Assembly: GCA_032718475.1 (NCBI GenBank)
Contig: JAUCBJ010000610.1
Coordinates: 1 to 55,994 of the forward strand
Reading direction: 5' to 3'
Source of the DNA: Nemertoderma westbladi
Taxonomy: Eukaryota > Animalia > Xenacoelomorpha
DNA length: 55,994 nt
Part shown: one piece after another, positions 1 through 55,994 of the stretch
Layout: each line of letters begins with the position of its first letter
How positions within the stretch are numbered: position 1 is the stretch's first letter
Notes under the pieces: model-generated
What the model saw: only the letters and a program-made list of their open reading frames with translations
What the model was told of the DNA's origin: nothing
Databases searched by the model: none
Program-made: the position numbers and the translations under genes

Positions 1-3000
1 CATTAGAAGTATGTGTACAAATAACCGGTCCTTATAAGGGTTCGATTGTATAAATTAATAATAAATAAGGTTGTAATATTCTAAAAACCAGTGTGATCTT
101 AAATGAACTTTAAACAATAAATAGAGATCAGATAACAAATGGACCACACAATTTATTAAAAAACTCGCACCTCTTCGGACTTAATATATGGCTTCAATTT
201 TATTCAACAGTAGATATTTGGGGGAAGTTAGATAAACTGCATTTATGCAGTGAATCTAACTTCCCCCTTCATGATATAATATACCAAAGACACACTCTTT
301 GGAGGACCTGTTGTTTACTATGTAGACTTTGTTCAACCTAAACAACTTAAGTCAGATTAACAATATTATCCTGTAAAATTTCTAAGCAATGACTGGTATG
401 AATAATGCTGATCTTCGAACTATGGTTCTGTAATTAAATTTTATTACTTCAACTTTTATACGGATTTACCAGTGAAAGAAACCTAGAATCCATTATCACA
501 ATGTAACAGTATCAATAACCATATCTATTCTATGTAGATCATAAGAGAGACATCCTTGATTCATATATTATAATTTCCGAGCTGAAATGTTTCGGTGACT
601 ATAACTTACAGGCTTCGTATTATGTACAAACGACTGAGTAGTATATATTAATATTAATGGGTTACCGGTATATAGAACGAGTGTAGACTGGGAGCGAAAA
701 TATATTACATACAATTTCGAGTAATATAAAATTAACGAGTCCAGTTCGTCTCCCCTCGTGTCATTCGACGCATACCCCCCCCCCCCCCCCCCCTCCACAC
801 TTTTCCCTTTACCTCGTGGTCTTTCTTTAAGTATAACTTCATTTTGGGTCCACCTTGGTGGGAAGAAACATTTTTTAAAAACATTCAGTAAGGGCGGCGT
901 TGAGTGAGGTGAATTCGCCGCCCCTCTAAAGGACGCAGTCTACATACTGGACGCGTAGTTACTGCGAAAACGGTGTTCCCCCCCCATTCGACCTATTTCC
1001 AGCCGTACGATTTTCTCGATTTTTCGAGGGGGGACGCGTAATGCCAAAAAAATAAGATTCTTCAGAGCTTTTAGCGAATCTATCGGTTTGACGGACAGTA
1101 CGGACGATTGTCCGTTTTCTTCACGCGAATTCACCATTAGGGTCTATGTAAAAAAAATTAAATATCGCCCCTACCTGCTAGAGGTCGCCCGGAATCGAAA
1201 GAGGGTCTAAAAATTAGATTTCACATATTTTTGTTTTAAAAATTAAGTCGATGGTTTACCGGCTAATGTCCGTCAAATTCGAGAAAACGGACAAAATGAC
1301 TTTGCGGTTTTCACTATAAGTCGGATAATATTAATCGTACGGAGACAAAAGTAACACGTCTGGATATGAGAAGAGTGGTACTACGTTCGTATCGAATGGG
1401 GGTAAGATATTTTTTAATATTTCGGGTCGTAAAAGGGGCCGTAACTTTTCCGTTTTTGTCCGTCATTTTTATATAATTAATATTTCCGAAATTTTTAATT
1501 CGGAAACGCTAGTAGGAATCTGCCAATTCTTTTTCGGAAGGCGTAACAGACCACAGGGGCGACATTCCTATCGAATGGGGGTACAAAAAATATGTCGGCA
1601 AAAGGGTCCAAAAAGGGCCAGAAAGTGATAAAAGGTTTATAACTAATAACTTTTTTATTTTTGACTCTACATGGTTAAGGTACATTTTATACGGTTAATA
1701 TCGATACGAGGAATTCAAATATTCGATTGGTTTTGCTGCGCAAATGATATAAAAAAAATGAGGGCCAATATTAAAATTTCGCGTTTCAAACTGGCTGCGC
1801 GGGAACACGTCTAGCTCGAAAACTACTCAACGTCTGGGAGACGCATTTAAACATTCTTATAGAGCGTTAAATTATCTATCTTTCAGCCTTAGTTACAACG
1901 CCGTAGCTATTATACAACTGGTGCGGCAGACGATCGTGTGAAATAAAATATTTATAAAAAGGGACGAAAAATTTTTTTTTTTTAATAAATCGCTACTCTA
2001 TTATAATTTAGCGTATTGCGCCAAAAGTACATTTAAAATGTAGAAAATTACCTCCGCTACCTTTTTTCTTAACATTTATAATTAAAATTATGAATTTTAA
2101 GGGCCCAAAAATATCGCGTAATTTTGGCCCTTTTTTTCATTTTTTTTTGGGGCCAAAAATGACCCCCTCTCAAAAGATAGAAAAAAAAATTACGGCAAAG
2201 AATATACCAATTTTATTGAATTTAGACCACCAGAACCGAAGTTAGAGCGATTTTAGTGAAAAAATAAAAAAAATTTTTTTTGCAAAAAATTAAGAATGGC
2301 CAATATTGGATTTCGTACCCACGAACTTAGGTTTCATTAACGTGATTGATAACCACTAGACTATGTGACCAAGTGAATTTGAAATTTTCGAGTGACTATT
2401 TTTAAACATCAATAACTTCGGTTCTACTGGGCCGTTTGATCTGAATCTTTTTTCATTGGATAGAGGATAGATTGTAGTGTGTGAAATAGGATACAACTTG
2501 GGAAAAGACGCATGTGCACTTAGTGCAAAATGCACTTAAATAGTGGACATTTTTTCGATATTTCAAACACTATTATTTCCAGTTCTATTGATCGTAGAAT
2601 GTTATTACTTGGGTTAAAATGTAGTTTGGAGTGATTTCTAACTATAATCTTAACATTTGTTTATCTTTTTATGTCTATAAAGTGACTTAAACTGTCCATG
2701 AATATGGTCCAAAATCGCAAATGTCGCGATTTATTAAATTGGATTTTTGACACTTTTAGCGACTGACACTTGATCATGCACCATCGTAGATCGGTAGAGA
2801 ATAGACATAAGTGTGTTAAATAGGAACCACCTTTAGGATCCGCTAAAGTGCACTTGTGCAAATATGGGTGCAAATGTGCAATTTTTTTTAATAAGGTCAA
2901 ATGGTGTATTATTGGGTTCTTTTCGTTGCAGATAATTTATTTTCATATTAATATGTTGTATGGACCTTACTGAGCGCATTAAGAGTATGTGTACAAATAA

Positions 3001-6000
3001 CCGGTCCTTATAAGGGTTCGATTGTATAAATTAATAATAAATAAGGTTGTAATATTCTAAAAACCAGTGTGATCTTAAATGAACTTTAAACAATAAATAG
3101 AGATCAGATAACAAATGGACCAGACAATTTATTAAAAAACTCGAACCTTTTCGGACTTAATATATTGCTTCAATTTTAATCATCAGTGGATATTTGGGGG
3201 AAGTTAGATAAACTGCATTTATGCAGTGAATCTAACTTCCCCCTTCATGATATAATATAACAAAGACACACTCTTTGGAGGACCTGTTGTTTACTATGTA
3301 GACTTTGTTCAACCTAAACAACTTAAGTCAGATTAACAATATTATCCTGTAAAATTTCTAAGCAATGACTGGTATGAATAATGCTGATCTTCGAACTATG
3401 GTTCTGTAATTAAATTTTATTACTTCAACTTTTATACGGATTTACCAGTGAAAGAAACCTAGAATCCATTATCACAATGTAACAGTATCAATAACCATAT
3501 CTATTCTATGTAGATCATAAGAGAGACATCCTTGATTCATATATTATAATTTCCGAGCTGAAATGTTTCGGTGACTATAACTTACAGGCTTCGTATTATG
3601 TACAAACGACTGAGTAGTATATATTAATATTAATGGGTTACCGGTATATAGAACGAGTGTAGACTGGGAGCGAAAATATATTACATACAATTTCGAGTAA
3701 TATAAAATTAACGAGTCCAGTTCGTCTCCCCTCGTGTCATTCGACGCATACCCCCCCCCCCCCCCCCCCCCCCCTCCACGCTTTTCCCTTTACCTCGTGG
3801 TCTTTCTTTAAGTATAACTTCATTTTGGGTCCACCTTGGTGGGATAAATATTTCTCCATTTGACGCAACACCGCCGCGGCCGCTATGAGGGAGGTGAATA
3901 CCGCGGCCGCTCCTAAAGCCGCAGGCCATCGCTAACTATATAGGTTAACTTGGGATTCTGGGGGACTTTTCGATGAAGGAACAGACCAATTTTTTTTATT
4001 TTCGCACCAGGGGAGCGACTCGGAATTCTAAGATATTAGCCACTCTAACATTAGCAAATCTATCCCCTCGACGGACACGGCGGACAAAAAACCGTCATTT
4101 TTTTGACAATTTTAAAAATTTTTTGAAAGGCGCTCTACAGTGGCTCGAAAAAACCCTAGGTTATTGCTTAACCGACGCCGGGATACGATAGAAGGGATTA
4201 ATTAGTGAATTCGTTTTTTTTTTCAAAAAAGATTACCACGCCTTTTTCCCGAAATTGTCCGTCAAAGTTGAAAAAACGGACAAAATGGCTTTGCGGGATC
4301 CGCTCTGACTCGGCTAATATTAATCGTACGGGGACGAAATTAACGCGGTTGGAAAGGGGAAGAGTGGTACTACCTTCGTATCGAATGGGGGTAAGATATT
4401 TATTAATATTTCGGGTGGAAAAAGGGGCCGTAACTTTGTCCGTTTTTTCCATCTTTTTTACATAATTATTATTTCCAAAATTTTTAATTCGACAACGCTA
4501 GTAGGAATCTGCCAATTCTTTTTCGGAAAGCGTAGAAGACCACAGGGGCTACATTCCTATCGAATGGGGGTACAAAAAATATGTAGGCAAAGGGGTCCAA
4601 AAAGGGCCAGAAAATAATAAAAAGTTTATAACTAACAACTTTTTTATTTTTGACTCTTGAAGGTTAAAGTACATTTTATACGGTTAATATCGATACGGGG
4701 AATCCAAATATTCGATTGGTTTTGCCGCGCAAACGATATTAAAAAAATTAGGGCCCAAATTATAATTTCACGCTTCAAACTCGCTTCGCGGGAACTCGTC
4801 TAGCTCGAAAAATACATAAGGTCTGGGAGACTTATTTAAACAGTCTTATAGAGCGTCAAATTATCTATCTTTCAACGGTAGTTACAGCGCCATAGCTATT
4901 ATATAACTGAAGCGGCAGACGATCGTGTGAAATATACTACTTATAAAAAAGGGACGAAAAAATTTTTTTTTAATAAATCGCCATTACATTATAATTTAAC
5001 TTTTTGCGCCAAAAGTTCCTGTAAAATGTAGCAAATTAACTCCACTATCTTTTTTCTTAACATTTATAATTAAAATAACGAGTTTTAAGGGTCGAAAAAT
5101 ATCGCGTAATTTTGGCCCTTTTTTTTCATTTTTTTTGGGGCCAAAAATACCCCCTCTCAAAAGATAGAAAAAAAAATTACGGCAAAGAATATACCAATTT
5201 TATTGAATTTGGAGCACCAGAACCGAAATTTAGTCAAAAATTAAAAATATTTTTTTTTGCAAAAAATTAAGAATGGTCATATTGGGTTTCGAACCCACGA
5301 ACTTAAGTATCGTTAACGTGATTGATTACCACTAGACTACGTGACCAAGAGAATTTGAAATTTTCGAGTGATTATTTTTAAACATCAATAACTTCTGTTC
5401 TACTGGGCCGTTTGATCTGAAACTTTTTTCATTGGATAGAGGATAGATTGTAGTGTGTGAAATAGGATACAACTTGGGAAAAGACGCATGTGCACTTAGT
5501 GCATAATGCACTTAAAAAGTACACATTTTTTCGATATTTCAAACACTATTATTTCCAGTTCCATTCATCGTAGAATGTTATTTTTTGGATTAAAATGTAG
5601 TTTGGAGTGATTTCTAACTATAATCGTAACATTTGTTTAACTTTTTATGTATATAAAGTGACTTAAAATGCCCATGAATATGGTCCAAAATCGCAAATGT
5701 CGCGATTTATTAAATTAGATTTTTTACACTTTTAGTGACTGACACTTGATCATACACCATCGTAGATCGGTAGAGGATAAACATAAGTTTGTTAAATAAG
5801 AACCACCATTACGATCTGCTGAAGTGCACTTTGTACAAATAAGTGTGCAAAAGTGCAAATTTTTTAATAAGGTCAAATTATATAGCATTGGGTTCTTTTC
5901 TTTGCAGATACTTTATTTTCATATTAATATGTTGTTTGGCTCATACTGAGCGCATTAGGGATATGCGTACAAATAAGCGGCCCTTATTAAGGCTTCGATT

Positions 6001-6330
6001 GGGTTAATAAATAAAACATAAGGTTGTAATATTCTAAAAAACCAGTGTGATATTAAATGCACTTTAAACAATAAATAGAGATCAAATAACAAATGGACTA
6101 CACAATTAAAAACTCGCACAATTTTGTACTTATTATATCGCTTCAAATTAATTTAACAGTGGATATTTGGGGGAAGGGGGAAGTTACAGTGTGCATTCGG
6201 GGGAAGTTTGGTGAACTGCATTTATGCAGTGAATCCAAACTTCCCCCTTTTAGATATCGTATACTTAAGACATGCTCGGTTGTCAGGGAAATATTTGTTA
6301 CTGTCACACTTTGCTTCCATTTATCCTATC
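1..6330. repeat. Head-to-tail ~3-kb non-coding repeat (end of unit A 1-~850, unit B ~851-3843, diverged unit C ~3844-6330); probably non-autonomous transposon copies
   Basis: The sequence at 1 recurs at 2977 and 5953 (period ~2976). 1-850 and 2977-3843 are nearly identical, while 1270-2976 vs 4270-5950 is visibly more diverged. No long ORF. Family not identified. Confidence 0.85.
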
Positions 6331-6835
6331 CTTTATTATTACCCCAGTCAGATAAGAGATAATAATCAGTAAAAACTAAACTAAACTGTCTTTCATGCAA
6401 ACAAATTTCTAATTAAAGACGGGTGAATGACCATGACCATGGAAATAATTTTAAATATAATCGTATATCAACTCTTTGGGGAGGCTTCCAAACCCCAAAA
6501 CAATTATTTCGTTACATATAATATAGTAAATAACGTTGTATGTTCTTCTTCCTCTCATAATAAAATATATATGAAATATCTCTGATCGCTGTGCCCTAAA
6601 CATTTCACAACCAAAATGTTTCAGTGTGAAAAGTGTAGGCCTACCACACCCCGCCCAAACAGCCGCAAACGCATAGCCAACAAATTTATCAAAAGTTTAC
6701 ATACATGTTGTGTTCATGACGAGATGAGTGAAAATTGATCGCGTAATATAAACTAAAAAATTGAGAGTCGGGCTGGTTCTCCTCCACTTTCTTACCCAAT
6801 GGATATGTTGTTGTAATAATCTAATATTGGGGCGG

Positions 6836-7228
6836 CTTTCTCTCGGTTTGTAGTCTTTAATAAATTGTACTACTTTATTCTGAGCTACTTGTAATTTACA
6901 TTTAGGCTGTTTGGTTAAGCCTTCATACCAAGAAGAACAGGCATAGTCCATGTGACACTGTATTAAAGAAGGGCAAAGTAACTTGCGGGAATCGGTGTTT
7001 AAACTATTTTTATTTCTGTATAGAAACCTAAGCCTACTGTTAACTTTCGAGAAAATATTTTTCACTGTGCTTTCCCCTGATAAGCAGTTATCCAATGTGG
7101 CGCCTAAATATTTAACTTCCTTTTTATTTTCAATCTTATGTCCATTACTAGTGACTTCAAACTTAGTTACCTTCTTTAACTTTCTTTTGGAACCAAACAA
7201 AATACTTTCAGTCTTACCGTAGTGAATG
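6836..7228 (-). pseudogene. CR1/L2-group LINE RT, C-terminal part (left half of a LINE split by BEL/Pao-1)
   Basis: Translation KEVKYLGATLDNCLS...LIQCHMDYACSSWY...LQVAQNK. It joins in frame with 22930 across the TSD: WLVDNKLSIHYGKTESILFGSK. Confidence 0.9.
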
Positions 7229-8376
7229 TGTAAAAGCTTTTGCGTAATTAACCGGTTATTTCCCCTTAAAGTACTCTGTAGTTGGTTTGCCAGGCATAAA
7301 AAGGCCGTGTCCTTGCTGTACTGGTGTTTTAGAGGACATAAAAGTCATTTCTTCTGTATTTGTACTTTAGAGGACATAATCCGCAATCTCGTGACGCGAT
7401 AAGCTAGATACTCTTGAAAACAGTGTCGCTACCATGACGACGGCTAGCAGCTGATATTGCCACGTCGACATTTCTTTGTTTCTTTGTTCTCTCGTTGTTC
7501 GGTTGACCAATCAGAGCGTTTTTTGTCTCTGTGTTGGAGGTGTATACAGAACTCAGAAGTTCAGTGTTATGTTTTTGCCCAGAGCCTAAGAACACTGGCT
7601 TTTGGCACCTCCGTGTTTTCAGTCTTTAGTCTTACATTAGTAGGCTTAATTATAGAACGTATATCTGTTATCACAAGTTAACTCATTCACTTAATAATCA
7701 TTTATACATTAATATTACTGCTTTTAATGTCGGTTATTCGTTATATTTGCTGATGAAATATTATATCGGAATACTGATCAATAGTCAGACACCCCACCTT
7801 CTTGATATACTAAAGGTTAGAGAGACCGGTTACAGATAAACGATTGCGACCTATGTTAAGTGGTTTGAAGTGAATCTAATGCTATTTCATATGCCCAACA
7901 TAAATTGTCTGTTGCTCTCTTTATACGTGACTAAATTTAGTGAAGGTCGGCAGATTAGTGTGCAGTATTGTGCAGCATTGTGTATGAGTGTAACTGATAA
8001 CAAAGCATCTCCTAAAGAATGCGCCATATACGTGAATCTATAGCCTTTTCGTTGTGTCTAGTTTAAGTCATAACTCTGTTTACATATTTAGAGCGCCATG
8101 TCCTAAAGGAACTGTTGATATTTCCCGAAAGTGAATAATATTTGTCAGAGATTATATATTACGATCAGTCGAATAATACAGTAGGCTTACACCATCAATC
8201 ATTAAGCTCCGAACTCAGTCTCCCGGGTATATCCAACGGGTGAATGATTGCGCATAGACTGGCTTCGGCTAATGTAGTGTATTAAATACTCGTCATAGGC
8301 TAAAGACTATCTATCATCCAAAAGACATTCTAATTTAGGCAGGTTAAACTGTCAAAGGTCTTCAAAAGCGCAAACA
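7229..8376 (+). repeat. 5' LTR of BEL/Pao-1
   Basis: Direct repeat of 21777-22924 with about 6 substitutions seen by eye; TGTAAAAG...GCAAACA. Confidence 0.97.
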
Positions 8377-8387
8377 ATAACAGATAT
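8377..8387 (+). promoter_or_regulatory. Non-tRNA primer-binding site of BEL/Pao-1 (complementary to LTR 7661-7671)
   Basis: ATAACAGATAT abuts the LTR and has no TGG; its reverse complement ATATCTGTTAT is at 7661-7671. Confidence 0.7.
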
Positions 8388-8659
8388 TGCTTCTGGATTG
8401 TGGTGTAAGCAATCTAGTCGAAAGTACCGGTCGACCGGTAACCAGTAGGCCTGACTGCCTGATCATCCGGACCGGTACCTACAGTAGTACAGGTACAGCA
8501 GTATTATTCGATTGTGGTATTGTATACCGGTAGGCTGTTTAAGAGATTAGGGACTGTACACCCCTTGTTTCTTTTGGAGCTTACTTATTTCTGTCAGTTT
8601 TATTTATTTGTAGGCCAGTATTGAGCAGAAGGCGTGTAAGCCTGCTCAGATTGTACAGA

Positions 8660-9230
8660 TAATTTGTAGGCTCGACTGTTGGCTAACTGTTGATATGGTC
8701 TGAACGGATTGCAGTGCATGTAGAGTGTATGTCCGATAAAGAACGGTTAGGAAGTAGGGGCAGCCATAGCTGTAAGGTAAACCCCCATCTAAAGAATAAG
8801 TCGTACTACTGGGTTAGAACGCATACTACTTAACCATTTCGGAGTCTACATGTCCTGTGGTTTATTTAGGCTTGATAGGAGTCCGCCAGCGTTTGGTCTG
8901 TACTTTGTTTGTGTAGTCTGTACGGGTAGCGTATAATTTTATTTAGGTAATTTGTAGGCTGGATAGTTGTCTGGCTGCTGTTGGGTTTGAGGAAATTTCG
9001 GTGTGTGTAAAGCATCTGTCCGATAAAGAACGGTTAGGAAGTAGGGGCAGCCATAGCTGTAAGGTAAACCCTCATCTAAAGAATAAGTCGTACTACTGGG
9101 TTAGAACGCATACTACTTAACCATTTCGGAGTCTGCATATACCGTGGTTTGTTTAGGCTTGATAGTAGTCTGTCAGTATTTGGTCTGCATTTTGTTTGAG
9201 TAGCTTGTACGCGTAGCGTAATATTTATTA
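8660..9230 (+). repeat. Tandem ~287-bp duplication in the BEL/Pao-1 5' leader
   Basis: Core 8730-8847 matches 9017-9134 with 1 mismatch; the flanks are diverged but alignable. Confidence 0.9.
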
Positions 9231-10563
9231 TTCAGAGTTTATGCGATTATTCGCAACATTCATTCCCCAAGTTTATTCCTACAGTAATTGTGTTTGTTAT
9301 ACATACCGTTATAGTTAAACTAACCCCGGTACTACATCAGGGCTGCTCGGCGTAGGTAAAGACTGGTGATTTTGTGCACCGGTCACTCCAGCAGATGCCG
9401 TGGTTCTTTTAGCTGTTCAAGTATTTTTAACTACTAATTATTTGTCGTACAAGTACTTGTACCTAATTTAGGATTTAGTGTACAGTGCTTTCCGAAAGCA
9501 ATTAGTGTGTAGGCAGTGTATTTGTGTTGTAAAGTGGTTAATAGGCACGTTGGTTCTGGTAGACCGCGGTAATTAACTTCTAGGTAGGGACACTCCGTGA
9601 TACATAACGTAGTACCTATAGCGATACGGTTATAGGTCGTCAGGCGGTGGTATTTTCCTATCTGGACAACGCAGTATATTTACTACTACTTATTATTTTC
9701 AAATACCGTAGTAACCTGTCCGTTGTAATAACCAGATATTCTAACCCTTTGTTAGGCTGGTTAGTAGACTTCTTGTAAAATTACCCTAAAAAATTCGTAT
9801 TTGTGTATTTGTAATTAAATTTTGTGTTTATTTAGAGATTGTAATCTCAACCAGAATTGTACGTAATTTGTAGTATTAAGTAACTTAGGTAAATTAGAAT
9901 TATTTGTTTTAGTGTCTAACAAGTAGCACTCCACTGAGAGCGCACAGCTTATACGTAGTGACTCCCCCAGAAATAATAACATTTATTTCAAACATTGACA
10001 AAACCCATTAAACGGGTATATATATATATTATAAATCAACTCAAACGATTTATAAATAGTAGGCCTGCCATACAACAATTAGGAACAATATAAGTTGGAC
10101 TACTGCTTAAATAACGGTAATAAAGTAAGTTAAAGTAACCAAGTAACCCTTAAAATTCAGAAATTCAATTATTTAAAATAATTGATATACCGGTATTTGC
10201 AATAGGCCTATTATATATTTATATACTTGTGCTGAAATCATACCGGTGTTCTGTAATTAATTCTAGTTAATAATTATACTTATATATACTATAAGTGTAA
10301 ACTGCATACCGGTATCCACGATAGGCCTATTATATATTTATATATATTTGTGCTAAAATTATATACCGGTATTTTGTGAAAAACCTAGTCTGTCATAATA
10401 CTTATATATACAATAAGCATACCGGTATTCTAATATTATATATATATCACGCTACACTGAGTAGCAGTATCGGTAATTAATTACTAGGCTAGCAGTTAAT
10501 TCTGAATTACTAGACTTGCTTAGACTGTAATATAGCAGTAGGCATTCAACTGTGCAAACCAAC

Positions 10564-13500
10564 ATGTCTGATACTAAGCAGAACCTGTCAGACAGTTTAT
10601 TAGATGTAACTATCTGCGACTCAGATAGAGGTGTAGAACCGTCTAGTCCTAAGTTCAGTTCACCTCCCACTGTGAGGAAGGTCATCCCTCCAGTAGTAAT
10701 AACAGAACCTAGGCTGGTCCAACATCATAGGTCTATCATAGGCACTCGAGCCCAGGTCAAGCGGGACCAAGAAGCAGCGGAACAGCAACAACCCGCGAGC
10801 CAAGAACTTATTTCTCAGCGGCCCGACCGCTCCAGTAGTGAAGATACTGTAGAGCTGACACCCGAGCGTGGAGCAAGGATGTCTGATGCGGTTTATTCGG
10901 ATCCCCTTCTCATCCTTCCTGCAGCCGTACTCACTAGGTTATTGATCGCGGTGGAAGAACACCAGATCGATTGGGCGAGAAGTAAGCGATCAACTAAAGA
11001 TAGTTATGAGGGATACACAAGGGAAGAACTGACGTCTATGGTCGAGTCGCAATGGAACTTCCCCGGACCCGGACTCCCGTTTGATTTATCAGAAGCTGCC
11101 TGGGAAGACATACACCGGATGGGAGTAGCCAAGGAAACCATCGATCCAGCTGTGTGGAAGAGGTCTGCAGCCGGATACGCACAGGGATTCTTCAGCTCTA
11201 TGGAGCGAGTAAAAGAACAACTGTTTCAACAACCTCAAGGACCTCAAGAGCAGGGACAACTGCTTTATCAAGTTAGAGAAAGAATTCTGCGAATCAGGCT
11301 AATATTATCAGCCTTTGAAGAGGCTTCTAAAAGAAGACAAGACACGTCGTTGCAAGTTGCCGTAAAGACTTGGTTTCAACGGGTGAGTCGCCAGGTTCAA
11401 GGAACAGCTCAGTGGAAAGCTCAGCTGGAGGAACGCTCAACCCATGGAGAATCAACAGACGCTACTTTTTCCCAAGTGGAAAGTGAAGCGACGGCAGAGA
11501 AACCGCGTAAGAGGGATGCCATTGACATCTATCTGTCAGACTATCAGCGTTTTTTGGGAGATGAAGAGTTGAGGAGAAGGCTAGATGGACTTAGCCCTAA
11601 TAGTGAAGGAGCCCAGCGTGTGTTGGACGCAATTGATGTGGATAGGTTAGCGGTGAACCAAGCTAAATTCGATGAACAACTCCGCATCGCTAGAGACCAA
11701 GAAGAAAGGGTGAAGAAAAAACGCATAGAAGAAAGAAAGAAAGCAGCAGTAGCAGCTGCAGAAGCCGAAAGGAAAGCAGCCGAAGAGGAAAGTAAAGCAG
11801 CCGAAATGGAAAGAAAAGCGGCAGCGGCAGCGGCAGAGGCAGAAGCGAAAAGAAAAGCGACAGCGGCAGAGGCAGAAGCGAAAAGAACGGAGCGGATAGC
11901 GGCTGAAGAGATTGCCCAATTAGAATTGGAAAATATTCAGGAGAATCAAGACTGCATAAATAAACAGTTAACAGCTAGTAATATGCAGATGATGAATCGA
12001 TCTACTCCCAAAAGACAGGGATATACATCATCTGAGGAAGGCGATACCACCGATACTGAAGGCAAAGGAAATAGATCTCACCTAAGCAGACGTAAAAGAA
12101 CATCCCACCGTCAGAAATTGCCTGATTTGCCTCCAGCTGTTAGAAGGCAACTAAATAACAACTTAGGTAGTACAGAACCCACAGACCAAATAATTACAAT
12201 AGAGAGACTCCCTACTATAGTAGATGAGCCTGAAATAATTAGGCCTGTTCCCGAAGCCACCCTTTCGGTCGTAGAGACACCTGTACTCCCTGAACCTACC
12301 TCTCAATTCCCTTTGCACAGCACTAAGCTACCTGTGCCCAGCAGAACAGCCCATGAAACAGTTCATGCCCTGGACTCCGAGCGAAATATTCAAGATTTGT
12401 CGCCCGTTGTCCCTCGTCCGCCCGCTACAACGTTGGCGAATCCCGCTTCGGCGGTTGAATGGGTGGATGAGAGACGACGGGGGATGGATCTCCTGCTCGG
12501 ACAGATGCAGGAGACCGTTCAGCAATTCAAGGGCACAGTAAGGGAAAGTAGATTAGAGTTGCAAGAAGTGCAGCAAAGTATCGCGCTAGAACGCGATAAA
12601 TTAGTAAATACACAAAAGGGTATACCAACACCCCCCATAACAATGTGTCAACCTGTTAGGTCTGAAGTATCTCATGCGCAAGGTGTGGAGCCTACACGCA
12701 TCTATACTGCTAGCGAAGTAGAAACTCCTATAGTGAACCCTATTAAGAGTAATTATAGACCTGTTGATAATGATATTCCCTATAGACCGGATCATAATCC
12801 GAGAAATTTATATACCGATAACTCGATATTAAATAACACGATGGCCCAAGAAAGTTTTACGCGTCAAATGGCTAGAACCGAAGCCCGGCAAGCAGTAAAG
12901 GTGGGAGAGATCGTCAAGTTCAATGGAGATGAGATGAAATGGTTACCTTTTAATGAATATTACAAAGATAACATACAGAACTCTGTGCTATCTAATGGAG
13001 AGAAACTTAGGTTCCTCATCGAGTGCTTGGAAGGATCTCCCAAGTTAATGGCGTTAAAGTTTATTGGACATCCAGACGGATTAAGACAAGTTTGGGATAC
13101 ACTAAACATCAGGTATGGTAATAGGAATAACATAGCTGGGTATTTGTATGCAAAGTTAGTGGCGCCCCGAAAGTTTATTAGCAGCGGAATTATAGAGTTT
13201 TCCGATGAGATTCAGGAGATCTGCAGACAATTAGATTGGCTAGGTAAGTCTCATGAGTATCAGAATGCTATGGTTATTAGAGCAGTGGCTTCTACTTTAC
13301 CGAAGGGTGGAGTAGGTACACGCTGGGATAAGAAAGTGTTATATATGATGGAACAACAACGACGAGACCCTACCATGGCTGATCTCATGTCATTCCTAGA
13401 TGGAGAAGTGAAATTACAGCTCCTGAAACTGTCCAGAGAGAAGACACCGGAAAACAAGGTAAGTGAAAAACCCTTCGCTAGGAGAAAGGTAACACCAGTG

Positions 13501-14229
13501 TGTTATACAGATGATGGCGAAAGCCAGACTTCTCAAGGAGAAGATAGCGGGAAAGACACTGACAGATCTTATTACATAAATAAAATGCCTAAAGATCAGG
13601 TAAGTAAATTCAAGTCTCGAACAAATGACAGGAGAGAACAGGTAAGAAAAACTCCTCCTACGTCTCCCAAGAGAATTCAGGTGAGAAAGCCCGAAGAAAA
13701 AGCAAGTGTACACAATGTTACTCAGAGTAAGGTAAGTAACATCAAACCGAAATGTGCGCTATGTGATGGGACCCATCGCTTAAATATGTGTGATGAATTT
13801 CTAAAGAAATCATTAACTGAGAGACGTGAAGTCATGTGGGACAAGCGGTTGTGCTATAATTGCCTCAGACAAGGACACCAACGGCGAACCTATTACTCTG
13901 ACACAAGATGTGCCAAGTGCGGTGCGAAACATCATATCTTGTTGCACACTGAATTCGAGCGAAATAGTCCGAGTCAGGTAAGTGATTCCGAACTACATGT
14001 CCAATTCAGTGATGTGAACGACACTGATCAATCTGAGATGGAAGGATTCTATACGGATGAGTTCTCCGACGAAAACGAATCCTGTTACATGATAAATACC
14101 ACAGTGTATCGAGCACTCATTTATGAAAAAGATACAGACATTGACCTCGCTCTAACTACTTCTGATCGACAACCATCTTGGAAAGCGCCAACTTCCAATG
14201 TAGGGATTAGAGAATTTCCTGTGGTATAG
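10564..14229 (+). CDS. gag: BEL/Pao-1 Gag (coiled-coil N-terminus, DUF1759-like capsid region, Cys/His knuckles)
   Basis: Motifs FNGDEMKWLPF...KLRFLIECLEG...L.IRYG, CALCDGTH..C and CYNCLRQGH....Y(C lost)....CAKCGAKHHILLH. First ATG at 10564; ends at an in-frame TAG. Confidence 0.9.
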   Translation: MSDTKQNLSDSLLDVTICDSDRGVEPSSPKFSSPPTVRKVIPPVVITEPRLVQHHRSIIGTRAQVKRDQEAAEQQQPASQELISQRPDRSSSEDTVELTPERGARMSDAVYSDPLLILPAAVLTRLLIAVEEHQIDWARSKRSTKDSYEGYTREELTSMVESQWNFPGPGLPFDLSEAAWEDIHRMGVAKETIDPAVWKRSAAGYAQGFFSSMERVKEQLFQQPQGPQEQGQLLYQVRERILRIRLILSAFEEASKRRQDTSLQVAVKTWFQRVSRQVQGTAQWKAQLEERSTHGESTDATFSQVESEATAEKPRKRDAIDIYLSDYQRFLGDEELRRRLDGLSPNSEGAQRVLDAIDVDRLAVNQAKFDEQLRIARDQEERVKKKRIEERKKAAVAAAEAERKAAEEESKAAEMERKAAAAAAEAEAKRKATAAEAEAKRTERIAAEEIAQLELENIQENQDCINKQLTASNMQMMNRSTPKRQGYTSSEEGDTTDTEGKGNRSHLSRRKRTSHRQKLPDLPPAVRRQLNNNLGSTEPTDQIITIERLPTIVDEPEIIRPVPEATLSVVETPVLPEPTSQFPLHSTKLPVPSRTAHETVHALDSERNIQDLSPVVPRPPATTLANPASAVEWVDERRRGMDLLLGQMQETVQQFKGTVRESRLELQEVQQSIALERDKLVNTQKGIPTPPITMCQPVRSEVSHAQGVEPTRIYTASEVETPIVNPIKSNYRPVDNDIPYRPDHNPRNLYTDNSILNNTMAQESFTRQMARTEARQAVKVGEIVKFNGDEMKWLPFNEYYKDNIQNSVLSNGEKLRFLIECLEGSPKLMALKFIGHPDGLRQVWDTLNIRYGNRNNIAGYLYAKLVAPRKFISSGIIEFSDEIQEICRQLDWLGKSHEYQNAMVIRAVASTLPKGGVGTRWDKKVLYMMEQQRRDPTMADLMSFLDGEVKLQLLKLSREKTPENKVSEKPFARRKVTPVCYTDDGESQTSQGEDSGKDTDRSYYINKMPKDQVSKFKSRTNDRREQVRKTPPTSPKRIQVRKPEEKASVHNVTQSKVSNIKPKCALCDGTHRLNMCDEFLKKSLTERREVMWDKRLCYNCLRQGHQRRTYYSDTRCAKCGAKHHILLHTEFERNSPSQVSDSELHVQFSDVNDTDQSEMEGFYTDEFSDENESCYMINTTVYRALIYEKDTDIDLALTTSDRQPSWKAPTSNVGIREFPVV

Positions 14230-17200
14230 GTAAGGGTCCACGGACCAAAAAGGAGTTATGTAGTGAACGCCCTCCTTGACTCCGGTAGTACAGGAACATT
14301 CATCGACAAAGAGCTAGCCGAAGACATATTCGCTGGACAACCCAAGTTCCGAACTAAGCTAAACATGTCAGGGATTATGCAAGTTTGGAAATCCACAGTA
14401 ACAGCGGATTATTATGTAGGTGCGTTGTCCACCCCCCAGGACGAACTAGGAGAACATAGCATAAGGTCAGTGAAAATGGTGGCTATAAAGAACTTCGCTA
14501 CTACTCAAGCAGACCTTTATAATTGGGACGAGGATGAGAGCATCCAACATCTCAAGATACCTCGATTCCAGACAGATTATCCTGGAGTGCAAATACTCAT
14601 CGGCCAAAACGCGCATGAGGCGCTCGAGACATTGGAGAAACGGCCTGCTCAACCGCAGCCACTACAGACCTATGCGGTTAGAACTAGAGTAGGTTGGTAC
14701 TTTACTGGCCCTTCCCGTAGAACTCTCATAGAAAGATTACCGAAAGATCAGGTATATCAAGTGCGAGAATGGGAAGTTGAGAACAGTGAGTTCGACGATC
14801 CAACTGAGGGAACTCCATACTCCTCAGACAACGACGATATACATCAACTCTTTGATGAGGAGAATGCCATCGATCTCCTTAAGGAGAGCGAGACTTGGCA
14901 AAATCAAGTGAACTTATGTCAACTCCTTCTCCCATCCGAGCGAGACGACTATAACGACGAGCTTAATGACGTCATTGAACGTTATAATGCCAAGACTCGG
15001 GATGAACACGCCGTGAGATTCTTTACTCAAGAGGTCGTAGAGCCCAACTCCTACGATAAGGCCCTATCGGTGGAGGAAGAAAGAGCCAAGCAGATCCAAG
15101 CGACAACTACTCGTTTTCTTAAAGATCAAGGTAGATATGAGATCGGTCTTCTTTTCCGAAAGCGAGAACCAAAGTTCATTAACAACAGACCTTTGGCGGA
15201 GAAAAGAATTGCTCAACTACATCGACGCCTTACGGCAAATTCTTCAGCTAAAGAAATGTATCAAACGCAGTTGAAGAAGTTTATTAGCAAGGGATATGCG
15301 GAGCTACTACCGGAAGAAACACCCATAACTGAGAGAACGTATTATTTAACTCACCATTACGTTCCCAAACCCGGTAAACCCCATGAAGTACGAGTGGTGT
15401 TTGACGGTTCCGCCCTTTATATGGGCCAATCTCTTAATTCTGAATTGTTACCCGGACCCAACTTACTCCAATCCTTGTTGGGAATACTACTAAGATTAAG
15501 ACAATACTCCATTGCTTTCGCCTCAGATATAGAAGGCATGTTCTTACAAGTCAAAGCGCTGGATAGGGATCGAGATAGCCTACGATTTTTGTGGTGGCCT
15601 GAAGGAGACCTCAATAAGAAACCTGTGGAGTATTGGATGACCATCCAAGCCTTTGGGATAATCTCGAGCCCTTCAAACGCCTGTTCCGTGGTGCGCACCA
15701 CTGCGGATGACAACCGAGACGCCTTCTCTAAAGAAGTGATCGACAATATCAAACGAGACATCTACATGGATGATAATCTGAAGTCCCTTCCATCAGTCGA
15801 AGAAGCCATTGAGGTCGCTAAAGGAACGGTGGAATGCTTAAAGAAAGGTGGATTTCGATTAACTAAATTCACCAGCAACTCCCGTGAGTTTCTGGAGTCG
15901 ATCCCGGTAGAAGATCGAGGAACAAAAGACCTAGATCTAATAAAGGATGATCTCCCAGAAACTAAGACCCTTGGTTTGAAATGGGACACAGAAAGAGATA
16001 TCCTGTTTTTCCAACTAAAACAGCGAGATAATCCAGTTCGGACTAAACGGATTTGTTTAAGTATCCTGAGCACTTATTTCGATCCATTGGGATTTATTAG
16101 CCCAGTTATATTAATTGCTCGGAGTTTAGTACAACAAATGTGGCTTGAAAACCACTCATGGGACGATCCACTTAAGGGAGAATTATTAAAGAAGTGGATG
16201 AAATGGGAAGATTCTCTACCAGCCATCGAAAACTTTATAATTTCCCGTTCATATTTTGGTCATGTTCTCCCTACGTATTCATATCAACTCCATGTGTTTG
16301 GAGACGCCAGCAATATGGGAATCGGTATAGTAGCCTACCTAAGGGTGGAAACTCCGGACGGAATTAAAGTCGCCTTGGTTACCTCTAAGGCATTTAATAA
16401 ACAACAAGTTGAAAGTTCCTCGAGCGGAGTTAAAAGCGGCTCTATACGCTACAGCCATCGGCCGGAATATAACAGAACAGATCGACTATCCCCTGGAGAA
16501 AACTGTCTATTGGACCGACGCTTTACTCGTGTTGGAGTATATAACCAATGAAGTCTGTCAGTTCAGCGTCTTCGTTACCAACAGAGTAGCTATTATACTC
16601 AGTCGCACGACGATGGATCAATGGAGACATTGCCCCGGAACGATTAATCCAGCAGACATCGCTTCCAGGGGAGCAACTCCACAAGAACTGGTAGATACTC
16701 CAGACTGGTTAGGTGGACCCGACTTCCTCTACAAAGAAGAAGAAGAATGGCCTCCTCATCTTACTACAGCAGAAATTAGACAGGCCAAGGGAGCGGAGAA
16801 AGTCAAACCTAAAACTCAGGCGAGTAAATCGAAGTTATTCAAACCCACAGTGGATCTGTCTGTACTACATACTTCCGGAGACGACGCTTTGGATCAGAAA
16901 CCCACAGCCACAAATAAACCCATTGTGGAAATCCGTGATAAGGATTGGAAATCTGGTATACCAGACGTCTCGCAAGGACTCTCACCTCTTCTGCAGAGAG
17001 CGATACATCACTACAGTTCCTGGAATCGGCTCTGTAAGGCTGTTACATATTTAAAGAGATGTTTTCACCATCACTACTCTGGGATGAAAACAAAGGGTGA
17101 TACCGCTCCAATCACATCAGTGCAGGTCCATGTTATTAAAGATCTTCCCCCATATAAGATACCCACCAGGTTTCTGAAGGAGAAGATCAGTTATCAGGAG

Positions 17201-18648
17201 CATGAAGAAACCAACAAACAGATGCTGAGACTCTTACAATGCTATGAAGATTCCGATAAGTATTTCCTGTTGTTGAGAAATCCACAGATGCGCTTAAGGG
17301 ATCGTTTCTCTAGCACAATGATAGATGGGTTGATACGTGTTGGAGGAAGGTTAACGAATGCCCCATTATCCTTTGATACTAAGTTCCCCATACTCATTAG
17401 AAATCTTGAAATACAAGTCAAGATGATTGTAGATGTTCACAGCAAACTTTATCATGCTGGTAGAGAACGAGTTCTTAGTGAAATTCGAACTCGCTATTAT
17501 TTTTATAAACCCCGTAGAGCTCTGAACCAAGTTCTTAGGAACTGTATACCCTGTAGGAAAGCATTCAGTAGGCCTTTAACACAGAGAGAGGCAGAATTAC
17601 CTAGGGAACGAGTAAGCTTTTATGAACCACCCTTTACTAATACCGGTGTGGATTTATTTGGCCCTATTGAAGTATATCGTGCTAGGACTATAGTCAAGAG
17701 ATGGTGTGTAATCTTTGTTTGTATGACTTGTAGAGCCATCCATCTCGATATGGTGAACGATTTATCTACCAACAGCTTTCTATTAAGCTTACGACGACAG
17801 ATCGCTCGCTTTGGCACTAGTAACACGATGAGATCTGATAAGGGAACAAACTTCATTGGTGCCAACAATGAAATCAAAGCTTACGTCAAAGATTGGAACC
17901 AAAGACAGGTGGACGACCAACTACGAGTAACAGCGTCTAGTTGGACCTTCAACGCCGCCGACGCCCCTTGGTGGGGAGGAAGTTGGGAGAGATTAATAAG
18001 AAGTGTGAAGACGGCATTTCATTTTATAGTGCCTTGTCGCGCTTATCTCACCGACGAACTTTTGCGGACGTTAATGGAAGAAATCGCTGCCTATCTCAAC
18101 GAGAGACCGCTTATGCCAGTCTCATCGAGTCCCGATTCCCTGGAGGCGCTAACACCCGCGCACTTCCTGCTGAAGAAACCTGTAGCCATGCTCCCACAAT
18201 CGGAAATCACAGACGGAGACGAATACTGCCGACAAACTTGGCAACTCATGCAGTTGTTATCCCGTCGTTTCGTGACCATTTCGAAAAACATTATCTGCCC
18301 ACGCTACAACTTCGAACTAAGTGGTTTGCGCAGCAAGAAAACGTCAGCGCTGGAGACATGGTGCTTATTGTGGATGTGGATCTTCCACGTAAGCGGTGGC
18401 AGACAGGTCGTATAATCGAGACGCACATCTCGGATGACGGTTTGGTGCGATCGGTAGAACTCGTCGTCATGCGACGTAACTTCAAGAAACCGGGAATTGT
18501 CTTCGAGACGCAGCAGCTCAATCGCCCAGTGGGTCGTTTATGTTTACTGGAAAGAGACAGAGAACTCTCCGGAAACTATGGGAGACAAGATACTCTTCCC
18601 ACGACCACTTCCCTAATCCAACAAACATCTAGGGACTCCCCAACTTAA
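14230..18648 (+). pseudogene. pol: BEL/Pao-1 Pol (PR, RT, RNase H, IN, C-terminal DUF5641-like domain) with two frameshifts
   Basis: Motifs LLDSGS, RVVFD, YMDD, HVFGDAS, PRAEL, NPADIASRG, H..LYH..C..C, GVDLFGP/SDKGTNF/WERL and DGLVRSV...RPV.RL. The frame changes at ~16395 and ~18270. Confidence 0.92.
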
Positions 18649-19203
18649 CAACGGCTGGAGTGGGTGTGTGACCATATTATTTTATATTTGTATTTGTTTT
18701 ATTTTTATATTTATGTATGTATTATTATGTAATTTTATTTTAATCGTTTTATTTAATTTTATTTAGTAGTATGGTATTTTAGAGATTATTTAGTAGATTA
18801 GTGCAATATATATTCGCGTTTATTATTTAATTACGTATATTATATATTAAGTGCGACGGCGAGAAATAATTCTTTTTTCTCTTTCCTTACTGTCCGTAGT
18901 ACATTATAAATGTGTGACTACAGTAAGATGAAATGTCCGTACTTATTAAAGTACAATAAAGCCACTACTATATTCAAGTATTATTGGTAGGCAGAGTATT
19001 AGGAATGCAAAGTTCAGATCCTCATGTCTCGGCTAAACCAAGCTCTGGGTAGACCTTGGAAATGACTTGCCTCTTCACACTGACATTGCTTCGTGCGATA
19101 TTGCTCTCATACCGTATATTAAATAATACATATAGTAGCGTGATGTCCCTTTAACAGTAGCGTATAACGCAAAATAAATCTGTTAAACCCTTTGACCATC
19201 TGT

Positions 19204-19495
19204 AATTCTAGTCGATTAAGATATCGCGGCACCCACCGATATACTTGAAAGACAAATTTCTAGAATCAATGGTTAACGTCCCCAGACAAGTTCTGGAATA
19301 AACTGGTGCCCATCCTAAATATTAATTATTAATATTTACAAAAATCTGTCAAATATCAGATCCGTTAAAATTCTAGTCGATTAAGATATCGTAGCATTTA
19401 CCGATACTCTTAAAAGGACAAAATTCCTAGAATCAAGGATCCCAGTCCCCAGACACGTTCTGGAATAAAATTGTGTCTATTTAACATTAAATAAT
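19204..19495 (+). repeat. Tandem ~163-bp duplicated hairpin-forming motif in the BEL/Pao-1 3' region
   Basis: AATTCTAGTCGATTAAGATATCG...CTAGAATCAA...GTCCCCAGACA.GTTCTGGAATAAA occurs at ~19204 and ~19368. Confidence 0.85.
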
Positions 19496-20278
19496 AAAAT
19501 TTACGGGAATAAATTTAAATTCAGATATTTCAATGAATTTAATAAATTGTCATTTTATACAATTTATAACATTCCCAAAATTCCATTAATTAATAGATCA
19601 TGGGAGCGGAGATTCACTTTATTAAGTGTATTTGTGTGCGAGAATCTCCAATGTATAGTCAATAGCCGATAAAATTCATAGAATCATGTATAAAGATGAT
19701 ATTGACTATTAAAGACTTACTATTAAATAGCATCCCAGATCTGTATGCATGAGAATTACCCTAATTCTACCGCTAGCTTTCCATAATGTCACCATGGCAA
19801 CAACCACGCTAGAATTAGAAGTGAGTTAAAAGAACAATAAAGGGCTTGCGCATTGAATAGCATAGTGAATAAATAGCGCACCGCTAGTATCCAAGGATAC
19901 ATAATAACAACGTGACATTCTGGAAGGCACTTGACTAACGGACAAATGACCCGAATGTGTGATAGAATGTGTACCATTTGTGACTGTTACGTGGAATTTG
20001 TGCGTTTGTAGGTGAATGTTACTACTAAGGTGTGTTTACAGTAGCGAGTCGCAATTGTGAAAGTAACCCTAACTCTCCAGTAAGAACCTGAAGTATATCT
20101 AAGCCTTTGGGACGGACGGTGGAGTGGCTCGTGCTGGTTGTTGTAGTCGTTGTGCAGCTACGACGTTGGCGATAGGCACATCGGCGAAAGTACACCAGCG
20201 CTGAGGATCTCGCACTGTCCGGGGGCAGAGAGGGGTAGGCAGCGACGCCCGCTCGCCTAAATATAAACTCATTATAAT

Positions 20279-21697
20279 ATGGATAAATTTATATAGCAGA
20301 TATGATTGAGTTGATAGAAGATGATCTTGGTATCAGGGAGCGATATACTCTACCTTTACAAGCGTTTGTTGATAGCTTGATACACGGCGACGCTTAACTA
20401 CTGGTCATCCTATCGATTTACACGATACGGACAATGTCGACACCAAAAGGGAAATGGTACGATTGAAATATCCTACCCAGCGGAGGCGGAACGATAAACC
20501 GAGAATGGAACACGATAATTCTATTCGAAACAGACTCGAAAGAGAAGACGTTGAGGAGCCGGATAAACGCAGCGACTTCAACGATTATCTGGAATTCCTG
20601 ATAGAAACATATCTCAATATTGCCAGTCAACAAAATCTAGAAACTCGATATCCTCAAGGTATACATCATGACCGCATGGTAGAACTCAAACGGCTCTATT
20701 CCCCTATGATGTATCTTACCGCCGATCGACCGCTACCTGTTGTACCACACCGAATAGCTTCGAACGGATGGAGGAATATTGTAAGCTGGAGAAAGATCAC
20801 TCGCGTTTCCCCTACAAGACGTACGTTTTTGGGTATTATTGCGATGAATGCCCAAGACCCAACCAACAAACGGAAAGACATAAACATCCGCGGAGACGTT
20901 GCTTTAAACACGGTTTTACTCGCTATACTTACGGGAGTTTCGAGCGAAACTTGTTCGATGTATCACCTACGCTCGTTCGACTCAGACGATCCTTAAATAA
21001 ACCAATGATCAGAGTTTCGGAATACTCGATCAGAGCTCCTCATTCCCTAGTGAGACCTCAGACTCTTGATCCTATTAGTATGACGGATCCTCCCGAGCTG
21101 TACTCACTGCTCAAAGATATAGTGTTACCTGAACGATTAGTCGGTGGCACCCCAGTTGTGGGCTTCTTAGATATTAGCCCATCCTACCTAGCCGGATTGG
21201 GACGCGGACATTTAATATCGCCGTTTAACCCTTACCATCGTCCCGGCTTAACACGATATAACCTGTCACCAAAGTGGCGGAGAACGTTGTACCTAACGAG
21301 TTAAACGCTATTCTACAAAGATAAGAAAGGAAACCTGCGTTTGTTCAGATAAACGTAAGTTGTAACAGCAAGTCCAAGCGATAAACGAATTGTCTTTATC
21401 TCAGTTCGATTGTGAAATCCAGAATCTCTAAGAAGATATCGAACTTAGACAACCCCATTCTCTGCGAGAGTTTTTGGATGAACGTATCCAGCTACGAGCG
21501 GAGGAAAATCAGCTCGAGGAGAAGCATATCGAAACGGCAGATACCCCGACCATAATCCTACACCTTCTGATGCAATCATATTGCACCCTTCACCCAGGAT
21601 TTATAGCCCTCCTAGTAAAGTGGCTCGCCCCAAAGAGAAAAGGACTCTTGCTAGCCTCAAAAGGCTGCGTAAACGCCGTCCGCGTAAGAAAGACTAA
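20279..21697 (+). pseudogene. Decayed accessory ORF(s) between pol and the 3' LTR of BEL/Pao-1; function unknown
   Basis: Coding-like base composition; overlapping ORFs 20454-20996, 20768-21304 and 21474+; Cys/His cluster; basic tail KRLRKRRPRKKD*; several stops and frameshifts. Confidence 0.5.
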
Positions 21698-21776
21698 CTG
21701 TTTAGAGTATTTTTATATTTTAGAAACTGTGATTTGTTATATTTTATAGACTTAAATACCCATTTTCTGGGAGCGG

Positions 21777-22924
21777 TGTAAAAGCTTTTGCGTAATTAAC
21801 CGGTTATTTCCCCTTAAAGTACTCTGTAGTTGGTTTGCCAGGCATAAAAAGGCCGTGTCCTTGCTGTACTGGTGTTTTAGAGGACATAAAAGTCATTTCT
21901 TCTGTATTTGTACTTTAGAGGACATAATCCGCAATCTCGTGACGCGATAAGCTAGATACTCTTGAAAACAGTGTCGCTACCACGACGACGGCTAGCAGCT
22001 GATATTGCCACGTCGACATTTCTTTGTTTCTTTGTTCTCTCGTTGTTCGGTTGACCAATCAGAGCGTTTTTTGTCTCTGTGTTGGAGGTGTATACAGAAC
22101 TCAGTAGTTCAGTGTTATGTTTTTGCCCAGAGCCTAAGAACACCGGCTTTTGGCACCTCCGTGTTTTCAGTCTTTAGTCTTACATTAGTAGGCTTAATTA
22201 TAGAACGTATATCTGTTATCACAAGTTAACTCATTCACTTAATAATCATTTATACATTAATATTACTGCTTTTAATGTCGGTTATTCGTTATATTTGCTG
22301 ATGAAATATTATATCGGAATACTGATCAATAGTCAGACACCCCACCTTCTTGATATACTAAAGGTTAGAGAGACCGGTTACAGATAAACGATTGCGACCT
22401 ATGTTAAGTGGTTTGAAGTGAATCTAATGCTATTTCATATGCCCAACATAAATTGTCTGTTGCTCTCTTTATACGTGACTAAATTTAGTGAAGGTCGGCA
22501 GATTAGTGTGCTGTATTGTGCAGCATTGTGTATGAGTGTAACTGATAACAAAGCATATCCTAAAGAATGCGCCATATACGTGAATCTATAGCCTTTTCGT
22601 TGTGTCTAGTTTAAGTCATAACTCTGTTTACATATTTAGAGCGCCATGTCCTAAAGGAACTGTTGATATTTCCCGAAAGTGAATAATATTTGTCAGAGAT
22701 TATATATTACGATCAGTCGAATAATACAGTAGGCTTACACCATCAATCATTAAGCTCCGAACTCAGTCTCCCGGGTATATCCAACGGGTGAATGATTGCG
22801 CATAGACTGGCTTCGGCTAATGTAGTGTATTAAATACTCGTCATAGGCTAAAGACTATCTATCATCCAAAAGACATTCTAATTTTGGCAGGTTAAACTGT
22901 CAAAGGTCTTCAAAAGCGCAAACA
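21777..22924 (+). repeat. 3' LTR of BEL/Pao-1
   Basis: Repeat of 7229-8376, preceded by a PPT and followed by TSD GAATG. Confidence 0.97.
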
Positions 22925-22929
22925 GAATG

Positions 22930-24212
22930 GATAGCTTATTATCAACCAACCACTCATTACGGATTCTAGAACTGCACTTAACTTTTGGGAAATATGGATA
23001 GGATCTTTATGAGAGAAAATAAGAGCACTGTCGTCGGCATATAAAATGAGTTTAAAATCGGGATCTATACTACTTATCATATCATTTACATAGCAAACAA
23101 AAAGCAGAGGACCAAATATACTACCTTGCGGTACACCACAGGTAATTTCTTGTACAGTAGACTGCGATTTGCTAATGACTACAGTTTGACCTCTGTCTGA
23201 CAGGTAGGACTTGAACCAGTCTATAAAACCTACACCCATCAGGCCTAACTTACCAAGTAGAATTTAGTGATCTACAGTATCGAAAGCCTTTTGTAGGTCC
23301 AACATTATCATACAGTACCAGTATATAAATAAACCCTTTGCGTTATTACATCTAATTGTATCAGTTAAGTTAATAAGGCAAGTGTCTGTAGAATATAATT
23401 TACGAAAACCGGACTGAAGTTCATAGATCAGATTTAGTCTACTAAGATGTGCTTCCAGCTGTAGAAAAACAGAACGTTCTAGAATTTTAGATACAATACT
23501 TAAGATACTAACAGGTCTGTAATTACAGGGCTCTACTTTACTATTCTTTTTATACAGAGGAACAACCTTAGCTAATTTCAGTTCGTCTGGTACTACATTA
23601 TCTACGATATAGTAATTAATAATAAAAGTAATAGGCACTTTAAGTACTTCAGCACCATCCTTAAGAAAACGGGCAGGTATTAGGTCTAGACCGGTACTTT
23701 TTGAGGATGATAGGCTAAGTAGATTTTGAAAAACGAAATCCTCAGAAACGGGTTTTAAAAATAACTTTTCTGAATTTTGTAACTTTTCTAAATAAAAATT
23801 ATTTAGAGTTTCGGACCCTATACTATATTTATTACTTGATAACGGTAACTTCTTAACTAAATTTGAGGCAACATTAGTAAAATAATTATTAAATAAATTA
23901 CTAACTAGAGTGATCATGTACCAGCTCACCGTTATCTTGCAGAACAATATTCGATTTAGATTTACGGTTTTTATAACCTAAAGATTTTAGGGTAGACCAT
24001 AGACTTTTAGGATTATCTTTATTCCCACTTATTTTGTTGTACAAATATTCAGATTTAGCTTTTTTTATTTCCCGTTGGACAAGGTTTCTATATTTGCAGT
24101 AATTATTATAATCAGCTAAAACACTGTATTTCCTAAATTTATACAAATAGTTATCTCTTTCTCTGATATTACTAAGAATACCCGAGGTCATCCAGGGCTC
24201 AGTGCATTGTTT
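22930..24212 (-). pseudogene. CR1/L2-group LINE ORF2 (RT), 5'-truncated and frameshifted; right half of the split LINE
   Basis: Motifs PWMT..I...IRERD, KSTGLDLIP, NYRPVSIL, QSGFR, DLQKAFDTVDH, GVPQGS and LYADD. Confidence 0.93.
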
Positions 24213-24478
24213 GCCTTTAGAAATATATCTTTAAAAACAGTGTACGCAAGGTTAATGCCAGCGGCCTTGTCCGACAACACTTAGGCCTATGTGTGGTGTA
24301 GGCCTACTACTAAAGGTAAAATTAAAAAAAAAATTACTAATAGTGCGGTTAGTTTACCCACTAAGTTATAATATAAGTACCCACTAAGACAGTTTATACA
24401 CTGACTATGCCCGTTGATCTGGGGACAACGCCTGTTGCTATTGAATATTTCGAATGTTGACAACGGCCATTTTTGATA

Positions 24479-24593
24479 ATGGTCACCCAAAAACTTTAAT
24501 TCACATTGACTGTGGCCATTTACATTTTCTTGGTGTCGTCGCCATTTTTAGGTGTTGTCACAAGTTCCACCTATCACGTGGAAGTTATGGTAG
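24479..24593 (+). pseudogene. Putative exon 1 (signal peptide) of an FN2-domain gene, with a nonsense codon at codon 7
   Basis: Translates as MVTQKL*FTLTVAIYIFLVSSPFLGVVTSSTYHVEVMV. The AG|GTTTGT donor is phase 1, matching the next exon. Confidence 0.5.
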
Positions 24594-24785
24594 GTTTGTT
24601 TTAATACTGTATTTGAATGATAATGGGGTATTACATTATAAAACATCTGTGATCGGATATATAAGACTTCTCACAACCTGTTACTATGGCAACAAACCCC
24701 CTGGTCAGATTAGGCGAGGTAAAAACATCCCTTCGTCAGCAAATACTGGATATTGGAAGCCTATAATTTTTATTATTTGTTACAG

Positions 24786-24989
24786 ACATTTGTAAAACAG
24801 AGGGCGGAAAGGATTGCGTGTTTCCTTTCAAAGCTGACACGGTTGATACAAATGATTACAATGAATGTCTTCATGAACCTGTAGCAGACAAATATTGGTG
24901 TGCTCTTACCGTAACTGGCGCTGCGAGTGGGGCATACACTGGAGTCGCGGATGCAGATAACTGGGGATACTGTGAGACAGGATGCCCAG
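24786..24989 (+). CDS. Host exon encoding a fibronectin type II domain
   Basis: TTACAG|...CCAG|GTAAAT, 204 bp, phase 1-1. Translates as (D)ICKTEGGKDCVFPFK...YNECL...KYWCA...NWGYCETGCP, matching the FN2 pattern C.FPF...Y..C...WC...WGYC. Confidence 0.85.
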
Positions 24990-26015
24990 GTAAATAGGTA
25001 ATTTTATATATACTGTACATTAGTAACTGCACATAATAAACCACAATAAATAATAATATAATATAATAATATTCAACCTTTGAATTCCATGGGTCACACT
25101 TGTGAGAGATCACCACCATAGCTCACATACTGTGTCAGCGATTGTTTCAAATGATTACAACCAGTGGATGGTACAGCAATGTTCACTCTCTGAAGAATCA
25201 GATGGAGCAATTTGAGAATATTTATACTTTACTTATAGTCCTACTGCTGTATTGGATTACCGATCATTATTAACACTAGTACTGTAGTAGCCACATGCTG
25301 GCTAGACAATATATAATTAATAAATATATTGCCTAATTATCTAAAATGAGAAATTATGTAATTAAACATAATTTTACAAATATTATACACTGTATTGCTA
25401 TAATGTAGTAATATAACTTTATTATATTGTATATGCAGGAACTCTAAATTGATCGCCGACCAGGTTCAACGAACCAGCAATGGAAAATCGGGTAAATTTC
25501 AGTACCGTAGTATGCATATTAAGCCATTTAATAATAATGTGATTTCTTGATCAAACCTCACATATACAGATCTTGACTTACTAAAGGCAAAAGATGACAA
25601 TGGCACTGCTGTCTGAATATGTTTTCCCTTTTCATTTCCATAATAACATAATTAATATAATTCAGTCATTAAATTAATAAACATCAATTCAATATATATG
25701 TTCTTATATATATGTTACCGACCCAATGAACTGATAATGTTAAACTTCCGTCTTAAAACTAAAACTTGCAGTTCATAACAATTTATTTTTGCGGCTACAT
25801 ATACAATAATAGGGTCTTAAAAAATATAAATAAACAAACTCGGACAAATCAAATATTAAATTCTCACTTGTAACTAGAACATTACTTCAATACTTGATGC
25901 CTTGTGTCACTTTCAAAATATATAATAATATAATATTATCTTCCAACAAATTATAACAAAATACAGATATATATCACTCCAATCTCAATTACTTTATTTA
26001 CTTGCATTTAATTAC

Positions 26016-26122
26016 CTGTTCATGGCTATAAGGCAGAGTTTGTGGATTGGCCGCATGTAAACCCCTTTTCAGTCTTTACTCGGACTTTACGGACTAGATC
26101 ATCCTCATCTGGAAACACCTCG
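26016..26122 (-). pseudogene. Small relic of a third BEL/Pao integrase C-terminus
   Basis: EVFPDEDDLVRKVRVKTEKG/(frameshift)VYMRPIHKLCLI resembles the Pao C-terminal motif. Confidence 0.7.
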
Positions 26123-26548
26123 GAACCTTCCACTGTATTACATAATGTGGTGATGACCCATAATTTGGTGTCAAAAGTGAAAAAAAAGGTTTTTAGTTAT
26201 GAACTGTTAAACCGAGTAGCAAGATTTATGAACACAGTTCGTATGATGTTATCTTTGTAATATTAACAACAACAATATAGCTATTGCATCATATATATAC
26301 GAATATATACATCATATACGAAACAACCCTGAATATAGCGAAGAGTCTTTGCAGAGTTGATGATAAAACAAAGTAAAGCACTCAACTATTCCCACGCAGT
26401 TAGTATTCCTATACACAATTCCGGGTGTAATCCGGGCTCCTTTACTAAGTGTTGCGGGAAGTGTCAACTTACGCAGGAGATTAGTTCGTTAGTGGATACA
26501 TTGTCTTTATACGCAGTTTCAGTTAGTACCAATAAAACAAGAGTTAAT

Positions 26549-26770
26549 TAGATAATGTTTACAGTACTGTATGTTTTACATAACTCAATTACTGTGGTTA
26601 TTGTTATGTACCTGTAGGCTCACCACATGTATGACAGTACTAACCTGCACTGCATGTGCACGTATGTATTATTCATATTCAGACTTTAGTAATACAACTG
26701 TACTAGCGATCATTGCGATTACTCGTAATGACTTATGATAATATTCGCTATTATGCATCATATTTATCTA
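26549..26770 (+). repeat. Gypsy 5' LTR (TAGATAA...TTATCTA)
   Basis: Identical by eye to 32344-32565; 7-bp terminal inverted repeat. Confidence 0.96.
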
Positions 26771-26783
26771 TGATCGCTGTTGT
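26771..26783 (+). promoter_or_regulatory. Non-tRNA primer-binding site of the Gypsy element (complementary to LTR 26694-26712)
   Basis: TGATCGCT pairs with AGCGATCA (26705-26712); GTTGT pairs with ACAAC (26694-26698). Confidence 0.6.
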
Positions 26784-27110
26784 TATTAAATTGCTGAACT
26801 GTGCACTGTGATGATATATACTGATACGCCGACTATCAGAAGTAAAGGAAATATACTGGTACACCGATTACCAGTAATCCATCATTGCAAAGTCACCTAC
26901 GCATTACCAGTACGCCGATTATCGGGAGGCACTGCCCGCATTACTAGAACACTACCGGTACACTGTTTATCGGAACGTATTACCGGTACGCCGATTACCG
27001 GAAAACGTTATTGTACTAGGCAGCTAGGCCTACTGCTGTACTAGTACGCTGACCAAAGCGCCGATTATTTACAATTAAGCCCTAGGCTGCTAGGCTAATT
27101 TTCATTAATT

Positions 27111-30100
27111 ATGGTTCAACTACACTGCACTGCTTTACAAGGGGGCCAACCATGCCCCTATATGACAGAAGATGTTGCTGCTGAGGTGGCTATACAAATA
27201 CTTACAATGCATCAAACTAATGTTCACGGTGCAGCTGCTACTGTAGGGCAACAAGCTGCAATGGGTGGTCCAAAAGCTGAAAAGGTCAAACGACCGATCT
27301 TGGAGAGTGGAAATACATTAGAGAAATGGAACTATTTTGTTACCCGGTGGGAACGATATAAACGATTGACTGCCCTAACTCCAGCTGCGATTAGTGGTCA
27401 ACTGCTGGAATGCTGCCAAGATGATTTACTTCTAGATTTGCATCGAAATGTTGGCATTGGACTGGACAACTTAAACGAAAACGATCTCCTGAATGAGATT
27501 AAACGCCTAGCCGTTCGTGATGAAAATGTCATTGTTAGTCGAATGCTGCTAAGAGGAATGCTTCAGGACCATAATGAAGGTATCCGGACGTTTGCAGCAC
27601 GTGTCAAGGGCCAAGCTGCAGTTTGCCAATATTCTGTGAAATGTATGGGTTGTGATATAGATATCTCATATGCTGATGACGAAATAAAAGATCAGATCTG
27701 CAAAGGGCTAGGTGACCAGGATATTCGACAAGATTTGCTAGGTGATCGAAATCAAACCATGAACCTTGAAGAGGTTATTAAATTCATTGAAGCAAAAGAA
27801 GCTGGAAAAAGATCACAGATGGCACTCTCAAACTCTGATGGAATATGTAAAATATCGCAATATAAACGTGATAAGAGATTCTCCAAACCAAAGACTAAAC
27901 ACACTGATGAGAAGGTGACAAATGATTCTCCATGTGGGTGGTGTGGAAAACATGGACATGGATCCAATGGGACCATCGAAAGTCGACGTGAACACTGCCC
28001 TGCCTTCCTGGTAGGATGTCGAAAATGTGGTCAGATTGGACATTATGACTCAGTATGTCGGGGTCGCCCCAAGATTAAGAAAAAATCACTAGCTAATGCC
28101 ATTATTGCAGAAGATGAAAGTGATAGTAACACATCTAGTGATGATTATGATACAGCATACTCACAGGATATACCCAATGCTAGCTTTATAGGTGGAGTCC
28201 ACCTAGAATCTACTAAGATGGTAATACTCAATAATGAAAGTGAAGAATCTATACATGGAATTGCGATGTCACATAAAGAATACGATGACATCTTAGGTTG
28301 GGTGAGCCAACGTTCACCAGATAACCCCACAATTAATGTATCTGTCGATATATGTAAGGATGCATACGCATACTTCAATATTCCACTATCAGGTAAACCA
28401 AGATGCATAACCTGTCATGCAATAGCTGATACTGGGGCCCAATCCGCGGTGGCTGGTATGCGTCTAGTTAAATCTCTTGGTCTAACAAAATCGGATTTGA
28501 TCCCTGTGACACAGTCTTTGGTAGCAGCCAATGGAACAAAATTAAAGATTTATGGTGGGTTATTTTTAAAAGTCAATTGTCAGACAAAGCAAGGAGTTTC
28601 TAGGAGCACTAAACTACTTGTATACATTCAGGGCAACTGCGACCAATTTTTCCTTAGCCGAAAAGCTTGTGAATGTCTAGGAATTATATCGACTGATTTC
28701 CCCCAAATAAATTCAATAACTAATCAATGCTTCAACAATGATAGCAATAGTGCAATTGCCCCATGTGGCTGTCTTAGACGATCCGCACCACCAATTTCAC
28801 CCTCAATGCCACCCTTACCCCTGATACCGGAGAATAGAGATGCCATAGAGAAATGGCTGTTGAACTACTATGCATCAAGCACCTTTAACATATGTGAGCA
28901 TCAGGCCTTGCCTACTATGTCAGGACCACCACTCAGTCTAATGATTGATGTAAATGCAAAACCACACGCTATTCACACACCGATACCTGTTCCTATCCAC
29001 TGGCAGAAGGCTGTCAAGGAAGGACTTGATAGGGATGTTCGTTTGGGTGTCATCGAGCCAGTCCCTTGGGGGACTCCTACATCCTGGTGCAGTCGGATGG
29101 TAACTGTAGCCAAAAAGGATGGTACGCCAAGGAGAACAGTTGATTTACAACACCTAAATGCAGCCTCAGTTCGCCAAACTCACCATACACCATCGCCGTT
29201 TCATCAAGCCATGTCTGTACCACATCATACTAAGAAGACAGTGTGTGATGCATGGAATGGCTATCATAGTGTTGCTATCAAGCCAGAAGATAGACATTTC
29301 ACAACATTTATCACCCCTTGGGGGCGTTACCAGTATCGAACCACCCCTCAAGGCTTCATAGCCGCTGGTGATGGCTATACACGCAAGTATGACGAAATTA
29401 TTACTGATATAAGCAACAAAACGAAATGTGTCGACGATGTATTACTTTGGTCGAACAATATAAAGCAAAGTTTCCAACAAACGTGTGAGTTTCTATGTCG
29501 TTGTGCAGATAATGGCATTATACTAAATCCAAACAAATTCCAATTCGCAAAGAGTGAAGTTGAGTTTGCAGGCTTTGTCATAACAGATGATAGTGTAAAA
29601 CCAAGCAAGAAATATCTGCAAGCCATTCTAGACTTTCCCACACCAACAAATATCACGGGTATACGCTCTTGGTTTGGACTTGTTAATCAGGTATCATATG
29701 CGCTTTCCATGACTGATAAAATGCTGCCATTTCGCGAACTGCTGCAAACTGGAGTAAAATTCTACTGGGATAACCAACTACAAATGCTTTTTGATGAATC
29801 CAAACAGACAATCGTGAAAGCAGTAGAAGAAGGTGTCAGAATATTTGACCCGACTAGAAAGACTTGTCTTACAACAGATTGGTGTAAAATTGGCACAGGA
29901 TTCTTCCTTACCCAGAAACACTGTACATGCCTAACGACATCACCTGACTGTTGCTCCAATGGTTGGAAACTAGTATTTGCAGGTAGCAAATTCAATAGCC
30001 CAGCTGAATCTAACTATTCTCCAGTAGAAGGAGAAGCGTTGGCAGTAGTTAAAGGGTTGAATAAGACCCGATACTTTACTCTGGGTATCTCACACCTGAT

Positions 30101-32228
30101 AGTAGCTACAGATCATAAGCCATTGCTGAAGATCCTTGGTGATAAAAATATGGAAGATATAAGCAATCCCCGCTTATTGGCACTAAAAGAAAAAACATTG
30201 GGGTATAAATTTACCATTATATATCTACCTGGCAAGACTATACGTGGTCCTGATGGGGCATCCCGGTATCCATCAGGTGAGTTACCATCATCTGATACGA
30301 TTAATCCCATAGTAGCCGAAGTTGCTAGTGATGATGATTGTTATGAAACTGAATTATCCACAATGACGAGTGCTGTTTGTTCATTGTACTCGTTAGGTAC
30401 TCTTAAATCTGTTACATGGAATCGTGTCCGTGAAGCCACTATGAGTGATGATGTAATGTTGGACCTGTTGAAGATAATCCAATGTGGCTTTCCTGATAAC
30501 CGACATAGTGTACCAGCACATTTATTGGAATACTTTCCCTACCGCGAGAATCTCTCGACCGTTGACGATAGTGTCATTATCTACAACAACAGAGTAGTCA
30601 TACCACCATTGCTAAGAACTGAGGTTTTAGAAGCTCTACATTCAGCACATCAAGGTGTAACATCAATGGTGTCACGCGCTACCTCATCTGTATTCTGGCC
30701 AGGCATTACTCCGGATATTACTAATATGCGCTCACACTGTTCTGCATGTAATCAAATGGCCCCGTCACAACCCAATCAACCACCAATGCCGATGGTTTAC
30801 CCCGAATACCCATTTCAATGCATCTGCGCTGACTATGCTCATATCGAGGGATCAAACTATCTCATCATTGTTGATCGATACTCTGGATGGCCCCAAATTA
30901 GTAAAGCAGCCGCAGGAGAAGGTGCGAAACAACTAGTTGGAGAACTAAAGCAACATTGTGCCACATTTGGAATCCCAGAGGAGGCAGCAACAGATGGAGG
31001 ACCTGAGTTCCAATCTGCTGAAACTTTAAAATTTATGAAAAACTGGGGAATACAGCACCGATTGTCTTCAGTTGCATTTCCCCATTCCAATACGAGGGCT
31101 GAAATTGGTGTCAAAACAATGAGGCGTCTCTTAACTGACAATATAGGACCCAATGGAAACCTTAATACAGATAACTTCCTTCGAGCACTACTCCAATATC
31201 GAAACACACCAGACCAAGACACGAAGATATCACCAGCAGTAGCAATATTTGGGCGACAAATTCGGGACTTCACACCCGTTCTTCCATCGAAATATAAGCC
31301 ATGCAAAGAATGGCAAGATACTCTAATATGTCGCGAGGAAGCTCTTCGTAAACGCCATAACATAGCACATGAACGACTAGAAGAACATACACATCGACTT
31401 CCACCATTAAAAGTTGGTGACCATGTCTATGTTCAAAACCAAGTTGGTAATCACCCCAAGAAATGGGATAGAACAGCATTGGTAGTAGAAGTAAAGCAAT
31501 TCGACCAATACAATGTTCGCATAGATGGATCTGGTAGAATGTCACTCCGAAATCGTAAATTTCTTCGTAAATTCACGCCCTTTCCAACGAATGATACAAA
31601 GCTGATATCAAATAGCATACCAGTTCCCAAATCTTTATTGCCTGAGAATCATGCAAGAAAAACGATACAACCAACCAATACAGGAAGCCAAACCACCGAT
31701 CCAAAAATCGAACCACCTAAACCAGATAATCAAATCAATGATCAACCACCTAAACCAGGTGATCAAACCAACGATCAACCACCTAATAGGGGCAATCAAC
31801 CACTCAAACCACCTATTCCTGGTTATCAAACCAGTGATCATACAATCATCGATCCCCATTCAATTCCAAAGAATCCATCAAGCACAATAACTCTCCCAGA
31901 GGAGATCTCAAGACCTACCTCAGATATTGTCATTACCCCACCGGCACCGCTACCACTAAAAGTGTCCCCTCACAAAACGGGCCGTACCGTAAGTACCACT
32001 AGCAGTCGACCACCAAACGTTGATATTACGTCACCTACGGCTACGATGTCATTGCCACGCCGATCAAATCGGAAGTGCCAGCCTAATACTCGTCTTCGGG
32101 ATTATGAGACTTCTCTTAATGTTGTCAGAGGTAGTCATGGTTTGTCACGAGTTTTCACACGCCAGCGAAGTAAACTTAAAGAGGGTGAAATAAATCACTC
32201 AATAAATGACTCAGCGAAAACTCTCTAG
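27111..32228 (+). CDS. gag-pol: Gypsy Gag-Pol polyprotein, 1705 aa, intact
   Basis: Knuckles CGWC...H and CRKCGQIGHYDSVC; PR ADTGA; RT DAWNGY...PQG...CVDD; RH TDW/EGEALA/TDHKPL; IN HSAHQG..CSAC plus D/DGG/AE. Confidence 0.96.
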   Translation: MVQLHCTALQGGQPCPYMTEDVAAEVAIQILTMHQTNVHGAAATVGQQAAMGGPKAEKVKRPILESGNTLEKWNYFVTRWERYKRLTALTPAAISGQLLECCQDDLLLDLHRNVGIGLDNLNENDLLNEIKRLAVRDENVIVSRMLLRGMLQDHNEGIRTFAARVKGQAAVCQYSVKCMGCDIDISYADDEIKDQICKGLGDQDIRQDLLGDRNQTMNLEEVIKFIEAKEAGKRSQMALSNSDGICKISQYKRDKRFSKPKTKHTDEKVTNDSPCGWCGKHGHGSNGTIESRREHCPAFLVGCRKCGQIGHYDSVCRGRPKIKKKSLANAIIAEDESDSNTSSDDYDTAYSQDIPNASFIGGVHLESTKMVILNNESEESIHGIAMSHKEYDDILGWVSQRSPDNPTINVSVDICKDAYAYFNIPLSGKPRCITCHAIADTGAQSAVAGMRLVKSLGLTKSDLIPVTQSLVAANGTKLKIYGGLFLKVNCQTKQGVSRSTKLLVYIQGNCDQFFLSRKACECLGIISTDFPQINSITNQCFNNDSNSAIAPCGCLRRSAPPISPSMPPLPLIPENRDAIEKWLLNYYASSTFNICEHQALPTMSGPPLSLMIDVNAKPHAIHTPIPVPIHWQKAVKEGLDRDVRLGVIEPVPWGTPTSWCSRMVTVAKKDGTPRRTVDLQHLNAASVRQTHHTPSPFHQAMSVPHHTKKTVCDAWNGYHSVAIKPEDRHFTTFITPWGRYQYRTTPQGFIAAGDGYTRKYDEIITDISNKTKCVDDVLLWSNNIKQSFQQTCEFLCRCADNGIILNPNKFQFAKSEVEFAGFVITDDSVKPSKKYLQAILDFPTPTNITGIRSWFGLVNQVSYALSMTDKMLPFRELLQTGVKFYWDNQLQMLFDESKQTIVKAVEEGVRIFDPTRKTCLTTDWCKIGTGFFLTQKHCTCLTTSPDCCSNGWKLVFAGSKFNSPAESNYSPVEGEALAVVKGLNKTRYFTLGISHLIVATDHKPLLKILGDKNMEDISNPRLLALKEKTLGYKFTIIYLPGKTIRGPDGASRYPSGELPSSDTINPIVAEVASDDDCYETELSTMTSAVCSLYSLGTLKSVTWNRVREATMSDDVMLDLLKIIQCGFPDNRHSVPAHLLEYFPYRENLSTVDDSVIIYNNRVVIPPLLRTEVLEALHSAHQGVTSMVSRATSSVFWPGITPDITNMRSHCSACNQMAPSQPNQPPMPMVYPEYPFQCICADYAHIEGSNYLIIVDRYSGWPQISKAAAGEGAKQLVGELKQHCATFGIPEEAATDGGPEFQSAETLKFMKNWGIQHRLSSVAFPHSNTRAEIGVKTMRRLLTDNIGPNGNLNTDNFLRALLQYRNTPDQDTKISPAVAIFGRQIRDFTPVLPSKYKPCKEWQDTLICREEALRKRHNIAHERLEEHTHRLPPLKVGDHVYVQNQVGNHPKKWDRTALVVEVKQFDQYNVRIDGSGRMSLRNRKFLRKFTPFPTNDTKLISNSIPVPKSLLPENHARKTIQPTNTGSQTTDPKIEPPKPDNQINDQPPKPGDQTNDQPPNRGNQPLKPPIPGYQTSDHTIIDPHSIPKNPSSTITLPEEISRPTSDIVITPPAPLPLKVSPHKTGRTVSTTSSRPPNVDITSPTATMSLPRRSNRKCQPNTRLRDYETSLNVVRGSHGLSRVFTRQRSKLKEGEINHSINDSAKTL

Positions 32229-32313
32229 AACTATATCGAAACAACCGTAAACTCATATGTTCTCAGCGAAAACTCTCTAGAACTATATCGAAACAACTGT
32301 AAACTCATATGTT
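32210..32313 (+). repeat. 52-bp tandem duplication spanning the Gypsy stop codon and 3' UTR
   Basis: CTCAGCGAAAACTCTCTAGAACTATATCGAAACAAC(C/T)GTAAACTCATATGTT occurs twice. Confidence 0.9.
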
Positions 32314-32343
32314 ATCATGTGACTCTTGTTTGGGAGGGGGAGA

Positions 32344-32565
32344 TAGATAATGTTTACAGTACTGTATGTTTTACATAACTCAATTACTGTGGTTATTGTT
32401 ATGTACCTGTAGGCTCACCACATGTATGACAGTACTAACCTGCACTGCATGTGCACGTATGTATTATTCATATTCAGACTTTAGTAATACAACTGTACTA
32501 GCGATCATTGCGATTACTCGTAATGACTTATGATAATATTCGCTATTATGCATCATATTTATCTA
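32344..32565 (+). repeat. Gypsy 3' LTR
   Basis: Follows the PPT; identical to the 5' LTR. Confidence 0.96.
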
Positions 32566-34300
32566 TTAATAATGCTTAGAACAATAAAAGTGTATATTTT
32601 AATGTTACAGTAGTTGCAATATTGATAGATAACAAACTGGTAAGAAATAGTAGCCACTTTGAGGAGTGGTACTTGCCTGGGAACTATATAATATACCGTT
32701 AGTCCTAAAATCATCTACAACAATTATGTTATATAAACTCAGCTTTAAATACTGGTAAACCAATAATGAATCCAATTTAAGCATTTAACCAATCACAGGG
32801 CGAGGAATCGCACTGTGCAAATAGAACCAACAACAGTAAGCTGACATTGTAGTTAACTGTTCATTATGAAGCCTAACACAGATAAAACTGTAGCCATGGT
32901 TACCGTTTACCGTTCAGTGTATAAGTAAAGGGCCATTAAGGTGGTTCTTAAATTCAATGCGCCGCAAATTTCCTTATTATGAATAGAAATTGATAATTCA
33001 ACAACCGGATTCGTGTACAGTCCCCTAATTTTTTAATGAAAATACAAAAAATTACACACTAAATAAATTTGGCACAAAAAAAATATAATATTTATGTTAC
33101 GAATGATATGCACTATGCAAAATACTTGGAACATACATACAGACCTTGCGGTGAAAATACTTTCAGTTTAAAAATATATACGTACATACAAATACATATG
33201 CTACATAGACACACTGCAAATGATAAAAATACTTAAATCAAATTTACTTCCAATAAACATTATTCCATCAAAATAAACTATATTTTATATTTAACTATTG
33301 TGTATAACTTTCAACATTCGACTAATACTACTAATATAAAAATACAAAAAAAGACACACACCGCTTGGTCTGGCGTTGTAAGATAAGTAAGATTTAAATA
33401 ATTGTTCAAATTAAACGACACAAAAATAAGGGATAGATTGCCAGTCCACCTTATTTAAACAATATATATTTTACTGTGCGCACACAGAATTACATTGTGA
33501 TGGATATTAATTTAACATATTATTTTTATTAATTATTATATTTTTCGGATACAAATAAATTAGCCAAAAATAAAACACCACCGTGTATTATACCTAACAG
33601 GAAATTTTTTATAAACCCCAGAGGTACGGCAATGATTATTTAATTATTTAATCGGAAGGGGAAATAGACCGGCCAGTCGCCATTGATTACTCGACGCGAT
33701 GTTGGCTCCAGAAACAAACTTCCAGCGAGGGAAGGGACAGACGACATCAAAATCTATCAGATGTCACACAACCATCGGTGATCCAGAGTGTAGACTTCGT
33801 CAGCGCCGCGCAGACACGCACTACCGCCAAAGCGCGTAAGGTGATGCTCGGCTCGGCGCACTTCCCATAACTCACCTGTCGACGGAACTAATTTTCGGAC
33901 AACCTAATACTGTTATTTACTATCGGTTTTACATGTTATACTTACCAACCTCTTTTAATCAACTAGGCAATAACACCATATTTGGTAGATTAAATGCCCA
34001 CAAATCGATTGCATGCAATATCTATAATAACTAACCTGTATTTAAATAATAAAGATGTAGTCTATTAAATTGATAATAGCCGCTCCGCCACTTTCCGTCC
34101 TAAGACTATATGTAGTCAAATTAACCTAATAATTATTTATGTGAGACTTCAAATCAAGTAATGATTTGTACTAGTTTTATTTTACTTTTTATTATGTAAG
34201 TACCAACATTAATTTAACTCGAACATTTATCCCTAGTCCCCAGTTAAATTAATTAAACGTCAAAGCAGTCTTACATTGAGTTTGTTGTAATTGGAAAAAC

Positions 34301-37300
34301 TTAGACTTTCGCCTCATCGAGAGCCATTTCTAAGAGACATATCTTCTGAATAGGTCGACATAGGATAGAAATTAATATCTTCCATTTCTTAGTACGAGGA
34401 CATTTAATGGCTGTTGCTGTCCTCACATGTACAGTTCGTACTAAACCATCAGCGCTAGGTAAAACTTCGGAGATACGAGCAACTTTCCAGTTGAATCGCT
34501 TTGAGTTAGAGTCAGTGAGCATCACTAAATCACCAACGGCGAAATTTCTGTGAGGGCGGAGCCATTTCTGTCGAGTCATCAAGTTCTCGAGATATGTTCG
34601 TCGCCAGATAGTCCAATATTGGTTGGCCAAGAACTGTGCTTTCCTCCACATGGTCTTATAATTGAGCTCATTGCCGTCATACAGCTCATGCAGAAGTCTG
34701 TTAGAGTTTGGTAAAACGGTACTACGTCGGAGTAATAAATGATTCGGCGTCAGTATTTCATTTGACGTCACATCGTCATTTAGAGGGGAAAGAGATCTAT
34801 CATTGATTAGATACTGGACTTCTGCCAAAGTTGTACGAAGTACTTCTTCAGAAACGAGTCGATGTTGAACTCGACGCTTTTCCATGAGTGCCAGCAAGGT
34901 GTGTTTAGTAGTTCGGATAAGCCGTTCCCAAACACCGCCGTGATGACTTGCTGTGGGTGTCTGGAAGTACCAGGAAATCTTACCGACAATCTCATCAGGG
35001 ATACCTATATCTTTGGCCTCGGCCATCAGTTCGGCCAATTCGGTTTCACTTCCTCCGAAATGACTTCCCTGATCAGAATATATATTCTCCACTCCAGCAT
35101 GGTTGCAGATAAATCGACGAAGAACACAAATTAATGAGTCAGCGCTGTAGTCCATTGACAAGTCCAATACCACCGCTCTGGAACTCATACATGTTAACAA
35201 AACTCCGTAACGTTTATCCGACCCACGTCCCCTAATAACATATAAAGGGCCGAATAAATCAACGCCTACGTTGGTAAAAACAGGAATGTAGCCGATGGTG
35301 CGAACCATAGGTATGGGAGCCATCATTTGTTTTCCAGGTTGAGCGAAACGTTTGCGACAGAAGATACAGTTATGGATGATGGCCTTTACAACTTTCCGGA
35401 GAGCATTCACCCAGTATAAGCGTCGTACTTTGGCGATGGTGTAATCAATACCCAGGTGGCCGCACGAGTAATGAATGTCCCTAATGATGACTGTAGTTAA
35501 ATGGTGCTTTGTTGGTAATATAATTGGATGTGTGATCTCATAACTGTAAGTTTGTATCAAACCCATTCGCGAGCCCATACGTAGCAGTCCATCATCAGCA
35601 ATAATTGGGTTGAGTATGGCGATAGATCTCGGAATAGATTTGGGTTTACTATTTCTAATAGCATCAATTACGCCAGAAAATTCAGCCTGTTGAATAAGCT
35701 GAATTATTTTCAGTTTAGCTTGTGCTAAACACCGTGTATGTAAATCGTCATTATCTATGTTAGTGACAATTTCACCTCGCTGACGATTTAATTTCTGGCG
35801 ATTATGGTGAAACTTTATTAGAAATCTCATCACTACTCGCGTCAGGAGCTGGAAGGAACTAAATCGCGTCAACAACTTGGAAAGTGTTGAAAATGGTTGA
35901 ACGTCTATGGTCGCAACCACCTTGGATTTTGAATGTTTCGCCGGTTTATCTTTCCTTAAACCAGCCTCAGGGGGAATTTCTGCGTCCTTCATCGGATTGG
36001 TTTGAGTTAGAGAAGAGTCCCACCGCGATTCAGGCTGTCTTAAAAATTGCGGGCCGCCGTACCAACAATCCTGGTATTTGGTGATAAAGTCTAATGGCTC
36101 GGCCCCACGGCTGGCGATGTCTGCTGGATTCTTCGTACCAGGAATATGACGCCATTGAGAGGGAGCTGTGTAGCGTCGAATTTCTTCAATTCGGTTGGCT
36201 TCGTATGTTTCGAATCTCCGAGACTCATTAGCGATCTGACACAAAACGCTTGTGCTGTCACTCCAACATATTACATTGTTTGAATGAATCTGCAGGGTGA
36301 TGCTCGCAGCGAACTGTCTATGACTACGTACGAGTAAAACGGCTGACTGCAATTCAAGTCTTGGAATGGAAACCTTCTTTAGAGGTGCAGTACGTGTCTT
36401 TGCATACACCATGGAACAAGTTATGTGGCCTGAGGGTGACACTTTACGTATGTATGATAAACAACCATATCCAGTTAAACTGGCATCGCAAAAGTGATGT
36501 AATTGTAACACATCAGTATCAGTCGAAATGGTATTGGCAAAATAATGGCGTGGTATCTGAAGATTTTCAAGCTGATGTAGTTGATTGTACCACTGTAGCC
36601 ATTCAGATGCTAACGATTGTTCTAGAACATCGTCCCAGTTCAATTTTAGTCCCCATAGTTTCTGAAGGAACTGTTTTCCCTGAAGAATAATGGGAGCCAC
36701 GAGTCCTAATGGATCATATATAGACGCTACGCAAACAAGACAGCCACGTTTGGTCAAGGCATGGGATTTTCGTGATGGTTTAAATAGGAAGCAGTCTCGC
36801 TCAGGGCACCATACTATACCGAGAGCTCGCGAAACTGGAAGTTCATCGAAGTTCAAGTCGAGCTCAGCTTCAACACGTTTGGACTGTGGAATGTATTTAA
36901 GAAATTCCTTCGATGATGACATGAATTTTGTTAAAGTGAATCCTCCAAGTCGCAAACACTCGATTAATCCTAGAGCCAGTCGGACGGCCTCCGTAACACT
37001 CTCAGCACCCGACATTCCGTCGTCAACATAAAAGTGTTTGTTGATCGCTTCGATAACATTGGGTGGAAATTTGTCCTTGTGATCCTCAGCTGATTGTCGG
37101 AGAGCGTATGTTGCCGCACACGGAGAATCTTTTTTACCAAACATATGAACCAACATCTGATAAATAATATAATCTGCTGGATTATTAGGTTCAACATCAC
37201 CCTCCCACCAGATAATATTCTGTGACTCAGAATCGCAGTCGTAAGTGCGCACTTGGTGAAACATCTGTTCAATGTCACAAGCAAAAACTACCCTGTGCTG

Positions 37301-40300
37301 CCGAAATTGAAACAATACCTCTATAATGGAGTTGTAAAAATTGGGTCCCTCCATTAATTCTGAATTGAGACTCATTCCTTTATATTGTGCCGCCGCGTTA
37401 TTTACCACCCTCAACTTACCAGGTTTGTTGGCGTTCCAGACGGGATGTGTTGGCACATAGTACTTACGTGGACCATCAGGTAACAATTTTTCAGCTTCTG
37501 TAAGTCGTCGGGCATACCCTTTCGCTTCATATTCATCAAATGTGGCTTGATATTTTTTATGATCAGCCGGGATTTTAAGTAATTTACGCTTGATCCATCT
37601 CAGCCTAGTCAAAGCTAATTGTTTATTATTTATTAGGGGTTTATCTTTGTTTAACCACAACATTCCTACGTAGTAATGACCGTCTATGAACTTTGTTGTC
37701 TCTCTTAGAATTTTCTCAGATTGTATGTCTTGTACAGATTTGTTTTGCAGTCGTGTAGGACAATAATATGCTTCAGAATCCCAAAATTTCATCAGTAAGT
37801 CATGGGTAACTTCATCTGATGGGCTATTATCATTCCACAAAGGACAACATTCTAGATGATTTACTGATACTTGAGCTTTACAATATTTTAAGTCATCGGG
37901 ATTTTCGTCAGTAACGTCATCAGTTATGTCATCATATACATCATTCAAACGCCATCTGCAAGGTTGTTGTACACATTCCATCTGCTCAACAAAGTCATAA
38001 TTTTCACTTCTTTCAGCCTTACACGTATGGACCTCCAAATCTGCGTGACTGGCGTCATGGTTACTGCTGACATCACTTGTTACTTGTACTGACGGCAAAC
38101 GCCGTCCATCACATAATGGGCCTACCAAAGTCCAACCAAATGGCGTTTTAATTGCGTGGGGGTTATTAATCTCATCATGGGAAGTGGGTCCCCATACGGA
38201 TTTTAGAACTTTGTGAGCCTGGGGGTTATTCATTCCAATTATCATTGAAATACTATCAATATCTACAGTAGGATAAGTAATGTTTACATTCTTAAGGTAA
38301 GTCAGCTGGTCTAATGACCACCTACTAGGTCTAACGTAATTTACGTGAAGATTAGGTATTAACATTACGTCTCTTAGGGATAATGTGAAGTGACAGTCCT
38401 TTTGAATAGATCTAACAACACAAGCACCCTGTTCCACTGTCTTGCCTTCACGTGTTAGTATGGTGTTAAGTGATACATCTACAGGTTCTGTATCCATGTC
38501 TAGTAGCTCACCTACAGTCTTGTCTATTAGCGTCCCTGTGGAACCATCATCTAACAAAGCAAACGTAGTTATTAGGCGTCCCGTTTCAGTATTCTCAACT
38601 GAGAGTGGTACTACACCAAGGAATACAGCCTTTATGTCTAACCCCTTTGGATTCAAATCATGATTTAATGCCATTGTAGCTACGCTTTTGTACGCCCTAT
38701 GATCTGTATTAGAGAACTGACTAAACTTCATAGATGTAGTGTTAGCCGCACTATCACGTTGTATAGCATAATAGTTTCTGAAAAGGTTGTCTGTCTCTTC
38801 CTCTGTCTTACATGGTTCAGGATGCAAAACCCTAGCGTGTCGTTTTCCACATCCACTTGCTGTGCAACGATATTTAGATCTGCACTTTTTCCGCCAATGC
38901 CCTTTCCGGAGACATAATGTACATAACTTATGTTCAGCCACGAAATCATAACACGCGCGGCTACCAATATCCTGTAGTTGAGTGCACTGAGCAGTAAAGT
39001 GAATTTTTTGGCAAAATAGACATGGCGACATTTCTGCCGCTGTTGTATTTACATTAATGTCTGTGTCGTCGACTAAGTAACCATAGTCACCTACAAGTGG
39101 GTTGTCTTGGGTAAATGGTTCGTCGTTATTTGTCTCCATTCCATTCCATTCGTCGGTCACATGGAAACTTGACATTGTACTAGTCACCTCAGCTTCCGTG
39201 GGCATTCTAGAAGGTTTTTGTATGTCTAATACTTCCCGGCCAGGTGAAAAACCTTTAAATTTATCTCCCATTTTGCGCCTTAAAATGTCACCCGCTGCCT
39301 GAGGACCATATAACGGACATGTAGCTACATTTGCTTCCTCGTCTAGGAAAACCATCAACTCATCCATTCCGGGGTCACGGCCACACCTAATCCTAAATTT
39401 ATTTACCTGCCTAGCCCAACGTATTCGTAATGGATTTGCTAAATTTGCCGCTATATTCTGAATAAATTCAGGATTATTTAAATAGTAATGACATTGTAGG
39501 GTCTGTAAAATATCCATTGTGCGTCTTACATCGTGAGAGTACTTAAGTAGTTCTTTAGGGGAAGCTACGGGATATCTACATCGAGTGACGTCGGCAACAA
39601 CTGCTTTCATTACCAATGCTGGTTGTCCATATCGTCTTTCTAATGTGTTCCATGCCATAGCATACCCGTCAGTCATGCCTTCAAAGTGTTCGATTAAATC
39701 TAAAGGTTCTCCTCTAACATATGTTATTAGATATCGAAGTTTTACCTCATCTGGAACCTGCTTAGCATCAACCTGCGTACGAAACCTGTTTTTAAATCCT
39801 AAAAATTTCTTTGGGTCTCCGGTAAAAGGTGTTGGATCTAACTTTGGGGCCTCTAATGAAAGAGCTAATTTTTCGAACAAGGCATGCTGTTGGTTTGCTG
39901 TAGTATGGTTACATTTTTGTAGCGGTCGTCGACATTTGGTAGACTTCGATGAACTATTTTTTACGTTGCTATGACTACACTTAAAGTCCTCACTACTATT
40001 GTCAGAAGAATTATCATCGTCATCTGTATGTCTAACATGGTCTGGGTCAGGGTCACCATAAGGTATGGAATGTCTGTACGGGGCTAAATCAACATCTGGG
40101 CCAGAGTTTCCTATGCATTCCGGGTTGTCTGTGACTATACCTCCATATGCATCCTGCGGTACACATGTATTCTCAGTAGTATGTCGCCTGGAGTTAGATT
40201 TTCTGGACTTACCCCGATTAGGCTGATCTACTGATTGTGGGTGCTTACTTATTGAGCCGACAGTACGCAATTGTGCATAAAATGCTTCGCCTCGCGGTCC

Positions 40301-42565
40301 TGGTGGCACTTTAAATTGTTCAGGGGGTCGTGATGGAGTAGTAGGTTGAATTTCAAACTGTGTGTATGGTCTGTCGTGAAGTCTATACGCACTGGCCACA
40401 CAAGGCCTATTGTATGTCGCTCCGCTGTCTTTAGGGATTGATACATTATGTTTCTTATTAACAGGTAATTGTTGGGTACTGCGCTGTGGTGACGTCATTG
40501 AATCATCAATTCGTGGCGTCATTGTGCTTCCGGGTTTAGGATGGCCGTGAGGTGGATGAGAAACACTTGTAAATTGTTTATGTTCGAGCGGCTGCTGGGT
40601 TGCCATCATGGGTGTCATCATATACTGAGCTAATTTGTTAATAGATTGCGTCACATGTGATACAACCTCCTCAAGTTGCTGATGAGTCACAAGGCGGTTC
40701 TCTGGAATAGTAGACAAATTACACTTTTGTGAGTCTGTTCTGTATATCCCTTTTCCTTTACGGAAAATTTTTGTCTTTTGTGAGTCCGCAATACGTGGTG
40801 GAAGTTGTCTAACACCTTCATCTGCCGAATTCTCTGACAGCTCATCATCATTATCTTCCTCTGTATCAGTTCTAATCATATGAGGCACTGAGTTAAAGGT
40901 TAACTTATTACGTATTAGTGATGATTCTGTATGTGTGGTGTGAGGTGTTGTAATTGTTGTCATTGTCGAAGTCGGGGGTACTACAACTTCTACTGGGTCT
41001 GCTACTTCTACAGGGTCTGCTACATCTGTGATTTCTGTGATAGCTGTAACAGGTCCATTGGCGAATGGTCTGGGGGCATCACTCCAGAATATGGATTCAG
41101 TAGGAGTGGATTGCATAGAAGGTAAAGCCAGGGACGCTATATCCACAACAGTGTCAGTCTCGATGGCTTGCTCTACTTGCTGCCTATATTCTTCTAACTG
41201 GCGCTGGTGTCGAGCATGTTGGAGATCCTTTTGGTCTTCAAAATGTCTTATACGCTGGAAAATATCGTTTTTCTTTTGCATTTCTTTAATCCTATCACGT
41301 TCAGCTTGCTCTACCTGCAATGACTTACGATGAGCTTCATCCAACTGCCTCTTAGCTGCCTGTGAGGCTTCTTCCATCTGTCGCCTTGCTGCTTCCTCTT
41401 GAAGTTTCGCAGCTTCCTTAGCCTCTTCTACCTGCCTCTTAGCTGCTTCCATTTGTAGTTTCGCAGCTTCCTTAGCCTCTTCTACCTGCCTCTTAGCTGC
41501 TTCCATTTGTAGTTTCGCAGCTTCCTTAGCCTCTTCTACCTGCCTCTTGGCTGCTTCCATTCGAGCACTAGCTTGCGCAGTTGCAAGTCTATTCTCGACC
41601 AGAACCCGTTCCCGTTCAATCTGTTGAGCCATCATCATGTCCTCCTCGTCATGTCGCTTAGATAGAACAGAGAGGTTAGCCTCGGCTATGCGTCTCATTC
41701 GAGATGACACTGTGGATCCAGTGTCAGATGCCCCCGACCCTGCTATAGAACACCTACCTACACTATTGGGCCTAATTGGTAAATTTAGTGTAGGTCTGTC
41801 TACGTCTGGGCTGGTTACAATTGGCGTAAGTGTGCGATTCACGTGCTGACTAGAATCTGTTGCAAACGGAATAGGGTAACTATCCCAGGCTAAAGAAGCA
41901 ATGGGTGTACTTACGGCTGAGGTTGTTTGGGTACTTACTCGGGATGTAATTGGTTCCAACTTAGAGCTTACCCATTCTGAAAATATGGTATATCTATCCT
42001 TACACTGTACATACCTTTTCTGAGCTCGTTGATATTCATCGACAGAGCCACCCTGGGTCTCAAAATACTGAGACTGATGGCGGTATTGATCTACAATCTG
42101 AATCCACCTGCTGGCAAGCCTATCGACTTTTCGCCTCATATCTACAGTACACTGACCTTGTTGAGTTGTCATAGCGACCGATTCCAGCTCCGATATACCA
42201 GCCTCCATATTGTGGTATAGTTGGCCCAGTCCACGATTGATAGTCTGGATGTCGACCTTCCTTGCTGGGACGTCGTCAGATTGGCGTTGGCGGTATGATT
42301 TCCTTCGTGCGCCGCCGGTATTCGCACCAGGGTCGGCATTCTCTCGGCGTAGTGAGCGCTGTGACGAGTGTCTCTGACTCAAAGCGACCCTTGAGCCAGA
42401 GTTCTCGCTTCCGTGAGAAAGTTGGTTGTTGTCTAAGGTTATGGTGGTTAACAGTGGTGGTGGTGGTTCAATATCAGCTGTAGTCACTATCGTCGTGGTG
42501 ATGTCGACGTTGGTTGTCTCCTCTCTAGCAACCACTGAACCAGGGGGGCTATGAATAGTGGACAT
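34301..42565 (-). CDS. gag-pol: BEL/Pao-2 Gag-Pol polyprotein, 2754 aa, intact
   Basis: FTGDP..F; knuckles CLFCQKIH and CTLCLRKGH....C...C...C...H...LH; PR LLDDGS; RT YVDD; RH HFCDAS/PRLEL/NPADIASRG; IN H...GH..C..C, GVDLFGP, SDQG, WERL. Confidence 0.97.
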   Translation of the reverse strand: MSTIHSPPGSVVAREETTNVDITTTIVTTADIEPPPPLLTTITLDNNQLSHGSENSGSRVALSQRHSSQRSLRRENADPGANTGGARRKSYRQRQSDDVPARKVDIQTINRGLGQLYHNMEAGISELESVAMTTQQGQCTVDMRRKVDRLASRWIQIVDQYRHQSQYFETQGGSVDEYQRAQKRYVQCKDRYTIFSEWVSSKLEPITSRVSTQTTSAVSTPIASLAWDSYPIPFATDSSQHVNRTLTPIVTSPDVDRPTLNLPIRPNSVGRCSIAGSGASDTGSTVSSRMRRIAEANLSVLSKRHDEEDMMMAQQIERERVLVENRLATAQASARMEAAKRQVEEAKEAAKLQMEAAKRQVEEAKEAAKLQMEAAKRQVEEAKEAAKLQEEAARRQMEEASQAAKRQLDEAHRKSLQVEQAERDRIKEMQKKNDIFQRIRHFEDQKDLQHARHQRQLEEYRQQVEQAIETDTVVDIASLALPSMQSTPTESIFWSDAPRPFANGPVTAITEITDVADPVEVADPVEVVVPPTSTMTTITTPHTTHTESSLIRNKLTFNSVPHMIRTDTEEDNDDELSENSADEGVRQLPPRIADSQKTKIFRKGKGIYRTDSQKCNLSTIPENRLVTHQQLEEVVSHVTQSINKLAQYMMTPMMATQQPLEHKQFTSVSHPPHGHPKPGSTMTPRIDDSMTSPQRSTQQLPVNKKHNVSIPKDSGATYNRPCVASAYRLHDRPYTQFEIQPTTPSRPPEQFKVPPGPRGEAFYAQLRTVGSISKHPQSVDQPNRGKSRKSNSRRHTTENTCVPQDAYGGIVTDNPECIGNSGPDVDLAPYRHSIPYGDPDPDHVRHTDDDDNSSDNSSEDFKCSHSNVKNSSSKSTKCRRPLQKCNHTTANQQHALFEKLALSLEAPKLDPTPFTGDPKKFLGFKNRFRTQVDAKQVPDEVKLRYLITYVRGEPLDLIEHFEGMTDGYAMAWNTLERRYGQPALVMKAVVADVTRCRYPVASPKELLKYSHDVRRTMDILQTLQCHYYLNNPEFIQNIAANLANPLRIRWARQVNKFRIRCGRDPGMDELMVFLDEEANVATCPLYGPQAAGDILRRKMGDKFKGFSPGREVLDIQKPSRMPTEAEVTSTMSSFHVTDEWNGMETNNDEPFTQDNPLVGDYGYLVDDTDINVNTTAAEMSPCLFCQKIHFTAQCTQLQDIGSRACYDFVAEHKLCTLCLRKGHWRKKCRSKYRCTASGCGKRHARVLHPEPCKTEEETDNLFRNYYAIQRDSAANTTSMKFSQFSNTDHRAYKSVATMALNHDLNPKGLDIKAVFLGVVPLSVENTETGRLITTFALLDDGSTGTLIDKTVGELLDMDTEPVDVSLNTILTREGKTVEQGACVVRSIQKDCHFTLSLRDVMLIPNLHVNYVRPSRWSLDQLTYLKNVNITYPTVDIDSISMIIGMNNPQAHKVLKSVWGPTSHDEINNPHAIKTPFGWTLVGPLCDGRRLPSVQVTSDVSSNHDASHADLEVHTCKAERSENYDFVEQMECVQQPCRWRLNDVYDDITDDVTDENPDDLKYCKAQVSVNHLECCPLWNDNSPSDEVTHDLLMKFWDSEAYYCPTRLQNKSVQDIQSEKILRETTKFIDGHYYVGMLWLNKDKPLINNKQLALTRLRWIKRKLLKIPADHKKYQATFDEYEAKGYARRLTEAEKLLPDGPRKYYVPTHPVWNANKPGKLRVVNNAAAQYKGMSLNSELMEGPNFYNSIIEVLFQFRQHRVVFACDIEQMFHQVRTYDCDSESQNIIWWEGDVEPNNPADYIIYQMLVHMFGKKDSPCAATYALRQSAEDHKDKFPPNVIEAINKHFYVDDGMSGAESVTEAVRLALGLIECLRLGGFTLTKFMSSSKEFLKYIPQSKRVEAELDLNFDELPVSRALGIVWCPERDCFLFKPSRKSHALTKRGCLVCVASIYDPLGLVAPIILQGKQFLQKLWGLKLNWDDVLEQSLASEWLQWYNQLHQLENLQIPRHYFANTISTDTDVLQLHHFCDASLTGYGCLSYIRKVSPSGHITCSMVYAKTRTAPLKKVSIPRLELQSAVLLVRSHRQFAASITLQIHSNNVICWSDSTSVLCQIANESRRFETYEANRIEEIRRYTAPSQWRHIPGTKNPADIASRGAEPLDFITKYQDCWYGGPQFLRQPESRWDSSLTQTNPMKDAEIPPEAGLRKDKPAKHSKSKVVATIDVQPFSTLSKLLTRFSSFQLLTRVVMRFLIKFHHNRQKLNRQRGEIVTNIDNDDLHTRCLAQAKLKIIQLIQQAEFSGVIDAIRNSKPKSIPRSIAILNPIIADDGLLRMGSRMGLIQTYSYEITHPIILPTKHHLTTVIIRDIHYSCGHLGIDYTIAKVRRLYWVNALRKVVKAIIHNCIFCRKRFAQPGKQMMAPIPMVRTIGYIPVFTNVGVDLFGPLYVIRGRGSDKRYGVLLTCMSSRAVVLDLSMDYSADSLICVLRRFICNHAGVENIYSDQGSHFGGSETELAELMAEAKDIGIPDEIVGKISWYFQTPTASHHGGVWERLIRTTKHTLLALMEKRRVQHRLVSEEVLRTTLAEVQYLINDRSLSPLNDDVTSNEILTPNHLLLRRSTVLPNSNRLLHELYDGNELNYKTMWRKAQFLANQYWTIWRRTYLENLMTRQKWLRPHRNFAVGDLVMLTDSNSKRFNWKVARISEVLPSADGLVRTVHVRTATAIKCPRTKKWKILISILCRPIQKICLLEMALDEAKV
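41399..41560 (-). repeat. 3 x 54-bp coding repeat (MEAAKRQVEEAKEAAKLQ) in the BEL/Pao-2 Gag coiled coil
   Basis: Visible in both DNA and translation. Confidence 0.92.
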
Positions 42566-43419
42566 TATTTGTTAGCGATTATAAATATTTCGCAGGTCTG
42601 CCAAAATTAATTAATTTAATTAAATTTTTCAGATTTTTACACGGATTTTTTTTTTTTTTAAGTATTTATTTGTATAAACTTAAGTTACCCTCTTGACTGG
42701 CAATCTGAAAAAATAACTTTATATTTAATTAAATGTAATAAATTTGTTAGTGATACGCCACAAATGCATATCACTTATGTTATCAATAGGGGGATTAGAG
42801 ACAATATTTAGATAATAAATTATCTGGCTAGCTAAACCTGAATGTTGCCTAGACTTAGCTATACAATGTGTGTAATATTATATAGAAACGAAAATATAGC
42901 ATTACAGTAGCTTTAAAACTAATCTATTGTTGTCGGTGGTGCCTCCTACAATAGAAAAAGAGTCAGAATATAAATTATATACCTAACTTTCAAAAAGAAA
43001 ATTAAGATCATAAAAAGTTGCAAATTATACTTTACGGGATTCAGACCTGACCCCGGTCCTAAAAGGGGCCTGGTTTACTAGTAAACACGTAGTAAATCAG
43101 GATAATCGTAGCGGTACCTTCTTACCCTCCGGCGATCGCGTGGAATGTAATATCCTCTTGCAGACCAATCTGGCCCAAAAGGAGTCCTAGCCCAATCAGA
43201 TCTCCGGTCCCCGAGACCGGTTCGTAGTGATTTGGGACCACCGAACAAGGAAGGAGAAGGTAGGACTAAACGCTTGAGAGGCTAGGAAAATGAAGCAAAA
43301 ATACAGCCTACAGTACCGATTGCACCACAATCAATAGCATAAGGTGATACTTAGCCAGTTTCCTTTTCGTCTCAGTTTGTAGATGACTTTCGAAACAGAA
43401 CGAGTTTGAGGAAGAGTTA

Positions 43420-43691
43420 AGCGTTGAGAAACAGCGTTGAGAAACAGCTTTGAGAAACAGCGTTGAGAAACAGCGTTGAGAAACAGCGATGAGAAACAGC
43501 GATGAGAAACAGCGTTGAGAAACAGCGTTGAGAAACAGCGTTGAGAAACAGCGTTGAGAAACAGCGTTGAGAAACAGCGTTGAGAAACAGCGTTGAGAAA
43601 CAGCGTTGAGAAACAGCGTTGAGAAACAGCGATGAGAAACAGCGTTGAGAAACAGCGATGAGAAACAGCGTTGAGAAACAGCGCTGAGAAA
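43420..43691. repeat. 13-bp minisatellite (GAGAAACAGCGTT, ~21 copies) in the BEL/Pao-2 5' leader
   Basis: Read directly; variant unit ends are GTT, GAT, TTT and GCT. Confidence 0.97.
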
Positions 43692-43713
43692 ATTGAACAC
43701 TTATCCGCATTCA

Positions 43714-43725
43714 ACTATTTCTTAC
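43714..43725 (-). promoter_or_regulatory. Non-tRNA primer-binding site of BEL/Pao-2 (complementary to LTR 43934-43945)
   Basis: Sense GTAAGAAATAGT abuts the LTR; sense ACTATTTCTTAC lies at 43945-43934. Confidence 0.72.
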
Positions 43726-44313
43726 TATACACAATTCCGGGTGTAATCCGGGCTCCTTTACTAAGTGTTGCGGGAAGTGTCAACTTACGCAGGAGATTAG
43801 TTCGTTAGTGGATACATTGTCTTTATACGCAGTTTCAGTTAGTACCAATAAAACAAGAGTTAATAATGCTTAGAACAATAAAAGTGTATATTTTAATGTT
43901 ACAGTAGTTGCAATATTGATAGATAACAAACTGGTAAGAAATAGTAGCCACTTTGAGGAGTGGTACTTGCCTGGGAACTAAATAATATACCGTTAGTCCT
44001 AAAATCATCTACAACAATTATGTTATATAAACTCAGCTTTAAATACTGGTAAACCAATAATGAATCCAATTTAAGCATTTAACCAATCACAGGGCGAGGA
44101 ATCGCACTGTGCAAATAGAACCAACAACAGTAAGCTGACATTGTAGTTAACTGTTCATTATGAAGCCTAACACAGATAAAACTGTAGCCATGGTTACCGT
44201 TTACCGTTCAGTGTATAAGTAAAGGGCCATTAAGGTGGTTCTTAAATTCAATGCGCCGCAAATTTCCTTATTATGAATAGAAATTGATAATTCAACAACC
44301 GGATTCGTGTACA
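43726..44313 (-). repeat. 5' LTR of BEL/Pao-2 (sense TGTACAC...GTGTATA)
   Basis: Matches the split 3' LTR; imperfect 15-bp terminal inverted repeat. Confidence 0.96.
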
Positions 44314-44321
44314 ATTCCCAT

Positions 44322-44906
44322 TCGACTACTATTCTAACTCGACTACTATTCTAACTCGACTACTATTCTAACTCGACTACTATTCTAACTCGACTACTAT
44401 TCTAACTCGACTACTATTCTAACTCGACTACTATTCTAACTCGACTACTATTCTAACTCGACTACTATTCTAACTCGACTACTATTCTAACTCGACTACT
44501 ATTCTAACTCGACTACTATTCTAACTCGACTACTATTCTAACTCGACTACTATTCTAACTCGACTACTATTCTAACTCGACTACTATTCTAACTCGACTA
44601 CTATTCTAACTCGACTACTATTCTAACTCGACTACTATTCTAACTCGACTACTATTCTAACTCGACTACTATTCTAACTCGACTACTATTCTAACTCGAC
44701 TACTATTCTAACTCGACTACTATTCTAATTCGACTACTATTCTAACACGACTACTATTCTAACTCGACTACTATTCTAACTCGACTACTATTCTAACTCG
44801 ACTACTATTCTAACTCGACTACTATTCTAACTCGACTACTATTCTAACTCGACTACTATTCTAACTCGACTACTATTCTAACTCGACTACTATTTCCACT
44901 CTCGAC
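44322..44906. repeat. 17-bp minisatellite (CTACTATTCTAACTCGA, ~34 copies)
   Basis: Near-perfect array with a few variant units around 44730-44750 and at the ends. Confidence 0.97.
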
Positions 44907-44935
44907 TGTTTGTTGAGATTCCTCTTCAATGATAC

Positions 44936-46185
44936 TACTACTAGGATCGGCATGCTGCATTGCAGCTGCATTTTTAAGAATGCTGTGCCGGCTTGTCAAC
45001 AAAATTGCACCGCCACAACTCCCTATCACCCATGACATTTGCTAGATCATCCGCATCTTTAATGCCAGTGTCCTTTAAGATGCGTCTCAAGAACGTCATG
45101 GGCTGTCCACCATGCTTATTCACTCCATGAGGCTGCCAAAGTACAAGATTATGCACTGGCTGGTCCTCACGGCGAAAGCAATGTCCTGCAAAGCGGAGGC
45201 GATTTTGTTCTAGTGTCAAGCTTGGGGGAACCAATGAGACACCTCCAATGTTATATAGTGTCTGGTTGGAGATGTGTGCATTGTACTTGACACAATGAAC
45301 CCGGCGTAGCATTCTTGTGAATGTGCCATCCAGAGATTTGGTGTCCTCAGCAGTTAGAGCCCAGCATGGACTCCCGTAGAGGAGTACTGGAACTACTGCT
45401 GCTCTAAATAATCGGACCTTAAGTTTCCGATTAATTATCGGTGACTTCCAAATCCTGGAAAGCCTATTCAAGGCTGCCCATGGCTTTCCCTTACGTATTC
45501 GAAGGTCCTCACCTGACTTCCGGATCCATGATCCCAGGTAACAGAAGTCGTCCACATGCTCAAGCATACCATCCTTTGAGCTTATGCTCATCCGATCAGA
45601 GACTTGCTGAGGACTTTCAAAGTTAACTGTCAGAATTTTGGTCTTTCTGGAGTTAATAAAAAGACCAACACTAGAAGCAGCATGTTCTAATGAGCTGAGG
45701 AGCCGTTGGGCTCCCTCTAATGATTCTGAGAGTACTCCTAAGTCATCAGCAAAGTCTAGATCAGTTAGGTACTTCTGGAGCCAGTAGGTGGAGTTATCAT
45801 CACCCCATCATCATTATGATGATCTAAGGACATGCGTAGAACATAGTCAACCACAATAATGAACAAGAATGGTGCAAGTGTGTCTCCTTGGAGGACGCCC
45901 CATAACACTTCAAATGGTTCTGTGTCACCGTCAACAGTAGACACAAATGTTGTCGAACCATCGTATACTGATCTGATTGCTGCAATAATTTCATCAGGAA
46001 TCCCATATAATGAAAGTATGCTGAACATACGTGAGCGAGAGACTGAATCAAAGGCCTTGAAGAAGTCAACAAAGATAACAGCCAGATGCCTGTCTTTCTT
46101 TTTTGATAATTCTTTAATTATCCTTCTAAGTGCCAAAATGGGCTCCATGGTCCCACGACCTTTACGGAACCCATTCTGATTTCCA
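44936..46185 (-). mobile_element. 5'-truncated RTE-clade LINE with (TAG)n tail and TSD
   Basis: Motifs QNGFRKGR, FVDFFKAFDSV, GVLQGDTLAP, DLDFADD, FCYLGSWI and RLRFAGHC.R; TSD CTTCAATGATAC at 44924-44935 and 46186-46197; frameshift at ~45780. Confidence 0.92.
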
Positions 46186-46499
46186 CTTCAATGATACAAC
46201 ATGCCTTAGAGATGAGAATAATCTCGAAAACATCATGGAACATAACAATAAGATATAACAATATAGTTGCTTTTGTTGATAAACCATTTTGTTTTTAATT
46301 AATATATTAGCTAACAATATACCAATATAATTTAATTATTTTATTAGGAAAAGTACTAAAATCAGTTTACATGAAATTGGCACAGTATTAACTATTAAAG
46401 TATTGCATAATTTTTATGTTTAGAATGTAATAGTAACTATTGAGCGGCTATGCTGTGGCCAGGCACCCCCGCACCATCCCCGAAACCAAGTCCACACCA

Positions 46500-48420
46500 G
46501 CTATACATCTACCTCCTCGGAGGCACAACGAACTGGACCGGAGGAGGGCATTAAGTCGACGACAGACACCCCCCAGTACACATGAGAGGCCCCTCTTCTA
46601 ATTCCCTGTGGCTTAGCAACGACGGTCTCAGATATGTTGGTGATGAGAATCTGGGCCTCTCGGCACCAGACCCCATCAATCGTACAAACCAGGGGGGTGA
46701 ATGCCATCCGTAATTCCTCACAGATGGCTAGGTGGCGCTACTTATTGCGGCAATGCTCGTCTAGGATGGAGACAGTCGAGCATTTAAAATGGGCATAGGA
46801 AGTGCTGTCCTTGTTTACAACCACAATGTTAAACGAAGCTATCCTTTGAGGAGCACAGACCCCGCGCGCTACCAGAATGGCACGAACGCCGCTAACCTCG
46901 ATCTCCATGCAGTCCAGATGACTGAGGGATAGTGTGACATCACGGTCGACACTCGATGGTCCGAAAACCTCGTTAAAAACTCACTGATCTTATCATGGCG
47001 CGTACCACTAGTCGCAAGACTTGCAGCTTAGTGCATGTGATGTCGAGAACTTGCCACCACAACCTTCACACCTCACTGGAAGACCTGGTGGGACTAGGAC
47101 AAACCATCTCTAAACTCTTCAGTGCTGAGATCCGTGTGGTTATTGGATGGCTGGGCAGTGAGCCATCAGCCAATCTTGTAATTCACCACCTGCTCAGTAG
47201 TTCTTTGGCAACTGGGTAGAAACCATCCGAGTTCGGCATCTCATTTCTTGAGGTAGATTTACACGAGACACTCCTTTGAGTCTTTGAGTGTCCATGGCAT
47301 CTCTTGAAGGTGCTAGGGCACCTGGAGCGCTGTGCCACAATGTAAAGCGTCAACTACCAGCGATGTACCCTCAGTGGAAGCAATTCAGGCTGGTTCAAAG
47401 CAAAGCAGGGGGATGCGTAGCCCAATGCCGCAATGGCATAGAATGAGTAGTGGCTACGCAACTCCTACGCAATGGCGTAGGAGTAGAATGATGTCTTCAT
47501 CGGCTGACACGACAGAATGGGCATGACAGAATGGGCATGTAATCACACAGGATGCAATCGGTGGTCAGTGGTAACAACGCGAAGAAGGTAATCACACAGG
47601 GAACCTGAACACACAGGGAGATGCATGTGTAGCTGACTGTGGGTAATCTTTCACAACTCCCGAGGGTTTCCATATGCTCTTTACCCATCCCTCTACCGTC
47701 CCCTTGACAAATGTTTTCCTGTCCATTGGGTCACCTTTAAACCCCCCGAGGAACTGGTGTCCACTGACACTTCTGTGCCTGTTTCACTGAATATCTCTCT
47801 TGCTTCCTCCTTGTACTCAAGCTTCACCACCAAGATTAATTTGGTAAGCTCTACACAATCCGAGGGCCGATCCGACGGAGTTCCTCATACCAGTGGCGAA
47901 GTCGTGAGGTTTTTCAGGCATCAGACAGGTCGTCCGCATAGCAACACTGTCGGTGATTGTGGACAGTAATGGCGCCATGGCTGGCTGTGGTTAGTACATA
48001 ATTGGCTGTATCATCAAATAACAGCAATGAGTTCGGCGGTGATGGATCCGGTTAGAGAGGAGATTTCTGTTTCTGGCCCCAACTGTCGAAGATGACGACC
48101 AAGGGTAGTGTAGCACGGCTATAGGCCGCTGGATCTCCTCGAGTCCACCCCTCCCGGCTCCAAATGCCTCATCATCACCCTGCAGATACATGGCAGCATG
48201 GCCGTTATAAGAAACGTTAAGGAACCTGGAGGGCCAGTACCACAACACACAACAGTTCCAGAGTGAAATTGGCCTGCTGGCAGAGTTGAAGGCATTCTTC
48301 GCATCAATGAGGAGCATTGCTTCCGTTTCGCTTTCCTCAAAGATTGTGGACATCGCATGGATGGCACTTTCGATGCTGGCTTTGACGCCGGCACACAGCT
48401 GGTCCACGGAGAATCTTTTA
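46500..48420 (-). pseudogene. Highly degenerate CRE-like non-LTR retrotransposon (RT plus restriction-like endonuclease)
   Basis: RT motif QLCAG....IESAIHAM..IF.....AMLLIDAKNAFNS; RLE C-terminal motifs ARGVCAPQRIASFNIVV...D..SY and FTPLVCTIDGVW.REA. Confidence 0.72.
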
Positions 48421-49309
48421 GGTTCATTGAGATAGGCAGTAAGGAAAGAGTATTCACTCACAACCGGTGATCCACTCTGCGCTCCCATGTTACCTTGGTT
48501 CGTAATTATTGACCATTAAGGATAAATACCAGGGTTTGACTAGGTAATGCATAGGTAATGAGCCCTCCTGATTGTAAACCCAGTAAGTCTAGGAGTGTAG
48601 TGCTTGCTACATCTGGTAGACTTAATGTTATGTCTAATCCAATCTCAACCACAAACTTTCTGTAAGTCGACAACCCGATAACCCAACCAATAGAGGGTGA
48701 TCATCATGGTATGCATAGTGAGTTGTACACCTAGGGGTGATGCAGGTGAATGCTTACTTTTTCAGATTCCTTTTCAATATTTAATTCAGTGATGCATAAT
48801 ATTTACTTCTTCTAAATTTCGTTTTTTTACAGAATGAGAATCTTTTTTACAAAAAGAGATAATGGCCAAAGAATCCACGAATTATGGAACTCATTGTATA
48901 TCGGAACTGCACCAAGTCATTTTAATATTATATTGTACAAGTGTGAAACAACTAGTAATCTCACATTTTATCACAATAATACCGGTAATTTGTTTGTTTA
49001 GTTATAAAACACAAGAGTTTTAATATATTCTAACTGCAATGCATGTACATTCCAATTATTTTCCACCAAACTGTAAAATGCACGATCTAGAATACAGAAC
49101 TGGGTTTAAAACTAGGCGAAATGGACTGAAATGGACCGAACAGCTAAATTAATGATAATTTAAATACAATTATCTATACATCCACGTGAAAAAATACTAT
49201 GGCAATTGCTGTAACAACATCGTTTATTGTTTAGGTTAGGAAAATCTGTCTCTGTAACGTGCTTCCTTCAATTATCATTTATTGGTTGTCATTTCAAAGC
49301 GTTTTTCCG

Positions 49310-50540
49310 ATACAGGTGGAATTGTACCATAAAGCTCGGCGTTTGTCATGTGTTGTCTCCAGCTGATGTTTAGGGCTGGCTACCCTTAGTAGTACCCTTT
49401 GTGTAGCAACCATCAATTCGTAGTTCAAGTGATTTAGTCAGTGTCCAGGCCTCACCCCCGTATAGAAATACACTTTCCACTGTGGCTCGAAAGAAATTAG
49501 TCTTCAGGTGCCTGGGGAGATCTGATTTCCAGATGGTATCCATTATTGATAGAGCTACCCAAGCCTTTGCTTTCCTAAGTTCTATGTCCTTTTTGCTACT
49601 CTCTATCCATGACCCAAGGTACTGGAAGTCGTCAACCTTCCTTAGTTGAATATTGTCAATTGTTTTCAAGTTTCCATCAACATTAAAGGTCATGAATTCG
49701 GTCTTTGTAGCATTTATATGCAATCCAACCTCCTTAGCAGCCCTCTCCACTTTATTTAGTATAAGCTGTGCATCTGCTAGCGTATTAGAGAGCAGGGCGA
49801 TGTCATCCGCAAAGTCAGTGTCGTCTGTGACTGTAGTTGCTGGATATCTACTACTTCTGCGTTCTTGAAGTGTGAATCCCAGATCTTCACCCTTTGTGGC
49901 CGTCCTCATTCCGTAATCCAGCACAATTACTAATAGTAATGGTGCTAATGTGTCACCTTGCAGTACGCCAGCCAGGATTGAGAATAACTCAGTTTCACCA
50001 TCTGGTGAGAGTACCTGCGCTTCTGTGTCAGAATATAACAATCCAATGCCAGCAACAATTGCTTCTGGTATTCCATAAGCTCTTAGTATTTCAAGCATTT
50101 AACCCCTATGGATGGAGTCGAATGCTTTCTTAAAGTCCACAAAAGTCATGACTGCGGGGAGATTCTTTGACTAAATTCCGTCATTCAGTCTCCGTAGTGC
50201 AAGTATCTGAGCTATTGTTGATCTGTTTGGTCGAAATCTGTTTTGGCTCTTACGCAGTAGTTTCTCTATGAGGCTTAACCCTATATAGAAACTTTTTATT
50301 GTATATTTTGGCAGCTACCACAAGCAGACAGATCCCACGATAGTTTGTTGGTTGGTAAACCGAGTTCTCATTTCTTGGGGAGAGGCTTTAGTTGACCTTT
50401 AGTCCAAATTGGTGGTGGCTTTTCCCCTTTTAACATCCTGTTGCAAACATTCAATAATGGTCTGTTTAGCACTCCTGGTTTCCATACCTCCACTGGGATT
50501 TCATCTAATCCACTCGCTTTATTATTGGACATGCTTTTAC
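49310..50540 (-). pseudogene. RTE-clade LINE RT fragment (second family)
   Basis: Motifs KASGLDEIPVEVWK, NYRGI.L, FVDF.KAFDSI, GVLQGDTLAP, DTDFADD and FQYLGSWI; frameshifts present. Confidence 0.9.
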
Positions 50541-50859
50541 AGGGATTAATTACGCACAATGTTTCACGACTTATTTCAACTGCGGTCCCCCCGGAACAAT
50601 ACTCCCCAGAGGAAACTCCAGTACTCATTTAGCTAGGATCAAACACACGACCTACGAGAGATGTGAATTCAATGCAACCACTACACCAAGATGGTTAGTT
50701 AGTTAGTCGATTTTAACGCCTGTATAACATTTCATCTTATTAATTACGTAATATATTAAATCATAATGAATAAACAACACGTATGCGGGGATTTAGGAAA
50801 AAAAATGAATCACTATCCATGAAGGACGAACTGCTAACTGTTATCCGAGCAGGTAACAC

Positions 50860-52700
50860 CCCACCGCATATAGAACCTCCCCGCCCAACCATAAACCGGC
50901 ACATTAACCGTTAACCCACAACGCCAACTACTGATCAATGCTGGAAGTGCTGCAACAGGGATACCTGTAGCAGCAAGTACCTCACTTAACGCCAACACAT
51001 ACACCCAACAATACCACCGCCCAGCTCCATCCCGTGGAAGCTGTGTAGGTGACCCGGCCACATATGCTGCCTTCCATCTGATTTGCAACCAAGAGGACCG
51101 CGATGCTCTCATGGACACAACACTATGGGGCGTTGGGATCTCAATCAGAAACTACAAGCTGAATGACGATGAACGCAAAGCACTCAGTCTCCGCCCACAG
51201 ACCTACACACCTCGTATGGCTGACCAGATGCAGACCACGGAAGCTGGTTTACCGGATAATAGCCAGGACTGACAAACGGTAAAGATAACACACTGGAATG
51301 TGGAAGGACTGAAACACCTCGCAAATACCTTAACAGACTCAGAACTCTATCTGAACACCGACATAGCCTTGTTTACAGAAACTATGTCCACTGAAAACTC
51401 ATTCAACAACCGCGGCTACTATACATTTACTCAACCTGCAGTAGCTCCATCGCGGGGCCGCCCCTCTGGAGGTCTAATGATACTATGCAAACCTAAACAC
51501 AAACCATCGGCCCTGGCCCAATCGGAATTGTTCATAGTAATCAAAACTAACTCTTCCTTCTATATAGTAGTTTACTTTAAACCTGATACGCATCTACAAG
51601 ATGTCTTACTCGTGGTTAACGAAGCACTGTCGCATATTGACGACTCGGTGGCGACAGTTATCAGGGGTGACTTAAACTGCCGTCTAGATCGAGGGAACCA
51701 TGGATCTGACCTCACCAACCACCTCAACGCGCTCGGGTTCACACTGCTAAATAATCCTGATCTCCCAACATATATATCGCCACAAGGTGAAAGAACCATC
51801 AACCTAATGTTTATAAAATACCCCGCTATAATCCCTCAACCGATTCCCGCCGGTCAGGTCAGGTAAAAAATGCAGCTGCAATGCAGCATGCCGATCCTAG
51901 TAGTAGTAGTAGTAGTATAAAATACCCCGCTACAATCCCTCAACCGATTCCCACCTCAGAAGTGATAACCGACCCCATAAGAAAACACCAGCGTGTCTCT
52001 ACATCAATTGATCTTCCACCACCATCCACTGACTCACTGTCTGGTAGGCCAGCCCCACTTAACCGAAAATTAGATCTAAATTGCCTATCATCGAACCTAA
52101 ATACGGAATTATTGTCCAGATTTATAGCCGACAATGACCTAGATGCAGCTACGGAACTCCTCACTGGCTCCTTAGTCAACTCAACGACTAAACTCCTCCC
52201 ATAGTGGCAAACCCTGGTTTGACTCACATTGTAAGTTATTGAAGTTGTCCGTAATGAATGCGATGTTGATACACAACCATTCCGATTCCGAGCCACTGGG
52301 AAATCAGGAAACAATATAAGCGGACGATTAAGGAGAAGCGAGAAGTGTTTGAGAAGGCCGAGCTGGTCGAGAAACTAAACCGAGCCGAAGTTAAACCTTG
52401 GAATCTACTAAAGAACCACACAGCCACGGTGGCACCAATTGACTCTGCAAAGCTGGAAACCTATTTCCAAAATCTCCTGGGAGCACGCATCAATCCACCT
52501 AACTGCCCTAACATCCCATCTACAACTCAAAGAGATAGGAACGAGGATACATGGTATAACAATGAGATAACAGAGGACGAAGTGCAAGAAGTGATAACAG
52601 GGGCAGCAAACAACAAAGCCGGTGGCCCTGACCGTTTGTACCCCCGCTCTCCCGCCCATTCTGGCGATTCTAACACTACTGTACAACGTGTGTCTAACCA
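50860..52700 (+). pseudogene. LINE fragment (ORF1 end, APE endonuclease, start of RT), RTEX-like
   Basis: Motifs HWNVEGL, LFTET, GRPSGG, GDLNCR, PTYIS..G and later KAGGPD; stops present. Clade assignment is tentative. Confidence 0.78.
51849..51915 (+). mobile_element. 67-bp retroposed RTE-type 3' end with a 37-bp TSD
   Basis: AAAAATGCAGCTGCAATGCAGCATGCCGATCC(TAG)n is the same tail as at 44936-44975; TSD 51812-51848 / 51916-51952 with 1 mismatch. Confidence 0.88.
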
Positions 52701-53373
52701 TTAACTTACATTGGGTTGGTTACTCAGATACGTATTGGATCGGGTATTTTGCCATGGTAAGTTTTAAACAAGCTCTTCCCAGCATTTAAATAAATAATAT
52801 CGAAATAACGCGACATTGAAGAAGGCTGATACATACTTCCAAACCGTGAATGAAGCCATATAAAGCGAGGTGTAGCTCTTGGTGATATAGCTTCCAAGAA
52901 GCCAAGTTTAGTCATGGAACTAAGCAGTTTCCTATGACTATATAGGGTGGCGGTTAATACTCGCGCTGTAGACAATTCGGTTAGACAGAGTTGAGTGACT
53001 AACCGAAAGTGAAACCTTACAGTGAGTAGCTAACCAATGGAGGAAACAATAAACCCAGCCAATATGTTGCTATTCGATAACTGAGAGAAGGATCAATTCA
53101 ATTATATTCATGTTATTATTATAAAACATTGCAGACTTGAATTTCAGAAGCTTTATTACCATATTTTAATATAATATTATAACCATAAAAGATCCTCAAA
53201 TTCATATAAAAAGCATAGCTGGAATATCTGTAACAATATTATTAGCACTAATTAAAATTAATAAAAGCACTTCGAAAATTATCATCGGACATCCAGACAT
53301 GATCTGCATGTAAGTATATATTTAATCGGTCGGATATTACTATAATTAATTTATAAACTACCATAGCGTTGCA

Positions 53374-53568
53374 TCAATTATTTATCTTGAGAAAATATGC
53401 TATCATGCTTCTCTCGTCACAGTTATCGAAGTATACGCGGCCATTAACTTGACTTTCTTTCCAAACCACTTCACCCAATATCTCCATAGCCATTCTATTG
53501 AATAACGTCGCGGAATGTTTATTGGTTGCCACCACAACAACTGCATCACACTTGACTTTACTAACAAC
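53374..53568 (-). CDS. Terminal exon of a host GNAT acetyltransferase (insect-type AANAT-like)
   Basis: TTTTAG| acceptor, then VVSKVKCDAVVVVATNKHSATLFNRMAMEILGEVVWKESQVNGRVYFDNCDERSMIAYFLKINN*. This resembles the iaaNAT C-terminus (C..V...AT...S..F.K.G.E...E..Y....NG..F). Recognised by eye only. Confidence 0.65.
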   Translation of the reverse strand, partial: VVSKVKCDAVVVVATNKHSATLFNRMAMEILGEVVWKESQVNGRVYFDNCDERSMIAYFLKINN

Positions 53569-53864
53569 CTAAAAGTCAACAGAACATAATTAAAAGTATT
53601 GCATATACATAAACCCTACTACTCATTTCATTGAATATTTATTAAATACTACAAAGCCTGTGGCCCTTCGGGACGGGCCACAGCTTTCTAGCCCATGTAC
53701 TGTACAGATACGTGAATATTATGTTGATTACAGATTTGCCCATTATGCAGATTGGAGAATTGCATATAGAACAGATTCATACAGTACCATCATAAAATAA
53801 AACCCCACCCCCGTAGGAGATAACTGTCAAGTTTCAGCTTAATGACAATTCTAAGTAAAAAAAC

Positions 53865-55580
53865 AAAAGTTAGAGAAAATGTTGACTTTCAGACATTTCG
53901 CCCTCTAGCGGTAGACTGGGGAACTGTAGATGACTCTGCGACTCCGTACAGATACAGACTATGCTGTAGTAGATAACTACCAAGTATCAGTCTAAACGGA
54001 TTGTAAATAACAAAGTTTGAGAAAATGTTGACTTTCAGACATTTCGCCCTCTAGCGGTAGACTGAGATACTGTATATGACTCTGCGACTCCGTACAGATA
54101 CAGACTATGCTGTAGTAGATAACAACCAAGTATCAGTCTAAACGGATTGTAAATATCAAAGTTAGAGAAGATGTTGACTTTCAGACATTTCACCCTCTAG
54201 CGGTAGACTGGGGAACTGTAGATGACTCTGCGACTCAGTACAGATACAGACTATGCTGTAGTGGATAGCTGACAAGTATCAGTCTAAACGGATTGTATAT
54301 AACAAATTTGGAGATGTTGACTTTCAGACATTTCGCCCTTTAGCGGTAGACTGGGGAACTGTAGGTGACTCTGTGACTCCGTAATGTTGACTTTCAGACA
54401 TTTCGCCCTCTAGCGGTAGACTGGGGAACTGTAGATGACTCTGCGACTCCGTACAGATACAGACTATGCTGTAGTAGATAACTACCAAGTATCAGTCTAA
54501 ACGGATTGTAAATAACAAAGTTTGAGAAAATGTTGACTTTCAGACATTTCGCCCTCTAGCGGTAGACTGAGATACTGTATATGACTCTGCGACTCCGTAC
54601 AGATACAGACTATGCTGTAGTAGATAACAACCAAGTATCAGTCTAAACGGATTGTAAATATCAAAGTTAGAGAAGATGTTGACTTTCAGACATTTCACCC
54701 TCTAGCGGTAGACTGGGGAACTGTAGATGACTCTGCGACTCAGTACAGATACAGACTATGCTGTAGTGGATAGCTGACAAGTATCAGTCTAAACGGATTG
54801 TATATAACAAATTTGGAGATGTTGACTTTCAGACATTTCGCCCTTTAGCGGTAGACTGGGGAACTGTAGGTGACTCTGTGACTCCGTACAGATACAGACT
54901 ATGCTGAAGCGGATAGCTACCAAGTATCGGTCTAAACGGATTGTAAATAACAAAGTTGGAGAAGATGTTGACTTTCAGACATTTCGCCCTCTAGCGGTAG
55001 ACTGGGGAACTGTAGATGACTCTGCGACTCCGTACAGATACATACTATGCTGTAGTAGATAACTACCAAGTATCAGTCTAAAAGGATCGTAAATAACAAA
55101 GTTGGAGAAGATGTTGACTTTCAGACATTTCGCCCTCTAGCGGTAGACTGGGGAACTGTAGATGACTCAGAGACTTCGGACTTCGTACAGATACAGACTA
55201 TGCTGTAGTAGGAGACTGGGGGGGGGGGGGGGGGAACTGGACGCAAAACCCGCCTTGGCGAATTAATATCCCGCCTCAATGTTAAATTCTCAATTTAGGG
55301 AAAGGAGCAGGTTACAGTGGCACGTTATTTTAACCAAAACAATAAACTAAGCACAATAGAACAGGTTACAGTTTTATTTTTGAGAATAATCAGCTGTTAT
55401 TTGCGTCGAATTTCCCCTGGAGAGGGATGAATTTTTATTGCGTCCAGTTTCCCCCCCTATCTGTGTAGTAGATAACTACCAAGTATCAGTCTAAACGGAT
55501 TGTAAATAACAAAGTTGGAGTAGATGTTGACTTTCAGACATTTCGCCCCTTAGCAGCAGACTGGAGAAATGTAGACTGGT
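53865..55580. repeat. ~146-bp tandem repeat array (~11 units)
   Basis: GTTGACTTTCAGACATTTC starts at 53881, 54027, 54173, 54316, 54386, 54532, 54678, 54821, 54967, 55113 and 55526. Confidence 0.96.
55212..55463. mobile_element. 252-bp MITE with an 8-bp TSD, inserted in the array
   Basis: TIRs (G/C)AGA..G(n)AACTGGACGCAA / TTGCGTCCAGTTTC(n)TATCTG; TSD TGTAGTAG at 55204-55211 and 55464-55471. Confidence 0.82.
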
Positions 55581-55994
55581 CAGTGTCGTCCCAAATCTAT
55601 GGTCAGGTATATATCTGCAAAGTGTCAGTTTGAATAGACTGAGACTGACGGTGCAACTGCTGTAATACAGTTGACAGTTACCTGCCTATTGATCAGCAAT
55701 TTGGCCGAAAACGACTACAGAATAGCCCAATTTGACCACAAATACGCATTCACCAAGGGCATACACGCATCTGGGTTGGGCATATACGTAAAATTAGCTA
55801 CGAGATAATGACGGTTCACGCTCTAGTGCTTATGACGATATGCATCCCGTAGACGTGCAAGATAGATTCAAGATAAGCCCCAATGTGTATAGTACATTTA
55901 TTATAGGAAGGGATCTAGGGGTCTTAACCTCGAATGATAAGTTTATTTTACCGAAAATAACTTATCTTTTATTGGCGCAATTGTAGGACTAATC

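Follow-up and report, generated by a model that had tools for sequence, protein, structure and literature searches.

How do the LTR retrotransposons of this locus prime reverse transcription, when none of them carries a tRNA-type site beside its 5′ LTR? Three such elements, two with BEL/Pao proteins (BEL-1 and BEL-2) and one Gypsy, were delimited in the window (the whole 55,994-nt stretch of DNA analysed here) by repeats and target-site duplications (TSDs).

BEL-1, plus strand:
7229..8376, 5′ LTR, 1148 bp, ends TGT...ACA; TSD GAATG at 7224-7228
7661..7671, LTR segment at LTR position 433-443 that matches the primer site in reverse complement; candidate self-primer
8377..8387, primer-site position, 11 nt adjoining the LTR, without TGG
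10531..18648, gag-pol with DUF1759, Peptidase_A17, integrase H2C2 and DUF5641
21763..21776, polypurine-tract region
21777..22924, 3′ LTR with the second segment copy (22209-22219), then the TSD at 22925-22929

BEL-2, minus strand:
43726..44313, 5′ LTR, 588 bp, ends TGT...TATA
43934..43945, LTR segment at LTR position 369-380 that matches the primer site in reverse complement; candidate self-primer
43714..43725, primer-site position, 12 nt adjoining the LTR, without TGG
34301..42565, gag-pol, one open frame of 2754 aa
32566..33019, proximal part of the 3′ LTR, with a segment copy at 32640-32651
26410..26548, distal part of the 3′ LTR, past the Gypsy insertion; TSD GGAAT next on the minus strand

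Gypsy, plus strand:
26549..26770, 5′ LTR, ends TAG...CTA, sitting in the BEL-2 3′ LTR; TSD TTAAT
26690..26713, LTR segment (outer arm 26690-26698, 6-nt bulge, inner arm 26705-26713)
26771..26788, primer-site position, 8 nt exact plus a 10-nt extension, without TGG
27111..32228, gag-pol, one open frame with RT, RNase H and integrase
32332..32343, polypurine tract
32344..32565, 3′ LTR with a segment copy at 32500-32507

All three elements are young and recently mobile, with intact TSDs and LTRs that are 99.5-100% identical: 99.5% for BEL-1 (1148 bp each), 100% for Gypsy (222 bp each) and, for BEL-2, whose 3′ LTR is interrupted by Gypsy (33019-32566 plus 26548-26410), one mismatch in total. The gag-pol frame is intact in two of the three (BEL-2 and Gypsy), and that of BEL-1 is interrupted by one in-frame stop and two frame changes. 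The Gypsy RT is a distant match to that of Ty3 (E 2.5e-34), and among the element's named homologues, unclassified proteins of Mytilus, Diadema, Palaemon and Elysia come closest.

BEL-1 and BEL-2 both have paired LTRs, a polypurine tract, a TSD and the protein make-up that defines BEL/Pao (DUF1759, Peptidase_A17, integrase H2C2 and DUF5641 in PR-RT-RH-IN order, with the same domains in their homologues); in domains, order, LTR size and polypurine tract they agree with the ICTV family Belpaoviridae. However, the ICTV profile, in the portion available, describes priming by a host tRNA through an 18-nt site that pairs with the 3′ end of tRNA-Arg or tRNA-Gly (PMC8742986), whereas no TGG lies within 16 nt of either LTR, so the two elements are named BEL/Pao by their proteins only. 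The initial annotation had reported no TGG beside any of the three 5′ LTRs, and this was borne out, the nearest lying 17 nt 3′ of the LTR in BEL-1 and 86 nt in Gypsy, with none in the initial 326 nt of BEL-2. The whole window yielded neither a tRNA gene nor an Rfam match.

What adjoins the LTRs instead, as the same annotation had proposed and as was confirmed, is the exact reverse complement of a segment inside the LTR: 11 bp in BEL-1 (8377-8387 against 7661-7671), 12 bp in BEL-2 (43725-43714 against 43945-43934) and 8 bp in Gypsy (26771-26778 against 26705-26712; 9 bp counting the last LTR base), where pairing resumes beyond the 6-nt bulge between 26690-26698 and 26779-26788. Its further statement that the three sites are mutually unrelated did not hold for the two BEL sites, which have 7 of 11 letters in common. 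The match begins exactly at the LTR edge in both BELs, and an offset of -1 yields 6 bp only. Among control anchors at internal positions, the observed length was reached by 3 of 13340 for BEL-1, 0 of 10646 for BEL-2 and 22 of 5513 for Gypsy; the segment occurred in 163 of 50000, 39 of 100000 and 361 of 100000 order-2 Markov LTRs, respectively, rates that are inflated because the model was trained on the LTR itself. The pairing might be a functionless product of chance or of copying, that is, short inverted repeats of AT-rich sequence or template-switch inversions. AT-rich sequence does give more chance matches, unanchored scans have a high background, and the Gypsy match taken alone, at its control rate, would leave room for such an origin; yet the pairing occupies the same position in three of three window elements, and the relatives described below weigh further against it.

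Eighty BEL loci in 62 families were surveyed, and 14 families had a 5′/3′ repeat pair. Among these 14, five have a contiguous helix (10-13 bp; 0 of 300 random anchors each), six have one only across a predicted GT-AG intron (10-14 bp across a gap of 71-186 nt; 0-3 of 300 each), two have TGG (L013/L033 and L037) and one (L064/L067) has neither. The helices start at an offset of 0-6 from the LTR edge, and their letters vary by family together with the LTR. Although the splice test required only GT and AG, the donors read GTAnG in 6 of 6 split families, against 15 of 292 GT sites in the same LTRs. At 39 additional loci, whose LTR ends were guesses, there were 18 matches versus 3-10 in eight shuffled sets, and 12 started with GT versus none in the shuffled sets. 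These family counts are not independent, since the relatives share ancestry, and two loci (L002 and L034) were not blind, as their LTR ends were moved by eye by 2-10 nt after the first results; at L024 and L034 the helix was seen with the 3′ LTR copy only. A locus at first taken as TGG-type (L015) was excluded from the tRNA-type count, as a candidate split helix lies 76 nt upstream; its LTR end is provisional. Unanchored inverted-repeat scanning and guessing of LTR ends from terminal repeats, where polypurine-tract calls were often wrong, were too noisy for counts, and a pattern search of viral contigs gave 59 and 2 matches, none of which was confirmed. Sequencing runs were searched for 33020-43000, within BEL-2, and no RNA run was listed as containing it.

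The TGG-type loci group with insect BEL/Pao proteins, apart from both window BELs, which are long branches outside the group of insect proteins and TGG-type loci; one split-helix locus (L065) groups beside the tRNA-type rows. A sister pairing of BEL-1 and BEL-2 (SH-aLRT 87-90) was set aside as a meeting of long branches. In the window itself, splice extension was rejected (10 bp in BEL-1, reached by 36 of 300; 6 bp in BEL-2, reached by 128 of 300; none in Gypsy), and the BEL-1 and BEL-2 helices are contiguous, not spliced. No consistent initiator was found at the BEL segments; a (Y)nAG motif ahead of the short helices was considered as one and dropped when the splice test gave a replacement reading.

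Among 17 Gypsy relatives, all four that retain both LTRs and flanks have a 13-14 bp helix at the LTR edge (including the last LTR base), starting in each case at an initiator-like TC|AGT or TC|ACT, with letters that vary between families; L089, L092 and L081 (LTR end read by eye) agree with the others. The helix start was also considered as a splice acceptor, U12-type or AG, but there the AG or AC forms part of the pairing and AG is absent from L086/L092 and L081, so this reading was rejected. A MAFFT alignment of the 5′ regions misplaced L081 and the window element and was kept out of pair counting.

The covariation check proposed with the initial annotation thus found pairing kept with different letters in both lineages, and the predicted trait is spread through these BEL and Gypsy lineages in other DNA. 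With helices at the same position in 4/4 Gypsy relatives and 11/14 BEL families, six of which match only across a gap with canonical splice signals that a DNA inversion would not produce, chance or a copying by-product is largely refuted and now highly improbable. The proposal that the elements prime themselves gained indirect support, as the pairing co-varies across the BEL and Gypsy relatives and is missing from TGG-type BEL relatives where examined (L013). Its strict Tf1-like form, with the RNA's first bases as primer, suits the Gypsy relatives, whereas many BEL relatives appear to splice their segment together. We therefore favour tRNA-independent self-priming, at a rough probability of 0.78, as a property of the lineages and not as one established for the host.

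In the proposed mechanism, the segment would lie in R of an RNA made from the 5′ LTR and fold onto the primer site; the RNA would be cut at the 3′ side of the segment, by the element's RNase H if the analogy with Tf1 holds, yielding a 3′ OH; and minus-strand reverse transcription would be primed by this LTR-derived RNA with no tRNA involved. When the plus strand is made, the primer would be copied back into the site, so that segment and site would stay matched from cycle to cycle. In the Gypsy lineage, the RNA probably supplies its own first 13-14 bases as primer, and the window copy has a bulged version. For BEL elements it would be a segment of 10-14 nt, contiguous in BEL-1 and BEL-2, and many relatives appear to splice out an LTR intron to form it.

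Folding favours an RNA start at the segment. For modelled RNA starting there, the mean pair probability of the helix is 0.87-0.94 in BEL-2 and 0.94-0.96 in the four Gypsy relatives; for starts 10-60 nt upstream it is 0.00-0.12 in BEL-2, 0.00-0.05 in BEL-1 and 0.03-0.21 in Gypsy. In the window Gypsy only 8-9 pairs are contiguous and they compete with a local hairpin, and BEL-1, with a loop of 705 nt, reaches 0.51 at best and 0.00-0.16 in the remaining settings. The sole TATA-like box detected in BEL-1 lies 481 nt 3′ of the segment and the sole poly(A) hexamer 609 nt 3′; an RNA starting at that box would not include the 5′ LTR's copy of the segment, which counts against self-priming. A poly(A) hexamer is present in 12 of 14 LTRs and lies wholly upstream of the segment in none. 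In 7 of the 14 the segment is 6-36 nt upstream of it, and in BEL-2 ATTAAA begins 36 nt past the segment.

Such spacing makes short LTR RNAs ending near the segment conceivable, and the primer might then be LTR-derived and yet come from another molecule or end, namely from a separate LTR transcript, short or spliced, that acts in trans, or from the 3′ LTR copy of the genomic RNA. The segment is present in both LTRs, folding in cis is weak over the long BEL-1 loop, and covariation does not distinguish cis from trans. We nevertheless consider this source unlikely: BEL-2 and the four Gypsy relatives fold strongly in cis if the RNA starts at the segment, the described case of Tf1/Tf2 acts in cis according to the accessible portions of two reports (PMC5341516, PMC4600332), and in intron-bearing families inheritance of the intron would need an unspliced 3′ copy, which then could not provide the spliced segment. 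Slightly less probable again is that the helix acts in structure or regulation, as a stem similar to the retroviral U5-leader stem or to a packaging or poly(A)-masking switch, while a tRNA fragment or other host RNA primes and leaves no TGG. Half-tRNA priming without TGG is known in copia lineages (PMC6317226, available text), and the segment is near the poly(A) signal in many LTRs. Against this, the helix sits at the primer-site position itself, at an offset of 0-6; the site letters change with the LTR in each family, where a host primer would keep the site constant; no LTR helix was found in the TGG-site family, tested at L013; and, to anneal, a host RNA would need to open up a perfect helix of 10-14 bp.

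Self-priming by an LTR segment has precedents. Tf1 and Tf2 of Schizosaccharomyces pombe, Tj1 of S. japonicus and the Tf1/sushi and Tcn1 chromoviruses likewise lack a tRNA site and have post-LTR sequence complementary to the LTR, as do all three window elements. According to the text available, the self-primer of Tf2 lies in R, pairs with the site and is cleaved off by RT (PMC5341516), and the same was inferred for Tj1 (PMC4600332, in part). BEL-1 and BEL-2 differ in belonging to another superfamily by their proteins, and the Gypsy in its TA-ended LTRs, bulged helix and gag-pol, where a chromodomain was looked for and no match was found. The BEL relatives' segment, moreover, often spans a predicted splice junction, a feature that none of the consulted text describes. 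Cleavage and priming are demonstrated in Tf1 and predicted for the window elements, which are not chromovirus members and likely work as the Tf1/sushi group does. Outside that group, self-priming of the TAR-lineage Ty1/copia elements Houba and Osr-1 was predicted from the same kind of evidence, by a rule of at least 10 bp of LTR complementarity beginning 0-5 bp past the 5′ LTR (PMC6317226, partial text). BEL-1, BEL-2 and the Gypsy relatives agree with this rule and the window Gypsy, at 8-9 bp, does not; TAR elements differ in being plant members of the copia superfamily. As the trait likely arose there outside Tf1/sushi, a further case is less surprising.

Other elements are alike in part. The window Gypsy resembles the Culex Mag elements (Ty3/gypsy) of the available table in its single frame, size of ~6 kb, short LTRs and TSD of 5 bp, but the primer sites of the Culex elements are for tRNA-Leu, -Ser or -Arg (PMC3286476). 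Fungal GalEa copia and Dictyostelium Skipper also lack TGG after the 5′ LTR, but their papers, in the parts available, report no LTR-complementary segment (PMC5445492, PMC5006619). No self-primed BEL/Pao was found in the literature searched, Repbase being outside the search; in their accessible portions, three papers mention neither a primer site nor tRNA priming (PMC554778, PMC3118150, PMC6238403), and a fourth holds nothing on priming (PMC4402516).

Descent from a BEL ancestor that already had the trait is likely for the BEL elements, and an independent origin is likely for the Gypsy. Taken jointly, the chances are slightly better than even that self-priming is usual across most marine-invertebrate BEL/Pao, with spliceosome-built primers in many families and BEL-1 and BEL-2 as intron-less forms, and that Tf1-like priming was reached independently in a Gypsy clade that has TA-ended LTRs and is widespread in the sea. 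Because the paired segment predicts the site of RNA start or splicing, ordinary transcript data can test the reading, and a splice-built primer would couple reverse transcription to an RNA-processing step. If much of the superfamily primes itself, annotation tools that seek a tRNA site would miss such elements, which may also lie beyond host control by tRNA fragments. BEL/Pao is officially described as tRNA-primed and its replication as poorly understood; should a large share of the superfamily prime itself, that description would be wrong for many animals.

Three complete LTR elements are present in the window: two of the BEL/Pao type (BEL-1 and BEL-2) and a Ty3/gypsy-type element (Gypsy) nested in BEL-2.

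Complete LTR elements of the window
7229-22924, + strand: BEL-1; 1148-bp LTRs, 99.5% identical; target duplication GAATG
44313-26410, − strand: BEL-2; 588-bp LTRs with one base difference; target duplication GGAAT
26549-32565, + strand: Gypsy; 222-bp LTRs, identical; target duplication TTAAT

The Gypsy element interrupts the 3′ LTR of BEL-2 (26410-33019) on the downstream side of the candidate primer segment, and both elements are very young; each carries a single open frame (1705 and 2754 aa, respectively), while the gag-pol of BEL-1 is interrupted by one stop and two frame changes. The pol proteins of BEL-1 and BEL-2 are only about 29-30% identical. Most named homologues of the window elements belong to marine invertebrates, and some to fishes and insects; BEL/Pao elements are reported from animals only (PMC3601003, PMC6238403). 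Both BEL gags are unusually long, and that of BEL-2 contains a 54-bp repeat (41388-41561) encoding a repeated helical 18-residue unit. In BEL-1, the long leader holds a 287-bp duplication (85% identical; 8657-9226), and between pol and the 3′ LTR (20376-21304) two frames of about 206-210 aa overlap; neither has a Pfam match, and they may be the pieces of an extra gene. Directly past the BEL-2 primer site starts an array of 21 copies of a 13-bp unit (43420-43691), and another array, of 34 copies of a 17-bp unit (44322-44894), adjoins the 5′ LTR on its outer side. Elsewhere, a tandem repeat with a unit of ~2.98 kb spans positions 1-6272; it includes a strong palindrome around 218-267 and may derive from a rolling-circle element or a DNA transposon. 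Non-LTR retroelement fragments (RT, endonuclease) plus a 146-bp satellite occupy 23264-23977, 44974-45807, 49370-50098, 51273-51866 and 53718-55590.

In all three elements, the bases abutting the 5′ LTR (the primer site) are complementary to a segment inside the LTR exactly where the initial annotation had placed them, and no TGG lies near any of the three LTRs. The exact reverse complement spans 11 bases in BEL-1 (LTR 433-443), 12 in BEL-2 (369-380) and 8 in Gypsy (157-164), where the final base of the LTR lengthens the helix by one pair and another nine pairs follow past a 6-nt bulge. With each internal position of the same element as anchor, matches as long were found at 3 of 13340, 0 of 10646 and 22 of 5513 positions, respectively; Markov-model LTRs yielded a match in 163 of 50000, 39 of 100000 and 361 of 100000 cases, and direct-repeat controls reached 4-6 bases at most. 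Chance is a very improbable explanation. As read from the sequence, the BEL-1 and BEL-2 primer sites have 7 of 11 letters in common, and all four differences are mirrored in the respective LTR segments.

Relatives in other DNA were then compared; BEL and Gypsy relatives keep the pairing with other letters, the covariation whose absence the initial annotation had said would count against its proposal. For Gypsy, 17 loci (L081-L097) were recovered from genome_contigs, animal-type elements within records titled as bacterial genome assemblies and likely host DNA carried into bacterial bins. In all four loci with both LTRs and flanks, a perfect helix of 13-14 bp runs from the LTR edge, the last LTR base adds one pair, and the letters differ by family. 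The first paired base of each of these helices is the A in TC|AGT or TC|ACT, the metazoan initiator consensus, and lies 83-88 nt from the end of the LTR; this layout is the one expected of a Tf1-like element, whose primer is the first stretch of its RNA. Three more loci, in which the LTR end was placed by eye, are consistent with this: L089 (one G-U pair), L081 (small bulge) and L092, a member of the L086 family. The helix count leaves out the remaining 10, whose 5′ junction is not visible. In the window Gypsy, a TCAG found 90 nt ahead of the LTR end precedes both arms of the bulged helix. A CCTTACC-like motif, possibly a promoter element, occurs 10-35 nt upstream of the initiator-like start (L082 4120-4145, L085 4080-4112, L086 3960-3991, L089 3225-3245). 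The LTRs of the window Gypsy (26549-26770, 32344-32565) and of L082, L085, L086, L087, L089 and L081 start with TA and end with TA or GA rather than TG...CA; therefore, the integrase of this clade likely recognises non-standard ends.

For BEL, a metagenome scan covering 20 of 64 parts of the collection confirmed 482 loci; the best 80 were kept and fell into 62 families, 14 of which (25 loci) have a visible 5′/3′ repeat pair. Five of the 14 (L024, L029, L034, L035, L036) possess contiguous helices of 10-13 bp starting 0-6 nt past the LTR (random anchors, 0 of 300 each). Six others show only 6-9 contiguous pairs, each directly after a pyrimidine run and AG; permitting one GT..AG gap within the LTR lengthens these (L002/3, L007, L025/18, L042/41, L062/70, L016/26) to 10-14 bp, with gaps of 71-186 nt and random anchors at 0-3 of 300. 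The rule required GT only, yet donors read GTAnG in 6/6 of these families versus 15 of 292 GT sites in the same LTRs, and GTAAG in 4/6 versus 10 of 292. The same gap test brought no gain for the contiguous helices of the window BELs. Two families are TGG-type (L013/L033; L037, with a diverged LTR end of uncertain position) and one (L064/L067) has neither TGG nor helix. For L002 and L034, the LTR ends were shifted by eye. In L024 and L034, the helix forms only with the copy in the 3′ LTR. In L024 (1-326, 6694-7103), an acceptor-like run precedes the last five paired bases in the 5′ copy and the whole 11-mer is contiguous in the 3′ copy, as intron loss would give, or the contig may mix two subfamilies. 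Among the other 55 loci, 16 were dropped (<150 nt upstream) and 39 were scanned with guessed LTR ends, giving helix matches in 18 (3-10 in eight shuffled sets), 12 of them beginning with GT (0 in shuffled sets). L065 has, beside its spliced-type candidate, a second long helix (14 + 12 bp) from LTR to leader (267-291, 602-639), and LTRs ending in TA rather than CA occur in BEL-2 (43726-44313, −), L029, L036 and L002.

The position of the sites, their complementarity, the covariation and the absence of TGG are direct observations; that the elements prime with an LTR-derived segment of their own RNA, independently of tRNA, we hold at a probability of about 0.78. The segment would be transcribed into the element RNA, pair in cis with the primer site and be cut at its 3′ side; RT would extend the cut segment, and the primer would be copied back into the site. 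This scheme is modelled on Tf2, for which PMC5341516 describes a self-primer in R that pairs with the site and is cleaved from the RNA by RT. Of the 14 LTRs examined, 12 contain a poly(A) hexamer, which in none of them lies wholly upstream of the segment, as expected if the segment is in R. In RNA starting at the segment, predicted helix pair probabilities were 0.87-0.94 (BEL-2), 0.47-0.58 (Gypsy) and 0.00-0.51 (BEL-1), and with 10-60 nt more upstream they were ≤0.21 for all three; modelled folding thus supports the helix only if the RNA starts at the segment. BEL-1 is the weakest case: the loop measures 705 nt, and the sole TATA-like box and sole hexamer lie far downstream. An LTR-derived primer that acts in trans or comes from the 3′ copy is an unlikely reading. 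Marginally less probable still is a structural role for the pairing, with priming by a host molecule that leaves no TGG.

RT-RNase H trees (108 rows; 53 rows; runs omitting each window BEL in turn) placed the three TGG-type rows on one side of a single branch (SH-aLRT 88), together with insect proteins; their sister is L065, spliced-type by a guessed LTR end. In the rest of the tree, rows of the spliced type (17, with 8 changes) are mixed with rows of the contiguous type (10, with 7 changes); guessed LTR ends underlie 16 of these 27 assignments. The trees are unrooted and quick, and therefore no order of events is claimed. Judged from these sequences, the self-pairing trait is not peculiar to the window's host.

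Self-primed Gypsy families of animals are reportedly described in some Repbase entries, so the Gypsy part may be already known. In the literature searched (Repbase and most subscription journals lying outside it), no BEL/Pao or Mag element was found that is described as self-primed or as using a primer made by splicing; PMC6317226 attributes self-priming to the Tf1/sushi and Tcn1 groups and to TAR copia elements of plants, and PMC8742986 gives Belpaoviridae as tRNA-primed. The LTR/primer-site pairing is a real, conserved feature. Tf1-like self-priming likely operates in BEL/Pao elements and in a marine clade of Gypsy elements, neither of which belongs to the Tf1/sushi group.

Follow-up and report, generated by a model that had tools for sequence, protein, structure and literature searches.

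Tf1 begins reverse transcription from its own RNA: the first 11 bases pair with its primer-binding site (PBS), and RNase H cuts the primer free, a mode of self-priming treated as established in the relevant sections of the published account (PMC7175516). A survey of plant LTR retrotransposons, in the portion that deals with priming, mentions self-priming in Tf1/sushi, Tcn1, and TAR alone and recognizes it by at least 10 complementary bases starting 0 to 5 nt after the LTR (PMC6317226). The ICTV description of the Belpaoviridae instead specifies an 18-nt PBS for tRNA-Arg or tRNA-Gly and a size of 4.2 to 10 kb, and describes their replication as little understood (PMC8742986). Which of hairpin and tRNA priming is the older in LTR elements is a question raised in a further paper (PMC3601003).

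Word searches of 5 BEL/Pao papers (PMC554778, PMC3118150, PMC6238403, PMC8220671, and PMC2774666) returned no account of BEL/Pao priming in the text that they covered. Neither BEL/Pao self-priming nor a splice-built primer came up in searches of the open literature, although subscription papers, Repbase reports, or supplements may hold one. Some Cer elements of C. elegans are reported to encode their own tRNA-like primer, which is a different device.

The window analyzed here is a stretch of 55,994 nucleotides from Nemertoderma westbladi (contig JAUCBJ010000610.1) that contains 2 BEL/Pao elements, BEL1 and BEL2. At the edge of the 5′ LTR of BEL1 lies an exact complement of a segment within that LTR, with no TGG, and the same relation recurs in different letters across a group of related elements.

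Anatomy and classification of BEL1

The features that define BEL1 are as follows.

7229–22924, plus strand: whole element, a young BEL/Pao retrotransposon of 15.7 kb
7224–7228, plus strand: left target-site duplication, GAATG
22925–22929, plus strand: right target-site duplication, GAATG
7229–8376, plus strand: 5′ LTR, 1148 bp, with TG...CA ends
10531–14229, plus strand: gag-containing frame with DUF1759, terminated by a stop codon
14230–16551, plus strand: protease (DSGS), reverse transcriptase (YMDD), and RNase H (Pfam Peptidase_A17)
16343–18648, plus strand: integrase region in 2 more frames (Integrase_H2C2, DUF5641)
21768–21776, plus strand: purine-rich tract directly before the 3′ LTR
21777–22924, plus strand: 3′ LTR, including a second copy of the 11-mer discussed below at 22209–22219

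Comparison of the window with itself gives 6 differences between the 2 LTRs (99.5% alike), and a single contig of run X1, in which 7223 is followed by 22925, shows the insertion site empty. BEL1 is a recent insertion, its LTRs being nearly identical and an empty allele occurring in X1. Its coding region is broken into 4 pieces by a stop codon at 14227–14229 and by frame changes within 16343–16551 and 17941–18415.

The order of Pfam families is that of BEL/Pao (DUF1759, Peptidase_A17 at 1.9e-28, Integrase_H2C2, and DUF5641), with the catalytic motifs DSGS, YMDD, and DAS. PF05380 is present in all 120 matches listed; the closest named proteins among these listed matches, at approximately 32% to 41% identity, belong to nemerteans, echinoderms, a sea anemone, and fish, and no clade-named reference (Sinbad/Sailor, Suzu, Tas, BEL, Pao, Dan, or Flow) is among them. 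Pol has the BEL/Pao order PR-RT-RH-IN, and the LTR falls within the 0.2 to 1.2 kb given for the group and is accompanied by a target duplication and a polypurine tract. At 15.7 kb the element exceeds the 4.2 to 10 kb range, and where the ICTV description has a tRNA-Arg or tRNA-Gly PBS, TGG does not occur in the 16 nt next to the LTR end. BEL1 is therefore assigned to BEL/Pao through its proteins and not through the described priming. It does not have the Ty3/gypsy chromovirus-type Pol of the Tf1/sushi group, its Pfam families being those of BEL/Pao.

A further 3.1 kb (18649–21776) separates pol from the 3′ LTR and contains overlapping frames of 206 and 210 aa as well as a short frame with a basic end. 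Frames in this region had no Pfam match and no Atlas match from 0.9, and the 206-aa frame (20376–20996) had no weighty match; they are possibly a decayed accessory gene. The leader (8377–10530, approximately 2.2 kb) contains a 287-bp spaced duplication (8657–9226), a shorter duplication (10187–10417), and 5 GTAAG donor-like sites, the first at 8405. Directly upstream of BEL1 is a tandem repeat (1–6272) with units of approximately 2976 bp and a palindromic stretch near 220–267.

An 11-base complement at the edge of the BEL1 LTR

Three short segments are at issue.

7661–7671, plus strand: candidate self-primer, 5′ arm ATATCTGTTAT, with a predicted cut after 7671
8377–8387, plus strand: candidate PBS, 3′ arm ATAACAGATAT, complementary to 7661–7671 and without TGG
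7654–7657, plus strand: AGAA, possible 4-bp outer helix with 8391–8394, not above chance

The first-pass annotation had described an 11-bp duplex between LTR and PBS that ends exactly at the LTR boundary, and both statements hold. ATATCTGTTAT (7661–7671) is the exact reverse complement of ATAACAGATAT (8377–8387), and the LTR end at 8376 is fixed by the divergence of the LTR copies and by the GAATG duplication. Because the LTR copies part at 8376, with GAATG at 7224–7228 and 22925–22929, the 3′ arm opens at the first non-LTR base. Pairing stops at this boundary, as had been claimed, the next inner pair (C7672/A8376) being mismatched; the next outer pair is a mismatch as well. The loop, put earlier at about 700 nt, measures 705 nt, more than 3 times the loops of the other 20 elements in the comparison below (44–216 nt). 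The resumption of the helix outside the duplex fared less well: the bases of AGAA (7654–7657) and TTCT (8391–8394) are present, but the outer flanks of BEL1 pair no better than shuffles (p = 0.22), at a level equalled in 17 of 38 cross-family pairs.

An exact 11-mer at offset 0 from the LTR end arose in 9 of 5,000 dinucleotide shuffles of the BEL1 LTR, and in 21 of 5,000 when offsets 0–3 were allowed; a lenient energy score that accepts G-U pairs and offsets 0–4 gives p = 0.04. Apart from the pair 7661–7671/8377–8387, no long-loop inverted repeat of 11 bases occurs in 7227–8500.

A TGG 17 nt downstream of the LTR was judged too distant to serve as a tRNA site, and a 6-base likeness to a tRNA-Asn anticodon loop was dismissed as too short. 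Rfam matched nothing in 7100–10600, and ARAGORN found no tRNA genes in the window. In run X1, related contigs depart from the window shortly past 8383, and one departs after 7654; the run, which consists of contigs only and contains 0.16 of the words, leaves 7664–7787 without cover and shows no intron-like joint in the LTR.

Most related elements match their own LTRs

The search for relatives used 47 natural proteins in alignment. Of the 519 metagenome loci confirmed, which come from part of the collection, the best 80 were combined with 19 loci from genome contigs, probably animal DNA within those assemblies, to give 99; 2 scans of viral contigs returned no relative. The 19 genome-contig loci (L081–L099) are BEL/Pao elements, some complete with LTRs, on contigs filed as bacterial MAGs, likely through host-animal contamination. 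From the 99 loci, 23 were used, yielding 24 rows (L091 gives 2) and 26 with BEL1 and BEL2. The 5′ LTR end is fixed by 2 LTR copies in 19 of the relatives' rows, or 21 with BEL1 and BEL2, and was placed by terminal repeat or likeness in L002, L088, L023, L027, and L039 (the last one base late). The other loci were left out either for an end that could not be placed or for a family already represented (L001, L017, L029, L057, L061, L096).

When rows were scored by the energy of a contiguous helix alone, 8 of 26 passed and split primers were missed. Several partial arms in that output started right after a pyrimidine-rich AG, which led to a test that admits an intron in the primer. This test counts strict Watson-Crick pairs from offsets 0–4, contiguous or across one GTRW..YAG junction, with a threshold of at least 10. 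By this measure, 20 of the 26 rows match their own LTR, as against 2 of 632 cross-family pairs. Where both LTR ends are defined, an own-LTR match of 10–15 bases is found in 17 of 21 rows versus none of the 21 host flanks that follow the 3′ LTR, and the relation persists in 15 of 19 relatives when BEL1 and BEL2 are excluded. Moving the PBS window of these 21 rows downstream by 10 nt leaves none passing, and by 20 nt, one. Among passing rows, 19 of 20 have a strict Watson-Crick match of 10–12 nt at 0–4 nt from the LTR end, and in 6 rows the match is contiguous: BEL1 (11), BEL2 (12), L025, L056, L059, and L084. Below the threshold are L080, which has TGG; L091b, which is a different element; L023 and L027, whose ends were guessed and which show nothing; and L026 and L085, with 9 and 8 bases. 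A TGG tRNA-type site occurs in only 1 of 24 comparison rows (L080).

Pairing of the outer flanks exceeds that of shuffles in 19 of 20 rows (p = 0.0004 with one row per family, 15 rows) and the cross-family means in 18 of 20, which suggests that RNA extends upstream of the primer in the relatives; BEL1 and BEL2 singly lack such a signal. Inner-flank pairing, the counterpart of the Tf1 U5 stem, was not above the cross-family level (8 of 20 rows, p = 0.68). The 3′ end of the primer tends towards A-C/T followed by C, with A at −1 in 17 of 21 rows and a following C in 14 of 21, which may reflect a preferred cut site. BEL1 and BEL2 form long branches on a quick RT tree, outside the starred clade to which most comparison rows belong, so that the tree does not establish a single origin.

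Putative split primers across predicted LTR introns

Fourteen rows, which represent about 10 families and not 14 independent cases, reach at least 10 pairs only across a predicted junction, with matches of 10–15 bases and introns of 67–1,022 nt. Their donors are GTRAG in 14 of 14 although GTRW sufficed for the test, against a background of GTRAG at 44 of 269 allowed sites in those LTRs. Between L082 and L086, which are close on the RT tree, 2 of the 3 exon-1 letters differ and the PBS letters change in step.

The 14 predicted introns all precede the primer's 3′ end. Located between primer and PBS, an intron would be gone after one replication cycle; one lying 5′ of the primer's 3′ end would be recopied from the 3′ LTR and would persist if unspliced there. 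Persistence would then be possible only 5′ of the primer's 3′ end, which fits the position of all 14. On the quick tree, split and unsplit primers show no clustering (6 and 5 changes, with as few in 181 and 110 of 500 shuffles); in this test L026, with its 9 bases, was labelled unsplit.

The primer of BEL1 is not of the split type, its match being contiguous and its LTR without a GTRAG donor. An intron upstream of the primer was also considered on account of acceptor-like sites at 7582–7655, yet it was rejected given the same lack of a donor. Splicing of a 3′ LTR copy may produce intron-free LTRs such as those of BEL1.

BEL2 and a neighboring Gypsy element

The second BEL/Pao element of the window lies on the opposite strand.

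26410–44313, minus strand: BEL2, with a GGAAT duplication
43726–44313, minus strand: 5′ LTR, 588 bp
43934–43945, minus strand: 12-nt candidate self-primer, its sequence unrelated to that of BEL1
43714–43725, minus strand: candidate PBS at offset 0, no TGG
34301–42571, minus strand: polyprotein in a single 2756-aa frame

The 12-base match of BEL2 was reached in 2 of 20,000 base shuffles, and the RT-RNase H regions of BEL1 and BEL2 are 38% identical. Its LTR pair has one difference, and its LTRs end in TA, not CA. In BEL2, a donor-like site (CAG|GCAAG) lies at position 344 of the LTR and an acceptor-like one immediately 3′ of the primer; they would bound a 40-nt intron whose excision would remove the primer.

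A Gypsy element (26549–32565) sits in the 3′ LTR of BEL2, with identical 222-bp LTRs, a TTAAT duplication, and a 1709-aa frame. It lacks TGG, and its first 8 post-LTR bases match its own LTR (28 of 20,000 shuffles), making it a possible third self-priming element of the window. Tandem arrays are found in the BEL2 leader (13-bp units, 43368–43744), flanking the BEL2 5′ LTR (17-bp units, 44169–44950), and at 53732–55590 (146-bp units).

Transcript ends and folding of the BEL1 LTR

Two features of the LTR bear on the ends of the BEL1 transcript.

7619–7641, plus strand: Initiator-like motifs, function unsupported
8281–8286, plus strand: ATTAAA, a candidate signal for polyadenylation that precedes the LTR end by 96 nt

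The Initiator-like TCAGT/TTAGT motifs noted earlier upstream of the match are indeed present at 7619, 7626, and 7637, with a further one in the LTR at 7561, but their spacing to the match is not fixed in 21 elements; comparison of these 21 elements found no TATA or Inr at fixed spacing to the primer. The sequence at 8281 is the sole ATTAAA/AATAAA in the BEL1 LTR, so that the 705-nt loop is likely R for the most part and not U5; as a signal it would make R long and U5 short. In 18 of 21 rows a poly(A)-type signal follows the primer, at 44–172 nt from the LTR end.

The folding check that had been proposed did not favor the duplex, the helix 7661–7671/8377–8387 being absent from the minimum-energy fold of 7600–8460. 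Its modelled probability reaches 0.30–0.48 only with starts at 7654–7661 and a 3′ cut at 8420, is at most 0.02 for earlier starts, and is at most 0.005 for every start when the 3′ cut is at 8500. Since these values vary with the ends chosen, the model neither fixes the start nor favors a cis fold formed without a chaperone.

A proposed self-priming mechanism and its alternatives

By analogy with Tf1, we consider it probable that BEL1 primes reverse transcription with its own RNA stretch 7661–7671 and not with a tRNA. BEL1 has the at least 10 perfect pairs between an LTR-edge PBS and an LTR segment that characterize Tf1-type elements. The earlier proposal of a 3′-OH placed after 7671 gains support from BEL2 and from the 17 of 21 elements set against matched controls; the cut and the priming themselves are inferred from Tf1.

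If BEL1 behaves as Tf1 does, its genomic RNA would begin at or before 7661, and its RNase H domain would cut this RNA after 7671. Before the cut, 7661–7671 would anneal to 8377–8387, probably chaperoned by Gag, either in cis or from the partner RNA in the particle. Reverse transcriptase would extend the 3′-OH from LTR base 8376 to give approximately 705 nt of strong-stop DNA, which would transfer to the 3′ repeat via the long R. Plus-strand synthesis would copy the primer and so rewrite the PBS in each cycle, which would explain the perfect match of 10–12 bases. In many relatives an LTR intron would split the primer and splicing would join the halves, the primers of BEL1 and BEL2 being unsplit. 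The wider proposal, that a broad animal BEL/Pao branch swapped tRNA priming for a splice-assembled self-primer, with BEL1 and BEL2 as intron-free, ready-made versions and BEL1 bridging approximately 700 nt, is nearly evenly poised in our estimation, with a slight lean in its favor. If true, such elements would need splicing at the 5′ LTR for reverse transcription, with the copy in the 3′ LTR left unspliced.

The primer could instead be the same 11 bases on a short RNA of separate origin, such as the transcript of a 3′ LTR or solo LTR that ends or is cut there, with no fold-back over 705 nt. The arm is present in both BEL1 LTRs, the 2 isolated segments pair well (−21.1 kcal/mol), and the fold model does not favor the long-range cis helix, all of which suit a separate RNA; most relatives, however, have short loops and paired flanks (19 of 20 beat shuffles) that fit fold-back, and Tf1, in the sections of the literature on its priming, acts in cis. 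We regard a separate primer as unlikely. Slightly less likely again is a role for the duplex as a structural or regulatory switch (in packaging, dimerization, or the checking of splicing) by which the site is masked, with priming left to a tRNA half or another small host RNA. Precedents are found in parts of the literature on some Copia elements, which are primed by tRNA halves (PMC10886601), and on fungal GalEa, where the PBS position is taken up by a hairpin without an assigned role (PMC5445492). A host primer should keep the PBS constant, but its letters vary by family and track each element's own LTR, even over a splice junction; the match lies 0–4 nt from the LTR end and is strictly Watson-Crick over 10–12 nt in 19 of 20 passing rows, and Rfam gives no match in 7100–10600.

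That the BEL1 match is a coincidence beside a decayed or unrecognized PBS seems very improbable. A long A+T-rich LTR, the lenient score of p = 0.04, an outer helix not above chance, and the divergence of related X1 contigs just behind 8383 are what such a coincidence would have in its favor. Against it stand the rarity of the exact match (9 of 5,000 shuffles), the recency of the insertion (nearly identical LTRs, an empty allele), and the sharing of the relation by BEL2 and 15 of 19 paired-end relatives.

If the matches are indeed primers, a third LTR superfamily self-primes, in animals, and many of its members couple priming to pre-mRNA splicing. The BEL/Pao matches bear on which of hairpin and tRNA priming is the older in LTR elements, as raised in the paper cited above (PMC3601003), and annotation based on the PBS would miss self-primed elements of this kind. 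Self-priming makes exact, testable predictions, namely a cut after 7671 and the junction coordinates.

Comparison with known systems

Among the Belpaoviridae of the ICTV, BEL1 shares LTRs, gag-pol, the order PR-RT-RH-IN, the BEL/Pao Pfam families, a polypurine tract, and animal relatives, and it differs in having no tRNA-type PBS and a length of 15.7 kb where a tRNA PBS and at most 10 kb are described (PMC8742986). Fungal GalEa has a "conserved hairpin site", which like the site in BEL1 is a non-tRNA sequence at the PBS position, but its pairing partner is downstream and, within the part of the report that describes it, no LTR complement was found (PMC5445492). The plant elements Tcn1 (gypsy) and TAR (copia) are predicted to self-prime by the same rule of complementary bases that describes BEL1 and BEL2 (PMC6317226); they belong to other superfamilies and hosts, and a splice-built primer is not described for them in that portion of the survey.

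The closest parallel in priming is the Tf1/sushi group, with Tf1 and Tf2 of Schizosaccharomyces pombe and Tj1 of S. japonicus, which like BEL1 have no tRNA site; there too the PBS adjoins the 5′ LTR and complements approximately 11 LTR bases, and an RNase H cut is predicted, according to the relevant sections of 3 papers (PMC7175516, PMC4600332, PMC5341516). These sections do not describe for Tf1 a primer that crosses a predicted intron, as found in 14 BEL1 relatives. Tf1/sushi elements are Ty3/gypsy chromoviruses, whereas BEL1 is BEL/Pao with a 705-nt loop. BEL1 is by its proteins a BEL/Pao element that is likely Tf1-like in its priming, and not a member of Tf1/sushi.

Follow-up and report, generated by a model that had tools for sequence, protein, structure and literature searches.

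The window, the whole stretch of DNA that was analysed, comprises 55,994 nt from Nemertoderma westbladi (assembly GCA_032718475.1, contig JAUCBJ010000610.1, positions 1 to 55,994). It contains three LTR elements, BEL-1, BEL-2 and a Gypsy element nested in the latter, and no tRNA genes were found in it. BEL-2 is read on the minus strand, and the features of its locus are as follows.

44314..44318, minus strand: target-site duplication GGAAT (other copy at 26409-26405)
43726..44313, minus strand: BEL-2 5′ LTR, 588 nt, TG...TA, defined by repeat boundaries, the target duplication and one difference from the 3′ LTR
44023..44045, minus strand: two TATA-like boxes after three reverse CCAAT boxes, a candidate promoter by motif match only
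43934..43945, minus strand: LTR segment (nt 369-380) that pairs with the primer-binding position and is a candidate self-primer, followed by CA
43892..43897, minus strand: candidate poly(A) signal ATTAAA, starting at the 37th nt after the segment 3′ end, of inferred function
43714..43725, minus strand: primer-binding position, 12 nt directly adjoining the LTR end, without TGG and starting with the splice-donor-like GTAAGA
43691..43716, minus strand: local hairpin that includes the final 3 nt of the 12-mer and lacks conservation among relatives
43420..43691, no strand assigned: 13-nt tandem array in the leader, 21 copies, immediately following the hairpin
34301..42571, minus strand: single gag-pol ORF of 2756 codons, first ATG at 42565, with DUF1759, Pao peptidase A17, integrase H2C2 and DUF5641
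33020..33034, minus strand: polypurine tract
32571..33019, minus strand: first 449 nt of the 3′ LTR, with its own copy of the segment at 32651-32640
26549..32565, plus strand: Gypsy element inserted in the 3′ LTR at LTR nt 450-454, with identical 222-nt LTRs and the duplication TTAAT
26410..26548, minus strand: last 139 nt of the 3′ LTR, on the far side of the Gypsy element

Both ends of BEL-2 are fixed, because the GGAAT duplication flanks the element on either side, and the polypurine tract before the 3′ LTR agrees with this placement. Without the nested insertion the element measures ∼11.9 kb, of which 1.15 kb is leader. The catalytic motifs of PR, RT, RNase H and IN are all present in the ORF in BEL/Pao order, together with the Pfam domains PF05380, PF03564, PF18701 and PF17921. 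The best matches of the RT-RNase H region have 30–43% identity and are all listed with PF05380, and the region clusters with BEL/Pao proteins from brachiopods, sea urchins, tunicates, fish and molluscs. The two LTRs differ at 1 of 588 sites (0/139 and 1/449 in the two parts of the 3′ LTR; 95% interval 0.004–0.9%), so the copy is young, in agreement with the recent transposition of the original prediction. The element had also been described as intact, which holds for the 5′ LTR and for the ORF, open for all 2756 codons with its catalytic motifs in place, but not for the 3′ LTR, which is split by the 6-kb Gypsy insertion ∼30 nt past the candidate poly(A) signal; BEL-2 is therefore not fully intact.

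The ∼900 residues ahead of the DUF1759 capsid region (42565-39800, minus strand) have no Pfam match and include 18-residue coiled-coil-like repeats at 41388-41561; the N-terminal part of BEL-1 is similarly long and repeat-bearing. An acceptor-like site is located at 42598, 33 nt ahead of the first BEL-2 ATG, and a search of Rfam over 42500-44400 returned two chance-level matches only. The insertion point of BEL-2 borders on a 17-nt satellite array (34 copies, 99% matches; 44322-44894), beyond which a 43-nt perfect inverted repeat (44933-44975 and 51866-51908) brackets a 7-kb region of broken non-LTR-type RT and endonuclease fragments on both strands. Elsewhere in the window, a tandem duplication of ∼2976 nt at 1-6272 (two copies and the start of a third, 76–98% identity) encloses a 48-nt imperfect palindrome at 220-267, and an array of 146-nt units at 53813-55575 includes an exact 506-nt internal duplication.

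Complementarity between LTR and primer-binding position

Positions 43725-43714 are the exact reverse complement of positions 43945-43934, and they lie flush with the end of the BEL-2 LTR, since that boundary is set by the GGAAT duplication and the polypurine tract. The 12-bp duplex between LTR and primer-binding position was thus confirmed in coordinates and letters as originally predicted; a flush match of at least 12 nt occurs in 3 of 5000 dinucleotide shuffles of the LTR, and the duplex has an energy of −12.8 kcal/mol. Because tRNAs end in CCA, TGG is needed at a tRNA primer site, and the first TGG in BEL-2 is found 369 nt into the leader. A comparable pairing is present in BEL-1:

7229..8376, plus strand: BEL-1 5′ LTR, 1148 nt, TG...CA (3′ LTR at 21777-22924, 6 differences, duplication GAATG)
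7661..7671, plus strand: BEL-1 LTR segment (nt 433-443) complementary to the element's own primer-binding position, followed by CA
8377..8387, plus strand: BEL-1 primer-binding position, 11 nt adjoining the LTR end without a gap

The flush 11-nt match of BEL-1 recurs in 4 of 5000 shuffles. The reading frame of this element falls into three parts, being interrupted by a stop at 14227-14229 and shifted near 16343-16551. Since the identity of BEL-1 and BEL-2 over RT-RNase H is 38% and a self-search of the window showed no DNA similarity between them, they constitute two observations, though they are kin. An intron splitting the segment was considered for both elements and rejected, the contiguous match scoring best in each.

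Folded alone, the BEL-2 site region reaches −10.9 kcal/mol, with part of the primer site hidden, and a dimer fold with the segment bound reaches −19.3 kcal/mol and keeps 7 bp of the hairpin. The local hairpin that had been pointed out does exist (−8.4 kcal/mol) but is unremarkable against shuffles (33/300). Its suggested role as a switch competing with the duplex finds no support, as only 3 of the 12 nt are common to the two structures, which can coexist, and as a significant hairpin at this place is predicted in just 2 of the 17 elements with a match (BEL-1, BEL-2 and the 15 relatives described below), BEL-2 not being one of them; a conserved hairpin after the primer site was dropped as a candidate for this last reason. 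The comparable BEL-1 hairpin (ATTGCTT/AAGCAAT) is not the predicted fold, the best fold being a different hairpin clear of the 11-mer. The CA that follows the segment in both BEL-1 and BEL-2, proposed to be a shared cleavage context, proved to be a tendency only: the next nucleotide is C in 11 of the 17 elements and the next two are CA in eight, while the segment itself ends in AC in 12.

Pairing outside the core duplex was significant in 1/17 elements at p ≤ 0.05 (combined p 0.28), indicating that the duplex stops sharply. A poly(A) signal (AATAAA or ATTAAA) is located downstream of the segment in 15 of the 17 and within 40 nt upstream of it in none, which places the segment early in R. Folding of the LTR plus 86 nt of leader, with varied RNA starts, predicted the BEL-2 duplex with a probability of ∼0.99 for an RNA that begins at the segment and of 0 to 0.17 for one that begins at LTR nt 300, 340 or 355; the value for BEL-1 in the same kind of test was at most 0.33. 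The TATA-like boxes of BEL-2 lie 100 and 84 nt upstream of the segment, and would put it inside the RNA instead of at the 5′ end as in Tf1. A conserved TATA distance was not found among 18 elements, a TATA-like box ∼25–35 nt upstream being present only in L051 and L105.

The nested Gypsy element has LTR ends of the form TA...TA and no TGG after the LTR; at 26771-26778 its site has 8 nt flush with the LTR (9 including the last LTR base) that are complementary to LTR nt 157-164 (26705-26712). It encodes an intact ORF of 1709 codons with no chromodomain reported, and its relatives, at 56–65%, are found in marine animals. On these letters it is a third, weaker candidate for self-priming, apparently outside the chromodomain-bearing group.

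Primer-binding positions of BEL/Pao relatives

An alignment of BEL-2 with 25 homologues served as the query for a survey in which at least 129 loci were retrieved from metagenome contigs (best 80 matches), viral contigs and genome bins, the one marginal match among viral contigs being left out. We infer that the retrieved BEL/Pao loci are animal-host DNA within those assemblies. Loci L081 to L129 are spread over many contigs that had been assigned to bacterial and archaeal genome bins, and probably represent host DNA in those bins. Among the listed loci, 58 of at least 4 kb had a long-range direct repeat; removal of 22 in which the second copy extends as far as the contig end, six with tandem or unrelated repeats and one ending 2 nt from the contig end left 29 relatives with a readable LTR end. 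Relatives were called tRNA-type by eye if TGGTCC, TGGACC or TGGTGC stood a few nt past the LTR end, which was the case in 13 (seven of them near-copies of one family) and not in the other 16. Each site was scored by its longest Watson-Crick complement in the LTR at offsets 0–3, either contiguous or across GT[AG]AG...YAG, with splice rules and four LTR-end adjustments that were fixed after a first look and with the end of L040 set by hand.

Fifteen of the 16 relatives lacking a tRNA-type site score 10–15 nt, 12 of these across a predicted intron only and three contiguously, in contrast to 4–6 nt in the 13 tRNA-type relatives, none of which exceeds 6. The sole exception, L048, has a score of 7, a TGG at offset 1 without a tRNA-type motif, and a doubtful LTR end. 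Control positions in the leader and flank of all 31 elements gave at least 10 nt in 17 of 5379 cases and at least 11 nt in three. When primer sites were compared with foreign LTRs, at least 10 nt matched in 9 of 272 pairs, six of the nine involving three related families, and on account of this clustering the 15 matching relatives represent approximately 12 distinct primers. In the close relatives L086 and L105, two positions differ on both strands with pairing kept. Nine further loci, in which the LTR end was not set by independent means, include six with a site of 10–12 nt that follows CA and matches across a canonical junction, and three (L003, L016 and L017) in which no site was found. A blind upstream scan of loci lacking a fixed LTR end yielded little information for the most part, the contigs starting too late, and some of its matches are ordinary inverted repeats. 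The related families L037 and L052 share the 3′ part of the segment, contiguous in the former and split by a predicted intron in the latter, which suggests intron loss or gain within this subgroup.

RT phylogenies were built with FastTree on 125 rows and with IQ-TREE (LG+G4) on a 36-row subset from which near-copies and rows with unscored sites were mostly omitted and for which L103 and L116 were too short. A single branch divides self-complementary from tRNA-type elements, requiring one change compared with a shuffled mean of 6.2. Fourteen self-complementary relatives form a clade with 100/99 support that includes proteins named from a trematode, a brachiopod, a sea urchin, a limpet and an oyster. 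The branch that joins BEL-1, BEL-2 and L051 at the base of the other self-complementary elements is weak (66/93), and at this value a single origin of the class is neither shown nor rejected on the RT tree. L051, one of the six further loci with a site and, among the matches listed, the nearest to BEL-1 and BEL-2 by tree path, pairs over 12 nt across a predicted intron, and its TATA box stands 31 nt upstream of the segment.

Proposed priming by LTR RNA and its alternatives

The sequence presents exact, flush and family-specific complementarity at the place where tRNA-type relatives carry a tRNA site. BEL-2 is therefore likely, with a probability of roughly 0.7, to prime reverse transcription with a segment of its own LTR RNA and not with a tRNA, much as Tf1 does. 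By analogy with that element, the BEL-2 transcript would fold back on itself so that the segment pairs with the primer-binding position, and the element's RNase H would cut at the segment 3′ end, after ...AC and before C. RT would then extend the cut end across the remaining LTR, producing minus-strand strong-stop DNA, and strand transfer would rely on the part of R that lies between cut and poly(A) signal. In LTR replication the primer site is restored when plus-strand synthesis copies the primer, which would keep both halves matched; copying of the proposed primer would regenerate the BEL-2 site in the same step and would account for exact matches that vary by family. In most relatives the segment would form only once the LTR intron is spliced out, whereas BEL-1 and BEL-2 carry a ready-made one. 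The original prediction that the site is not a decayed tRNA site, and that the duplex serves self-priming, is supported by the relatives from other hosts, the controls and the tree.

The strongest competing explanation, although an unlikely one, is that the duplex is under selection for a structural role (packaging, dimerisation or site protection) and that priming there is by a tRNA fragment or some other small host RNA. Half-tRNA priming is known in some plant Copia groups, according to the accessible part of one source (PMC6317226). As the BEL/Pao site differs between families, however, many different host RNAs would be needed, and in each family it nevertheless fits the element's own LTR. 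Furthermore, the match ends at the LTR end or 1–3 nt from it, where the primer 3′ end must lie, and it is absent from all 13 tRNA-type elements. Less probable still is that the same segment acts as primer with a 3′ end made by host 3′-end processing, or as a separate short transcript, and not by RNase H. CA is a usual cleavage dinucleotide in 3′-end processing, and its presence next to the segment in 8/17 elements speaks for this possibility, but the position of the poly(A) signals, downstream of the segment and never just upstream, speaks against it.

It is very improbable that the BEL-2 match is a by-product of splice signals, the donor GTAAGA at the LTR end being inherently complementary to an acceptor pyrimidine tract (TTTCTTACCAG). 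Position 43725 is indeed one of two GTRAG sites in a leader that also contains five upstream ATGs and several acceptor-like sites. The consensus would, however, account for 5–6 nt and not for 12, and GTRAG occurs at this place in 1/17 elements, BEL-1 and the 15 relatives matching without it. The donor at 43725 may be used in addition to the primer role, and a leader intron would then strip the primer site and the tandem array from BEL-2 mRNA. A chance match at a decayed tRNA site, for which the fact that such matches had been sought calls for a look-elsewhere discount, has next to no probability given the rarity of flush matches in shuffles of two elements, the replication in 15/16 relatives against 17/5379 controls, which refutes it, and a single LTR difference that leaves little time for decay.

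Priming by the element's own LTR RNA can be extended, tentatively and at somewhat worse than even odds, to a wider scenario. A large aquatic BEL/Pao branch would have dropped tRNA priming once, its primer arising when an LTR intron is removed by splicing, such that host splicing gates reverse transcription, with BEL-1 and BEL-2 as intron-less members; the BEL-2 site may double as a donor masked by the duplex, thereby sorting genome RNA from mRNA.

Comparison with known systems

In the ICTV description of the Belpaoviridae, all members are primed by tRNA, replication is poorly understood, the primer site is an 18-nt sequence for tRNA-Arg or tRNA-Gly and the genome measures 4.2–10 kb (PMC8742986). 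BEL-2 resembles this family (Semotivirus) in its LTRs, polypurine tract, single gag-pol ORF, Pao peptidase, DUF1759, DUF5641 and Cys-His boxes, and its 588-nt LTRs are within the family range of 0.2–1.2 kb. It differs in size, at ∼11.9 kb, and in lacking the tRNA-Arg/Gly site, by reason of which it is best regarded as an element of the BEL/Pao lineage that deviates from what ICTV describes. No paper on BEL/Pao self-priming or on an intron-built primer was found in the open literature, and supplements, Repbase/GyDB/Dfam and subscription papers may describe such sites. The main text of three BEL/Pao surveys (PMC3118150, PMC554778, PMC6238403) contains neither “PBS” nor “tRNA”, and they consequently neither support nor exclude self-priming; in the accessible part of PMC3601003, BEL/Pao LTRs are not modelled. 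Self-priming in BEL/Pao would account for the failure of tRNA-based LTR annotation to detect a primer site in such elements.

Published self-priming systems are those of Tf1/sushi, Tcn1 and the plant TAR Copia elements (PMC6317226, PMC4600332, PMC10085805, PMC7175516, PMC6934838); as far as the accessible portions of this literature go, proof of self-priming is confined to yeast Tf1 and the Ty3/gypsy group to which it belongs, and a single plant Copia lineage is predicted to use it. In Tf1, the transcript's first 11 bases pair with the primer site and RNase H cuts between bases 11 and 12 (accessible text of PMC7175516). Complementarity of this 11-nt class, between LTR RNA and a site after the 5′ LTR, is shared by Tf1, Tf2, Tj1 and the Tf1/sushi group (PMC7175516, PMC4600332 and PMC10085805, each as available in part) with BEL-2, in which it extends to 12 nt and is flush. 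Like the Tf1/sushi elements, BEL-2 has no tRNA site, and it has the RNase H motifs for the predicted cut. The Tf1 self-primer is the transcript 5′ end, and folding of BEL-2 favours the same start, although its TATA-like boxes lie 84–100 nt upstream. Unlike Tf1/sushi, which are Ty3/gypsy chromoviruses, BEL-2 has BEL/Pao domains only, with no chromodomain family found, and in most of its BEL/Pao relatives the segment is split by a predicted intron. The three-duplex “pretzel” of Tf1 is likewise not seen here: two comparisons of site-adjacent 20-mers with the downstream LTR gave flanking helices at p ≤ 0.05 in 1/17 and 0/17 elements, the one being BEL-2 (8 bp, p 0.04), with perfect helices only scored.

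The TAR lineage of Ty1/copia (Houba, Osr-1) and the Tcn1 chromoviruses offer a further parallel, in that self-priming was predicted from sequence and sister elements are tRNA-primed (PMC6317226, accessible part). They belong to other superfamilies, with plant hosts, and an intron-built primer goes unmentioned for them in the available portion of the same source. If the proposal for BEL-2 and its relatives is true, they would represent a third LTR superfamily with independently evolved self-priming, in a widespread animal lineage and with a primer that is made by splicing in most members, and the model predicts exact, testable RNA ends.
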